A DNA stretch of 60,637 nt, the filler included, from Hausera hauseri (Eukaryota): assembly GCA_046269625.1 (NCBI GenBank). It is 11 parts of 11 records of this genome, joined end to end, with 100 filler letters (N's around TTAATTAATTAA, not from the genome) between each part and the next. Parts side by side here need not be neighbours in the genome. Positions count along the whole stretch, not along the records: positions 1 to 8,603 come from JBJURY010585444.1; positions 8,704 to 13,310 come from JBJURY010507686.1; positions 13,411 to 20,854 come from JBJURY010014566.1; 8 more parts are not named here. One strand, given 5' to 3'. Positions within the stretch are counted from its first letter, which is position 1. Each line of letters opens with the position of its first letter. Position numbers and translations under genes: made by a program. The notes beneath the pieces are model-generated. The model was not told the DNA's origin, searched no databases, and saw only the letters and a list, made by a program, of their open reading frames with translations. Of this stretch, positions 1 to 60,637 are shown piece by piece.

Positions 1-1637
1 GATCTTTGTTTCTCTTTTCTTTCTCCTTCCTTACTTCTTTTCTTAAATAAGTAGTCAAAAACGGATGTTTTCCTTTTAGTCGTTTTTCCGCTTTCGGTTT
101 CTAGTTTCTGAGGAATTTCGGGTATCTTAAATAAATAATCCTTTGTGGAACAGCATGTACTAGGTCTTTCTTGTATTTGCTTCTGATTTTGTACTGCTTC
201 GACTTTCAACCCTTGTATAGTTATTTGATAGTTCCACCTTGGGGTAATCTCAACACTTTTGGGTGGAGAATATGGGCGAAAATTTCTGCGATAACGTGTG
301 TTAAAATCTTGGGTTCTTGGAAAATTTAGTAGGTTCTGTACAGGATTATGGGGAACCCATTCATGTTCCAACTTCAGTCCAGCGCTTATATCTCTTAGGT
401 ACTGGGATCTTTGGCTGGCGGTCAATATTCTACTGATTTTAATATTTCCCCCGGTCATAGCTTCTATCATTAACTTAAACCGGCCTTCTGGGGTCAATAA
501 AATATGGCCTTTTCTTTCTTTATCTTTGATCTGTATTTGTTTCACGACGTATGGGTGAGATTCTATTTCTCTTATTCCAGCTAAGTATTCTATTGGTATA
601 TCTAATTTTTTCATTATTCTCTCTACTTGATACCCCACTAAGACGTATCCGTAGAAACATTGTGCCACCTCTTGTTGTACTAATTTGACGTCCTTCCCTT
701 GACTCAATTGGTCTCTTCTAATCCCAGTAACTTCCGCATGAGTTTCAAGCATTTTTTTTATTGGAGTAATAGTTTTCGAATAAATTTCGACTCCGTTTTC
801 TTCCCGGATGGATATTTCGATTGGAATATAATCTTCTTCTCCCTCTCCATAATTTACTGCTACAATTCGGATGTTGCGGTCATTTGCTACCAGCCTAAAA
901 GACTGTAGATGATTTTCTTGTTCTGGTTCTGTAGGCCTTTGTCTAAATTTTATAATAGGTAGTACGGCATGTTTTGGTTCTTCTTTGGTCGTTTCAATCA
1001 TCATTTTGACTGGCAAAGCGGCTACGCGGAATTCTAGTTCTCTATCCTTGAAGTTCTTGCTATCGAACACGAACGTACTGAATCGGCTTTGTCTTCCTTG
1101 GAAGGAATCCCATTTTTGTTCTTTCAATCGATAATATATTTCTCCGTCGGCTAGATGTACATATATTCTTTGTTTCTCGTCTGCTTGATATTGAGCGATT
1201 TGCTTAAAGGGATAGGCTCTGGCGTCTTTATCTTCCCTCCATGCGTATAGATATACTGTCCGGTTTTCCTCGGTCATTCCCTTTAGACCATTTGGGATTT
1301 CGCTGACTCTATCATACTGGACCATATTTTTTTCTTGTAATTCATTATTGATCTGTCTGTATATGGCTTTAGAATTGGGAATTCGTACGGTTACAATTTT
1401 CTGCAAAAATTTGTCGATACTAAGTCGGCTTGTAGCGTTTTGGGTATCGTTTTCGGTGTCGACTCTAATTCGGCTCGCATTCTCCCCTGCGTCGATCCTA
1501 AGTCGGCTAGAATCCATTTGCGTCTGGTTACTTACCAATCTGAAGAAAAGGAGATAAAGGTTAGTTCTAAAACAAAGGATTGTTTTGAACCAAAACCAAT
1601 TCTTTGTTTGATGACAGAATAACCTGTTCTGTAATTG
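1..1637 (-). CDS. ORF missing from the ORF track (open to the window edge, ~545 codons, first ATG at 1517): degenerate DEDDh (REX4/ISG20-like) exonuclease-domain protein
   Basis: Hand translation has no stop from 1637 to 1 and is in frame with pol. It contains RIVAVNY...IEISIREENGVEIYSKTITP...HAEVTGIRRDQLSQG...VQQEVAQCFYGYVLVG...GIREI, which follows the REX4-like pattern and aligns with ORF 38330..39691 (IPNGLKG vs IPNNLKG; TGIRRDQL vs TGIRESDL). Confidence 0.8.
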
Positions 1638-4600
1638 TCAGGTTATTTTATCATATGGATCTACAGGATTCTCTAAGTCCCTTAGTTCCCATTCCGAATT
1701 TTCATGGCGCTTAAAATAACAGTTTTTGGTGACTAATCGAAAAATCGCAATTAATATGATGAGAACAATTATTGACGATACCATGATAGATACGATTTTT
1801 AGTGTAGTTGATCCCATCGGTTCTTGTGTGGTAACTCGAGTTGTGATCTGCTCATCTATATCCTCATAAGCGTGGGATTCTGTACGAATCTCCCTTAAAG
1901 TTCGTATTGTAATGGTCTGATTTTGCTTATTTTTTGCGCATATTTGCACTATATAATTGGTTTGTGATTTTAATAAATTACATTCTGTTTGATAATTATT
2001 GCTGAATAAAGTTAACATTTGATTATTATACGTTGTCCGACAATTTATGTATATATCATAGTTTTGTTTCTCTTCCACGGAAAATACCATCTTAGACCGA
2101 TACACCGAATATTTTATAGGAATACTTCCTAGTTCTCCTTTAGGCACGCTGGTCGGCGTAATGGTTGACGTAAGGGTACTAATTTGAGTAGTTGATTTTT
2201 TTGTGGTGGTCTTTATTGAAATTTTCCAAATTTTATGTTCCGGGTAGTAAGTTCGTAGTTGTACACTTGGCTTATTCGGCTGTATTTTATACAAGTCAAA
2301 TCTTATTTTGAATTCTCGGTTTACAGGTATTTTGCAGAAAGGATTTTGCACAACTGCTCGAATAGAACAATATTCTATTTTCGGTGTCGGTCCATCTGTT
2401 GCTTCGAACATAATACTAATTTCCTGACTAAAAGTTAATCCTGTTTTAGCGTTTACTTGGATACATTGCTTGTCCTTATTCACAGAAATCCTCTGGATAT
2501 TTGCATCTAATATTTTTATATTTGGATCGGTGTTTCGGATTATCTCGTCCGTTTTTGCCTGAACCGCATCCTTTTGTTGTGGCATTTGTATTATGAGCTC
2601 GGAGGCTATATTGGCTTGAGCCCCAAACTTATAGGAATAGAATAGCTGAAAGCTATATCTATAGATTTTTCCGAATTCTAGATTACAACATCTCTTGTGA
2701 TTTCCGTATGGAAAATCGCATACACTCATTTCATCCCCATTAGTTATAAATGTTATCTGAAATCCTATGTGTCTCTGAACAGGATTGTCTGTTTTAAACC
2801 ATGCACATGGCTTTTTCCAATCCATGTCCCGTATTCTGAGTGTCTGTAAATTCTGGATATCCCTTTGTTTGGCGCTTGATTTTACCGTATGTATATATGC
2901 GGTTTTTAATGATAAAGCTAAAATTATCTGAACATATGATATCGGTCTAGTAACTATCGACGAAGTTTTCACTTCTCGTTGGCGCAAATTATAACGTTTG
3001 TTTGGTCGTATTTCGGTCTTGACGACCCTTTGTACGGATACAACCTCTTCTTTTCCGTTCTTGTTGATATATATTGTGGTCGGTGTCACTCGGATTACTT
3101 CATACGGTCCTCTACCCGTACGAGTTAGTTTCAGCGAGGTGCCTTTTTTAGCTACTGGATAATGTACATAAACCCAATTTCCTTGCTCTATATTATGCGG
3201 TTTCGCTTTCTTATCATATTGCTTCTTGAATTGCCCTTGATATTCTTGAGATAGTTCCTTAGCGATCTCCCAACACCTTTTTAATCGCATTTGTAACACC
3301 TCTGCAAAATTCTGCTCTAAATCTTCCGGACTAACTGTGTATGGCGTCATTCCTAAGTCCGTAGGCAACACGGCTTTACGTCCATACATCATAAACAGTG
3401 GTGTAAATTTCGTTTCTGGATATGGCGTGGTATTAATTGCAAATTGAGTTCCTTCTAAAAATTCGTCCCAATCCTTTTGGTCCTTAGCCACTACTGTTGA
3501 CAATATACGCATGACGGTAGCATTCATTCGCTCGACCATCTCGTTGCATTGGGGATGATATGCGGTAGTCGTTAATCGTTCGATTTCAAATATCTTAGTG
3601 ATTTTTTCAAATAATTCACTGGTAAAATTTCTTCCTCTATCAGTTAGTATCTGATCTGGTGGTCCGTAACGGCAAATAATTCTTCTTACAACGGCTTCTG
3701 CCAAGGTTTCGGCCTTTTGATCTATCAATGCGATCAATTCAACAAAGTGAGTTAGGCGATCAATACATGTTAAGATATACTTATTGTTCTTGTGAGTTGC
3801 AGGAAGAGGTCCTACGATATCCATTGATATGGTCTGCATGGGCCTATCGGGTACGTTTATTGGTTTTAATTCGGCCATGTAGTTCTTCGTCTTTTTCTGT
3901 TTAGTTACACATACTTTGCAAGCATTTACCCAATTTTTTACGTCGATGTAAATACTAGGCCAAAAGTATTTATTCATTATTCTTTCTAACGTTTTCTTCC
4001 AGGACATATGTCCGGCTAAGTATGAATCATGTTCGGACATTAGTACTTCGGTTCGTAAACTTTTTGGAATAACTATCAGCTTCTTTCCTTTTCGTTCGTA
4101 ATATAAGATGTCTTTTTCGCTTCCGTCATTTATGACGAGATATTTATGTCCGTATCTGTGTAAATGTTTCCTTAACTGTCGCGCTTTTGGTATGATTTTC
4201 TTTGTAGCAAATTCTATAATTTGCGGAATAACTTTGTCGTTTCTTTGTTCCCCTGAGATCCTGATTGCTTTATGTGTCGTTAATGCGCGTTGACGGTCTA
4301 TTATTTCCTCGAGTTGACCTTTCTTCATTACAGTGATTGCGCTTACTTTAGTCTTTAATCTCGATAGTGCGTCAGCGTCGACATGTTTATTTCCTGGCTT
4401 ATACTGGAATTCAATATTATATCTGGAAATTTCTTCAATCCATCTATTAAGTCTGCACGTCGGGTTATTGGCTCGACCCTTTAAGGTCGTAACGGCTTTA
4501 TGGTCAGTTACAATTATGATCTTCTGCCCGTAAACATAAACGTTAAAATGTCGAAGTGCTTCTTTTACTGCTAGAGTCTCTAATTCCGTAACGGAATAGT

Positions 4601-5198
4601 TTTTCTCAGCTTTCTTCAAAGAACGTCCGCCATAAGCAATTGGATGTTCTAATTCTTCATCTTCTCTTTTCTGCGCTAATTCGTATCCGATACCTTCTTT
4701 ACTGGCGTCTGTCTTGATTATAAATGGTAACTTAAAATCTGGGTAGCGTAAGACGGGTTCGCTTGTTAATATTTTCTTCATTTCATCAAAAGCTTTCTGC
4801 TCAACCTCTGTCCATTTCCATTTAATCCCTTTTTTAAGCAGACGATAAAGAGGCGCATTGATTTTTGAATTATCCGGTACATAGGTTGCATAGTACCCGC
4901 AAAGCCCTAACCAGTGTCTTAGTTCTTTCTGGTTTTGTGGTTCCATGCAGTCCGATATTTTATTCAATAATGATTTATCTGGTTTTGATCCCCCTTCTCC
5001 AACTATATGTCCTAAGTAGGATACGGCATTTTGAGCCCATTTGCATTTCTTCGGATTTAGTTTTAGCCCGGCCTGTTCCAGTCTAATTAGTGTGTGCTCA
5101 ATATCTCTTAAGTGTTCCTCTTCAGTTCTCGACGCTATCATTACGTCATCCAGATACGCAAAAGCGTGATCCAATCCCATTAGCATTTTATTTATCAT
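1638..5198 (-). CDS. pol: Pol C-terminal part (RT core, RNase H, integrase) fused to a signal-peptide-like segment, three FN3-like repeats and a TM helix
   Basis: AYLDD; IIKTDAS...NYSVTELETLAV...TDHKA; HDSYLAGH...CKVC; MDIVGPLP...TDRGRNF...VERMN; GPY. Then ISYVQIILALSL (~2880-2945), Cys-containing beta repeats including LKSQTNYIVQICAKN, and TM IVSIMVSSIIVLIILIAIF (~1740-1800). Confidence 0.92.
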   Translation of the reverse strand: MINKMLMGLDHAFAYLDDVMIASRTEEEHLRDIEHTLIRLEQAGLKLNPKKCKWAQNAVSYLGHIVGEGGSKPDKSLLNKISDCMEPQNQKELRHWLGLCGYYATYVPDNSKINAPLYRLLKKGIKWKWTEVEQKAFDEMKKILTSEPVLRYPDFKLPFIIKTDASKEGIGYELAQKREDEELEHPIAYGGRSLKKAEKNYSVTELETLAVKEALRHFNVYVYGQKIIIVTDHKAVTTLKGRANNPTCRLNRWIEEISRYNIEFQYKPGNKHVDADALSRLKTKVSAITVMKKGQLEEIIDRQRALTTHKAIRISGEQRNDKVIPQIIEFATKKIIPKARQLRKHLHRYGHKYLVINDGSEKDILYYERKGKKLIVIPKSLRTEVLMSEHDSYLAGHMSWKKTLERIMNKYFWPSIYIDVKNWVNACKVCVTKQKKTKNYMAELKPINVPDRPMQTISMDIVGPLPATHKNNKYILTCIDRLTHFVELIALIDQKAETLAEAVVRRIICRYGPPDQILTDRGRNFTSELFEKITKIFEIERLTTTAYHPQCNEMVERMNATVMRILSTVVAKDQKDWDEFLEGTQFAINTTPYPETKFTPLFMMYGRKAVLPTDLGMTPYTVSPEDLEQNFAEVLQMRLKRCWEIAKELSQEYQGQFKKQYDKKAKPHNIEQGNWVYVHYPVAKKGTSLKLTRTGRGPYEVIRVTPTTIYINKNGKEEVVSVQRVVKTEIRPNKRYNLRQREVKTSSIVTRPISYVQIILALSLKTAYIHTVKSSAKQRDIQNLQTLRIRDMDWKKPCAWFKTDNPVQRHIGFQITFITNGDEMSVCDFPYGNHKRCCNLEFGKIYRYSFQLFYSYKFGAQANIASELIIQMPQQKDAVQAKTDEIIRNTDPNIKILDANIQRISVNKDKQCIQVNAKTGLTFSQEISIMFEATDGPTPKIEYCSIRAVVQNPFCKIPVNREFKIRFDLYKIQPNKPSVQLRTYYPEHKIWKISIKTTTKKSTTQISTLTSTITPTSVPKGELGSIPIKYSVYRSKMVFSVEEKQNYDIYINCRTTYNNQMLTLFSNNYQTECNLLKSQTNYIVQICAKNKQNQTITIRTLREIRTESHAYEDIDEQITTRVTTQEPMGSTTLKIVSIMVSSIIVLIILIAIFRLVTKNCYFKRHENSEWELRDLENPVDPYDKIT

Positions 5199-5216
5199 TC
5201 TGGTAAATATGGCTGG

Positions 5217-6509
5217 TCAGGTGGTAATACCAAACGGCATGACGTTAAACTCATAAACACCGTCATGTGTCTTGAATTCCGTTTTATAGCGATCTTTGTC
5301 CTCTATTTTCACTTGCCAATATCCGGATTGTAGGTCCAGAGTAGTAAACCATTTCGCTCCTGAGAGTCTGTCTAAGGCTTCCTTCACTGATGGTAAAGGA
5401 AAACAATCTTTCATCATAAGATTATTTAGAGCTCTGTAGTCGATACAAAATCGGTGTTTCGTAGTGCCTTTCTTTTTAACCATAAGAATGGGCGAGTACC
5501 ACGATCGATAACTGGGTCTAATTATGTCCGCCTTCAGCATCCGTTCGACTTCCTTTGTTATCTCGGGTTTTAATGAATGTGGTGGAGGGTACCATTTCGG
5601 CATTTTCTGATCTTCTAAATCTATTTCTTCATTTGAACCAGGCTTCTTCTTGAGCGGGATGGTTAATTTTAACGCTTTTGCTCTACCAATATCTTCTTCA
5701 TCCTGAGCAATAATCGATTTATAGCGGCATAATAGTTCATAAAATTGGCAATAAGACTCAGGTGAAAACTTGGTATCGACGTGTGGCGGAAACTCAGCAC
5801 ATTTATAAGGTTTTTCTTCTATAGTTATCGACGCTACTCTATATGTATCGCCCAGAGTGGTGTAAGCATGGAGTTTAGTGGGAGTCTGTGCATTGTTCGC
5901 TATTCGGATCGGTACTCGACCGGAGTGTACTCTCGTAAGTACATTACTAAGTGTTATATTAGGATTTAACGTTTCCTTTGGTTCGAAATACACTGGTTGG
6001 TCGTCATCTTGTTGGATTTGCGCGTAAATTATTATTTCCGTTCTTGGTGGGATATTCTCGTCTACCGGTATCCATACTTCTCCAAGTTTCCTATCCTTAG
6101 CGTTTTTAATACCTCTTTTTGATCTAATTTCGATTAACTTCCCTGTTTGTAAGTCAATCGCTATATTTGGTAGCCTTTTTAATAAATCGCATCCTAGGAC
6201 GACATCGTCAGTTAAATGTTCCATAATTGCAAATTCGTGTCGAAAAGTTTGTCCAACTAATTGGATTTCCGGGTTCCATTTAAACATTGGTTTTGACATC
6301 TGACCGAAAGCTCCTGTACCACCCGGATCTTTTATAGATTGCGGGTATAAGTGTCCTCTTAGCGTTTGAGGTATTGAATCATTTTTGATGTAAGATATCT
6401 CGGATCCTGTATCGATTAGTGCATAAACTTCCCAATCCTCAATAATAATTTGGCGAACGGTCTTCCTTCGATCACTGTTCCAAAGCAGTTTGATGCTGTC
6501 TTTGGACAT
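5217..6509 (-). CDS. pol: Pol N-terminal part: aspartic protease, spacer, RT N-terminus; separated from the rest of pol by a premature TGA
   Basis: ALIDTGSEIS...VVLGCDLL; SPILMVKKK...RFCIDYRALN...LDLQSGYWQV...MPFG. The junction reads FGITT*PAIFTRM where the sister element has FGLKNGPPTFQR, consistent with a GGA>TGA nonsense mutation. Confidence 0.92.
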   Translation of the reverse strand: MSKDSIKLLWNSDRRKTVRQIIIEDWEVYALIDTGSEISYIKNDSIPQTLRGHLYPQSIKDPGGTGAFGQMSKPMFKWNPEIQLVGQTFRHEFAIMEHLTDDVVLGCDLLKRLPNIAIDLQTGKLIEIRSKRGIKNAKDRKLGEVWIPVDENIPPRTEIIIYAQIQQDDDQPVYFEPKETLNPNITLSNVLTRVHSGRVPIRIANNAQTPTKLHAYTTLGDTYRVASITIEEKPYKCAEFPPHVDTKFSPESYCQFYELLCRYKSIIAQDEEDIGRAKALKLTIPLKKKPGSNEEIDLEDQKMPKWYPPPHSLKPEITKEVERMLKADIIRPSYRSWYSPILMVKKKGTTKHRFCIDYRALNNLMMKDCFPLPSVKEALDRLSGAKWFTTLDLQSGYWQVKIEDKDRYKTEFKTHDGVYEFNVMPFGITT

Positions 6510-8603
6510 CTAGTCACCGATATTTTGTGCCCGTTTATTGTTACTTCTGGGGCGGATACTGTTTTTCGATAACTGTCTTAAGTCTCCGTTTGGATATAAT
6601 TCATTATTTTCTACGTGCAATTCTTCCCTTTCATGAGTACTAATTAGAGGTTCCCTATTGTTAGTATGTAGTTCAGTATGCTGAAAGGTTTTAAATCTTG
6701 GGTTATCCCAAACTGTTGATCTAGTTTCAATATTCTTTGCTTCTCTTGGTGAGTATATCATCTTAGGATCCTCCGTAGATTGGCGGTAACACATTTTACG
6801 TAAAATTCCATATCGTTCCGTTCCTTCATAAGGGTCTTCTACATTAATTGTTCTTTTATAAATTTCTGTCTGATACGAGCTCATGGACCGTTTGTCACAA
6901 TCGTCATAGAATGGAGCTGTAGGAGGTAGCATGGGCAATGGCGCTTTAACGACAGAGTACACCTTATGCCTATTTATTTCCGACAATGCTTCTCCTCCCT
7001 TAGGCTCATCATCATCTGAATTATTCCTTCGTATAACGGTTTTTGCAAATTTTTGTTTCCGTAAAAATATCGGTCTTCCTTTACGTTTACGATTGTAGTA
7101 ATCTACGTGGCGTTCCACGTCCGATTTCCATCTACTCTGTTCGTATGCTTTCAGAAATTTTCCACAAGGCGTTATGATCGCTGTCAATATTTTACAAGAA
7201 AATCCAGTTAGTGTAAAAATTTCGTATCCATTTATTACAGCTTGGATGACTGCCTTAATCATTTGGATTAGAAAGTATATCGCCAAAAATCCTGATGCTG
7301 CCTGTCCGAATATCAAAACTCTTCCCCAAATTTTGTAGAGTATTTCTGTTCTTACTCTCTGATAGTGATTTACGCCAAGTAATGATTCCCATTTAGCTTG
7401 ATATCTGGTGTCGTCTACTACAGACGCCATCGCTTGATTTAGCTCATGTGTTCGTTGTCGTGGGAAAGCAAGGAATTGTCTGAAAGCCTCGATTTCTTTT
7501 GGCCTGTATATGCCTTTCGATGAGGTGTCCTGAAATTTGTCGTCTGTAATCCCTTTTGCTAGGTTCGTTCCCGTCAGTTTGTTGGGAGCGGCGGTAATGC
7601 CTCCATTAGGTAGACTAACCCAGTCGGTTTCGCTACGTCTAAATATGGGCTCTCCCAAGCTTGCTTTACAATCTTTAAGAATGATTGGTCGTGTCGCATT
7701 ATCTAATAACACTCTCGTCAATGGCGTAGCCAATCTTGGAGTATTTTGATAAATGACAGGAAGCTCTTGGATGCAACGTTTTTCTTCTACGTTGATGGGT
7801 ACTTCCCTCTTTTCGCATTCATAGGTTAGCAACACTTCGCCCGTAACTCGACCGAAGATTCCTTCTCTCATAGGAATGATCGGAGAGGCTAATTCCGGGT
7901 TTGCATATATGAGAGCCGTTTTAGTTCTCATAATTTCGGTATCCAGTTTGCAGTCATTCGTAATCATTTTGTTATATAATTCAGTTATTCCGACCTGTCC
8001 TTTATAATAGAAGTAATCGTCTTTGTTTTTCAGACAATCTTCAATCCGAATATCTTGCGTTTCGAGTTTGTAAGTTTTCACATTTATCTCTGTTTCAGCT
8101 ACAAAGAACGCTTCATAGTTTGTAGCGAACATTACTACATCGCAGCAAGTCATCATTTCTTTCTTTATAAATTTTAATCCATGCGGGTCTGAAATTAATA
8201 TAGTCGGTGTAGGATGTTCCGATACATCTTCGCGTGTTCTCGAGTTAGTCTCCGATTTGTCTACATATCGTTTTCCGGTGGTTTCATTAAACTTTAATTC
8301 TTTAATTTTAATAAAATTACAATTTCTCCCAGAAAGAGTTTCCCATATTACGATCGAGCTTCTAAAACCACATGTTCCGTCTTGTATATGAAATTTCTGG
8401 TTCTCGGTGTATAATTTTGTGACACTATGGAACATTACTTTCTGTGGTCAAATTTCTGCTTCATAAAAATCCACAACCACGACATTTGATTCTAATCCTT
8501 TTCCCGTATCGTATTCTGCTCCATTACAATGTCCGCTATGCATATCCAGTCTTCCGGCTACTACTTTATATGTGCTGATTATTTTTCCTGGTTGCATCTC
8601 TAG
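6510..8603 (-). CDS. env: Chuvirus (Jingchuvirales)-like envelope glycoprotein, C-terminal part, with a long cytoplasmic tail
   Basis: The motif series typical of chu-like G is present in order: LYNKMITNDCKLD, GEVLLTYEC, CIQELPV, PLTRVL, KGIYRPKEIEAFRQFLAFP, IWGRVLIFGQAASGFLAIYFLIQMIKAVIQAVINGY. The frame extends from 8435 to the contig end across one TGA at 8448 (Arg in the second copy). Confidence 0.85.
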
Positions 8604-8703
8604 NNNNNNNNNNNNNNNNNNNNNNNNNNNNNNNNNNNNNNNNNNNNTTAATTAATTAANNNNNNNNNNNNNNNNNNNNNNNNNNNNNNNNNNNNNNNNN
8701 NNN
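8604..8703. other. Artificial contig linker N44-TTAATTAATTAA-N44 (also at 13311-13410, 20855-20954, 25680-25779, 32179-32278, 36492-36591, 41642-41741, 46955-47054, 51322-51421, 56324-56423)
   Basis: Ten identical 100-nt blocks; the central 12-mer places stop codons in all six frames. Confidence 0.98.
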
Positions 8704-8733
8704 CATGGGGATTTAAATAAATCGAGAGATTTG

Positions 8734-9200
8734 TCAGTCAACTGTACAAAAAATAAATTCATCAAATAATTTGATCATAAATACATTTTCATTAGTCCAT
8801 TCAATGTATCGTTCACATGACCCATATTCATCATAAATCAATGACATATAACTAATTGAGGTATTCGTATGCTGTGGTGGAGACCATTGAAGTGAAATGA
8901 AATATTCTGTAGTAGTGACATTCATGTTGTCTACACATCCTGTTGCTACTACGGAATAAGAAAATGAGTTAACATGAATTCAATACTTGTATTTATATTC
9001 GTGCATTTTGGAATGTTACATGACCTTTCATGGGTTATCGCACACCATTTGTAATGAGAATGATTTGTTTGTGTGCAAATATTCACAGAGTCATTTCCTT
9101 GTGTCTTGTTGATCCATTTCATACAACTCACTGCAGTAGTATCATCAATGCAGTAGATGAAACAATCTGAAATAACGAGTCGTAAATATAAAATTGAATA
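8734..9200 (-). CDS. Host gene exons: kringle-like domain followed by an FN3 domain (receptor-like protein, partial)
   Basis: CMKW...NICTQTNHSHYKWC...SCNIPKC resembles a kringle. Removing a ~38-nt GT..AG intron (gtattgaattc...ttccgtag, ~8949-8986) joins it in frame to GCVDNMNVTTTEYFISLQWSPP (FN3-like). Confidence 0.5.
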
Positions 9201-12002
9201 ACCATTATCGATTGACAGATGTTCAACGAAATTCAAAAATTAAATTAAAGTGAAAGTAGAAAAGCGACACATTTTAAAATACACCGCATTTCATGTCATT
9301 AAATAAAATAAATTGACAAAAGTTCATTCTGAGTAATTATTTGTTATTTCTATCAAAAACAAATTGATGTTATGACGAATTGAGACACTTTATGTATAAC
9401 TGCTTTATGCGCATCAGTACGTTTTGTTTTAATGTTACGCGAACGAATAATAAAATTATTACGAGAAGTTTTGAATTTTTTTTTGCTAATTTTTAAAACT
9501 TTTGATTGTTGTTCATGAAATGATCTATATTTATTCAGAAATGTTCAATTCAATTAATACGTCACGTCGTTGGTAATTGACAAGAAGAGAAAAGAAAATG
9601 TTTTTGAAATATGATAATTATAAACAAAAACCAAACAAATTTGTTGAAATTAAGAACATTAAGAAAGTAATGCTATCCAGAAACAAATAATTCCCATGTT
9701 GGATAGGTTTGTATTTGTGCCATGATGTTCAATATCTTTTCAATCCTTATCCAAATAAAAGATAGTCAAGATTTGACATGCAACGTTTGACACCAAATGG
9801 TTTTATATGTAAAGTTGCCAAGCGTCAATTAGATTTGGAGAAAGTAAATATTCCAATCAGACTTAGAATCTATATAGAAGTTAAGCTAAAAGCAACATTT
9901 AAAAAAGATGAACTACAAGAAATCATTGAATTTGACATTGAGTCAATGACCTAACTGTGGTGCTATTTTTATGCGAACAACAAATTTAAACTTCCTTCAC
10001 TCACAATCCTCCTATTCGATTATTCAGTTAGTAGACAGTTCCCTGCATGGCAAAAATAGGAATTTACTGACGAACTTTTCAAAGACCTGTTTTTACTTTT
10101 ACCAAAATGTGACAGATTTAACTTCTGCAATTCTGTACCTCTCGAAATGCTAACCAAAAACTTTAACTTCATTGTATGACTGTGAACTATTATGCTTTAC
10201 GTAAAAATATCCACAGTATTATGATTAAGCTGATTAATCCTGTTGAATATAACACTTTACTCTGATCACAAATAAATATTTACAAGTTGCCAAATACAGT
10301 GAATTTGTTTTGGAAAGATTGCAATGAAAAAAAATGTAGAGTAAAAATTCTGAACGGTAGGATTGATGATTATTCTCTTTAGCTTAACTTTCAAATATAT
10401 GCGTATGTATATAAATATATATAGTCTCAATTAAAATTGTTTATCGTTTGAACGAGTAAATGGGATTGAAATCGATGCTCTTTTGTTTTTGATCTGTGGA
10501 CAGACGACTAACAAATAGAGGAGTAAACATATTTTGTGACCGATAGGTCGAATCAGCTCTCTAACACGGATTTTGGATGAAACAACGAATTTAACTGTTT
10601 AATATTGCAAAGTACTTTGGTTTCAAATAAAACGACAATTAGGTTGAAATTCTCAACTGAACAAAAAATCTTAACAGCAACGACAGACAATTTCTGAATG
10701 ATAAAACAAGATCGAAAATACAATAAATGGAATTAACGACAAAACAAAAAACTTTCAACTTCTCAACGATCCTTTTACTTGATTGTATCACGTCTGTATT
10801 GTTTTTAATCCGACTAAATGTTTGTAGCTTTGCAGATTATTTTGACAAGTCACTTCCTATCGACGAGTTTTCTTTTTCTTCTCTTTTTTGTTACTGTTAC
10901 TGAAACCGTATGTAAACGTTGTATCTTCTCCTTTTATTTTAAACAAAAACTTCTAGAAATAGTTTTTTCTTAACTGTGCAACCATCGAGCCGGTTGGGTC
11001 GGTTACTCAATTTCCACGGCACTTATGTAATGTGTATTTACAAAAGTAATTAAGTTCAGATCTACAATTGCTTGTTGCTTATAAAAGTTTAATTTGAAGT
11101 TCGAAAGATTTTGAATTGTGACCAATGGATGCGGCAGACGGAACAAAGTTAAAACAAGTTAGGATACTGTCATGCATACTGCGCCGATGACAAGCGTAAA
11201 AATGAGCAACCTAAGTTGAGCGAAAAAATGATGAAGGAAAAAATTTAATTATTCAATTTTGTTTAGTCCTCGTGATTTCAATTTTTATTATTTTGGGAGT
11301 TGATGTTTGTTGGCTGCCTGGACGGTAGCTGGCAAAATCCAGGAAGCAAGGCGAGAACGGGAAAAAACGCACCAGCCTAGGACGGTCCACGCCAGTCATT
11401 CTGTTGAAAGGAAAGTCGTGTCCTCAACCGCGGCACTACACCAACTATAAGAGTTTTATTTCGATTGGTACATAGTTTTCTGCCACACACTTCAGATCCA
11501 GATAGGATCCAATTCGTTCAACGTAGTTTCCTTTCCTGAGAAGACTGGAGATTCATCCGACTGGGGATTGAAGACCAACTCTCGAATTTCTGCTTTTTCT
11601 TTGAGCTCTTGTTTCTTTAATTAAGTTTTGTTTGACGATTTCGTCTGTAATCATCGTTGTTCCGACATTATTCAGATAATAATCATCTTTGGAAAAAGCA
11701 GTAAAGATCATCGACTTTGTTTGATCGACTAAATCACCAATAGGAACTGGATTGTTCAGTAGAATCGACTGTTTAACATGCACAAATGTATCGGCATTTT
11801 CAATTAAAATATCGTTGGCGTAACCAAATAATTCATGTTGAAAGATCAGATAGGACGTCTGAATAAATGCGGAAAATTGTCCTTTCTTGCTGATGATCGG
11901 CATTCCTAATAAACTGGTTTTCCTTTTTCTTTTGTACAAATTTTAATTTTTGTTTTCAAAAATCTTTGTCCAAAATTATTTTTCTGCTTTCACGAACTCC
12001 CA

Positions 12003-12710
12003 TAATTTAATTAAAATGTTTGATGCAACAATTTAAATGCTCTGTGAAGAAAAAGTCGGAAACCGCAGGCAGCCACAACAGCCCATACGAAACCAAAAAG
12101 TACACAAAATTACGATGGTTTTATTTAATGAACAAATGAGTATATCAAAGTCAGATGTTACACGCAACTTTACACAAACTATTTTATATTCGGATAATAT
12201 TTCAGTTGAATGGCAGAGGAATTGCTCATTATTTCGAGTTTGATATTGAAATTAGTAAATCAAAGTAGTACATTTTCCAGTTCATATTTTGTAAGCCATT
12301 TATGAAGAAAGTGAATCGTTATAATAAGTAACTTACTTAGATACAGAAACGAATTTACAACTTTGTCTTATTTGTTTCAATATCAAACTCGAAATAACGT
12401 CATAATTTTGTACATATTCGTTTCATATTGGAGAATTACTTATGCCAGAAGTGCCGATAACACGACAATTATTAACCGGAACTAAAAAGGAAATCAGCGT
12501 AACCATGACAATTTTCAATGAAATCTGTGCTTAGAAGTAAACTAGTGCCCTTACAAGCTGAATGATCTGTCACAATGACACCATCATACATCACCACAGA
12601 ATCAATTTAAGGTGATTAATTAATTAATCACCTTAATTTAATTAAAATGTTTGATGCAACAATTTAAATGCTCTGTGAAGAAAAATCCGGAACCGCACGC
12701 GGCCACAACA
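12003..12710. repeat. ~75-bp direct repeat (12003-12080 and 12634-12710) with a perfect 30-bp palindrome at 12607-12636
   Basis: taatttaattaaaatgtttgatgcaacaatttaaatgctctgtgaagaaaaa occurs twice; ttaaggtgattaattaattaatcaccttaa is its own reverse complement. Confidence 0.85.
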
Positions 12711-13410
12711 ATTTTGTGATACTATGATATTTGGTTGCATTTAATGTTTCATTAAAGATACTTAAATGAAGAAAAATTACCCAAAATGAAAATGTTCAGT
12801 CTGTTGACCGGAACTGTAACTTGTTTCCCTTTTTTGTCTGAATTGATCCATCTTAAACATCAGCACTTAAGGGTTAGGTTCTTTACTCAAGGACAAGTGG
12901 CTTTTAGTGGAGGTGGGAGTGTCAGTCATGTACTCCTTTCCCATCAGCCTGATTGTGGATTCCAACTCTTGTCCTCGCACTGCAGAACTGTTTTTTGCCC
13001 TTTAAGAGAGGTCGTCTTTAATTAAAAGCACTCCAGGACTTTAGCAGTCTTTGCATGTCTGTCAGATCAGTATGGATCTGATCAAAACCTACATGTAGAC
13101 TGTCTTTGTGTCTTTGCTTTTAAGATGTCTAAGAGCAAAACAGAGGACAGCACAAATTATGCTAGAAATAATTATTATTCCTGTAGTATGCCTGACTCTT
13201 CAATGAATTTTAATAATTTTCTTCCACAGCGACTTTAAGGCATTTGTGACCTTAAGAAAATTCTTGCGATATTATTTTCTCTAACAGTCAGTATTTGATT
13301 TGCCTTGGGGNNNNNNNNNNNNNNNNNNNNNNNNNNNNNNNNNNNNNNNNNNNNTTAATTAATTAANNNNNNNNNNNNNNNNNNNNNNNNNNNNNNNNNN
13401 NNNNNNNNNN

Positions 13411-13990
13411 AGTGCCTTGGCAACCATATCCAAGGGCACCTCCACCTTGAGCAATTCCATATCGGTACTGAACCGTGTGTACTACCTACCAGTACTTTCC
13501 CCGGATCGATATTATCAATTTTTACTTTATAGCGAAAAGGTTTATGCGGGTTTTCCCTCTGTTAAGAATTATTCGAAAACCAATCGATATATTTAAATTC
13601 TAACTGCACATTGGCATAGTCCATCATGTGTGCATTCGATTGCACCCAGTGTCGTACCCTAATCATCAATATTGGGACTATCGGAAATCCGATATTATTG
13701 ATTTTTGCATACTTGCACATGTGCTGCACACTTGCACAGTGCGCCAATCGATGCATCTCGATGTGCCCTATCCATTTGCACAAAGTGCAGATCCATTCGA
13801 TCAATACTACACAGTGCAGCGATCGATTTGTGAAAAGTGCAAAAATGTTCATAGCAATGATGCCTAACGGCACCGTTGCTAGGCACTCTATGAGTCCATA
13901 GTGCACCGGGTGCATTATCGATAGGCACATGTGCCATATCGATTCGCACACCCTCGGGGTGGGGCAGAACCGCCATATTCATACTACTTG
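13411..13990. repeat. TGCA/TCGA-rich repeat family; truncates the second glycoprotein copy
   Basis: Its reverse complement matches 41742-42330 (e.g. gcaaaaatcaataatatcggatttccgata...gtgcagttagaattta). Confidence 0.85.
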
Positions 13991-15500
13991 CATTGGAGTA
14001 GAAAAACGAGAAATTGTCTAAATTCCTCTACTTCTTTCGGTCGGTAAATACCCTTTGCAGGAGTATCTTTAAACTTATTATCAGTTATTCCTTTTATTAA
14101 GTTTGTTCCGGTTAACTTGGTGGGCGGAGTAATTATACCACCGTTTGGTAAACTTACCCAATGGGTTTCGCTACGTCTAAACATCGGTTCTCCTTAACTG
14201 GTCTTACAGTCCTTTAGAATTGTAGGTTGGGCGGAGTTTGCTAGTAATACTCTAGTAATTGGCATCACTAATTTCCGTGTGTCCTGATATATTATTGGAA
14301 GTTTTTGGATATATCTCTTCTCCTCCACATCCTTTTTCTCGCATTTATATGTCAGTAGGACTGCTCCGGTCACCCGACCAAAAGCGCCTTCCTTCATCGG
14401 AATTATTGTTGATGCTAGCTTGGGATTTCCGTAAATTAAAGCAAATTTGGTTCTCATGACTTCTAAGTCTAGTTTGCAATCGTTCATTATCATCTTATGG
14501 TATAAGTCAGTAATTCTGGCCTGTCCTTTGTAGTAGAAATAATCATCTCTATTTTTCAGATAATCCTCAATTCGAATATCCTGAATCTCAAGCTTAAACG
14601 TTCTGGCATTTATCTCCGTCTTAGCTACAAAAAATGTTTCGTAATTAGTAGCATACATTACCACATCACATCTAGTGAGCACATCTTTCTTTACGAACTT
14701 TAGCCCGTAAGTATCGGAAATTAGTATGGTAGGCGTAAGCTGCTCCGCTACATCTTCTCGCGTTTTCGAGTTAGTGTCCGTACTACCTATATAACGTCTC
14801 CCTGTCGTTTCACGGAACTTAAGTTCTTTAATTCTAATAAAATTGCAGTCAGTTTTGGTTGGGGATTCTAAAATCACTACGGAACTTCTGAAAGCGCAAG
14901 TGCCGTCCTGAATGTGACACTTGTAGTTTTCCGTATAGAGCTTGGTAACACTATGGAATATTAGTTTTTGTGGGCGCATTTCGGTTTCATGGAAACCCAC
15001 AACCACTACGTTCGACTCTAACCCTTTTTAGTGTCGTATTCTGTGACGTTACAGTGTCCCGTATGCATATCCAGTCTTCCCTCTGCTACTTTACATACTC
15101 TGATTATTTTTCCTTGTTGCATTTTCAGTTCCATATTGTCCCATTTTATTCTTCCGATCTCTCTGCCCTGCTTACAATGCTGACGTTCCAAGTTCATTGG
15201 AATTGGCGGCGTTGCTGCCTTTATTATTAATGAATGTCCATGTATTAACCCACAATGAAAGATACTACGAGATCGTCGCAACATACATTCTATTCCATCT
15301 AATGCGACTAGTTCACGTTGTTGATACAACACATAATTCTTCTCTTTTGTCTCCAATTTGTGTGGCCTTGCATCTTCACACATTTCTAGGTCCATCAGTG
15401 AATATTTTTGGCCAAGCTTAAATTTGTCACAGTCATATATTGTGACTGCTCCCATTTGTCTTACTAACAGCATCACAGTCAGAAGATTAATTAGCCAATT
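13984..15500 (-). pseudogene. env: Second, decayed copy of the chuvirus-like glycoprotein (N-terminus and ectodomain)
   Basis: Signal-peptide-like WLINLLTVMLLVRQMGA, then VTIYDC...YSLMDLEMC...ECMLRRSRSIFHCG..H. The remainder aligns residue by residue with 6510-8603 (FHSVTKLYTEN, PTILISD, KGIYRPKE). Frameshifted near 15018 and 14190. Confidence 0.88.
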
Positions 15501-15551
15501 CTACTTGTTTCCCCGATTATTTCCGGCTAGGTTTCGTATCATGTCTTCGAA

Positions 15552-18500
15552 TCAATTATTTCCAAGGGAGGATCCATTTTGATGCTTTTCTTTTTCGAAT
15601 AATTTAGACCAATTTATTTCTCGGGGTAGTTTCCTGGCAGATCTCCACGCGAAACTAGTGACTTTGTTAAATTCATTTTCCCAAGCTGGATTTGTTTTAA
15701 TTGTTAAATACAGTAGCACTTTTCTTAACTCTTCTATGGTATCCTCTACCATAATCTTTTCGATCACCGATTCGTCGCTTAAGGTGCTTCTCGATAATTT
15801 ACAGCAGAAGTTTTTTATTGTTCTGGCTGCATTTAATATAGATCTCTTTTTTTATCTAGTATTTCGTCACACAGACTAGACTGGTCCACTATGCGTATTA
15901 GATTTTCATAAGTTCATTCAACTCCTCGTTTTCCGCACTAAAGGTTGGTATCAACATTTGCCTCAATTCCCTAATCAAATCTCCATTATAATTAACTTCT
16001 TTACGTATTTTTCGCAGCCTACCTATAGTACGTTTCTGTCTCGCGATAACTGGTGGGATCTCACTGGTGGGTACTAAATTCTTGTCATATTGTTCTTTGT
16101 CTTCGTCGGTCTGCAAAAACTCAAAGTATATCGCTGCATCTCAAACTCCCATGATCCGTTCTCTCATTGCTCCGTCTTCGCTTTCCTTGTGGCCTCTTCT
16201 TTTGTTTCGTCAGTAGTTATCGTCACCATGACACGATCGGTTTTTTCTGGGATAATCCCGATTTCCGTTAGTTGCTCCAGGTCGTCTAATATTCTACCTC
16301 GAAAAGAAAGTCTATAACTTGGCTCATTGGTATAACCATTACTCTTTAACCGCTGTACTACATCTCTCAGTGATGAAGGGGTAGTGAGTTTGCATTCTTT
16401 CTCGTTCATCCAGTCTGACGTAATTTTTACTTTAATTGTCTCTTCGGGTCTTGTCCTTAATATTTTGCCATACTCTTATATCAAGAGTTTCGGCACAACG
16501 TCATAAACCGTACCTTCACTGGATAATTTGGTCAGGGTAGGAACTTACTGTCTTAACTGATTTTCGGTCAGGTTCACATTAATTAATTTAATTAAATCGC
16601 TTTCGGTGTGTGTCAAGTTCAGAAGCATTCCCACATTGGATCTCTGGTCCGACGGGCAAGTCTCCGTTTCACACAACTGCACTGGGGTTTTCGGATTCTC
16701 GGAGACTACTGCACTCAGATACACATCCCATTCATTTTCATTGTCGGGCAGTCCGAAATCAATTTCCAACGTCTCTATTGGCTGGGCTACGTTTACGTTT
16801 TTAATTGCTTCGCTTAGTTCGTGCAGCATTGATTGTATTTTAATCATTTGCGTCGTTCGGAAACAGCGTCTGTTTCCGGAAGTTTGGCTTAATACTGTTA
16901 ACAACTGACATAATTCTTCGGTTGTTATCAGTCCATTTTCCTAATAATTGGTTAGTTCGGAGGCTACGTCTCTTTGCCATCTTTGCACAAATTGTGACTT
17001 ATCAGCCTTTTCTGCTTCCATGAGAGCATAATTGTTTTTGTAGACTTCGAGCTCCTTGGCTAGTTCGTCTAACCTCACCTCTCTCTGTTTAGTCCTAATA
17101 CAGGTTTCTTTGACCTGGCGTATCTGGAGTAATAATCGTCTTATTTTCTCCTCACTGATTTCTGCCATTTCTACCATTAGTAACGCTAGCTCATACATTT
17201 AATTAATCGCTTTCGAGTCCGGGTCGATAGCATCTAGCAATATCTTCACAAACTTGACTTCCGCGAAGCTGAGATGATGGTCGTTTCTTACTCTTGTTAG
17301 TTCGGTATGACACCTTTGATCCGTTCCGATCATCCATTCTTGTGGCCGGTGTAAGAACTTTATCGCTCCTTCTATAGTCAATCGGTGGTATGGGAAGATG
17401 TCTAAAATTTCAAGATCTCTAGTTGAGATTTCCTCGATAGATTTAGTGGTCAATTTTTGGATTCCTTCTAGGCAGACATTTCATAATCCCGGGTAGAAAC
17501 TACAAGTCATTTTCCGTTTATCCGTAAAGTTTCTTTCTTCGATAATTATATATATATCTTTCAATATCGTCGTCTCTTGTTTTCTTTTCATAAAGTTCAA
17601 TTGGCATAATGTATTAAATGGGGTCCTACTATCTATTTCCGCTCTCATTGTATCCAGATTTCGTGAATCTTCTTCTAATTGTTTTCTTACTGTAGGCTTA
17701 CTTTTTGGGAAGTCTTTCATACAGTCTTCAACTAATTTACTCAGTCTCGTCATTACTTGAGACTATTCGTCTAGCTGATTAGCGATATTCGACTTCTCCA
17801 ATATTGTTTTGTTCAGCATTTTGTATGCGTCTTCTAACTCATCATCCGGGCCTTTGATGAAACAAATGGTCTGGTATGCGTAGTTGAATTTATCCTTATA
17901 CTCATAGGGTTTAAGGATGCACGCCTTAATTATGTTCTGTGTTTCGTCATTGTCCAATTGCATGATTCATTTTCTCAAACTGCATATTTGTGACCTTTTT
18001 TCGGTTTCAATCTTAACTCGATTTTCCAGGCTCGTATATTGCTTCGATACGGTAGAGGTAATTTTAATTATTTGTATTAATGGCGGGATATCCATTGCGT
18101 TTATACCCAACATTTTTAGATCCGTTTCATTTTGTTCTTTGACCGGTTTTTCTTTGAGTCACCCTACTATGTCGAATCTAATTTCATTCATGATGCGCTT
18201 CAGGTTACGCGTTACCCTTTTTAATTTTGGATTTTCCTCTAATGTAGTCAGTAGCCCTTGGGCCTTTTTATTCTAGCTCCAACATCCTCAATATGTTTGT
18301 CCTATACCTTGGGAATTCTTACTCCGCTTTTTATCCACATTTCTAATTCGCATTTCCATTTCTCTAATAATTCTGGGGACACTTGTTCAGGTTGCTCTAG
18401 GTCCATAGCTTCGCTTAGTTTTCCTTCGTTGTATAGCTTTATTTTTTGTATAATTTTTCTACAAACTGTTTCTCTTTACCAGAAATGTCTGTCTGTTTGC

Positions 18501-18856
18501 TCATTTCTTTGAGTTTTTCTAGGTTCTGTTGCACTACATCTGGGTTGAGGCAATTAATCCTCATTCTCTTTAATTCATCGGCGTTTTTCCACAAGCGTCT
18601 GATTTTACACTTTTTATGATCGGACTTCTCACTTTGTTCGGTCTCTTCTTCGCTAGTAGGCAATGGACATATAATTTATTTCGTTTACAGATCCCGCTAC
18701 TTCTTCGATTCTGATGGGCGTAGCTGGGTTAATTTCCGGAGTGTTTAAAGTAAACTCTGTATCGCTTTCTAAGGCGATTCCTGCTTCTCCCGCTCTATCT
18801 AATTTTTCTTTTGTCATCGGAGATCGCGAATGATTCTTCCGTTTTCTTTTTAACAA
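15552..18856 (-). pseudogene. Fragmented accessory coding region between gag and the glycoprotein (charged, coiled-coil-like segments; function unknown)
   Basis: Chain of same-strand K/E/R-rich ORF pieces, several abutting in frame (17199/17198; 15552..15767 is in frame with G). Confidence 0.65.
16164..16440 (-). CDS. Ubiquitin-like (beta-grasp) domain within the accessory region
   Basis: IKVKITSDWMNEKECKLTTPSSLRDVVQRLKSNGYTNEPSYRLSFRGRILDDLEQLTEIGI aligns without gaps to ubiquitin residues 1-61 (RLSFRGRILDD vs RLIFAGKQLED). No C-terminal GG. Confidence 0.7.
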
Positions 18857-18932
18857 TGGCCTACAACCCTATCCTTCGTAATTTTTAGTATTAGCGGTTC
18901 AATGAATTCTTTCTCCGTCATTTTTTATCGTT

Positions 18933-20250
18933 CTATTTACTGTTTCCATCATATATTTCAGTCTTTTTCAATTCTTCCGTTTCCTTATAAATCGTAGGAA
19001 CATTCCTTTTACGTGCCATGTCAGTCAGCTTTGGAGGGGCGATAGAATGTTTATATTCAGTTTCTGGTTCACGAAGGCCGGGGTATACTTCTAGTAATCG
19101 TAACTTGTGCTCATACTCATTCCTAGCCATCAAAACTTTGGGGTCATTAGTATCCGGTTGGGCTTTTAAGAAACGTCTTAAACCCTGTATATCGATAATC
19201 ATACCCGTGTCTTTACGGTTGCAATAAATTGCTTCTAAATTCTCATTCCTAATCACATTAATTTTACTAGGCTCAACAAACGAAACACTTCGTGTATTTG
19301 GACAGGACCTCACCACGTGTCCCTCTTGTCCACATGTGTAACAGATTAAGTTACCATTTCTACCAACCCTTTGTCGACCGTCTTCGTTTACTGGGGATTT
19401 CGGTCGACTTGCATTCCTATTGTAGTTGATTCGACTGAACTGGTCTAGAGTTCTCATTCTGACGATTATCATAACGTCGATTATCATTCTGCCGATTTCC
19501 ATTGTTAAAATTTCTGGCACCGTCTAAACGTCTATCCAAATTATAATTTGGCCTATTGGATGAACTGTTCCGGTCATTGTCAATATTTCGGTTACCATAC
19601 CGATTACTTCTATAATCGTTGCTACTGTTCTAATTTCTATTACCATAATTTCTGTTATTTTGCATGTCATTTATATCATTTCGATTTTTGTCATTACATT
19701 CATGCCGATCATTATTTCTGTCGCTTTTGTCATTGCTTATAGTATATCTGTCCAGTGCCATTTCTAAATCTTGGGCAAGCTGTAAGGTTTTATCCAAATT
19801 CTCTGGTCTTGCTAAAATCAACTGTTTCACTATGTCTCTTGACCAAATGTCATTTATTAATTGTGTCATCATCATGACGTCTAAGTCTGGAGGAGTTGCC
19901 TTTTCTGCGGCTTCGCGTCCTGCTTCGTTTTTAGTCTTGGCTATATTTGCTATTTTTAACGTGTTTACATAACTGTTTGCGAGTGTCTTCAGTGCAAATG
20001 CAAACTGGATTATTTATTCGCCCTTCTGTTGCATCCTATTCTGGAAGGCCATGAGTTTTTGTTGATGGGTTACTGTCGGCAATAATTTTCGGTTCAAGGC
20101 TCCTACCAAGGGGGACGAAGATTTTTTCTCGTCATCAGTGAGTTCACTATAGGCATCAGCGACCAAATTCTTCATGTTATATAGTTGATAACATTTCAAC
20201 TATGGAAGTTGCTCTGGTGCAACTTATTCCGTGGGTTCACTACGGTGGTT
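18933..20250 (-). pseudogene. gag: Gag with CCHC zinc knuckle, frameshifted
   Basis: FQNRMQQKGE, LILARPENLDKTLQLAQDLE, an N/R/D-rich linker, and CYTCGQEGHVVRSC. Confidence 0.85.
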
Positions 20251-20268
20251 CAGCTACTATAAAGGCTA

Positions 20269-20854
20269 GCCTGCACCTTCCATAATGTTTCTCCCTTTTT
20301 ATATATATTTATTCATCATACAAACAAGCACACCACAACAAAAATTAAAAATGACCAAATTTACAAAAGAGAAACAAAACTTTATTGATACAATAAAAAT
20401 AAATAACAAAATTAAACGGCTGCTTTCAATTATTAATCAATACAAAAACCTCGTACCTGTAGCTAAACCAGCTTCCGTCGACGATTGAACAATCAACCGG
20501 TCATCCAGTTCATTCGACATCTGTCTGTCGGTACCGTTTTCCAAACTGCTTTGTGCATTCATCGTATGTTTGGGAATGGAAATTCTGTCGTAAAACTAAG
20601 ACGATTATTAAAATAATTTACAAGTTAACTGGCTTACCAACAAAAGGTCTTCAGTAAGAATTCTTCTATCACTGCTGTTTTCTTCGCGGAAATCTGTCGT
20701 AGAGAATGGCGTCCCTTTCGCAAAAATTTATAAGTTTTTTGTGGTCATTTGGACGCAGCTTATATAGTATTTTGGACGACCATTATCGTTAATCAAATCT
20801 GGAACGATAACCAAATTGACGTTTGGGTTTCCACATGGGTCCGGAAATTAAAAT
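20269..20854 (-). repeat. Probable 5' LTR (3' end at 20286, truncated by the linker) followed by a putative PBS (20269-20282)
   Basis: On the minus strand: TATATAAG box near 20760, AATAAA signals, end ...GGGAGAAACA, then TTA and TGGAAGGTGCAGGC (imperfect tRNA-Ala-type PBS) just before gag. Confidence 0.45.
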
Positions 20855-20954
20855 NNNNNNNNNNNNNNNNNNNNNNNNNNNNNNNNNNNNNNNNNNNNTT
20901 AATTAATTAANNNNNNNNNNNNNNNNNNNNNNNNNNNNNNNNNNNNNNNNNNNN

Positions 20955-23900
20955 AAAGAATCCTGGCTTAATTGAACGAAGTGACTTTGTGCAGACCTAA
21001 TTGTTTCGTCAGTTGGTGTGTTGTCCAAATCGGCGAGTTAAAAAAGTGCGCTAATTATGGTACCAAAAAGGGCTTCAGCGGGTGCGCAACCGGTGGTGGT
21101 AGACGGAGTGTTGCGCCACCCGAGTAAAACAAAATGGAGGATGGTTGTCCAATTCTTATGAGTTTAGGCCAGGATTTTTAACGAGATCTTGCGAGAGCGA
21201 TGAAAGTGTTCCAATAAACCGTTCGACTGGGGATGATATGGAATTGTGTGTATGTGGTTTATGCCTAGTCGATTAACTAAAGATTTGAATAAATTCGATT
21301 CATATTGAGGACCTTGGTCTGTAATTATTTAGCGGGTGAACGAAACCGGCTAATCCAAATTCTTATGAATGCATCGGCTATGGAATCTATATTAATGAAA
21401 CGCAAAGGAACAGCTTCAGGCCAACGAGGCGCGCGGTCCATCATTGTTAAAATGAATTGGTAGCCGTTATCGGAAGGTAATGGACCAACGTTATCTATGT
21501 GAACTGACTCAAAACGAAATGTACAGGGGAAATGAAATAATGGTGGCTTACGATATTTAGCTAACTTGAACTTTTGGCAAGCTGCGCATTGCCTAACCCA
21601 GCTCTGTACATCAGACCTCATCGATGGCCATGTTACGTGGCGTTTGAGAAGGCGGAATGTAGCCTTGTAACCTGAGTGACGCAAAGAATAACTTGTTGAA
21701 ATGCAGTTTGTTGAAGAGGAGGTGCCAAAGTTGGCAAATGTTGTCCAGGTATCGAAGTATCCATGGATATTCCATCGATGATTTGCACGGATTTATATTG
21801 TTTCAGAATTTCATTGCCAGGTGGATTTTTAATTAACTGGTCCTTTGAGAAAATTGGCGTGACGCTAATTGCACCGACTGACAGTGACAGGAAGTCAGCT
21901 ATTAAATTGTCTGTTCCTGAAATATGGCAAATTTTAAAGTTGAATGTTGAAAGATATGATATATGGAGTTCTTGTTACACCGATGGCTATTTCATATTCA
22001 TTACGTGAACGAGCGGTTTGTGGTCAGTTTGTATAGTGAAGGAACGACAGATAAACAGGTGTGAAAAATGTTTCAGCGCTAAAACAATAGCCCAGAGTTT
22101 TCTATCGAAGGTAGAATAGCGGCGTTCTTGTTGCTGTAGCTTGCGTGAAAAGAACTCTAACGGCTCGTTTGTACTTTGAGATATTTGATGATGAACCGCT
22201 CCTACTGCTGCAGTTGATGCGTCGGTTGTTAAAATGAGATCAGCATCAGGTTTTGGGTAGGCCAAAATTTTGACAATTTTGAGCTTGTTGCGAAGTTCCT
22301 CGAACTGGTTAAGAAGTTCTGCTGTCCAGTATATTAGCTTTTACTTTGGCCCTGCTCCTAGTTGAGCGAAAGCAGCAGTTAACTGGCTACAGTGCGGGAC
22401 GTATTTATGGACAAAATGTAGAGTCTCAAGGACACTACGCATATCAGTAGTGGTTTTTGGTAGTTCGATATTTTGGAGTTCATGGATTCTATCAGGTTCT
22501 GGACTGCGGCCGTCAGGTGTGATGACGTGGCCAAGGAAATTTACCTTTTTCTGAAAGAAGGAAAATTTAGAAAATTTCACTTGCATATTGTAGTTGTGCA
22601 AGCGTTCGAAAACTAGTCTGAAATGTTCTTCGTGTTGTTTTAGTGATGCTGATGCGACTAGTATGTCGTCAATGTATGGATATGAAAATGATAAACCTGA
22701 TAGAACTGAATCGACGTGCCGTTGGAAAGTTTGTGCCGCGTTCTGTAAACCCAACGGCATAAATGCGTACTCAAAAAGACCAAACGGTGTTATTATGGCC
22801 ATTTTTGGGATGTCTTCTAATGCTACAGGTATTTGGTGGTAGGCTTTTTTGAGATTTATGGTTGAATAAATCGTAGTCTCGTGTAAAGAGTGCAATATAC
22901 CATTAATCAGCGGTAGAGGATAAGCGTCCATGGTTGTGACATTGTTAAGTTGTCGATAGTCGCCGCATGGACGGAATGTGCCATCTTTCGTTGGAACGAC
23001 GTGAAATGATGATGCACAAGGTGATTTAGAGCGCTTTATGATTTGAGCTTGCTCAAGTGCAAAGAATTCTGCTTGTACTGCCTGTCGACGGCGCGGTGAA
23101 AGTGGACGAAGTTTCTGTCTAACGGGCCTAAGGTTTTCTGTGACGATATGATGAAATGTCGTGTTAGCCCGTCGAAATGTTGGGTCTTTTTTAATTGTAT
23201 GGAAACAAGATTTGGTTAAATATTGCTGCATTTCTTGGCTGAGCATTGTAAAGGATGTTGTTGTCGCGGCAGTAGTTTGATTAGAGTTAGTGTGTGAAAT
23301 GCTAGAGATTGAGTTGCCTAAATCATCCTTGTGAACGCTTTTTGTTCCTCTATTACCGGACTGCATCAAAAAATGTTTGATTATTTATATGGGTATTAAT
23401 GACGTTCTTATTTGCCTTAGTTGAAGGTTCTTTTAATATCGATTTTATAAGTGCGATACATTGCGTGACTTGTTGGTTATTTGAAAAGGTGGGTTTTGTT
23501 GGACTGCTCTTGATGATCTGACGTTGTCTACAATCTACAAGGAGGTTGTAGAAAGATAGGAAATCAGATCCAAGTAATGACGATTGTGTGTCGGCAACGA
23601 TGAATGTCCAATTGAAAATGTCGGGGAATGGTTGTAACGTGAATGAAACTTTGGATGTGCCGAAAATGCGTAAAGCTTGGCCGTTTGCTGTGTACAATTT
23701 GATGTTATACGGTGAGATAGATAGTGTTTTGATGGATGGCGGTAATAAGGAAAGCAGCAGTCCCTGAGTCAATGAGGAAATTGATTGGCTGATTTGGATT
23801 GGATGTTAAGGAGGCCTTTAATATGAAGGCAGCCTTTGTGCGGCTGTAGCAGTGACGAGGGTAGCCTTTGCCAGCGTGCGCCGGAACATCAGGCAGCTTT

Positions 23901-25020
23901 ATTAGTTTTTTTTTGATAGGAGGATTTTGGGGGTCAGGGGAATTACGATGGGATTGGTTAAGTCGACTGGAAAATGTGCAAACGTCGACGCAGTTTCGGG
24001 CTTTGTTACCGAACCTATTATAGTAAATGCAAACGATGTCGGATATTTGGAAGGCTGATGTATAGAATATGCATCCCACAAAACATTTTCTGGATTGGTT
24101 TCTGAATTTTTTGTGATAATAGCACACCATGGGTCGAGTGGGGGACCTAGCACATCTAGAATTTTGCGATGAGGCACGGCTGTGATTATGTGTGAATCGA
24201 TTTCGTCGTGGCATGGATAAATTGTCCAGTTTGGAAGTTATAGCAGAAATGTCTTGGTGTATTGCCATGTTTTCAGCTCGAAGAGTGATTATTTCATTAC
24301 TCAGCGCTAAGATTTCAGCATTGTGTGGTGTCATAGGCGGTTGTAATGTGGCTGCAACAATAGGAGTATGATGTGATTTAGTATATCGTAACTTTTATCA
24401 GCCACTTGTGCTAACTTTTCTAAAGTTGCGGTATCTTCAACTACTGTTAGTAAGGCTCGTATTTCTTTCGGTAATGATTGAAGAAAATATCTGCTCAATA
24501 AGTCGGCATTTTTGGTCTTGTTTACTCCTAACTTGCTTAATTTGGTCAAGGATGTTTGTAAGAAATCTGTAGGTTTCTGGTTTCTTATTGAATTATCGTT
24601 GAAATATTTTTGGATGATATTATACAAAGAAGGCTCAGTTAGTTTTAAGACGTGTTTAAATAAAGTCTCGTATGGGTCCACAGTTTGGAAGATTTCGAAA
24701 AGATTTGAGAGCAATGATATGATACTGGCTAGCAAGAGTATTAATAAACTATTTGCTTTGAAAAAAGGATCAGTAATGATATTTGATTTTAACCATTGTA
24801 CATGGAACTCTAACCATGTACGAGTGGAATGTTGTTTGTCGGTAAAGTAATTAACACAAAGGAAGCAGGCAGCTTGAAATGCTGCGGGTAGGACGTGAGG
24901 GGGTTTCTTTAGGGGAACATGTATGGTGGGAGTCTCACCAAAATCTTGTTGGTCCTCAGAAGATGCTTTTGGGTCAAATCCGCCTAGCAAACAGTAATGT
25001 GCAGTTAGTGTAGGTGTCAT
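20955..25020 (-). mobile_element. Decayed CsRn1/Kabuki-clade Gypsy element (gag-pro-RT-RH-IN)
   Basis: Gag CYYHKKF...C...C (CHCC); FLIDSG; RPCGDYRQLN; YIDD; LTTDAS...TFDR; VHIDNVGPLP. Multiple frameshifts. Confidence 0.9.
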
Positions 25021-25840
25021 ATATCATCGTGTATAGCTGATGATGTTATCGGATTGCTGCAAAAAGAATCCATTAAAGCTGATACGGAAATTATTCGGTA
25101 AAGCTTCTCGTTGTATAGCCCCGAACAAATGTGCGATAGTTGCTGTTTGATGTATATAGTATGTATGCGTGCGTTTATTTCCAAGTGAGAGTTAAAAAAN
25201 NNNNNNNNNGTATCCGGGTTGTAATGGTTTGTCTTTCTGACCGGGGAGATTACCGATTTGTGGTGCAATGATTTTTTATCTGCATTGCGACAAAACTGGA
25301 GAAATTTCGGACTATTGTCAAAATATAAGGTAACCAATTCTTCGGGTAAGATTTTATATGTTAAAGATTTGGTACATTCATTAATATATGTATAACAGAA
25401 ATATGACAGATTCATTGACTGGGGGTCATTTAATTGAGATATGGTGTGTGTGCGATGTGTATGGATATGTATATTTTGGAAGAGAAGATAGATAGAGGAA
25501 AAGACATGTTTATTTTGTAAGGAAAGAGAAATGGAGAAGAAGATATGTACAATTTCAGGGGTATAATGTGTCACCGGGGACCCGGTCGCAACCAAAATCG
25601 TTACGAGTAGGAGTTCCGTATATTCATCAGCGGTATATATTTTAAGTATAGTGGACAAATCTAAAGTTTTAATGGCTGTNNNNNNNNNNNNNNNNNNNNN
25701 NNNNNNNNNNNNNNNNNNNNNNNTTAATTAATTAANNNNNNNNNNNNNNNNNNNNNNNNNNNNNNNNNNNNNNNNNNNNATGGAATCGATGTTGGACAAG
25801 TACGCTGACATCATCTTCCATTCCTTCACAGCCGGACTAT

Positions 25841-26992
25841 ATGGCTGAATTAAGTAAAGATCTCGCTGAAAAAGTGACAAAGACTAGTATTAAGAATATT
25901 CTTCAATCTAGATTAAACCTAATATTGGACCTGCAATTCTATATACTTAAACCACTTCTGGTGGAAAAGATAATTCATTATCTTGGTGTCAAATATTTGA
26001 CAACTGCATTATGCATCAATAAAACTCGTGGCACCATGCAACCAGATGAAAGCACGTCTAGTGGCGAAGGGTTTATTAATAATATGTGCTGTCCTCCAAC
26101 GAATTGTAGTTCCGATCAAACTGGACAAAATCGATGTTGACTATTTAACTGTGAATTTGAACTTGAAAGGCGAATTTAGTTTAGGAAATCTTCTCAATGA
26201 TGAAACACGAATTTTTTTGACAAACAGTTATCATTGACTGAATTTGAACGCTTAAAAACAGAAAATCCAAATCCCGAACCAGTAAATTTTCATAGTGAAT
26301 GTTTTCACTTGGCTACACTCGATCATCATTATGGTATGTTAGGAACAATTCGGAAACAGAACCGCAGGTTTTCTGCCAAACAGTCACTTGAACGTAATGT
26401 TAACAAACTGTTTCAGATTGTTGATCAAGATCACTTAACACCCGCTCAACTCAAAATCAATAAAGCAGCATTGGAACGTTATCGATCCATGGTGAGTCGT
26501 GAGAAACGAGCCACTCTTTGTTCAGAAGTTATTTTGTTTCAAGAAATATCTCCGATCCAACCTTAACCTTCATATCCAAGTCGCCCAACTTATCACAATG
26601 ACTTTGAATTGCGATTCACCAACGGTTTCGTCGGCTTTGCTTAATGTTCACAGAAGTTTTAGTTGTTTGCCTCAGTTTCTGTTAGATGACATGGCCGATT
26701 TTCTTTTGTTCATCATTTTAAAAAAGCCCTATGTTTTTGCTTATGTGAGCGGATTTCGTGGGCTTTTAAGTTTTATTTTATTTATCACAACTCATGCCCA
26801 TTTGATAAAACCTCCATATCTTTTCTCGAAGTTTGTCGACGTCATATTTCCCTTTTTGCCCATTGTTAATAATGATCCTAGTTTGAATAATATTTTTCGA
26901 CTATTCATAAATCATTATGTGGTATCCTCAGGATTTCTTACAAGTCGGCTTACACAATTCTATATCGACGTCGAAAAAACTGATGCATCTCG
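25841..26992 (+). pseudogene. UBE4B: Ubiquitin conjugation factor E4 (UBE4B/Ufd2-like) fragment
   Basis: Ufd2-core-like motifs NFHSECFHLAT..HHYG, FSCLPQFLLDDMADFLLF, LIKPPYLFSKFVDVIF and LTQFYIDVEKT, spread over three frames and truncated. Confidence 0.75.
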
Positions 26993-27783
26993 GTGGATTT
27001 AAGGCACAGAAGATTGTTGATTATTCGCCGACCAAATCCGGTCATACTCCCTCGTTCATTCTGTAGTTCTTATTCGGGTACGTCCATTTTCCAGTTGCAT
27101 TTTAAATTAACATTATTTTGGATGATGTCTCGATATATTTTGCGTTTGAATATTTTATCAGGATTTTCCACTTTGTCCAAAGATATCCTGAATGTCATTG
27201 CTTGTACAGTTTCTGGTCAACAAGGCGAACTTAAGCATTTGTGAATCATTTTCCTTTATTTACAATCGGAATCCTGCTGAAAGTTCTGGTTACCCTGCCG
27301 TTAAAAATCAGTTGTTATCAAAAAATGGAAAGGAGGCGAAATAGCTGATCATTCGTTTAAAATGCCAAGTGTACAAATTCCACAAAGTCCCCGGTTACGC
27401 GATGTTTCAGTTGGCGTTGTTAGTGGCAACAGACGGAGATTTAAACCCCGTATTCGATAAAATCCGAAAGGAAATTAATTGGGTCCACTGCGAAAATAAT
27501 TAAAGGACCTTTGAAGGTAAATTTGGTTACCTCGAAATTTGGACCCGCCGCGGCGACGCTGAGGTCCCGACCGCCCACCTTGCACCATTGGGTCAGACAG
27601 CACTGTCCGTTGCCGCCCCACAACACTGCCCCGGACATACCACCTCTCCTACTCCATGGTCTTTTTTAAGTAAAATATATTCATATATACACAGCATCAC
27701 ATCTACACATTGCGGCCATTCACAACTTCATCTCTACCTTACTGCACTCCTCTGACTTCTACCTCACATACAATGGATCTGTA

Positions 27784-30700
27784 GTGCCTTTTGCTGGACC
27801 CCTCCAAACTTCTACAACTTGTATCTGCCTTCACATGCACTTCCGTATCCGCGATGGCATGGATTCATCACCCACAATTGATACCACGGACAATCTCACC
27901 AAACCACAGATCCCTGTCATTCACTTAACCAAACAAAGCGCTTCAAACACTGACACAACACACACTCCTCACTCATTCACCCTGCACCGAATACTTCCTT
28001 GACAGCCAAAACTCTACTCAAACTTGACTAAAACTGCACCATTTCTTGCTCCAATCACAAAACGTCGTCGACTCATTATCCAAAGCCAACAACCTTTTTT
28101 TCCACTTACCAGCTTCCATCAAAACTAAAATTACTAATATCATCGATATCCTTCATCACACCGACCCATATACTCAACTTTATAATGCCGTTTTCAAGCT
28201 TACTGAGCCGTCAATCGATTCCATCATTCAAAGGTTCTTCAACGATAACGTCATAGGCCTTCAGAAACCTTATGAATTTTTACGCATATCCTTGTCTCAC
28301 CTCAACACCCTTGGCGTAACATCTGAGCATAGTCCAGAACTTATTCGTCACTATTTTTTAAATGCATTGCCCCTTCAAATAAGAGCTTTGCTTACCGTGG
28401 TCGAGGAATCCACGGCTCTGGACAAGCTAGCCGAACTGGCAGACAAAGCATATGAAGCACTGCACTCACACACAGCAGTAACTTTCTCTGCGGCATTAAC
28501 AACAAACCAACAACAACAAAATGCAATGCTGTAGCAACAAATTGCGCAAATACGCACGGAAAATGAAATGTTACAGAAGACAATTAACAACATAAACGAA
28601 AAATTAAACGAATTAACGCTGCCTCGACGGGGTTTTTCTAGGGCTGCTTCCCCTAATGTATTTAATCAACGTCAAAGACGGTCGCCTTCGCCCGCGCTTT
28701 CATCTATTTGCTATAATCATAGCAAATTTAGTAACAATGCTCAGAAGTGTTGCATTGGTTGTAAATTTTACTCCCCCGATTTTAACACAAGCAATATCGT
28801 TTGCATATATTACTCAAAGTTTGGAACAAAAGCACAAAAATGTCTACCTGGCCGTAACTACAACACACACAATAAGACCAACACTACTAAGCTAACACAA
28901 AACAGTAGGCCAAACTCACCAGCTACAAAAAATTGATTTCGCCGCTAGGACACACGACAAGTCCTAGCAAAGGCAAAAACCCGCAAAAAGACAGCCAACA
29001 CATCTCTTTTGCTGTATTCACGTTGCACGCAGCAGTCGTCACTCCAACGAAACAAAACATTAACTTTCTTATAGACACCGGCGCAGCAATCTCTTTAATG
29101 CCACCAACACAACACATCCAAAACAATTACGCTTCACAAAAGCAACTGTTTACTGCGTCCGGTAAACCTTTACAAATTTTTGGAATTACCAAATTAACGT
29201 TCACTCTTCCAAACCTCCCAAACACATTCACATGGAAATTTACAATAGCCAATGTACGCACACCTATATTTGGTTTAGACTTTCTGTCCCAGTATAATTT
29301 ACTTGTAGATTGCAAAGAATGTTCCTTAAAGTGCGGAAATAATCTCAATCAAATTAGCAGCATTTCGGTGACCATCCGGCCGATCGCTTCCAACAAGTCA
29401 ATACTGAAGCAAACGACTTCCAATTTAAATTATTTTTATAATAACTCATTATAGAGAAATTTTTAGTACGGTGAAAAATACTATATTGCCAACTGCGTAG
29501 CACCTATTACTGATAGCACAGGTGCCAACACCATCTTCAATACCAATATCCTGCATCAAATACCACCCAGTCACAACAGCTCGCCTATAACTCATACCTC
29601 AACTGCATCCAGTCAAGATACATCGACATCATCGGATAACTTTTCATCGTTGCCTTCTGATCTACAGCAATACATTTCGTCTTCCTGCACGCGTCTGTTA
29701 CAGAAGGACAAATCATTCGTATCACCTCAATCCACCTTCCACCCCATAGTAACAGCACATGAAAGACCAATACGTTAAAAAGTCCGCTCGTTATCGCCTC
29801 GCTGCAGACATGCAGTGGAGGCTGAGTTTCTCGAACTGGAAAGATCAGGCATAATCAGAAGATCCAAATCCCCCTGGTTTTCACCACTACATGTGGTTCC
29901 AAAAAGATGGTACCTTTCGCCCATGCGGTGATTACCGCCAACTCAATATCATAACTACAATGGATGCCTACCCTCTACCATTAATCAACGACATCCTACA
30001 CAGGTTCTATGGTTCGACCATCTTTACTTCCATTGATTTACACAAAGCATGCCATCAAATCCCAGTAGCCCAGCAGACATTCTGAAAACGGCTGTCATTT
30101 CACCCTTTGGCCTTTTCGAATACCTCTTTATGCCTTTTGGTCTCCGTAGCGCTTTCCAGACCTTCCAAAGGCATATTGATACAGTCCTATCAGGTTTAGA
30201 CTTCGCTTATACCTATATTGATGATATCTTAATTGCATCATCTTCCTCGAAACAACACTCCGAGCACTTAGGTCTAATCTTTCAGCGCTTGCACCAAAAC
30301 AATTTGCAAATTAATTTCGCCAAATGCTCCTTTTATCAACATAAAGTGAACTTCCTAGGACATGTTATTAGCTCCTCCGAACATTCACCTCAGCCAAACC
30401 GCATCACACAGCTCAAAAACATACAGCTACCACGTACATCAACAGAGATGCGTTATTTCCTCGGAACCTTGCACTTTGTTCATAAGTATGTTCCACACTG
30501 CTCCTCTCTAACCGCTCCATTTGCATTACGAAGCTCTGGCAAGAAGAAACAGCCTATTCAGTGGACCGCCAAGCTAGTCAACGCTTTCGATCACCTCAAA
30601 GACAATTTAAAACCGTAGAAATCCTGGCCTATCCAGACTCCCATGCAAAACTTTTCTTAACCACGAACGCATTTACAACAGCTGCAGGTGCTATCCTCCA

Positions 30701-32178
30701 TCAAGTCAAAAATGGATCCCATAAGCTATTAGAATTCTGTTCTCGAAAATTCACGGCACAAGAGCAAAAATATTCCACCTTTGACCGAGAGTTGCTCGCA
30801 ATGGTCCTTGCCGTAAAACACTTCAAACATATGCTAACTGCACGAACTTTTACAGTACAAACGGACCATAAGCCCTTGTTTCAAATTCTCACCATGAAAT
30901 CACCTTCTGCATGTCAGGAGAGCAAATATCGTATTTGTCCACATTTAATTTTGAAATTAAGCACCTAAACGGAGGCGACAATTTAGTAGCTGACTTTTTG
31001 TCCCGATCGGTCAGCTCAATTGATTTTACACCAATTTTCCATCAATCCAAACTTTAACAAAACCAGCCACCTCCAGACATCCTTAAATCTTTTAAATCGT
31101 GCAAAACCATCGACGCTGTGGCCTTTGACACTTCCAAACCTAATAATCCTAAAGTCATACTTTCTGATTCGCTTCAAAAAGAAGCATTCAACAAAATTTA
31201 TTCATTGCATCATCCCGGTTCCAAGGCCACTTTTCGACTTTTAAAACGCCAAGTAATATGGCCGTCGATGCGCTCTGACGTGCAGGCATGGGTTAGGCAG
31301 TGTGTAGCATGCCAAAAATACAAAGTTACTAAGCACCTAAAGCCACCACTATTTTATTTTCCCTGCACGTCTCGTTTGGAATCTGTTCACTTTGACCTTG
31401 TAGGCCCATTACCCTTAGACAACGGTCATCAGTTCATCCTCACAATGATGGACCATTCCTCGCAATGGCCAGAGGCTGTCCAGCGTCGGAGCACTAACAC
31501 AGAAACAATCGCAGACACTTTCATCCGCACTTGGATCAAAAGGTTTGGATCACCTCGCCACATCATTTCGGACCAAGGCCCACAATTCGAATCCAACCTG
31601 TTTAAGGCCCTTGTCAATCGATTGGGAATTAACCACATTCACAGGTCACCATATCATTCCGAATCGAATGGCCTTCTCGAACGCTTTCACCGAACGATGA
31701 AAACGTCTTTTAAAATTCTTCCTGAGTCAAATCGCAGTTGGACCACACTCCTTCCGTACATTCTGCTTGGCTGGCGGAACACACCGTCTACTTCTACAGG
31801 CTGTTCACCTGCAGAAGCATTATTTGGCACTGCCATCAGACCATTATTCGAGTTGACTGTGCTGGACAATACCCCTATAGACGAAATCATACAAGCGTCA
31901 CAGAGACATTTTGTTGAGATCAGCAAAGATTCATTTTGCAGACTGTTACACGCAAATAAACTTTACATATCCGACGATTTATACACTGCCAAGTTTGTTT
32001 GGCTCAAGAATCAGATGCCGTGCGGTTTTCAACCTCAGTATGTCGGCCCTTACAAAGTAATTCGCTTACACTCCTACAACATTATCATTCTCAAAGACGA
32101 AAAAGAAGTAACAGCTCACATCAATAACGCTAAGCCAGCCTTCTTCATCGACGATACGTCTCCCATCGAAGTCACTTC
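27784..32178 (+). mobile_element. Decayed CsRn1/Kabuki-clade Gypsy element (gag-pro-RT-RH-IN)
   Basis: Gag similar to 24331..25020; CYNHSKF...C...C; FLIDTGAAIS; RPCGDYRQLN; YIDD; TFDRELLA; VHFDLVGPLP...SDQGPQFES...NGLLERFH...GPY. Confidence 0.92.
28927..28974 (+). promoter_or_regulatory. Putative -1 ribosomal frameshift signal (gag/pro-pol)
   Basis: Slippery heptamer A_AAA_AAT (28927-33) directly before the gag TGA, a 7-nt spacer, then stem GCC-GCTAGGAC...GTCCTAGC-aaa-GGC. The protease ORF is in the -1 frame. Confidence 0.75.
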
Positions 32179-32278
32179 NNNNNNNNNNNNNNNNNNNNNN
32201 NNNNNNNNNNNNNNNNNNNNNNTTAATTAATTAANNNNNNNNNNNNNNNNNNNNNNNNNNNNNNNNNNNNNNNNNNNN

Positions 32279-32745
32279 GCGGTAAGTTCGGAGCAGTGCC
32301 GCACATACTTGTGAACGAAGTGCAAAGTGCCCAAAAAGCTCCTCATTTCGGTTGTTGTTCGAGGTAGCTGCACATTTTTAGGGCTTCAACTTGATCGGGC
32401 TGAGGTGAGTGACATTCGGAAGAAATAATGTGACCAAGGAAATTTATACGTTTCTGGAAAAGTGACATTTGGCGAAATTGAACTGCAGGTTATACTGGTG
32501 TAAACGTTGAAAGATTGATCTGAGGTGTTCCTCGTGTTGTTGAGTCGAAGAGGAAACAATTAATATGTCATCGATATAGGGGTGAGCATATGGAAAATCA
32601 GAAAGTATAGCATCAATGTGGCGTTGAAAGGTCAGCGCAGCATTCCGTAGGCCGAAAGGCATGTACAGATATTCATAAAGGCCAAAAGGAGCAGTTACGG
32701 CTGTTTTTTCGATATTTTGAGGTGCTACAGGAATTTGGTGGTAGG
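32279..32745 (-). pseudogene. pol: RT fragment of a CsRn1-type element, interrupted by a nested insertion
   Basis: YHQIPVAP...MPFGLRNAALTFQRHID...YIDDIL; begins exactly at the LTR boundary at 32746. Confidence 0.85.
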
Positions 32746-33098
32746 TGTAGAAAATAATTCCAATGTAATAAGTGAATCCAATGAGAAAGGATAAATTCCG
32801 ACGAGAAGAGAATAGACGAGAAACAATAATTTATTCATTTCAAAACTAAAAATTTTTTGTCAATATATTAATCAATTCATATTTTTTATATCTTATATAC
32901 ATACTATATACACATATTGTATACAACGCTAGCAACGTCTTTAAGGATCTATCCACTAGTAATTATCATTTCATTCCAAATAAAAAATCGTCCAAAATGT
33001 TCATGTTTCCGAAAAATGTGTCGTATAGTCACATGGTGGGGACAGTTCTCTCACCGATCCACTAACCCCTCCAGTGCGACCACACCTTAGGCACTACA
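32746..33098 (-). repeat. 3' LTR (353 bp) with a polypurine tract at ~33099-33110
   Basis: Termini TGTAG...CTACA; GGGGGGGGTGA precedes it on the minus strand; lies downstream of the integrase. Confidence 0.8.
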
Positions 33099-33472
33099 TC
33101 ACCCCCCCCGTGACAAGATGAAGACAATGAAGAGAAAAAATAAATGGAAATAATAGCAGGAAAAAAGAGAGCTTGTACCTATTCGGTTTTGGTACGTGTT
33201 ACACGTTGGACTCCATCTATGAACTTCGCACTGCTGTAAGTACTAAACGTCACATGACGTGATCTGTTAGATATTGCTGGTACTTGTGGAGTCGTTTGAG
33301 AGAGATGCGGTAGACTTTGTGGTGTTTAGGCAGGATGCTTCATAAAGAGGTGAAAGTGGAGAAGAAGCGGAAAATGGAGAAGGATCGCACGAAAAAGGCA
33401 AAACTAAAGCAGGAAGCGAATTGTACGATGAAGGTGACATGATAGCAGGATGAGTGTGTGTGTAGGTAATAA

Positions 33473-36400
33473 TTACGAAGTAAGTGGTGAAGGAGCAGTA
33501 GATGGAAGTGAGGATAACTGATTGTGACGCGAAAACAATTGCTGCAACGGATCAAAATCGTCGAGGAAATTAGATGATGGCTCGAGTGAAGCGAAGTTAG
33601 AATTAGGATTAGAAACAAGGCAGTTATCCTGGTCATCGTCAACGAAGAATGCTGGCTTAAGATTAGAAATGTGTACATTTTGATGTCTATCCTTGCGTAA
33701 GATAGTGGCCGTATGAGACGAAAGGTTGAGTAGTTTATAAGGGCCAACGTATTGAGGCCGAAAACCCGAAGGCGATTGATCCTTCAGCCATACAAACTTG
33801 GCTGAGTATAAGTCCTCAGGAATATAAAATTTGACTTTATTTATAAGACGGCAAAAGGCGTTTGAGTTAACATCAGCAAAGTGGGAATTTGCCGCATGAA
33901 TAACTTCATCAGACGGACTTTCATGGAGATTGTAGAGCTCAAATAGGGCACGAATTGGTGTCACAAAGATAGCCTCAACTGGAGAAGTTTGTGGTGGTGG
34001 ATGGCGTGTTGCGCCAACCGAGTAGGACAAGAGGAAAAATTGAGGTCCAGCCACGATTGCTATTCGCCAGGATATTCAAGGAAATTTTCATGGTACGGTG
34101 AAATCTTTCAAGAAGACCATTTGCTTGGGGATGGTACGGTGTTGTATGAAAGCGGCCATCCCCGTGCTTTACCAGAGATTTGAAAAGATCAGCTTCAAAT
34201 TTCGGACCCTAATCCGTTGTGACGTGGTAAACCAAAACGGCTGATCCATATTTCGATAAAGGCATCTGCTATCGAGTCGGCATTGGTTGATCGTAGAGGA
34301 ACGGCTTCCGGCCAGCGAGAAGCGAGATCCATCATGGATAAGATGTAGTGATAGCTGTTGTCAGATGGCAAAGGACCGACAAGATCCAAATGCAGTGTCA
34401 AAACGGGACCTACAAGGGAAGTGATAAAGTGGTGGCTTGAGGTGTTTATGGACCTTGTATTGCTGGCATGATGCACATCCCTTTACCCAGATCTGTACAT
34501 CTGTACGCATAGTTGGCCATACAACGTGGCGTTGCAGTAGGGGAAATGTGGCTTTTGAACCCGGATGATGATGAGAGTGAAAATGAGTAAAAGCCGTCTT
34601 TTGGAACGATGGAGTAAGAATGATTTTTTTGTTGGTTGAGTTGGAAGTGTCATAGGGATGCCATCGATAATTTCAAAAGATTTAAAAGCTTGAGGAATAT
34701 CAGATGATGCCTGATTGCTTCTCAGGACCACATAAGAGAAAATTGGCTGAACTGTATTGAGTTAACCGACCGCGACAGAAAGTCTTCTACTAAATTATAT
34801 GTGCCTGAAATATATATTTCATGGGAAAACTAAATGTCGTCAGGTAAGATATCTGTCGTTCTTTTCTCGGCGATGGATGTTTAACGTCATTATATGAAGT
34901 AGAGGCTTATGGTCGGTTGGATGGTAAATTGACATGACAGAAGGAAATTCCTAAAATGCTTTACAGCTAGAACTACAGCCAAAAGTTGACGATCGAATGT
35001 TGAGTATCGGCTTTCTGGTTGCGTGAGCTTTCGGGAATAGAATTCTAATGGTTCATCGACGCCATTGTATATTTGGTGTAATATCGCACCAGTTGCTGTG
35101 GTTGAAGCATCGGTAGTTAATATTAGTTCAGCGTTTGGTTTTGGAAAGGCCAAGATTAACACAGTTTTTAGACCTTCACGAAGGCGATCAAATTGGTTTA
35201 CTAGATAGGGAGTCCAATGGATTAATTGTCTTTTCTTCCCAGATGAGAAATGTGCAAAAGGTGCCGTTAGTTCCGAGCAGTGTGTCACGTATTCGTGTAC
35301 AAAATGCAATGTCCGTAGAAAACTCCTCATATCTGTAGTAGTAATTGGCAACGTCACATTTTTTAATTGTTGTAAGCAATCAGGGGGCGAATGCCCTTCA
35401 GGAGTAATTATGTGGCCTAAGAAGTTGACTCGTTTCTGGAAAAAACTGCATTTGGCAAAATTAACTTGCAGGTTGCTTTGATGCAATCTGTGGAAAATAA
35501 TCCTAAGATACTCATGATGTTGTGGTATGGAGCTGGAAGCAACTAATGTGTCATCTATGTATGGGTGAGCAAAATCAAGACCAGAAAGAACGGTGTCAAT
35601 GTGGTGCTGAAAGGTCTGAGATGCGCTACGAAGGCCGAAAGGAATGAAACTGTATTCATAGAGACTAAATGGTGTGATGACAGCAATTTTTGGAATGCCA
35701 TCAGGGGCAACAGGAATTTGATGGTAGGCTTTGTGCAGATCAATGGTAGAATAGGTATTTGTGTTTTTGAGGATATGAAGAATATCTTTAATGAATGGTA
35801 TTGAACAGGCATCTCTAATAGTCGATAGTCGCCACATTACCTATAGGTACCATCTTTCTTTATCAGTACAAAAAGAGGAAAAGCCTACGACGGGTTCGAT
35901 CGCCGAATGATGCCAGACCTTTCCAGTTCATTAAATTCCTGTTCCACAGCTTTACGTCTGCATGGCGACAAAGGTCTGACCTTTTGTTTGATCGGCCTCT
36001 GATGCTCTGTTACTATGTGACGATAAGTTGTGGATGGAGGCTTGAAGTTGACGTCCCTTTTAACTACGCAAAAGCAAGACGTTGTGACGTATAATTTAAG
36101 ATTGGAGTCCAGAAACAAAAATGAATGAGGCATATCATTAGATAGAACAGCTCCTGTGATTGACGAAAAGAAAATGGCATCGATACTGTCGACGCCTAAT
36201 TTGGATTTTTGTTTTAGAATAGATTTATGATTGTCTTTCGTAATTGAAATATTACCGACTTTATCGGAAGTTTTTTATAGACGACGAAGCGTTCAACATA
36301 TTCACAGATGAGTGTAATGAATTTCTCGCTAAATTGTCTACGAGACGCATGTTTGGAGTTGCAATCAAGTTCCTGCTTAAGACATCCGTATTTTCAATCG

Positions 36401-36491
36401 ACCAATAGATCATGTGCAGCAAGGAAATCTGAGCCTATTATCGGAGATTTATTATTGGCTACGTGGAACTTCCAGACAAACTTATCTGGCA
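33473..36491 (-). pseudogene. pol: Decayed CsRn1-type pol (protease end, RT, RH, IN)
   Basis: IIGSDFL; DLHKAYHQIPV; YIDD; LTTDAS; LDLVGPLP; YVGPY. Many frameshifts. Confidence 0.88.
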
Positions 36492-38329
36492 NNNNNNNNN
36501 NNNNNNNNNNNNNNNNNNNNNNNNNNNNNNNNNNNTTAATTAATTAANNNNNNNNNNNNNNNNNNNNNNNNNNNNNNNNNNNNNNNNNNNNACAGAAAAT
36601 CTAAGAAAATATGCTATGAAATGCTGAGGTGAAAACGCCTACAATACTGCCCATCACTAAAAATACAGCAATGAAATCAGTAAGAAAGAAGAGAAACTGG
36701 AAAATGGAATTGCTGCGATAAAGTTCACCGTCTCATTCTAAATCTGAAAATTGTATAGTCTTGTTGGTCGTGTGAAACTGTGTAATAATCTGTCGCTCGA
36801 AGTCAGTTGAATCGTTAGAGGAATTTGATATCGTCCAAGGAAGTAATCCGTGGTCAGAAAGTCTTATCGTTGCAAAAGTAGTAAAGTTATTGTTATTTTA
36901 AATAAATTTTACTGTATTAAATTTTTCATAGTTTACATCGCTCCTTAAGGAAGATTAGAGTTACCCTAAGTCACAAAATTACCAGTAAATTATATAGGTA
37001 AACAGAGTTTACTTAACCTAGCACAGGATAACGCATTCAGTACATGCATGCATTAAAATCTGAGCACAAATAGCTTAACGAGATCGTTAAACCGTTCCTA
37101 TATAAGTACCAACTAAATTCAATTGTAAAATATTGTTATGGTATGGCAATGTTAGGTCTCACCGAAACTAAGAAATACAATATCTTGTTAATCGTATAAT
37201 GCGAGATCAACTTACCCAAAGGTGCATCAAATAGGCGATATACTGTACCTTATATTAGATTTCAAATAACTTCAACTTTGAACAATGTACTGTGTTCTAA
37301 ACACTGCCTTAAAATGTACATGAATATACATTCAATTTGGTAATTACTTTGTTACTGTTCACGAGAATTGTTTAAAAATGAAATTTGACAAAAAACGAAT
37401 TATTATTGTTACAACAATTTATATTTAAATGCAATAAAGTGTCGATACTTTTAGTAAATCATTTGATAATAGTAACCAGAAAATATGTAGACCTCGACCT
37501 CGAACAAATAATTTAATAGATTTGATAAGTTTGAGATAAAAGAAATTTAATAAAATTGGGTGTTTAAGAAGTCTGGGTTCTTGAACCTCAAACTTATTCT
37601 TACTTAGATCAGTGTATATAGTTCGAGGTATGTATCTCCGCGAACCAAGATAATTTATTTACTCTTAGAAGCCGCCTGTGGTGTCGGCCTAGAGATAGAA
37701 TTAATATGTTCGTGAACTCGATCACCAGGAGGAACACTGGTGTCTTCTCCAGATTTTAGATGAGTTTGGCTTTGTACGGATTTTTATGTCCGTAAGAGAA
37801 ATAGGGCCCTTTTATTAGCTTAGTAAACGATCTTATTACTATACTTTTAATAAAGTCTTATTTAAGCTACTAAAATTACAAAATCAGAAGAATGAAGGTT
37901 ACTCTAAAAATTTGTAATTAAATAGAAATCAATAAATAATCTTTAAAAATTAATCAAATAAAGGACAAAGTCAAAACAAACCATAAAACTTACAGGAGTG
38001 GTAACTGATGTGCATAACAAAAAAATCGTGAATGAAAAATTTTGTCTGAGTCTTTATTTCTAACACTGAGTTTATATATCCCTTTATTTTGAAACCATAA
38101 TCAGATCAAAATTCCACACAGGTTCTTTGTAACATAAAACAAATCGTATGGAATAAATGTAAATTGAAGCAAAATAAATAACAAATACAGACAATAAATT
38201 CAAATTACAATAGCACACAAAGAATTTAAAATAAATATGATTAAATGGCCTACACACTAAATGAATAAGATGTTTATATGAAGGACAGCAAATAGACATT
38301 GAGAGTCTACATATGACACCAAATCAATG

Positions 38330-39691
38330 TCAACAGTTCGTATCATCAACGATTTCATCAACAACCCCCTCCTCAGACAATGCTGTCCTCAGCATTGCTG
38401 GGTAGGTTTCCAGTGTACCATTTTCCAATCGATAAGTGGATGAATCATAACTGCGCCATTGGCCTCTTTTTTTAAATCTGAGTTTCAAGGTAATCGTTTC
38501 TGCTTTCGGAATCTTCTTCCTTTTCCTTTTTGGATCTGCCGTTATTGTTTTATCGGGTATAATAAACGAAGTTGATGTAGAGGGAATTGGTTCTTTTAGT
38601 TGATCATCTGTGTCAGAAGGTTTATTAAAATTAGAAGAGAGTTCTAATGATGAGGTAACTATAATGTCTGTTGCTTGGGGATCAATATCCATAGATTCAG
38701 AAGAAATGTTACTGGCACAAAGAATAGGTGATTCAAGAGGTTGATTTGGAACTTCACGTGTGATTGGCGTAGACTTTACACCTGGTTTTTCGTTGTGGTA
38801 TTCTTCAAGGGTATTGTACATTGTTAATAGAACGAGGGCTTTATCTTTGGTTCTCGTAGGATATTTAATATTATTGTATTTAAGAAAGATTTGTTTTTGA
38901 GTCAACGTCTGATTTGGGTTAATATTTTCATTATAAAATAGGTCACGAATGCCCATTATTTGATCCAGATTGAAAAGGGCAATTTGAAAATTAGTATTAA
39001 ATACGGTCATTCCAACGATCATCTTTCCTACTAATTGGTATCGGATTGTAGGCCAAATTTGATATTGGTCGGCTTGGCCGACTAAATCTGATTCTCTAAT
39101 TCCAGTTATTTGAGTGTTGTAATTGTCAACACGTTCTCGAGGGGCAACAAGCTGATCGAAGATGATCTTTCCGTCTAAGTCCATAATTGTAATTTCTATG
39201 AGAGTAGCTGCTGATTGGTTGCTTTTCATTAGGTAGGCAACGTTAGTAGACAAAATTACGACTTGATTTCGAGGGACTGTAGATACTTTGGAAAAAGAAC
39301 ATCCGGCTTCTAATTGTGTTTTATGGGGTAGAGGTAGATTATAAATTGGTGCGTCATACTCTGGGCGAGGTATAGTTTCTCGTCGGGTAACCTCAATATA
39401 TACAATAGGGTTAGGTCCTCCGAAGGTTCGCAAAGTGATAGTTGCATTCTTGTATAGACGTTGATCGAGTCGAATAGTAGAAAAAGGTATAATATCCATC
39501 TTGTCAGTCATATCATTTCGATGACTTCTACTTTTTAGCTGTAGATTGGCCTTGATAACTGATAGATAGACGGACGTTGTTTTTGTAGATAGGTCTATCA
39601 AATCGGATAACGTAGTTGTTGTGTTAGGTAGTTTTATGATTAGACCTGCTCTTTGCGTCACCAAATGTCCTTTTAAGTTATTTGGTATCAA
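38330..39691 (-). CDS. Degenerate DEDDh (REX4/ISG20-like) exonuclease-domain protein of the large Gypsy lineage
   Basis: LIEITIMDLDGKIIFDQLVAPRERVDNYNTQITGIRESDL...LVGKMIVG...IRD follows the REX4 pattern, but ExoI DxE reads LSTN and the ExoII/III D and H are absent. In frame with the upstream ORF across one TGA. Confidence 0.8.
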   Translation of the reverse strand: MIPNNLKGHLVTQRAGLIIKLPNTTTTLSDLIDLSTKTTSVYLSVIKANLQLKSRSHRNDMTDKMDIIPFSTIRLDQRLYKNATITLRTFGGPNPIVYIEVTRRETIPRPEYDAPIYNLPLPHKTQLEAGCSFSKVSTVPRNQVVILSTNVAYLMKSNQSAATLIEITIMDLDGKIIFDQLVAPRERVDNYNTQITGIRESDLVGQADQYQIWPTIRYQLVGKMIVGMTVFNTNFQIALFNLDQIMGIRDLFYNENINPNQTLTQKQIFLKYNNIKYPTRTKDKALVLLTMYNTLEEYHNEKPGVKSTPITREVPNQPLESPILCASNISSESMDIDPQATDIIVTSSLELSSNFNKPSDTDDQLKEPIPSTSTSFIIPDKTITADPKRKRKKIPKAETITLKLRFKKRGQWRSYDSSTYRLENGTLETYPAMLRTALSEEGVVDEIVDDTNC

Positions 39692-41641
39692 TCAGGCTTT
39701 GGCGTAATATATGTAGTCATTTCGTTGCGTCGATTCCAAATTGGAGGATATATTGTAGTAGAAGGACTTGGCCCTCTCTACTGTTTCGGCACCTTCTTGA
39801 ACTAAAAGGATATAGTACATCAATAATAACCATGGAAAGCTTTTTAAGAGTAAATATATGTTAGGTTGCATAGAACTTTGCAGCCTGTAATTTTTATAAT
39901 TATTTTTGTAGGTCGCTAAGAAATTTGCAGCCTCATTTTTCATATGCGTGCACATATATATTGCAACATCTATTGACGGTTTAGATTGCCGTTTGAAATT
40001 TGATAGCTTGTCAGCTTGAGGGGGCGTACTTATATTATCAATTAAATCCTCATCTTGGGATCCTTCCCTTAATAATTTTAATTGCTGTATCATTTTTTTG
40101 GTTTTGCGCATTCTATATCTTATTTTAGAACAATAAATTATTATTGGTAGTAATATAATTATTAAGACTAAGAGAACTCCTAAGGTGATGACCATCCAGA
40201 GATATCTGTTGGAATTTTCTGTTAGGGTTTGTATAGTGGTTGTTTTTATAACTTTTGTCGTGACGACCATTGTTGATTTTAACGTTTTTTCCAGTTTTCT
40301 AACAGTCTGTAACGTCTGTCCGTCTTCGTCTAATTCCATTATGACAACTTCATAGTTCGTATTAGCATTTAAAGGCATGCAAGCTGATGTTGGCTCTTCT
40401 GGAGTTAAAACTCCTTCACTTACAACTTTATGGTTGAGGTGACACTCAAATTTTATGTTAGTGTTTCTTAGATCAGATACTGTAATAATTAATGAGTAAG
40501 TTGTTGGTTGGATAATTATGTCCAATTCTTTGATATTCTTCTTTAGTTCCACAACTGGACTGGTTGTCTTTTCGTATAATATAGTCAATATACTTGGTTG
40601 TGTTACCAAGATAGTTATTTTTTTCGTTGAAGTAGGAATTGCCTTTACCGGGGATCTTACTATTATTTCTGGACCGTCTGCTGTTTTTGACCATGTATAC
40701 CCATCATACGTGGTCCAGTAGTATATAGTATATTGTTTATTGAAGACAATAGGACAACACCTGTATGGGTTCTGGTAATTTGGTTCACAGTGTATACTAT
40801 CAGTTCCATCAAATATTATGTACTTAAATTTTGTATACTCTGTAATTACAACATCCGGTTCCGCAGTTACACAGGGTCCGTCCTTCATGACCTTAGTGTA
40901 AAATGTGATAAGGAAGTATGGTCGATGGAAATAATGTGTAGTACCCGGGAATGAAAAATATGTTCTATAACTGTGGTCACTTTTGCCAGTTGCATATTGA
41001 ATCCTGTACGTTTCTCCAAATGAGAGTCCACAGCAAGTATGTATTGAATGATTGTGATATAAATCACAATTTTCTGGCGTAGCTTTTTCCACTATAGGTA
41101 ATTTTGATATGAATATGTGTATATATTCATCTATCGTTAAGTTCCGGTTAGCTGTAATTTTTATACATGGATATTTTCCAACTTGTACAGCTTTATACTT
41201 AACATCCAAAGATTGGGTCGATACACAGGTCATTAAACTTAATATCATAAGAGTTGTTATTAATGATAAATTAGGGTTTCCACTTCTAATTCTTGATTCT
41301 GTTGGAGCCGGCTTGCATCTGTTCACATGAACTTTTATCGGGTCTATTTTGTTCCTTTTATTTTTATTCAAATAAATATTTGTTTCGTCCACTTTTTGAA
41401 CCATATATGGACCTTTATATGGTCTGTCTAACTTTGGTGTTCTGCCTTTCTTACTCAACGGCGTGTGCAGCATGACTTTGTCTCCAGGTTTGAAACTATG
41501 GGATTTAGCTTTCTCGTCATATCTATTTTTATAATCTTTTTGACATATTTTTATGTGTCGTGAGGCCAGGTTCCACACATATCCGAGTTTTTCTTCTAAT
41601 AATTCTCTATACTCCATGTCCTTTAGATGAGACACAGGCAT
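39692..41641 (-). CDS. pol: Integrase C-terminus fused to signal peptide + three FN3-like repeats + TM + tail (sister of element 1)
   Basis: KLDRPYKGPY...VHVNRCKP; LSLITTLMILSLMTCVSTQS; repeats PC...C...CC.L.FG..Y; PLNANTNYEVVI; TM YLWMVITLGVLLVLIIILLPIIIYC. Confidence 0.88.
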   Translation of the reverse strand: MPVSHLKDMEYRELLEEKLGYVWNLASRHIKICQKDYKNRYDEKAKSHSFKPGDKVMLHTPLSKKGRTPKLDRPYKGPYMVQKVDETNIYLNKNKRNKIDPIKVHVNRCKPAPTESRIRSGNPNLSLITTLMILSLMTCVSTQSLDVKYKAVQVGKYPCIKITANRNLTIDEYIHIFISKLPIVEKATPENCDLYHNHSIHTCCGLSFGETYRIQYATGKSDHSYRTYFSFPGTTHYFHRPYFLITFYTKVMKDGPCVTAEPDVVITEYTKFKYIIFDGTDSIHCEPNYQNPYRCCPIVFNKQYTIYYWTTYDGYTWSKTADGPEIIVRSPVKAIPTSTKKITILVTQPSILTILYEKTTSPVVELKKNIKELDIIIQPTTYSLIITVSDLRNTNIKFECHLNHKVVSEGVLTPEEPTSACMPLNANTNYEVVIMELDEDGQTLQTVRKLEKTLKSTMVVTTKVIKTTTIQTLTENSNRYLWMVITLGVLLVLIIILLPIIIYCSKIRYRMRKTKKMIQQLKLLREGSQDEDLIDNISTPPQADKLSNFKRQSKPSIDVAIYMCTHMKNEAANFLATYKNNYKNYRLQSSMQPNIYLLLKSFPWLLLMYYILLVQEGAETVERAKSFYYNISSNLESTQRNDYIYYAKA

Positions 41642-41741
41642 NNNNNNNNNNNNNNNNNNNNNNNNNNNNNNNNNNNNNNNNNNNNTTAATTAATTAANNN
41701 NNNNNNNNNNNNNNNNNNNNNNNNNNNNNNNNNNNNNNNNN

Positions 41742-42330
41742 GCACATGTGCAAGTGTGCAAAAATCAATAATATCGGATTTCCGATAATCCCAATATTGA
41801 TGATTAGCACCCGGCACCGGGTGCAATCGAAAGCACACATGATGCACTGTGTGAATGTGCAGTTAGAATTTAATTATATTGATTGGTTTTCGAATAATTG
41901 CCAACTGGGACAGACTCCCCATACGCCTTTCCGCTAAAAAATGAAAATCAATAATATCAATATGCCACATATACTGACGGGTAGAGTACTTGATGTACTA
42001 TCGTTCAGTGAAATAGTCGAATCTAGTGTGCTCTTGTATACGGTTGCTAAGGCACTTTTTCACTTTTCACATATTTGTCACTGTGCAGCGTAGGATTGAT
42101 GGAATCGATTGGGGTCAAGTGCAAGTAGATAGAGCACATCGAGATGCACCTTGATATACACTGTGAAGTATAAAAGCATGTGCAAAAGTGCAAAAATCAA
42201 TAATATCGGTTTTCCAATATTTCCAATATCGATGATTAGGATATGTGACCGGATGCATTCGAACACAAACATGGTGCAGTATATAAATGTGCAGTTAGAA
42301 TTTAAATTTATCTATTAGTTTTCGAATAAT
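41742..42330. repeat. Tandem copies (~430-bp period) of the TGCA/TCGA-rich repeat
   Basis: gtgcaaaaatcaataatatcgg at ~41756 and ~42189; same family as 13411-13990. Confidence 0.85.
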
Positions 42331-42399
42331 ATCGATCCAAAGTGCAACTGATGCAAACTTCCCATAAGTTTTTTAGGTCCTAAGGAGTCAAAATTCGAT

Positions 42400-42765
42400 A
42401 TTATAATTGGCGGGGACGGAGAGGAAATCGAATATGGCGATCTCGAATATCGAGTCAGATATTCGAAATTCGAATATTTTTGAGCTCGAAAATCGAATTT
42501 CAAACTATTCGAAAATTCTAAGAACGGCAATCGATTCTTCATATATGAAAGCCCCCTTATGCATTAAAGTTTTTCCATGCAAATGTACTATATAGATAAA
42601 AAATCAATATTTCAAATGAAACAAAATCTGCATTTAAAGCTCAGTGAAGCGGAAACTAATAAATCTATAAGCGGGGCGAAATATGATGTTAGATATTCGA
42701 ATTCGAGCTTATAAGTCGAATACTTAGCTATTCGAACTCGAATATTCGGTCAAGCATGCATTATT
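42400..42765. repeat. Cluster of TATTCGA/TCGAATA motifs (possible DNA-transposon subterminal repeats)
   Basis: Dense short (A)TTCGA(A) motifs in both orientations at 42425-42515 and 42690-42750. Confidence 0.45.
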
Positions 42766-43038
42766 CTAAGAATCTAATGACGCCATTGGAAGCCCCGTGA
42801 TCAAAAACCTTAAACGTAGCGCCACCATGCATTTAATTTAATTGAGACATTAAAACCAAAGTGTTATAACAAATCAATAATCGGGGCAGTACATAGTGAT
42901 ATGACTATATTTTTCATTATTTCCAAAATCACTTCAACGAATGGTGAATTTTTTAATTGTGCTCCTCAAATAATTGGTTGATTTTTAGATGTGTAAACTT
43001 TACAGAGAATGCTAGGCTCAAATCCATGAGCCTGAAAA

Positions 43039-43511
43039 TTGCCACAGTATTATGATGAAATACTTAGCCATCTTTACAACAGGGCTGAGTATTATCTATG
43101 CCCTACATGTGAGGTAGTGTGCCAAACCAATTATGAAGACTTTTACAATGTCCATGAACAGCACTTGATTTTCTTCACCAAGTCGAAAAAACAAATATTC
43201 AGTACCAATATGCCAATAACGACTTTCGTGCTAAAGGAAAATCAAAGATGCAGTACATGTGTATTGCATATGTACAATACACAACCCTCAGAATTTCCAG
43301 TACCATGAGGAGCTATTATGGACACAAATTCAATAGGATCATCTATTATACTTGCCCAGGATGTGGCGCTGTATGTGATACAGAATACATACAGTTTTAT
43401 GATCATAACAAAAATCATTTGATTGACTTAACATCAAAGTCAAAGATCATCCTTAATGAACATAAGCCAATTGCACAGCCTGCAGTCCCACAGCCTGCAG
43501 CAGCAGTATAG
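43039..43511 (+). CDS. Small tandemly duplicated CxxC...C...H putative zinc-binding ORFs upstream of pPolB
   Basis: YNRAEYYLCPTCEVVCQTNYEDFYNVHEQHLI and FNRIIYYTCPGCGAVCDTEYIQFYDHNKNHLI are clear homologues. Confidence 0.55.
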
Positions 43512-43557
43512 CCTGATGCAGGACTAAAACGCGCATCATACCCATCAGGCGCATCAG

Positions 43558-46500
43558 ATGCACCGGCTCCATCAGAGTCAAAGACAGCGGTCAGTTAATG
43601 CTGCAGCATTAAAGAGGAAATGCCGCAAATATGTCCTTCATACAACTGGTCAAATAACCATCAAGGAGTTCCTGAAGTACACAGAGGAAGAAACAGAGGG
43701 AATTCTCCAGGACAATAGAGCTGAGCTCAAGAACATTAGGGCAAATATGAAACGTGAGGCCACATACGTCAATGTTGATGGAGAAGAGTCCAAAAAGGCC
43801 TTCAAGACCCGAAATAGGCCCATTTTTGAAGCCACCAATATAGTAGAATGGCCGCATGAAGAGCATGCAAAGCTGATCCGTGAAGCCGATGAGAGCCAGA
43901 GTAATAAGAGCGGATGGACTCTGGCAACTATCAAAAAATTGCTTGTGTATGTGCACAGATTCTCACCCATGCGGGGTAGTTCATATATTCAGCTCCCTGA
44001 TTGGATCGCTAAAAAAGCATGCCAATGTCCTTAATAACGACAATATGCGTTTCATGTATGCCATTCTATAAAAACTCGTACCGGATCAACATAATTCTTC
44101 ATGAGTTTGGCAATATAAGGATGTGCAGCACAACTATGACTTCCAATGTATCACATTCCCTCCATTCTTAGATGAAATTAAGAAGTTCAGTCGAATCAAC
44201 AACATATCAACCAACATCTTTGGATTGGATAAAGAGGACAAATTCTATCCCCTACAGATATATGATTATGAATGGGAAGATCATAGGGATCTGCTCCTAC
44301 TAGATGATGTGGAAAAGAAACATTATGTTTGGATCAAGAACTTTGAACGTCTAGTCAGATCCCAAATTACGAATCATCATGGACAAATAGAAATATGTAA
44401 GCGATGCCTGTCTCATTTCAGTTGTGATTCAGCAATGGACAAGCTTGCAGTGCACAAGATGTACTGCAACAACAATTACTGTGTCAGGCCAGAATTTCAC
44501 AAGGAAGACTATATTGAATTCAAGGAGTTTGATAAGAAGATCAAGGTCCCAATAGTTATCTATTGCGACTTTGAAGCTATTCCCCGGCCAATTCACAACT
44601 GCACTCCCAGACCTCAACATAGCAACACAACGGCATACCAATATCATGAAATCTCATCGTATTGCATGTATGCCAAAGGACTGGACAATGAACCATTTCT
44701 ATTCAGGAGTCCAGGCGCAGAAGCACATTTCATGAAACGACTTGAAGACATGGCTCATAGGCTTGAAAACATGCTTTATCAGTATAAAGATAATATGAGA
44801 ATGTCTTGGATGTAAGAAGGTGAATGGCGCAAAGCAACAACCAGTTACTTGTTCGACAAGTCCTTCACCATGGAAAATCATAAAGTCATGGATCACTCTC
44901 ATTTTACAGGCAAATATAGAGGTGCAGCATGCAACATCTGCAATCTTCGCTGAAAAATATGCACATATGTGCCTGTAGTGTTCCATAACCTCAGTGGCTA
45001 TGATTCCCATTTCATAGTCCGAGAATTAGGCAACTTTGCTGGTAATATAAATGTAATCCCAAAGAGTAAGCAGAAATATATCACTTTCATTAAGCATGTG
45101 GGCAAAATCCGACTACGATTCACAGACAGTTTCCGCTTCATGAGCTGGTCACTGGATAGTTTAGTGAAAAACCTCTCTGCAGAAGAACTCAAGGAGACGA
45201 AGCGATTCTTCCCCACTGCATTTGACCTAGTGAAGAGGAAAGGCGTGTTTCCCTATGACTACATAACTTTATGGGAAACACTGGATGAGACCTCATTGCC
45301 GGGCAAGAAGGACTTTTACAGTATTATCTCTAATTGCGATGTCAGTGATGCTGACTACCGGCATGCTCAGAATGTCTTTCATGCATTCCAATGCCAAACA
45401 TTAGGGAAATACAGCGACATATATTTCCAAACCGATGTACTGCTGCTGACAGATGTCTTTGAGAGTTTCAGGGATGTCACAATGAAGTGCCATACATTGG
45501 ATCTGGCTCATTTCTTTACGGCTCCAGGGATGAGTTGGGCAGTTATGCTGAGATATACTGGCATAAGACTGCAGATCATCAAGGATTATGACATGGTCCT
45601 TATGATCGAGAGAGACATTAGAGGCGGAATATGCCAGGTCATTCATCGGTATAGTGAGGCCAACAACAAGTATATGACCCAGTGTGATCCATCCAAGAAA
45701 CCCTCATACATATAATACCTGGACGCCAACTACTTGTATGAATGAGCAATGAGCGCCCCATTGCCATATGATAACTTCAAATGGGTGAAGAATCCTGAAA
45801 ACATCCCCATATTGGATCTGGATCCCACTGGAGATACGGGTTACATACTGGAGGTGGATGTGGAATATCCGGCTTCCATCCACGCAAGGCATCAACAGCT
45901 GAGAGCAGGCCACCGCCCCATGGAAAGCATAAGAAGCTGCTCTGTCATCTGGTTAATAGGGAGAGGTATGTAGTCTACTGCATCACTCTCCAGCAGGCAG
46001 TTAGACATGGATTTCGTATTACCAAGATCCATAGAGCCCTCCAGTTCAGCCACTCCATGTGGCTGAAGCCCTACATAGATCTCAATACCAAGCCGCGGAA
46101 TAATACCAAGAATGACTTGCAGAAAGACCAGTTCAAGCTTTACAACAACTCGGTCTTTGGCAAAACCATGGAGAATATCTGCAACAGGATCGACATTGAG
46201 CTAGTATGTGACTGGAAGCGCGAGATGAAGCTTATTTCCAAGCCTAACTTTCACAGCAGCACCATATATACCGAGAACTAGGTACGTATCCACATACTGA
46301 AAACAGCATTGGTATTCAACAAGACCATATATGTGGGTATGGCAATACTCGACCTGTCAAAGACCCTAATTTACAGATTGCATTACGACATTATGGTCTC
46401 CAAGTTCAAGTCCATGCATCTGATGTACATAAATACTGATAGTTTCATCTAACAGATCCAATCAGAGGATATTTATGGGGACTTTGTCCAACTGGCTCAA

Positions 46501-46899
46501 CACATGGATACCTCGGACTATCCGAAGAATCATCTCAACTATTCAATAGCCAATAAGAAAGTCCTTGGGAAATTCAAAGACGAGGGGAATGGAGCAATCA
46601 TCTCAAGGTTTGTATCACTCAGATCTAAAATGTATGTTCTAGACGTATATGGGCAGATCAAAAAGAGAGCCAAGAGCGTTCAAAGGGCTACCTTAGCCAA
46701 GAATATCAGTTTTCAGGATTATGTTAGAGTTCTGCAGTAGCAGACTCACAACATATCAGAAATGAGAAGGATCCAATCTAGGAATCATAATATTTAAACA
46801 GTAACTCTGCACAAAAAAAGATTAGATTGGATGGAAGACAAGAGGCATATCCTCAGCGATGGAATCCACACATTGCCTCATGGACATGTGGCATTGTAA
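43558..46899 (+). pseudogene. pPolB: Protein-primed family B DNA polymerase of Polinton/Maverick-like element type, with an endonuclease VII-like insert; decayed
   Basis: SGWTL, GSSYIQLP, HYVWIKNFERL, IYCDFEA, DHSHFTGKYRGAACNICN, PVVFHNLSGYDSHF, KGVFPYDY, IRGGI, YLDAN, KLYNNSVFGKTMEN, NTDS, LGKFKDE, LRSKMY, DKRHI..DGIHTLPHGH. Many stops and frameshifts. Confidence 0.92.
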
Positions 46900-47054
46900 A
46901 TATTTTTATTCAATGTTTAATAAATGTGGTACAGAAATATCGTGTTGTTTTCCTNNNNNNNNNNNNNNNNNNNNNNNNNNNNNNNNNNNNNNNNNNNNTT
47001 AATTAATTAANNNNNNNNNNNNNNNNNNNNNNNNNNNNNNNNNNNNNNNNNNNN

Positions 47055-47300
47055 ACAGCGTCACAGAGTGTCTCATAAGGTGTTGAGGATTGTAGCAGCT
47101 CGGAGATATTATTAATTTGCTGCTTGACGTTGGCAGGAAAAAACTAAAAGGCTATTGGCTCGCACAAAAGAATCTGTGATGTTATTCGATTTTAGCCACT
47201 GTTGGTGAAATTGGAGCCATGGTTTGCTGGAGTTGTTTTTATCAAGGATAAACTCCGCAAGGCAAATTTAGCGAAACTCGAGCCTGTTGGGAGTGTGTCA
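47055..47300 (-). pseudogene. gag: N-terminal gag fragment of another CsRn1-type element (leader probably extends to ~48050)
   Basis: Hand translation DKNNSSKPWLQFHQQWLKSNNITDSFVRANSL matches DKQHSTRTWLEFHVQWLKSNIITDPFFKANSL of 24331..25020. Confidence 0.7.
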
Positions 47301-48086
47301 AATTATAGATGTTGCCTGTATTTGTGGATTTATCATCCCAGCAGGATGGATTTGGATCCGATTTACCCCGGAGACGAAAATTGAGCATAAGGTGGATGAC
47401 TGGACGTTCATGGCATACAAAAAATAACAGTGAGTCGACAGGATGTACAGTGATATCTCGATGTGTAAAATAGAAGTTGGCAGTGTCGAGTGGGAAGGAT
47501 AGGGAGGTGTATAGTAGCTGCGCCGTGGAATTGAGTAGAACCTTAATGGTGGTTATGTAATGAATGTTATTGAAGATAGGGAAGGGGAGTTGCAGCGAAT
47601 CAATTCCAGGAGAATGGTAAAATGCAAAAGGAGCTTGTGCGGTTGGCTTTCGTGTTAACAATAGATGTTGGCGTGCAGCCGGGATAGCGGTGGCAAGTGA
47701 TGATTGGAGTAAAGGAGTATCCACAGCATTATGCTGAAAAACCTTCTAAAGTGAAAAATGGTGTGAGCTATGAAGGATTTGTAAATGTGAAGAACATGGC
47801 CGCACCGGTCGGCATAAATCAGTAAACAAAACCTCACCCACCTGTGTTTGAATCTGAGTCCTGGATGTCAAATTTGGCCACATTTGAAGTGTTTTCCCCA
47901 GTGGATTATCCTTGTTGATCAGATGGACGTCGGTCTCGTCGATACCTCTCGAATGTTGGTTCTTTCTTTTAATTAGATTGTTACCGAGAGGCCTTGAGAG
48001 GATATTGTGAAGAATATTGACGAATTTGAAACCCGTTGACCAATTCTCACTACTCCAGAAGTGCACAGTATTGTAAGCAAATTTAC

Positions 48087-48735
48087 CACCTTTAGCTAAT
48101 TTGTACAGAAAGGTTATATTTAGCAAAAGGGAAATATTTTCTTTAATAGGATTAATTTCATCTTCAACCATACATGCCATGTGGCATATTTCAACTTTGA
48201 GAGCGACATCTTTCTCGTCGAGCAATTTGTAAAAATTAGTACCTAAAACAGTTCTCGGAGTACAATTAGTGATAACACTCAATATCGAACAGGCCAGAGC
48301 GCACCAATCATAGGTGGCAGTTCCACGACCAAGTTCATCGTTGAGTAGAAAGGAATTTTCCGACATATAAGCTAAAATATTTTCTGTCTCGTTTAGTTCA
48401 ACTTTCAATGTCGATTGATTCGGCCCATTCACATCATTGGCCTTTTGACGGGTGAAAAGTCTATCAACTGGAGTCAAAATAGCGGGATTCTCAGCTGGAG
48501 TCGAGTAACCGAGTTGAGATAGAATGATTAATAAAGCAGTTAGTCGCATGAGAGTAGACTTTTTACCCATGTTCGGCCCGGTCAATAACATAACTATCTT
48601 ACATTTCGATAATAACTCAGATTTCTCTATGCTGTAGTGGCTGCCTAACTTTACATTGTTCGATATGAATTCCCCCGTTTAAGTTTTTTCTTCACATGGA
48701 TACCTCCATTGAATAATGCTAGGAAATATTCTTTT
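48087..48735 (-). pseudogene. MSH6: MutS-family ATPase C-terminal fragment (MSH6-like)
   Basis: RYPC...GEFISNNVKLG; LLTGPNMGKKSTLMR; LTPVDRLFTR; DELGRGTATYD; HMACMVE...NITFLYKL. Degenerate Walker A and an in-frame stop. Confidence 0.8.
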
Positions 48736-50565
48736 CAATATTCGTTTCAATCGGGTATCTCCGGCCAGAATTAATACAAACTCAATTGACCTCAGTCCAA
48801 AGTCATAATGGTGTTGAAACGACAACTGATCATTGTACAATCGGTATAGATTTGTGACTTTGCTGCTCAACGGTCTGGCTGAAACAAATCCTTGGGAGAA
48901 CAGAATAATTTCACTCATCAAGTCATAATCAGGGACCATCATGACAACAGGTCGAAAGACAGAATTTAAATTATTAAATAGAGTATAACAGCCTGCATAA
49001 GACGGATTCATCGAGATAGATATACCACAACATGGATTTAGTTTGATTTCGTTGTTTTCAAATATACATCTCTCGACTTTTGCGTCTTTCTCACACTTCA
49101 GAGAATATATTTGTGCAGCAATAACGGACAGCACTTCCAAGTTCATTTGATGGAATTCGTCAAAGCAACACCAAGATACAATTTATATTATTTCAGAAAA
49201 AAATTTCGCTACTATAAAATTATCCAGTTTCTCCGAACAGTTGAAAACTATGCACTGTCACTGTTGGAATCTTGTTATCTCTGTTTCAAGAATATAAGGG
49301 AAAAGATCAACTGAACAAAAAACCAACGTATGTGGGCGTCGGATCTGATCTATCCACACCCAGAAATTCGACGCCACTAATGAATACCCACGCTTCTTCT
49401 GTAACAAAGACAATGTTACCCGAACCATTTTCTAACAGTGGAAATTCAGAACAACCGAAGAACTAGATTCATTAAAACACGTGTTTATCAATTGATTTAA
49501 ATTCTATTATCTATTTTTTTGTGGTTACCGTGTCTCTTTTTTTACTAAACTTAAACAATTGTCCTCTTTAATTATTTTACAACTTAATGAAATAAAACAG
49601 CTAAGTCGGATAAAACTACTGTACAAAAACTATTGAACATACCAATGAAACTTTCCTGATTAAAAAGGTATTATAACAAAATTTAAACAGACTATAAAAC
49701 ATCCATTTACTGTTATACAAAATATACCAAATACAACCATATAAGAGTTACAAAAGAAATTCAACAACAACAAAAAAATATTATAATCAATGATGTCGAT
49801 GAGGGAGACTGAATCCATCCACGGACACGAACCCACGCTCCCAAGTACACTGTCCATAAACACAAAATATCTAATTGCATCCAATAAAACACCACGATGT
49901 TGAGATCTATGTCTGATTCAAAAGACAGAGTTACATCCGCGCCCACGGTCGCGGCACCACAGTCGCCTTACGGCTTTTGCGAGATCTTCTATTGTTTCGG
50001 TCAATCCAGTTCCTGCGTGTCCTTTCGCATTGCCACCAGGATTGAAATTTAAAGCACCTGTCATAGTTACATAACATCTGTCTGTTAATGGGGTTATTAC
50101 AAGACGCTGTGAACAAAGCAAATATTTGTATCCATATTCCAAAATTGTGTCACCTTGCATCACTGTGTACTCGCTAGAGCGTTCGTTCCAATAATATGGC
50201 AATTGTTTGTTCAATTCAAACTCTGATGACGAAGAGACCTTATTTACTACCAAATATCGGATAATATTGCGATTATGAAGTACTGTTATAATAATCGCTT
50301 CCATCTCCAATTCCATATTGATATCATTAACACTGGTGATAAAATACGTATCTATGGCCAAATGCGGAACAAGTAGAAATTCAAGTTTTGTATAGGCCTC
50401 CTTGACTTTCTTCAGCATTATTTCCAACGTCATTTCATTGTATGCAAAATCGGATATTTCAATAATTGTAGATTTATTAAATAACACCTTGGACAACATT
50501 AGATTACCAATTGTAAATGTTTTGTTCTTTGATATGGATACGTCAATAAGATTCTCTATATTCAA
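48736..50565 (-). pseudogene. Dynein heavy chain fragment (start of linker region + AAA1), internally deleted and split by a solo LTR
   Basis: YGYKYL...RLVITPLTDRCY...GHAGTGLTETIEDLAKA | QCIVFNCSE...WCCFDEF...LEVLSVIAAQI...MNPSYAG...FRPVVMMVPD...QHHYDFGLRS; P-loop K>L. Confidence 0.88.
49262..49961. mobile_element. Solo LTR (700 bp) with a 5-bp TSD
   Basis: GTCAC|TGTTG...CCACA|GTCGC. Removing it restores dynein AKAVRRQCIVFNC in frame. Confidence 0.85.
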
Positions 50566-50632
50566 CCAATGTCTTTTCTGTAGATTTGGATTATATAATG
50601 CCGTGATAACGGGTAATGTCAGTAGGGGAAAT

Positions 50633-50946
50633 ATGCCGATCCTGCGCCACCCCCGGGGTACCCCCCCGGTAGCAGAACGAAGCGTGACTTATGAGCAAAA
50701 AGGTTGTGGCTTGGTAGATTCTGTTACGAGGATTTTAAAACTCACGGTGCACGGTGCACGGTGCACCCCATAAGTAGGCGAAGTGCGCAAGAAAAAGCGG
50801 ATGTTAGAAAGAAATAATGCACGGTCATGTGTGGCACATAGAAATGATGGGGTAGGCATAGTGCATTGAACGGTTAAGGTGCGAATTCCGTCAGATGAAA
50901 GGAGGCCCCGTGGGGGGATGGGGGAAAAGTGGCGCAGGATCGGCAT
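50633..50946. repeat. GC-rich segment bounded by a perfect 18-bp inverted repeat (MITE-like)
   Basis: ATGCCGATCCTGCGCCAC (50633-50) and GTGGCGCAGGATCGGCAT (50929-46); no clear TSD. Confidence 0.55.
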
Positions 50947-51421
50947 GTGGTTCCTGACGACGGCGGAAGCGTTATGAACCAACGGACAACGGTTCCGTAA
51001 GGTTCGGTCGATGACTAGCCGAACTGAACGGGAATAAACGGTGCATGATGCACGGATCGCGGTGCACGTTTCCGTGTGTGTGTACTTATGAAGGCGGCCG
51101 GTGTCGAGTAGCACAGCAAACGAAAGCCCAAGGTGCGGGCTATCTGATACCGGTGTCCGAATGGAAATAACCGCATCGGAAACGGCGGTTCAAAGAGAAA
51201 CATCGAAATTCATCGTGACCGGATTCGATCGATCGGTCATCGTCTGCTGAGTACGACAATGTGTGTCGCAAAGTTTTTACGCATCTCCATCAACGTACAG
51301 AAGAGGAAAAACGAATTGTCTNNNNNNNNNNNNNNNNNNNNNNNNNNNNNNNNNNNNNNNNNNNNTTAATTAATTAANNNNNNNNNNNNNNNNNNNNNNN
51401 NNNNNNNNNNNNNNNNNNNNN

Positions 51422-54400
51422 ACAAGAAATATTTCCTTGGTTCGTAAGATTTATGATCTACGATTGGTTTATCCTTGATACTTCTCACTATCTCCTGCTC
51501 ATCCTGTCTAAGCTTGCTTTCTTTAGCTGCTGGCTTACATCTATTCACATGTACTTTGAATATAGTATTATTCCTCTTTAAACAGAGATTTGGTAGGTCC
51601 ACTTTCTCTACTTCATATGGACCTTTATACGGTCTATCCAATTTGGATGTTTTTCCCTTTTTACTTAGTGGCATATGCAACATCATTTTATCTCCGACTT
51701 TAATCTTAGGTTGTTTCGTTTTTTCGTCATAATACTTTTTGTAAGTGACTTTATAATCCTTTTGATTTTCCTTCACTATCTCATAGGCTAATTGTAATCG
51801 TTCCTGCATTAATAATTTGTATTCTTCTACCTCCATTAGATGAGATGTGGGCTTTACGTTAAAATCTAAATCGATAGGTAGTCGAGCATCTCTTAGGTAC
51901 ATCAGATAAAATGGTGTTTCCTTGGTGGCTTCATGCACTGATGTTCGGTTGACGAATACACAGGCGTTAATGTATTCATCCCAATCGTCTTGTCGGGAGC
52001 TAACAACCGTTTGTAATTTGCTTTTTAAATCACCAATATATCTTTCTACCATTCCATTGTTTTCTGGATGTCCTGGGGTTGAGCGTAACTTTAGAATTCG
52101 CATAATGTCGTATATCGCCTGCATTACGTTACCAGTAAGATTAGATGCTTGATCTGTTAATAAGATTCTTGGAGCTCCATAATTGAACACTATATTTTCC
52201 ACAAATTTTTCAGCTATTGTATCTGCTTTTGCATCTGCCATGGGTAGTGCTACTACCCATCTGGTAAAGTAGTCTATGAAAACCAGAATGTATTTATTTC
52301 CGTTTCGTGTTAGTGGTAATGGTCCTGTAATATCCATAGCTGTGAACTCAAATGGCGCTGGCGGATTATCCCATACTTTGAGGGGGGCTTTGAATTTTGA
52401 TCCAGTATTCTTACGCGTGGCGCAGAGTTTGCAGCTATTGCACCATTCTTGTACATCCTTTATTAGTGTGGGCCAAAAATATTTCCTTTTTAATTTGGCT
52501 ATCGTTTTTCTTGCTGATTGGTGACCACCTAATAGTCCGTCATGGTACTGCGTCAATAACACTGTTCTGTTCTTTTCGGGAATTACTAAGGTTGGTCCAT
52601 TTTGGTGGATATAGTATAAAAACCCATCTTTTTCTTCATAGGCATCGCTGAATCGGGCCAAGTGTCTAGCTAATTCTCGGTTTGATGGTAATACTTTATT
52701 CTGTATATAATTTCTAATTGCCTTTATTTCCATATCTTCCTGTTGGTTCTGTTTTATTTTCTCTACAGACCCATCCATGCTCCATACCGCAGCAACCACT
52801 TCTTTTATCTTGGGGGTTTCAGGCATTCTTGATAAATAGTCCGCATTCGCATTTCGTGTTCCTGGTTTGTACTGAAAGTTTAACGTATAGGGCTGTAATT
52901 TAAGAGCCCATCGTAATAATCGACTATTTGGGTTTTCGTGCTGCTTCAACCATTGCAAAGGTCGATGATCTGTATATATCAGTAGTGGTTTATTCTCACT
53001 AATATATGGTGAGAACACTTCTAATGCAAATATTACGGCTAATAATTCTTTTTCAATGACCGCATAATTCTTTTGGTGTTTATTTAACTTTCTCGAGGCA
53101 TAAGCCACGGGATGTTCTTTTCCGTCTTCGCCTTTTTGGGATAGGACTGCTCCTACTCCATAGTCACTTGCGTCGGTTGCCAATATAAAGGGTTTGGTCA
53201 TATCGGGATAAATTAAGATAGGAGCGTTCAATAATCTTTCTTTTAATTCCTCAAAGGTTCTTTGGCAGTCGGTTGTCCATACTACTTTTTCTAAATCTTC
53301 GCGTAGTAACTCGTATAAAGGTTTAGCTATTTTGCTGAAGTCTTTTATAAATCTTCGATAATAATTCGCTAATCCTAGGAAGCGGCGTAGTTCATTTACT
53401 GTTGTTGGTTTAGGGAAATCTTTTATTTTTCCCAAAAGCCTGTCTTGTGGTTTCACACCGTGTCTATCAACTCGGTGTCCAAGGAAATCAACTTCTGCTC
53501 GGGCGAATGAACATTTCTTAGGGTTTATTTTTAGACCCATTATTTCGCATCTATCAAAGAGGTCTTGCAAGTCCTTTAAATGTTGTTGAAAGTTTGATGA
53601 TGCTATTATGACATCGTCGATATAAACCATGGCATGTGGTGCGTCCAATAGTAATAATTCAGTCCCTCTTTGGAATGTTGGTGGTCCATTCTTCAACCCG
53701 AATGGCATTCTATTAAATTCCCATAATCCTTCACCTATCGAAAAAGCAGTCTTGGGCTTATCTTCTTCCTTTACTTCTACCTGCCAGTACCCTTTTTGTA
53801 AATCGATAGTGGTAAATATTGTTGATCCATGTAATTTGTCCAATATTTCGTCGATTCTTGGCAGCGGATAGGTATCGGTCTCCGTTATTTCATTTAAGGC
53901 TCTATAGTCTATGCAGAATCTCATAGCTCCGTCCTTTTTCTTGACCATTACTACCGGTGCCGTCCATGGTGAGCAACTTGGTCGAATTATCTTATTTTCT
54001 CTCATTTCCTCTATAATTTTCTGAGCTTCTTGCTTTTTATCGTACGCTAAACGGTATGGTCGTTTCTTTATCGGTTTATCTTGCCCTTCTTTTAACTTAA
54101 TCACGTGCTGGATTACTTTCATTGTGCCTAGATCATAGTCATTTTGGGCAAATCTTTCATTGTTCTTTTCCAATAATTGAATTAACATTCTTCTTTCATC
54201 TTTAGTTAATATTTCACAGTCACCTAATCTTTCTTCCCAATTAATTTTTATCTTTGTATTTCCCTTTTCTTTATTCGTTTCCCTCTTCAATTTCTCTTTC
54301 ATCATTTTTTCTATCTTGTCTACGTCTGATATAATCGAATTAATTTCTTCTTTTTGTATCTCTTCAATTTCAGTTACTTCTCCCAATCTTGTGTTTTCCT

Positions 54401-54809
54401 TTAGTCGTTTTTCGTTATTAGCAGCATTGCAAATTCGTAAGTGGATCTTTCCGTCTCTCACTTTTTCCACGTGTGGAGCAATAATTACGTTATATTTTTC
54501 CATTGTTTGTGCGAAAGGTTCAAAATATATATATGTGGTGAGTAATCTGTCTTCTATTCGACCGGGTACTATTATTTCGGAGCGTGGTGGAATTATGACA
54601 TCTTTTGTTAGCGAAACTGATCCTTTGTGTTGTTCCTTATTAAAGGTTTTTAATTGGCTTGTCTTTAAGTCAATATAAGCATTCTCTAACTGATTTAATA
54701 CGTCACATCCAATCAGTATATCGTTAGTCAAATTCTTGGCTACTATAATAGTATAGTTTATTATTTGGTTGCCAATCTTAATTTTTACGTCCAATAATTC
54801 CCACAACAC
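51422..54809 (-). CDS. pol: Uninterrupted Gypsy pol (protease C-half, RT, RNase H, integrase), same clade as 39692..41641
   Basis: ILIGCD; RFCIDYRALN; YIDD; ATDAS; HDGLLGGH...CKLC; MDITGPLP. Its C-terminus LHMPLSKKGKTSKLDRPYKGPY...KVHVNRCKPA is very similar to the start of 39692..41641. Confidence 0.95.
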
Positions 54810-54965
54810 GTAGTTGCATAAATGCAGCGCCGTATCAGTCAGTAATCAGAAGTTGATGTGCTCTGACTTCTTGAGGTGCTGCTCGGACCGGTGTTATGTG
54901 ACTGCTAACCCCCCCTGCATGCGGCAGTTTGCTCTCACCCCAAATAAACAAAAAGAACACAGACA

Positions 54966-55668
54966 ATAGGAAAGTGAGTTTTTAATGAGAGTTGGCTGGA
55001 TATAAAGGTTTTTAGGACATGGTTGGAAGCGGTCCCCAGCAATCGGTATGAAGCCTGATGTAAGCTCTGCAGGAAGACCATCCAGTTAGGGACCTTGGGT
55101 ATGAAAGCGCTGGAATCTCATTCAAAGGCAGCGAAACACCAGCTGACCTCGAACAGTATTCAGAAAAGTTGAGCAATTACTCAGTTTTGTTCTCCACCCC
55201 CACCATCGTTGTCAGTGGCTGGTTCCTCTGGACTCCAACACAGCGTTACATCCACGTCGCCGAACGACCTGCGTGCTGCATTTGGATCCAGCGAAACATC
55301 AAAAGCGGAGGTGCTTTGGATCCTTCACTCGATCACAAAACATGTCTTATAACAGCTGCAGTGATTTTAGCAGCACATTCCAGGCAATGTTTCCTGACTC
55401 AAACATTGCTAAAACATTTTCATGTGGAGCAAACAACATTTCTTACATAGCGAAATTTGACTTGGCAGACTTCATCAGGAAAGAGCTGACACGCACAGTA
55501 ACCGGGTCATATGTGGTCATGTTTGATAAAAGCCTCAATACGACCTCAAAATCCAAACAGCTTGACCTTCATGTTTGGTTCTGGGGTGATGGAAAGGTGC
55601 AAACAAGATACACGGGCTCTCAGTTCATGGGCCATGGAAGAGCGGAGGACCTTCAGAAACATTTGGAA
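54966..55668 (+). mobile_element. hAT-like DNA transposase remnant (N-terminal zinc finger + start of catalytic domain)
   Basis: FNESWL...WLEAVP...CKLCRKTI.LG.LG.KALESH...KH; MFPDSNIAKTFSCG; VVMFDKSLN...KQLDLHVWFW; FMGHG.AEDL. Ends at a GTAAGT donor; contains stops. Confidence 0.7.
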
Positions 55669-56565
55669 GTAAGTGATTACCAATTTATTCACATTGTACT
55701 GTAATCTATTGCTATTGAGGGGTCCATGTAGACATGGGTTGAATCCAGGTTGTCTCCCAAAAGTTTTAGTTAATCTTCAAACATATGTTCAGCATGGATA
55801 GATTTTTACATAAACACACTTTGATTAGGATACTGATTTAATGATAAATGCATATTAGAGTATATGCATTTCCAGCAAAAATGCAGTTTAAATGAGATTT
55901 TTCCAAATGCAGCATGGCAAATGATAATGGCACAACACAAAACAGGTGGTCATAGTTTTTTTTTCCACTGTGCATTGGCTGAGACTGATTTAATTGTGAT
56001 TCTATGCCAACTCTGTAATGTGGAAGCCATGGATACAAGCAATCTTCATAAATATGGTTGAAGTACCTGATTCTACTCACTACTTTACGGTTTGACCATT
56101 ACAGCAACCAATAAGCTTATGATTAGATGTGGACTGATAAAATGCAAGGACAAACTCTGCTACTGACTGTGGGTGATATCATACTTTTACATTACAGTGA
56201 GACCAGACTGCTATCATTTTTATAAATATTTTTTTTCATGCATTGTCTGGACGGTTTGAAAAGCCCTGAACTATTTTTTATTAATACAGTATTGGTATTT
56301 AGCAAATGCATTTAGCCAAAGCANNNNNNNNNNNNNNNNNNNNNNNNNNNNNNNNNNNNNNNNNNNNTTAATTAATTAANNNNNNNNNNNNNNNNNNNNN
56401 NNNNNNNNNNNNNNNNNNNNNNNTTGCGAATGAACAAAGAAGAAATTCCACGCTTGGAAATGGCAACCCAAACTAAGATTTTTAGAAAAATTTTTACCAC
56501 TTCCAGGCTTTCTCATAACACCTTGTCGTGTCATTTCAATGCCAGCTAACATCTTCACGGTGTCT

Positions 56566-57740
56566 GCACTTTTCGTGCATTTTTTGAAACCCGTTTATAA
56601 CGTTTTTATTTCTTTTATACAGTATCAACAAATGATAATTTTGAAGAAAAACACTGAAACAAGTCAATATTTAGTTGCAAAACCTTTTGCTTTAATAACA
56701 GTTCGGCAACACCGAGGCATACAGTCAATTAAGGAATCGATCATCGTCACTGGGATTTCTGACCAGGCTTTTTGAAGTTGAGCAAACTTCTGATCAACAC
56801 GTTTACATCTAAAATTTTTGATTCGAGTTTCCAACTCCTTCCACATGTGCTCAATGATATTGAGGTAGGGAAATTGACTCGGCCAATCCAAAAGGGTCAA
56901 CTTGGTTTCGGGCAAGCCATACCTGAACATCATGGGATCGATGCTTTGAGTCATTGTCATCTTGGAAAATGTAATTCGGACCGTTTGTTATTGCAGAAGG
57001 GAGCATCTGGTTTTTAAGAATGTCTTTGTAAAGGTGACGATCCATTATACCCTTTATCTGATACAATGGTCCCATTCCTTGCGCTGATAGACATCTCCAT
57101 ACAAATTAGGAACCGCCACTATGCTTGACAGTAGGCAATTGATATTTGGGATCGAATCGTTTGCCTATCGGACGCCTTATCCAAATATTTCCGTCTGTAC
57201 CAAAGAGTAAATACTTTCTCTCGTCGCTCCGCACAACTCGTCCAGTTTAGATGTTCTTTCGCCTACTTTACTCTTGCCTTGCGGTTTTTGATCGAAACAA
57301 ACCGTTTTTTACAGGGCGACTCCCGAAAATTTCAGCTGCTCTTAGTCGACGTTCCACAGTTGAAACGGAAGGAAGTTCTGTTTGTTTTCGTCCCTGTCGC
57401 CGGCCATTAATAATTGCCTGCTGTTTTCTCAACCAAATTTGATGTGCCGAATCGTTTACGCATTCTAAAAAATAAAATTATCGTTTGTTGATACTTTTTA
57501 AAAGAAATAAAAACGATATAAATGGGTTTCAGAAAATGCACGAAAAGTGAAAAAGTGGGTAATATGCAAAATGCACCTCTTAGAGAAAAAACTGGCAAAT
57601 AATAGTTCTAAAAATGGTTTTATTTGATGTACGTAAAATTGTCCTAAAAAACATTTTTGAAAAAAATTGTGATAAAAATATTTGCTAGAAAAAAAGTTAT
57701 TAGCAAAAAACTGAAATATAATTCTTTTTGGACGGTACTG
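56566..57740 (-). mobile_element. Tc1/mariner element remnant with long terminal inverted repeats
   Basis: SDE, PTVKH.GG, FQDDND.KH, WPSQ.P.LNIIEHMW, MPR.C.TVIKAKGFATKY. End CAGTACCGTCCAAAAAG flanked by TA at 57741-42; 56566-56642 is an inverted copy of ~57473-57550. Confidence 0.85.
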
Positions 57741-58249
57741 TAGTTTACTTAAATATTAGTGAAATGAATTTTTATTATGCGTTGATTAGTTTGTAAACTT
57801 TTTAGGGGTACATACTAAATATGCAGTGGGTAATTTGATTGATAATTAGACGAATACGTTGTAGTTTGACATAACATGAATGACACACGGGAAATCGGAC
57901 ATTAGTAAAATATTGGTTGAAGAAAGAAACGAAAGTTTTTTGGAGGGGAAATTGAAGAAGTGCGGAATTACGAATATTCGCATTTCGTAATCTTAACTTT
58001 GATTGCAAAAATGTTTTTCACAACACAAACATTTGTACTTGTGGATATCAAGAAAAAGTTGTTCCACATAAAAAGCACAAAAGGCCCAATTTTTATGAAA
58101 TTTGTCTATTGAAGTTCAGCAGCTTAAATTTTGTTCAACTTGTTAGTAATTTACAAAAAAACCCGGCATATTGAAATTAAAATAAAAAATGTGGAATTCC
58201 GTTCATTTCTTTATTTTTCCCGCATGTTGCGGCTATATTAGTCATCGTC

Positions 58250-59230
58250 AGATGGATCTGTAAATCATTTGAACAAAATTACATCTCTCGAATTTGTAAA
58301 TGATGTCCCTTTAATTTCAAAATTGTGTACGTTTTTGTCTATTTCTTTTTCAGTGTTTTTGATAATAGATAAAAACGTACAAATTCGAGAAATGTATTTT
58401 ATTTTATTGAATATAGTGATTTTGGAAGGAAATTTACACATTTCGTGTGAGGTGATGCTGCCTTCAGAATTGATAATTACAAAAGTACACCTAATCAATA
58501 GTTTTCAAGGTCACTGTCGATGTCTCACGATTTTTTGATTGTTTGTTTGACATGCTATGTTCCAGTTTAATATGAGGCAATTCATCGATAATTCACCGAC
58601 TACATCAACTATGGCAGCCATTATTGAATCCATCTGCACGGGGTTATCTCAAGCTAAGCCGGACAAAACCAAAGCTGGGAAAACAGAGGACAGCATTGAA
58701 CAGGTGGTGGTGCATGTTATTACGTAATTGAATTTTGGCTAAGATGCATACGGAAAATTTGATCACGATCGTCACAAACAGTCTTAATGTGTGCTTACCG
58801 ACTGTGTTAGCACGATTTAGGGCAGGTATGAGCGCGTGGCATGGTGACCATTGTTATCATCGTGTATCTAGATTGTGCCAGATCTGTTTTACAACCCAGA
58901 TTCTGGCCGGTGGTAACTCTTTGCATCAGTGACACCAGTGTGGTTCATGGTGAGTTGCCATTGACAATAGACGAGGTATCTGATGTTTGTATGGACTACT
59001 GGATAACCTATTTGTCAATCTCATAGATACGAATGGAACTTGACGCATTTGGTCAATGGCTCAATCAGTTCCGTTTTGGTGATGTTGCATGTCAAAAATA
59101 TGGACTGTTTACAAAATTCGGCAGTCACGCTCCATCGATTACTGATTTGTACAATTTGCTGCTGGATTCACTTTGCTTCAAATTGTGTCGTAGTGCCAAT
59201 GAAAATATTATTTCTTGGGAACAAGGTTAG
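58250..59230 (+). other. Possible exons of an unidentified host gene or pseudogene with very short introns
   Basis: Candidate 23-27-nt GT..AG introns (gtacgttttt...ttttcag; gtattttatt...aatatag) between coding-like blocks; no recognisable domain. Confidence 0.25.
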
Positions 59231-60637
59231 ATCTAGCTTCGATCATTACTTGTGTACGATATCGGGATTATGTGGCAAATGTTAAATAGTTAAACTTCCA
59301 TTGTCATTAAATAATTTGGGAATGGACAAATTGTATTTGATGATGACAATTGATGCTTAACTATTTTGTAAACACTATTAAGTATCAAAAAGTAATAAAT
59401 GTCTGTGAAAACCAGACTATCTACACAAATATTTCAAGGAAATTAAGTAAAAAAGAAAGGCATGTTAAAGGAGTAATAATTTATTTAAATAAAATACACG
59501 TAGAAAAATAAATACCAGAAGTGGACCAATTTCTCATACATCGTTGATGCTCTGTTATACTTAATAACAGTAAATATTAGTGGGAGGAAAGGAGGACAAG
59601 GCCCCAAGCCCCCTCCTCCGGAGGAAAAATTGATGTGGTTCGCGGACGAGTCTTTGATAGGAAAAACGATACACACACGCACTTTTAATAGGGCAGAGAT
59701 GGGAGACAGTCATGAAAATGATACACACAAGCACATGTACTATATGGATTCGGAGTGGTTTAAAAATTTGAATTTGAGCGCCAAAACTTTTTTTGTTTTA
59801 ATTTTGACGGTCAGGTATAAATATAGGCCTTAAAACTAGGTGAATGAAAAATGTCTCTGACAACTGACTCAAAAACATTCTTATTTCAAAATGCGAATGA
59901 CTGCTGCTTCAGTGTTACAGTTGAAAGAAGAAACGCACGGAACATGGAATGAAGTGCAAAACTTGTTCGCTACAAATGACGATCGTGTGTATATGGTACC
60001 ATAGATATTGTTTGACGTGATACGAAACAGATTGATTAATGTCAGTCCCATGATCGGTAAAATAATCCGAATTGTGGAAGAATTTCAAAACAGTCAGAAG
60101 GAACTGAACAACGTAATTAATGACTTTACTAAATGTGGACAATGATATTTGTAATATAATAAATCTTGTAATCAGTGACTTGTTTCTATTGCTATAGAAC
60201 ACAAAACACAAAAGTTTTATTATATAACAACTACAGTTTACTAATAATAATAATACACTAAACATGCATGTTTTTAGATTTTCTTCGTTCCATCTCTTTC
60301 GCACTAACATTCATTAAGATATCAATGTTATATATTGGGGTGGCCCTTATTCAACTCCCGCTATATAACAATAGTTTCACTTGAAATTTCGAATCTTATG
60401 CGGTTCGGTCTACCGTAATCGGACAGACAGAATGTATCTTAACGATTTTAAAATTATGTCGGTAAATGCGTGCGGTCCTGTGCTGAGGATTAAATTTGTC
60501 ACTCTTAGCTATGTAAATTACACTCGAAATTTACCCTTAATGTGGTCTAATCACTCTTAAGGGGCGATAGAAATTATACGTAGATTGAAGCAAGAAAACT
60601 TTACCGATTACTTTAATTTTCACGACACGAATACAAT

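Follow-up and report, generated by a model that had tools for sequence, protein, structure and literature searches.

Contig 1 of the DNA analysed here belongs to a Gypsy retroelement with very many repeats, of which it is a decayed copy. It is probably a giant Burro-like element, whose intact relatives encode Gag, a ubiquitin-like domain (Ubl), a fusion glycoprotein (G), Pol and a predicted FN3 membrane protein in a single frame; the product would thread the ER membrane and be cleaved into the components of an enveloped particle. This explanation is based on the order of the domains, the single ORF of the relatives, the hydrophobic segments flanking both ectodomains, the late motifs of the G tail and the separate exonuclease ORF. 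The front half of the design, gag-Ubl-G-pol, is already published; no description of the FN3 membrane protein or of the two-domain exonuclease protein was found in our searches. The window is a stretch of 60,637 nucleotides from Hausera hauseri (assembly GCA_046269625.1), made of joined contigs, of which contigs 1, 3, 7 and 10 carry the features collected in Table 1.

Contig 1 (1-8603, minus strand) reads G, protease (PR), reverse transcriptase (RT), RNase H (RH), integrase (IN), FN3-like ectodomain, transmembrane segment (TM) and exonuclease in one frame of 2867 codons that is interrupted by 4 stops; the two alternative frames have 237 and 221. The same order, with three FN3 units, had been predicted originally and is borne out by Pfam and profiles, less firmly for FN3 units 1 and 2; contig 7 repeats the series from the integrase tail through ectodomain, TM and stop to the exonuclease as a diverged sister, as was also foreseen. 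The pol order PR-RT-RH-IN, the H2C2 and rve integrase with its GPY/F tail and the Gypsy-type RT assign contig 1 to Ty3/Gypsy (Metaviridae), and the domain sets of the pol relatives are likewise of Gypsy type. PR and RT are separated by a spacer of about 230 aa, in which Pfam gives no dUTPase match.

Table 1. Features of the element and its sister copies in the window (contig 1 unless stated).
Feature	Positions	Strand	Basis and remarks
DEDD exonuclease, ISG20/REXO-like	486..880	-	Profile E 2.1e-6 and 3.1e-14 to ISG20L2
Predicted double-stranded beta-helix domain (AlkB/2OG-oxygenase/cupin-like fold)	972..1433	-	Model pLDDT 57-80 over residues 90-220
Transmembrane anchor of second membrane protein	1740..1796	-	Hydropathy 3.17; short tail to stop at 1638-1640
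Three FN3-like units	1860..2855 (2574-2855, 2223-2528, 1860-2147)	-	Beta-rich; fold and profile
Predicted internal signal sequence after integrase	2877..2942	-	Weak in this copy, distinct in relatives
Integrase: H2C2 finger, rve core, GPY/F tail	3042..4070	-	PF17921 E 1e-18, PF00665 E 2e-15; GPY motif
RNase H	4419..4814	-	PF17919 E 1e-34, PF17917 E 9e-32
Reverse transcriptase core (YLDD)	5001..5480	-	PF00078 as two matches, E 2.5e-14 and 4.8e-14; interrupted by one stop
Retropepsin protease	6171..6455	-	PF00077 E 2.6e-5
G cytoplasmic tail	6513..7127	-	PTAP about 6912-6923; YPxnL about 6579-6596
G transmembrane segment	about 7263-7319	-	Hydropathy
Class III (Monjiviricetes-type) fusion glycoprotein G, C-terminal two thirds	7128..8603	-	PF24664 E 2.1e-44; one in-frame stop; N-terminus past contig end
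G of contig 3, sister family, with signal sequence	13984..15500	-	PF24664 E 1e-13 and 2e-13; frameshifted, truncated before a different repeat
Ubl of contig 3	16185..16460	-	PF00240 E 0.011 (single sequence); tblastn from L002 E 0.014
Decayed gag of contig 3, one CCHC knuckle	19278..20200	-	PF00098 E 1.1e-6; matches L002, P0173, P0008
Non-coding 5' region of contig 3	20200..20854	-	Putative LTR of the original prediction; no repeat partner within the window
Contig 7, diverged sister: IN tail, signal-like segment, three FN3-like units, TM, stop, beta-helix domain, exonuclease	38330..41641	-	Sequence comparison
Contig 10, PR-RT-RH-IN, stop-free	51422..54845	-	Pfam domains; IN tail 67.5% nt identity to contig 7

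Contigs 1 and 3 belong to different subfamilies or sister families and are not one element (70.5% nt identity across G), so that the window alone is stitched. The contig at 8704-13310, inside the range 1-20854 of the original prediction, is unrelated. In one run, 21,372 contigs align on 1700-8603 of contig 1; they cover 30 of 30 bins and 1% continue into unlike sequence. The joining of unrelated contigs, the different subfamilies and a dip in the depth of these alignments near the G-protease junction would suit a chance insertion of one element into another, or a chimeric assembly, that brought G and pol together in one copy. Such an artefact is extremely improbable: one frame spans 8.6 kb, every bin is covered, the same G-pol order recurs in L001, L002, P0001, P0003, P0151 and P0173, and the public contig L002 refutes it with a single ORF of 3703 aa (gag-Ubl-G-pol-FN3-TM) followed by a homologous exonuclease ORF. 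L001 likewise has a homologous exonuclease ORF behind an ORF of 3426 aa. The order that had been stitched from non-identical copies is therefore correct, and the leave-out profiles described below link the FN3 unit 3 and the exonuclease of the window to these relatives. An in-frame stop at 6510-6512 splits the G tail from the protease in the contig 1 copy; the junction is unbroken in L002, P0173 and P0018. The predicted LTR-bounded element was not recovered, as no LTR-sized direct repeat pair was found in the 6 of 6 regions examined, among contigs of up to 15.6 kb of which none was shown to span both element ends; nor was a primer site established.

For contig 3, originally read as LTR-gag-Ubl-G, the gag with its CCHC knuckle, the Ubl and a G aligning to contig 1 stand; the LTR, for which no repeat pair was found, is putative. 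A four-sequence Ubl profile (contig 3 and the L001/L002 units) matches ubiquitin/ISG15. A profile from six relatives found no BCL2-like domain in decayed contig 3, and the L001/L002 segment profile reaches Bcl-2 at E 2 only; the related protein P0005 matches Pfam Bcl-2 at E 9.6e-4. BIR, MATH and ankyrin domains were not found among the window ORFs scanned, which are decayed fragments; ankyrin is present in the relative P0151.

The term chuvirus-like, as first applied to G, seems justified only in the broad sense of the Monjiviricetes fusion family; the best relatives of this G are retroelement-borne. In a full HMMER search, the closest were 30-34% identical and lay in Gypsy polyproteins, whereas a word-index search had recovered no long G relatives among 2374 candidates. 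A protease follows G in 11 of the 13 top relatives scanned, and in 5 of 13 the RT follows in the same protein. Among the best 60 of 94 matches, the G alignment retrieved by sequence no fusion protein of known structure, and no G locus was confirmed in viral contigs and GTDB genomes. Late motifs are enriched in the G tails, which come from kin: YPxnL is present in 7 of 15 (1.3 expected) and P[ST]AP in 3 of 15 (0.06 expected). The budding motifs of the original prediction are borne out by these motifs (PTAP and YPxnL in contig 1), and G, with its TM, is one of the two predicted membrane proteins that it correctly proposed.

The other lies behind the integrase. In contigs 1 and 7 its signal-like segment falls short of the hydrophobicity threshold; a hydrophobic segment occupies the same site in P0001, P0003, P0151, P0015, L002 and P0173, and segments of this kind are found past the integrase in 8 of 10 proteins with G before RT, the other 2 stopping within pol. 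By modelling, a predicted FN3 fold is well supported for unit 3 and weaker for units 1 and 2. Unit 3 (1860-2147) has seven strands and matches an FN3 monobody (VIA Z 8.6, rmsd 2.9, 81 aligned). A profile of 11 FN3-like units matches 7 fibronectin chains (E 0.03-0.1), Pfam on the 11 units gives a single Fn3 match (E 0.064), and the top Atlas rows for the region are mostly fn3 (0.85-0.87), a lead only. The ectodomain as a whole modelled with mean pLDDT 38, and its two-sequence profile gave two weak, unrelated matches only against PDB. Leave-out profiles built on L001/L002 alone detect unit 3 of contigs 1 and 7 (1e-6 and 2e-5; 0 of 20 shuffles score) and have no match in P0001, P0003, P0015 and P0173.

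Unit 3 fits the FN3 domains of cytokine receptors and receptor kinases as well as it fits others, the units are only 10-20% identical to unit 3, their number varies, and L001 has an additional FN3-like copy upstream of pol. Together with a Burro cargo that is mostly tied to apoptosis and ubiquitin (section 7 of PMC6431247), these features could indicate that the FN3 protein of the same element is a host-surface decoy or receptor mimic, that is, host-control cargo like Ubl, the BCL2-like domain and BIR. We think this unlikely, although worth keeping in mind: a decoy fused in frame to Pol, as the protein is in the relatives, would be synthesised at the membrane where G and Pol arise, and the post-integrase hydrophobic segment is present in 8 of the 8 proteins that reach past the integrase.

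The ORF downstream of the FN3 protein is predicted to combine two domains. The beta-helix model matches prolyl 4-hydroxylase (VIA Z 9.3) and ALKBH5/FTO/Ofd2/ALKBH6 (Z 9.1; rmsd 3.6-4.2; 5-11% identity), with cupins at 8.3; sequence searches gave no match for this domain, and by eye no HxD/E of the HxD/E...H iron ligands (PMC9289625) occurs in the 4 aligned beta-helix domains. This AlkB/cupin-like fold before the exonuclease was absent from the original prediction, as was the single-ORF polyprotein. Because the exonuclease half of the model is poor (pLDDT <50), its assignment rests on sequence profiles. Profiles from L001/L002 only recover both domains in contigs 1 and 7 (0 of 20 shuffles score). 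In the alignment, the ExoI acidic pair (D-x-E) is replaced in contigs 1 and 7 and in P0154 and is intact in L001 and L002. The window copies are thus likely inactive, as the term dead exonuclease had implied, but the loss is not clade-wide.

Several known elements share parts of this architecture. The planarian Burro/GYPSM1 elements have Gag, Ubl, BCL2 and a mononegavirus-type env in frame before pol (section 7 of PMC6431247). They are further characterised by a dUTPase-like region between PR and RT, by BIR, MATH and ankyrin cargo, and by a size of over 25 kb with long LTRs. They resemble the window element and its relatives in the huge single ORF, the CCHC Gag, the PR-RT-RH-IN order, the many copies, the Ubl/SUMO-like domain between Gag and env (present in contig 3, of a sister family of contig 1, and in L001/L002) and the position of env between gag and pol, in contig 1 in the same frame, apart from one stop that separates G tail and protease; BCL2-like and ankyrin domains are found in some relatives (P0005, P0151). 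They differ in that the HHpred re-annotation in section 7 of PMC6431247 names no FN3 membrane protein, beta-helix domain or exonuclease, and that the window, scanned as decayed fragments, has no detectable BCL2, BIR, MATH or ankyrin. Kinship to Burro is likely, judging from architecture and a by-eye match of env. This env match comes from PMC13524379, which catalogues gB-type GAG-ENV-POL Gypsy elements and also reports chuvirus-like G beside Gypsy pol: six Schmidtea env rows (supplement 2) resemble the G of L001 and contig 1 by eye and would be of the same G family. The HSV/gB-type errantiviruses of flatworms, bryozoans and nematodes in that study likewise carry a class III env before pol, but only three ORFs are annotated, and a second membrane protein and an exonuclease are absent from the main text ('fibronectin' and 'exonuclease', 0 matches). 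The chuvirus G of Anakin and of other BEL/Pao elements related to it (Dezordi 2020, cited in PMC13524379 and PMC12440569) belongs to the same broad fusion-protein family, PF24664. Pol is of BEL/Pao type in these elements; here, pol is of Gypsy type, and the window G is nearest other Gypsy-borne G, its top matches being Gypsy polyproteins. An Anakin-type capture, in which G would nest within chuvirus G, does not appear to fit. Troyka, tried as a relative, was rejected as it encodes no envelope.

The downstream protein also has partial parallels. Juno and Vesta, LTR elements of bdelloid rotifers (PMC5408684), carry behind pol an additional ORF for a DEDD 3' exonuclease (DEDDy, ORF3); theirs is RNase D-like, replaces env and keeps its catalytic residues, whereas that of the window is ISG20/REXO-like, fused to a beta-helix, placed alongside env and deprived of ExoI residues in this host. 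Large Gypsy elements of Phalaenopsis (PMC9289625) have an extra ORF of the 2OG-oxygenase fold, an active AlkB m6A demethylase with ALKBH5-like sequence and HxD/E...H kept; the window domain is a predicted fold match only, with no HxD/E.

The original prediction of a new lineage with an independent enveloped origin is not borne out by this comparison: gag-Ubl-env-pol is the Burro design (section 7 of PMC6431247), and env-before-pol Gypsy elements are described in PMC13524379. A new origin of enveloped retroelements is not supported. Contig 10 groups in the same broad clade as L001, L002, P0001, P0003 and P0173 (96.9/98), but contig 1, on a long branch, joins it with support of 47/32 only and is placed elsewhere in the RT-RH tree (support 6). 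This poor placement, the finding that GAG-ENV-POL elements are not monophyletic (PMC13524379) and the BCL2-like domain that was not detected in contig 3 would be compatible with an enveloped Gypsy lineage of independent origin that is not kin to Burro and arrived at gag-Ubl-G-pol convergently. We regard this as improbable, since the G of contig 1 is of the same family as that of L001/L002, and FN3 unit 3 and the two-domain exonuclease ORF also recur in these relatives, which have the Burro order Ubl-(BCL2-like)-G-PR (P0005 adds its Bcl-2 match) and a G resembling the Schmidtea env rows. Somewhat less improbable, though still unlikely, is that nothing here is new, and that Repbase entries such as those of Burro or GYPSM1 already annotate the post-integrase membrane protein and the exonuclease ORF. 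Accessory ORFs occur in Burro, whose internal region reaches up to 25 kb (section 7 of PMC6431247), the Grohme 2018 supplement and Repbase/GyDB entries may contain these domains, and DEDD-type exonuclease ORFs exist in rotifer LTR elements. Against this, neither module is named in that section 7 re-annotation or in the main text of PMC13524379, and literature searches, Repbase/GyDB entries apart, found no prior description of a post-integrase FN3-fold membrane protein or of an AlkB/cupin-like and ISG20-like protein.

Under the favoured Burro-like reading, signal peptidase would free G and the FN3 protein, and Gag would be kept at the membrane via the first signal sequence. Until the protease sets it free, PR-RT-RH-IN would face the cytoplasm, tethered by the G tail at one end and by the second signal sequence at the other. 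The PTAP and YPxnL motifs of the G tail could recruit ESCRT for budding, and G would mediate membrane fusion at entry. Class III fusogens often need a partner, and for this reason the FN3 protein may supply attachment. The beta-helix-exonuclease protein may handle or shield the RNA of the element, acting as a nuclease in L001/L002 and probably by binding only in this host.

It is conceivable, if doubtful, that the clade as a whole consists of giant enveloped retroviruses, in which a flavivirus-like ER-threaded polyprotein is processed into Gag, a class III fusogen bearing ESCRT late domains in its tail, a membrane-tethered Pol and a separate FN3 attachment protein, with an AlkB-fold/ISG20-like protein as RNA guard. 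Entry would then be split between fusion and attachment proteins in a clade far wider than a few planarian Burro families. Herpes- and paramyxoviruses split binding from fusion; retroviruses use a single Env. Should the FN3 protein serve in attachment, these elements would be retroelements in which binding is split from fusion. Burro elements have so far been annotated only in part and never tested. To them the clade adds two putative modules recurring across diverged elements, a second membrane protein behind the integrase and a two-domain RNA-handling protein. Its layout, a single ORF whose glycoprotein tail bears late domains, leads to specific, testable predictions on budding.

The window consists of 11 contigs separated by spacers, and its repeats suggest that the host is an animal. 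Contig 1 can be read through on the minus strand in one frame, where 2867 codons contain 4 stops; the other two frames have 237 and 221. Its Pfam domains follow the Gypsy order: a class III Monjiviricetes-type fusion glycoprotein, G (PF24664, E 2e-44), protease (PR), RT, RNase H (RH) and integrase (IN). Integrase is followed by a segment that weakly resembles a signal sequence, by three units rich in beta structure, by a strong transmembrane segment (TM) and by a stop, beyond which lies a further ORF, at least 545 codons long. As originally predicted, contig 7 repeats this 3' half in diverged form, its added modules being about 18-27% identical to those of contig 1, and the G of contig 3 aligns with that of contig 1. 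At the DNA level these two G regions are only 70.5% identical, and the contigs are therefore regarded as sister families. Contig 3, strongly decayed (101-210 stops per frame), still possesses a CCHC knuckle, a Ubl domain and G. No LTR-sized repeat pair was detected in any of the six regions examined, and the LTR originally proposed for contig 3 is putative.

Features of the window and of related sequences
Sequence	Position	Feature
Window	1-8603	Contig 1; G-pol-FN3 frame, minus strand
Window	8704-13310	Contig 2, unrelated contig between contigs 1 and 3
Window	11900-12710; 56567-60233	Inverted repeats (contigs 2 and 11), 76-81 bases, 92% identity, as from non-autonomous DNA transposons
Window	13411-20854	Contig 3; decayed CCHC-Ubl-G
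Window	13505-13857	Repeat at contig 3 end; also begins the contig of 43528-46281 (76-84% identity)
Window	20955-36491	Three contigs: ordinary decayed Gypsy elements, mutually 64-69% identical, related to the G-bearing clade in pol only
Window	43528-46281	Fragmented type B protein-primed DNA polymerase (PF03175), presumably Polinton-like
Window	47055-51321	MutS domain V gene (E 5e-34) in decayed, intron-poor fragments, adjoining, on the same strand, fragments of dynein heavy chain (AAA_6, E 3e-51; DHC_N2); these appear to be host gene segments captured by a repeat
L001	4769-5356	Extra signal-FN3-TM cassette ahead of RT, with a protease domain on either side
P0016	422-465; 672-757 (residues)	Two matches to the exonuclease profile, both weak (iE 0.008), ahead of Ubl and G

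The order gag-Ubl-G-pol-FN3-Exo had been stitched from contigs 1 and 3, which belong to different sister families, but from gag to FN3-TM it is found intact in the metagenome contig L002. A single ORF of 3703 aa reads gag-CCHC x2-Ubl-G-TM-PR x2-RT-RH-IN-signal-FN3-like x2-TM, and is followed by a 222-aa ORF and then the exonuclease ORF. A second metagenome contig, L001, has a similar layout and is 5'-open; with its extra cassette (Table), the L001 element would have three membrane proteins. At least 3 loci were recovered by the metagenome scan, from at least 594 pattern matches.

When 1.84 billion representatives were searched by HMMER with G, 555 matched at E <=0.001. Domains were scanned in 16 of the 150 listed relatives. 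Among the 13 taken from the top 18, protease follows G in 11 and RT follows G within the same protein in 5; the remaining 3 of the 16 have other layouts. Hydrophobic segments occur after integrase in 8 of the 10 proteins with G before RT, the other two ending inside pol, and are absent from P0169, P0190 and P0200, which are also long Gypsy proteins but match PF24664 more distantly. Several relatives (P0151, P0008, P0003 and P0002) contain serially repeated retropepsin domains within the polyprotein, up to seven in P0151 (4844 aa), together with ankyrin and C2H2 fingers. In P0090 (1000 aa), immunoglobulin domains are fused N-terminal to a Monjiviricetes-type G. The complete G-pol-membrane-protein polyprotein P0001, recorded at NCBI as a Flavobacteriaceae MAG protein, is most likely mis-binned eukaryotic DNA.

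Copies of the contig 1 family were sought among 15.5 million contigs of one run, possibly the source of the window and hence not an independent sample. The region compared, 1700-8603, extends from G to the ectodomain, with the exonuclease ORF outside it. At a likeness of at least 85%, 21,372 contigs matched, most at 85-95%; they span all 30 bins, and 1% continue into unlike sequence. Since repeated contigs cover the region fully, G, pol and ectodomain all belong to a highly repeated family. The stop within RT looks private to the contig 1 copy. On the differences between copies and contig 1 that are listed (40 of 1064), the stop that separates the G tail from protease may be either shared or private.

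Trees were computed on 57 of 81 RT-RH rows, on a set of 36 and finally on 22 rows, the last alignment spanning 686 RT-RH-IN columns. Contig 10, L001, L002, P0001, P0003 and P0173 form one clade (96.9/98), which contig 1, on a long branch, joins at only 47/32; the 36-row tree places it elsewhere with a support of 6. What ties contig 1 to this clade is its G, which is 30-32% identical to those of L001 and L002, together with the exonuclease ORF and the third FN3 unit. A unit 3 profile from L001 and L002 alone matches contig 1 (1e-6) and contig 7 (2e-5) and, weakly, P0151 (0.033), with no match in the other 12 natural targets or in 20 shuffles. The corresponding exonuclease-ORF profile recovers both domains in contigs 1 and 7.

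Of the three FN3 domains originally predicted, the third is supported by its model: its seven strands fit an FN3 monobody (Z 8.6, rmsd 2.9, 81 aligned; Z near 8 can reflect a common arrangement), but the ectodomain model is poor overall (pLDDT 38). FN3 domains fill most of the 50 rows of structure matches to unit 3. An 11-unit FN3-like profile retrieved 7 fibronectin chains among 9 rows (E 0.03-0.1), and fn3 clusters in the Atlas search (0.85-0.87) provide a lead only. The exonuclease profile matches ISG20L2 (E 3e-14). The view that this enzyme is dead suits contigs 1 and 7, where, as in P0154, the ExoI D-x-E is replaced, but not L001 and L002, where it is intact. The P0016 matches (Table) suggest that the exonuclease may also sit on the gag side of the polyprotein. 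In the downstream ORF, the domain N-terminal to the exonuclease is a predicted double-stranded beta-helix, whose model resembles prolyl 4-hydroxylase (Z 9.3), ALKBH5, FTO, Ofd2 and ALKBH6 (Z 9.1) and cupins (Z 8.3); sequence searches gave no support for an AlkB/cupin-like assignment, and no HxD/E was seen in the domain by eye.

Related systems are on record. PMC6431247 describes the planarian Burro/GYPSM1 ORF (4.9-5.1 thousand aa), with Gag, Ubi2/SUMO-like, BCL2, env, PR, dUTPase-like, RT, RH and IN domains, the mononegavirus-type env lying in frame between gag and pol. According to PMC13524379, nematodes, bryozoans and flatworms harbour Gypsy elements with a gB-type GAG-ENV-POL layout, and a chuvirus-like G also occurs next to Gypsy pol; its six Schmidtea env rows resemble, by eye, the G of L001 and contig 1. 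DEDDy ORFs are documented in LTR elements of rotifers (PMC5408684), and an AlkB ORF in Gypsy elements of orchids (PMC9289625). Troyka was ruled out as a match on the basis of PMC12440569, since it encodes no envelope. No description of the FN3 membrane protein or two-domain ORF in such elements was found in the literature searches, although Grohme 2018, Sacco 2022, Repbase or GyDB may hold one. The contig 1 element works like Burro and is likely its kin, a putative member of that group.

Domain order, frame, hydrophobic segments and motifs are the directly observed basis for a mechanism that we consider somewhat favoured. One polyprotein would pass through the ER membrane four times; G and the FN3 protein would be freed from it by signal peptidase, and Gag and Pol would remain anchored at the cytoplasmic face until cut by the protease. 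Flavivirus polyproteins, threaded through the ER, offer a parallel to this layout. PTAP- and YPxnL-type late motifs recruit ESCRT, as those in the G tail would do here: YPxnL occurs in 7 of 15 tails (1.3 expected from shuffles) and P[ST]AP in 3 of 15 (0.06 expected), the rows being related, one of the 16 proteins lacking an anchor and one tail being mis-anchored. G would mediate membrane fusion and the FN3 protein attachment; class III fusogens often depend on a partner protein. The main rival to an attachment role is that the FN3 protein serves as a cell-surface decoy. The downstream beta-helix-exonuclease protein probably acts on the RNA of the element, by trimming or shielding it.

Follow-up and report, generated by a model that had tools for sequence, protein, structure and literature searches.

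Decayed copies of a probable Burro-like Ty3/gypsy retroelement in Hausera hauseri carry a chuvirus-like glycoprotein ahead of pol and a predicted FN3 membrane protein after integrase

Retroelements that encode an envelope glycoprotein ahead of pol have been described in several invertebrate groups. In the planarian element Burro, the env product matches mononegaviral fusion proteins and lies in frame between gag and pol, behind a Bcl-2-like domain, an arrangement that its describers call the first such case; the same text reports decaying Burro fragments in another planarian (Arkhipova and Yushenova 2019, PMC6431247). GAG-ENV-POL elements with a gB-type envelope have since been described in Nematoda, Bryozoa and Platyhelminthes in a study that also cites Sacco 2022 (Chary and Hayashi, eLife 2026, PMC13524379). 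The text of that study calls the cell-entry mechanism of gB-carrying retroelements unknown, and treats it as open because herpes gB needs partner glycoproteins. The gag-env-pol order that a preliminary description of the present locus had singled out as atypical is hence unusual but already published (PMC6431247, PMC13524379), and the DNA analyzed here provides one more decayed example of a known gene order. What is added is a conserved membrane protein, predicted to be of FN3 type and encoded after integrase, together with a set of motifs in the cytoplasmic tail of the glycoprotein.

The window, that is, the whole 60,637-nucleotide stretch of H. hauseri DNA that was analyzed, is not contiguous DNA, a point that the preliminary description had missed. 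It contains ten identical 100-nt linkers (each a 12-nt palindrome flanked by N runs) starting at positions 8604, 13311, 20855, 25680, 32179, 36492, 41642, 46955, 51322 and 56324, which divide it into 11 contigs of 4.2-8.6 kb each. Joins of this kind can create false gene neighborhoods, and the neighborhoods that span linkers are artefacts. One unstranded linker (8604..8703) cuts the first copy of the element, and position 8603, the upper bound of the feature originally described, is a contig end. The gag-env-pol order in the window is consequently a composite of two decayed copies, with env-pol on contig 1, gag-env on contig 3 (13411-20854) and no single contig showing the whole order. The proposed location of the glycoprotein (G) between gag and pol holds insofar as env precedes pol on contig 1, but copy 1 is without gag and copy 2, on contig 3, is without pol. 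Elsewhere in the window, three contigs (20955-36491) contain broken gypsy elements that belong to a different clade and are 64-65% alike in DNA, with no env family among the frames scanned. A broken type B DNA polymerase (PF03175) at 43528-46281 on the plus strand is presumably Polinton- or adintovirus-like, and degraded short pieces of host genes, some beside gypsy elements, correspond to a Ufd2 core (26496-27002), MutS V (47746-48678) and dynein heavy chain (48679-50688).

On contig 1, a minus-strand frame running from 8603 to 3 is interrupted by four stops only in 2867 codons: at 8448-8450 within G, at 6510-6512 between G and the protease, at 5217-5219 within the reverse transcriptase (RT), and at 1638-1640 at the end of an extension of pol. 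The first segment of this frame encodes the envelope glycoprotein of copy 1 (6510..8603, minus strand), which the preliminary description had called a chuvirus-like fusion glycoprotein while proposing a profile search as a check. In that search, residues 33-440 of the 645-aa frame matched the Pfam family Monjiviricetes_fusion (PF24664, E 2.1e-44), which is gB-type according to the literature. The protein is cut N-terminally, with its first ~130-145 residues lying beyond the contig end at 8603, and has a membrane region near 7230-7320 followed by a cytoplasmic tail of ~240 aa. It does directly precede a DTGS protease (6402-6413) on the same strand, as originally reported: the two share one frame, with no untranslated region and a single stop codon (6510-6512) between them. 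The pol region (2960..6509, minus strand), in the same frame as G, presents the domain order that defines Ty3/gypsy elements (Metaviridae), namely protease, RT (YLDD motif at 5145-5156), RNase H, and integrase with an H2C2 zinc domain and a GPY motif (3102-3110). Neither an LTR pair nor a primer site was found in a search of the window, where all fragments are cut by contig ends, and the window contains no tRNA genes. The stop codon between G and protease could be programmed, yet decay is the more likely explanation, because two other disabling stops occur in the same frame and relatives read through this point. Searches that return single proteins do, however, favor fused forms. As they stand, the copies in the window are not translatable.

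Copy 2 of the glycoprotein (~13990..15500, minus strand) opens with a hydrophobic signal-like stretch, covers the N-terminal half of the ectodomain and ends, broken, before the membrane segment. It matches the Monjiviricetes_fusion family in each of two frames, with E 1.2e-13 and 2.2e-13. A shift of frame near 15021-15027 and a stop at 14194-14196 interrupt it, and there are many more breaks in the gag region. Its location after gag, its signal-like start and its being in frame with the preceding piece had all been recognized at the outset, and all three hold, but two stops intervene between it and that upstream piece of 99 codons (15851-15555). The gag region (15501..20175, minus strand) comprises one CCHC zinc knuckle (19302-19343) and then ~3.8 kb of broken coding sequence belonging to no recognized family. 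A two-sequence Bcl-2-like profile detected no Bcl-2-like domain ahead of G in copy 2, in a heavily broken region where its sensitivity is low, and comparison of this region with the corresponding regions of relatives gave no match except the zinc knuckle. A repeat of unknown kind, ~80% conserved, follows the end of copy 2 (13482-13857) and recurs twice on contig 8 (41742-42330).

The two glycoprotein copies, described initially as diverged but alignable, encode the same amino acid at 272 of 374 aligned codons (72.7% amino acid identity). Between them, pS is 0.85 and pN is 0.139, for a pN/pS of 0.16 (bootstrap 0.13-0.20); 63 of 92 fourfold sites differ, and synonymous sites are saturated, so that dS is not estimable. 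Neutral divergence between the copies, which had been named as evidence against a maintained glycoprotein, is absent. Given this ratio, purifying selection acted on G while it diverged, and the decay of both copies came later; the copies represent two subfamilies rather than a recent duplication.

A homologue search with the window G over 1.84 billion representatives yielded 534 matches at E <= 0.001, 16 of them at <= 1e-30, with the polyprotein relatives, ~30% identical to the window G, filling the top ranks before all stand-alone G proteins. In 11 of the 14 top-ranked relatives scanned, a single ORF carries G and then an aspartyl protease; no protease was seen in P0007, P0012 and P0017. The metagenome locus L001 encodes, in a 5'-open frame of 3426 aa, G, protease(s), RT, RNase H, integrase and a signal-ectodomain-TM unit, followed by a stop and an exonuclease ORF, which is the order found on contig 1. 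A further search with the G of L001 returned 14 additional long proteins, 13 of which have G before the protease; the remaining one, P0165, is BEL-type and has G last, after pol. In nine of 11 newly found relatives, the ORF that encodes G also encodes a zinc knuckle ahead of it. These relatives are partly non-independent, as they include the close pairs P0005/P0152, P0004/P0157 and P0158/P0159. The uninterrupted forms, L001 and the long proteins running from zinc knuckle through G to protease, show that the gag-env-pol order is real in the clade, though composite in the window. A Bcl-2-like domain precedes G in P0007 (E 0.00096) and, weakly, in P0003 (E 0.2), and ankyrin repeats are present in P0152 (4844 aa). 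Two to seven aspartyl-protease-like domains, some past the integrase, occur along single polyproteins in P0152, P0009, P0004 and L001, and in P0088 (1000 aa) a chu-like G is fused behind immunoglobulin domains and a membrane segment. A word-based homologue search with the window G at near length retained none of 4765 candidates, and a search of viral contigs none of 472 candidate stretches.

In a G tree of 61 rows (61 of 103 usable rows), the window G groups with the polyprotein G rows (support 98) and, among these, joins a subgroup that includes the Bcl-2 bearers (96). In a 24-row tree built with a simpler model, the split from stand-alone G is maintained (95) but the window G is basal in the polyprotein group; given the differing positions, the broad grouping with polyprotein G appears to be the sole safe conclusion from these trees. 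The window RT groups with Burro-like relatives (support 92-100), and for the elements present in both trees the RT and G topologies are in broad agreement, the window element being a long branch in each. This agreement and the pN/pS between copies bear out the earlier suggestion that G has been inherited with the element. G is a long-held envelope of a Burro-like gypsy lineage, not a fresh chuvirus capture. The assignment to class III fusogens is less firm: the best profile link from G to herpes gB has E 0.009 over 75 columns, herpesvirus gB accounts for all but three of the 37 matches listed, and these matches, the family assignment and the literature (PMC13524379) point only weakly to a class III protein.

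It could be argued that G is instead a stand-alone endogenous chuvirus fragment, or a recent capture, that lies next to a gypsy pol by chance. The best Pfam family for G consists of Monjiviricetes glycoproteins, Jingchuvirales G fragments are often found beside broken LTR elements (PMC10084718), and a stop codon does separate G from the protease. Against this, G and pol share a frame with no spacer, the two G copies carry the mark of purifying selection, the nearest relatives of the window G are G-Pol polyproteins, the window and polyprotein G split from stand-alone G with support of 95-98, and L001 shows the same G-pol order. On these sequence comparisons, the chance-neighbor reading is largely refuted and we regard it as very improbable. 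The locus is most likely a decayed envelope-carrying Ty3/gypsy retroelement related to the Burro-like lineage. Other identities were considered and set aside. An endogenous viral element of Chuviridae or Jingchuvirales was rejected on the grouping of G with polyprotein G and on the absence of any L or N family in 30 frames scanned. Env is in frame and directly before the protease, with one stop codon between, as in Burro proper, but the element was not filed there, no Bcl-2-like domain having been found ahead of G in copy 2. Troyka is without an envelope and without a GPY/F motif (PMC12440569).

The contig 1 frame runs on for ~440 codons past the integrase GPY motif, and neither the membrane protein encoded there nor the exonuclease-like ORF that follows it was part of the original inventory of the element. 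This in-frame extension of pol (1638..2951, minus strand) comprises a weak signal-like stretch (2910-2942) that falls below the hydropathy threshold used, a Cys-bearing ectodomain with FN3-type motifs at 2661-2690 and 1953-1982, a Thr-rich stalk, a TM helix (1740-1796) and a short tail. A homologous unit (28% over 100 aa) is found in a third related fragment, on contig 7 (38330..41641, minus strand), where an integrase end is followed by a signal-ectodomain-TM unit (39692-41281) and a 453-aa exonuclease-like ORF (38330-39691); a fourth fragment, on contig 10 (51422..54845, minus strand), contains an open pol of the same clade that is cut by a linker just past the integrase. Among the 14 relatives extending >150 aa past the integrase, 12 present a signal-like stretch and a later membrane stretch in this region, P0016 being ambiguous and P0163 having none. 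A Cys-x2-Leu-x3-Thr-x-Tyr motif recurs in 10 of the 14 tails, including six of the nine not used to define it, and has three matches outside post-integrase units too. An eight-row profile built without window sequence ranked the contig 7 frame first of 258 (E 6.9e-6) and matched the contig 1 ectodomain weakly (domain E 0.012-0.05).

The membrane-proximal domain of this unit is predicted to adopt a seven-stranded FN3 fold, from a model of L001 only, to which the window copies are tied by alignment and profile. In that model, based on a 10-row alignment, the domain has seven strands (pLDDT ~70-92) and the rest of the ectodomain has pLDDT <50. The PDB matches listed for the domain consist of FN3 domains and FN3-derived binders such as monobodies (E 3e-4 to 4e-3, TM-score up to 0.72), with 11 matches at E <= 0.001, and its matches to viral structures include several FN3 proteins. 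A single-sequence model of the contig 7 unit was unusable (pLDDT 38.8), and none of the 10 rows of the post-integrase alignment matched Pfam fn3. Against PDB sequences, a first tail profile gave one unrelated match and a second gave 13, the best a pilin (E 0.034), followed by several FN3 domains (E 0.08-1.3). Atlas neighbors of both window units are cytokine-receptor-like FN3 proteins (0.83-0.87), at lead level only. In L001, an extra signal-FN3-like-TM unit lies between two protease domains (~4748-5330), besides the terminal one. No mention of a post-integrase FN3 protein in gypsy or Burro elements was found in the literature searched, figures, Repbase and subscription papers being outside its scope.

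The pol extension is followed on contig 1 by an open frame of 545 aa (3..1637, minus strand), which runs off the window edge and encodes an exonuclease domain that is RNase T/REX-like but degenerate. An exonuclease-like ORF after the polyprotein is thus seen in three elements, contig 1, contig 7 and L001, where ORF2 (10617-12107) matches PF00929 with E 1.4e-5. The first DEDDh catalytic motif is intact in L001 ORF2 and unrecognizable in both window ORFs (3-1637 and 38330-39691); since these frames are open despite the degenerate motif, they possibly encode a maintained pseudo-nuclease. An exonuclease-like profile found nothing significant in the proteins of the relatives, P0017 reaching only E 0.21.

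Late domains that bind TSG101 and ALIX have the forms P(S/T)AP and YPX(1-3)L, respectively (PMC6874086). The G tail of copy 1 contains a PTAP (6912-6923) and a LYPxxxL (6579-6599) on the minus strand, both with putative late-domain function. A hydrophobic-Tyr-Pro pattern occurs in the G-protease linker of 10 of 13 polyproteins, versus 1.3 expected, in a count where two rows form one cluster and the pattern was picked after some rows had been seen; in eight of 11 later polyproteins, it lies 32-63 residues ahead of the protease motif. Of 88 other G tails, which may include envelopes of other retroelements, 42 contain the same pattern, against 3.5 expected from shuffling and 2.2 from ectodomain windows; in these stand-alone rows it sits near the C-terminus, at a median of 17 residues from the end. 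Being present in the other G tails, hydrophobic-Tyr-Pro is a family-wide trait of G and a marker of where G naturally ends. Nothing relevant to late domains in chuvirus G was encountered among the literature matches listed, again with figures, Repbase and subscription papers outside the scope. Late-domain-like motifs in about half of the chu-like G tails give rise to a testable hypothesis on the budding of these viruses and elements.

How the tail motifs and the FN3 protein function is a matter on which more than one reading must be weighed. YPxL also fits the generic tyrosine sorting pattern (Tyr-x-x-hydrophobic), and tyrosine motifs are frequent in envelope tails, so the G tail motifs may be endocytic or sorting signals and not ESCRT late domains; we consider this the less likely reading, as there is a strong preference for Pro after Tyr and for a hydrophobic residue before it, and P(T/S)AP is likewise enriched (13 of 88 G tails versus 0.7 expected). 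For the FN3 protein, a role in entry as attachment partner of the fusogen is a tentative proposal, and a conserved second membrane protein at the pol terminus offers a concrete candidate partner for a gB-type fusogen. A serious competitor, to which we give somewhat less than even weight, has the FN3 protein as an accessory host-modulating factor (a receptor decoy, or an immune or superinfection block) with no part in entry, like other host-like Burro cargo. Burro elements do carry Bcl-2, BIR, MATH, ubiquitin-like and ankyrin cargo (PMC6431247); the FN3 ectodomain is quick to diverge and its number of repeats is variable; in P0164 the ectodomain is a different, small one, P0163 lacks any, and in L001 there is the additional copy between proteases; and the cytokine-receptor-like Atlas neighbors, as leads only, would fit as well. 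Fast divergence is, however, also expected of a receptor-binding protein, and 12 of 14 relatives keep the unit in this terminal place, which makes it more constant than the Bcl-2-like domain.

Taking the entry role and the late-domain function together, we put forward a speculative model, doubtful as a whole, in which Burro-like elements would be invertebrate retroviruses with a two-component envelope derived from one polyprotein. Its fusogen, of gB type, would lie between Gag and Pol, and a captured receptor-binding protein of FN3 type, encoded after integrase, would serve it as gD/gH serve herpes gB. The budding signals would be in the fusogen tail and not in Gag, a trait that the chu-like G family as a whole would share. 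As part of our main reading of the element, hydropathy and established polyprotein biology suggest how an active copy would be made. It would produce one polyprotein threaded through the ER membrane, with Gag remaining cytosolic and an internal signal directing G to the lumen. At the G membrane segment the chain would cross back, leaving the tail and Pol in the cytosol, until another internal signal sent the FN3 ectodomain into the lumen. The protease of the element, together with signal peptidase, would free the parts, such that Gag and Pol could be tethered at the budding membrane in a fixed ratio and without splicing. The G tail would bring in ESCRT (TSG101, ALIX) through its PTAP/LYPxL-type motifs, G would perform fusion, and the FN3 protein would attach to the host or modulate it.

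Among known systems, nematode NERVs reportedly have env before pol in a metavirus, as in the window, in nematode hosts. The G of the mosquito element Anakin (Dezordi 2020, PMC7642597) and Chuviridae G belong to the same glycoprotein family as the window G, but Anakin has a BEL/Pao backbone instead of a gypsy one; they occupy a separate branch of the G tree, and in the BEL-type relative P0165 G comes after pol. Gypsy LTR elements of bdelloid rotifers likewise have an exonuclease ORF after pol, a DEDDy ORF3 (PMC5408684), whereas the window ORF is RNase T/REX-like (PF00929), with the first catalytic motif unrecognizable in either copy. The gB-type errantiviruses (PMC13524379) share with the window a Ty3/gypsy pol and an env ahead of it that is related to chuvirus G, the window env being of this chu-like/gB-type (PF24664, E 2e-44), and a Schmidtea mediterranea env row in the supplement of that study resembles the window clade by eye. 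Those elements are intact and often multi-copy, while the window copies are decayed; 'Fibronectin', 'FN3' and 'Burro' do not appear in the supplements of PMC13524379, nor 'fibronectin' and 'exonuclease' in its main text. The text on Burro in PMC6431247, its figure aside, makes no mention of a post-integrase FN3 membrane protein, an exonuclease ORF or late motifs; Burro proper is a giant of 25-30 kb with one ORF of ~4,900 aa, against window contigs of 4-9 kb with no detected Bcl-2, MATH, BIR or ankyrin domain. In Burro (GYPSM1) of S. mediterranea (PMC6431247), an env with mononegaviral fusion matches lies in frame between gag and protease, an order that the window shows only in composite, and relatives of the window element resemble Burro in their Bcl-2-like domain before env, ankyrin repeats and ORFs of 3,000-4,800 aa.
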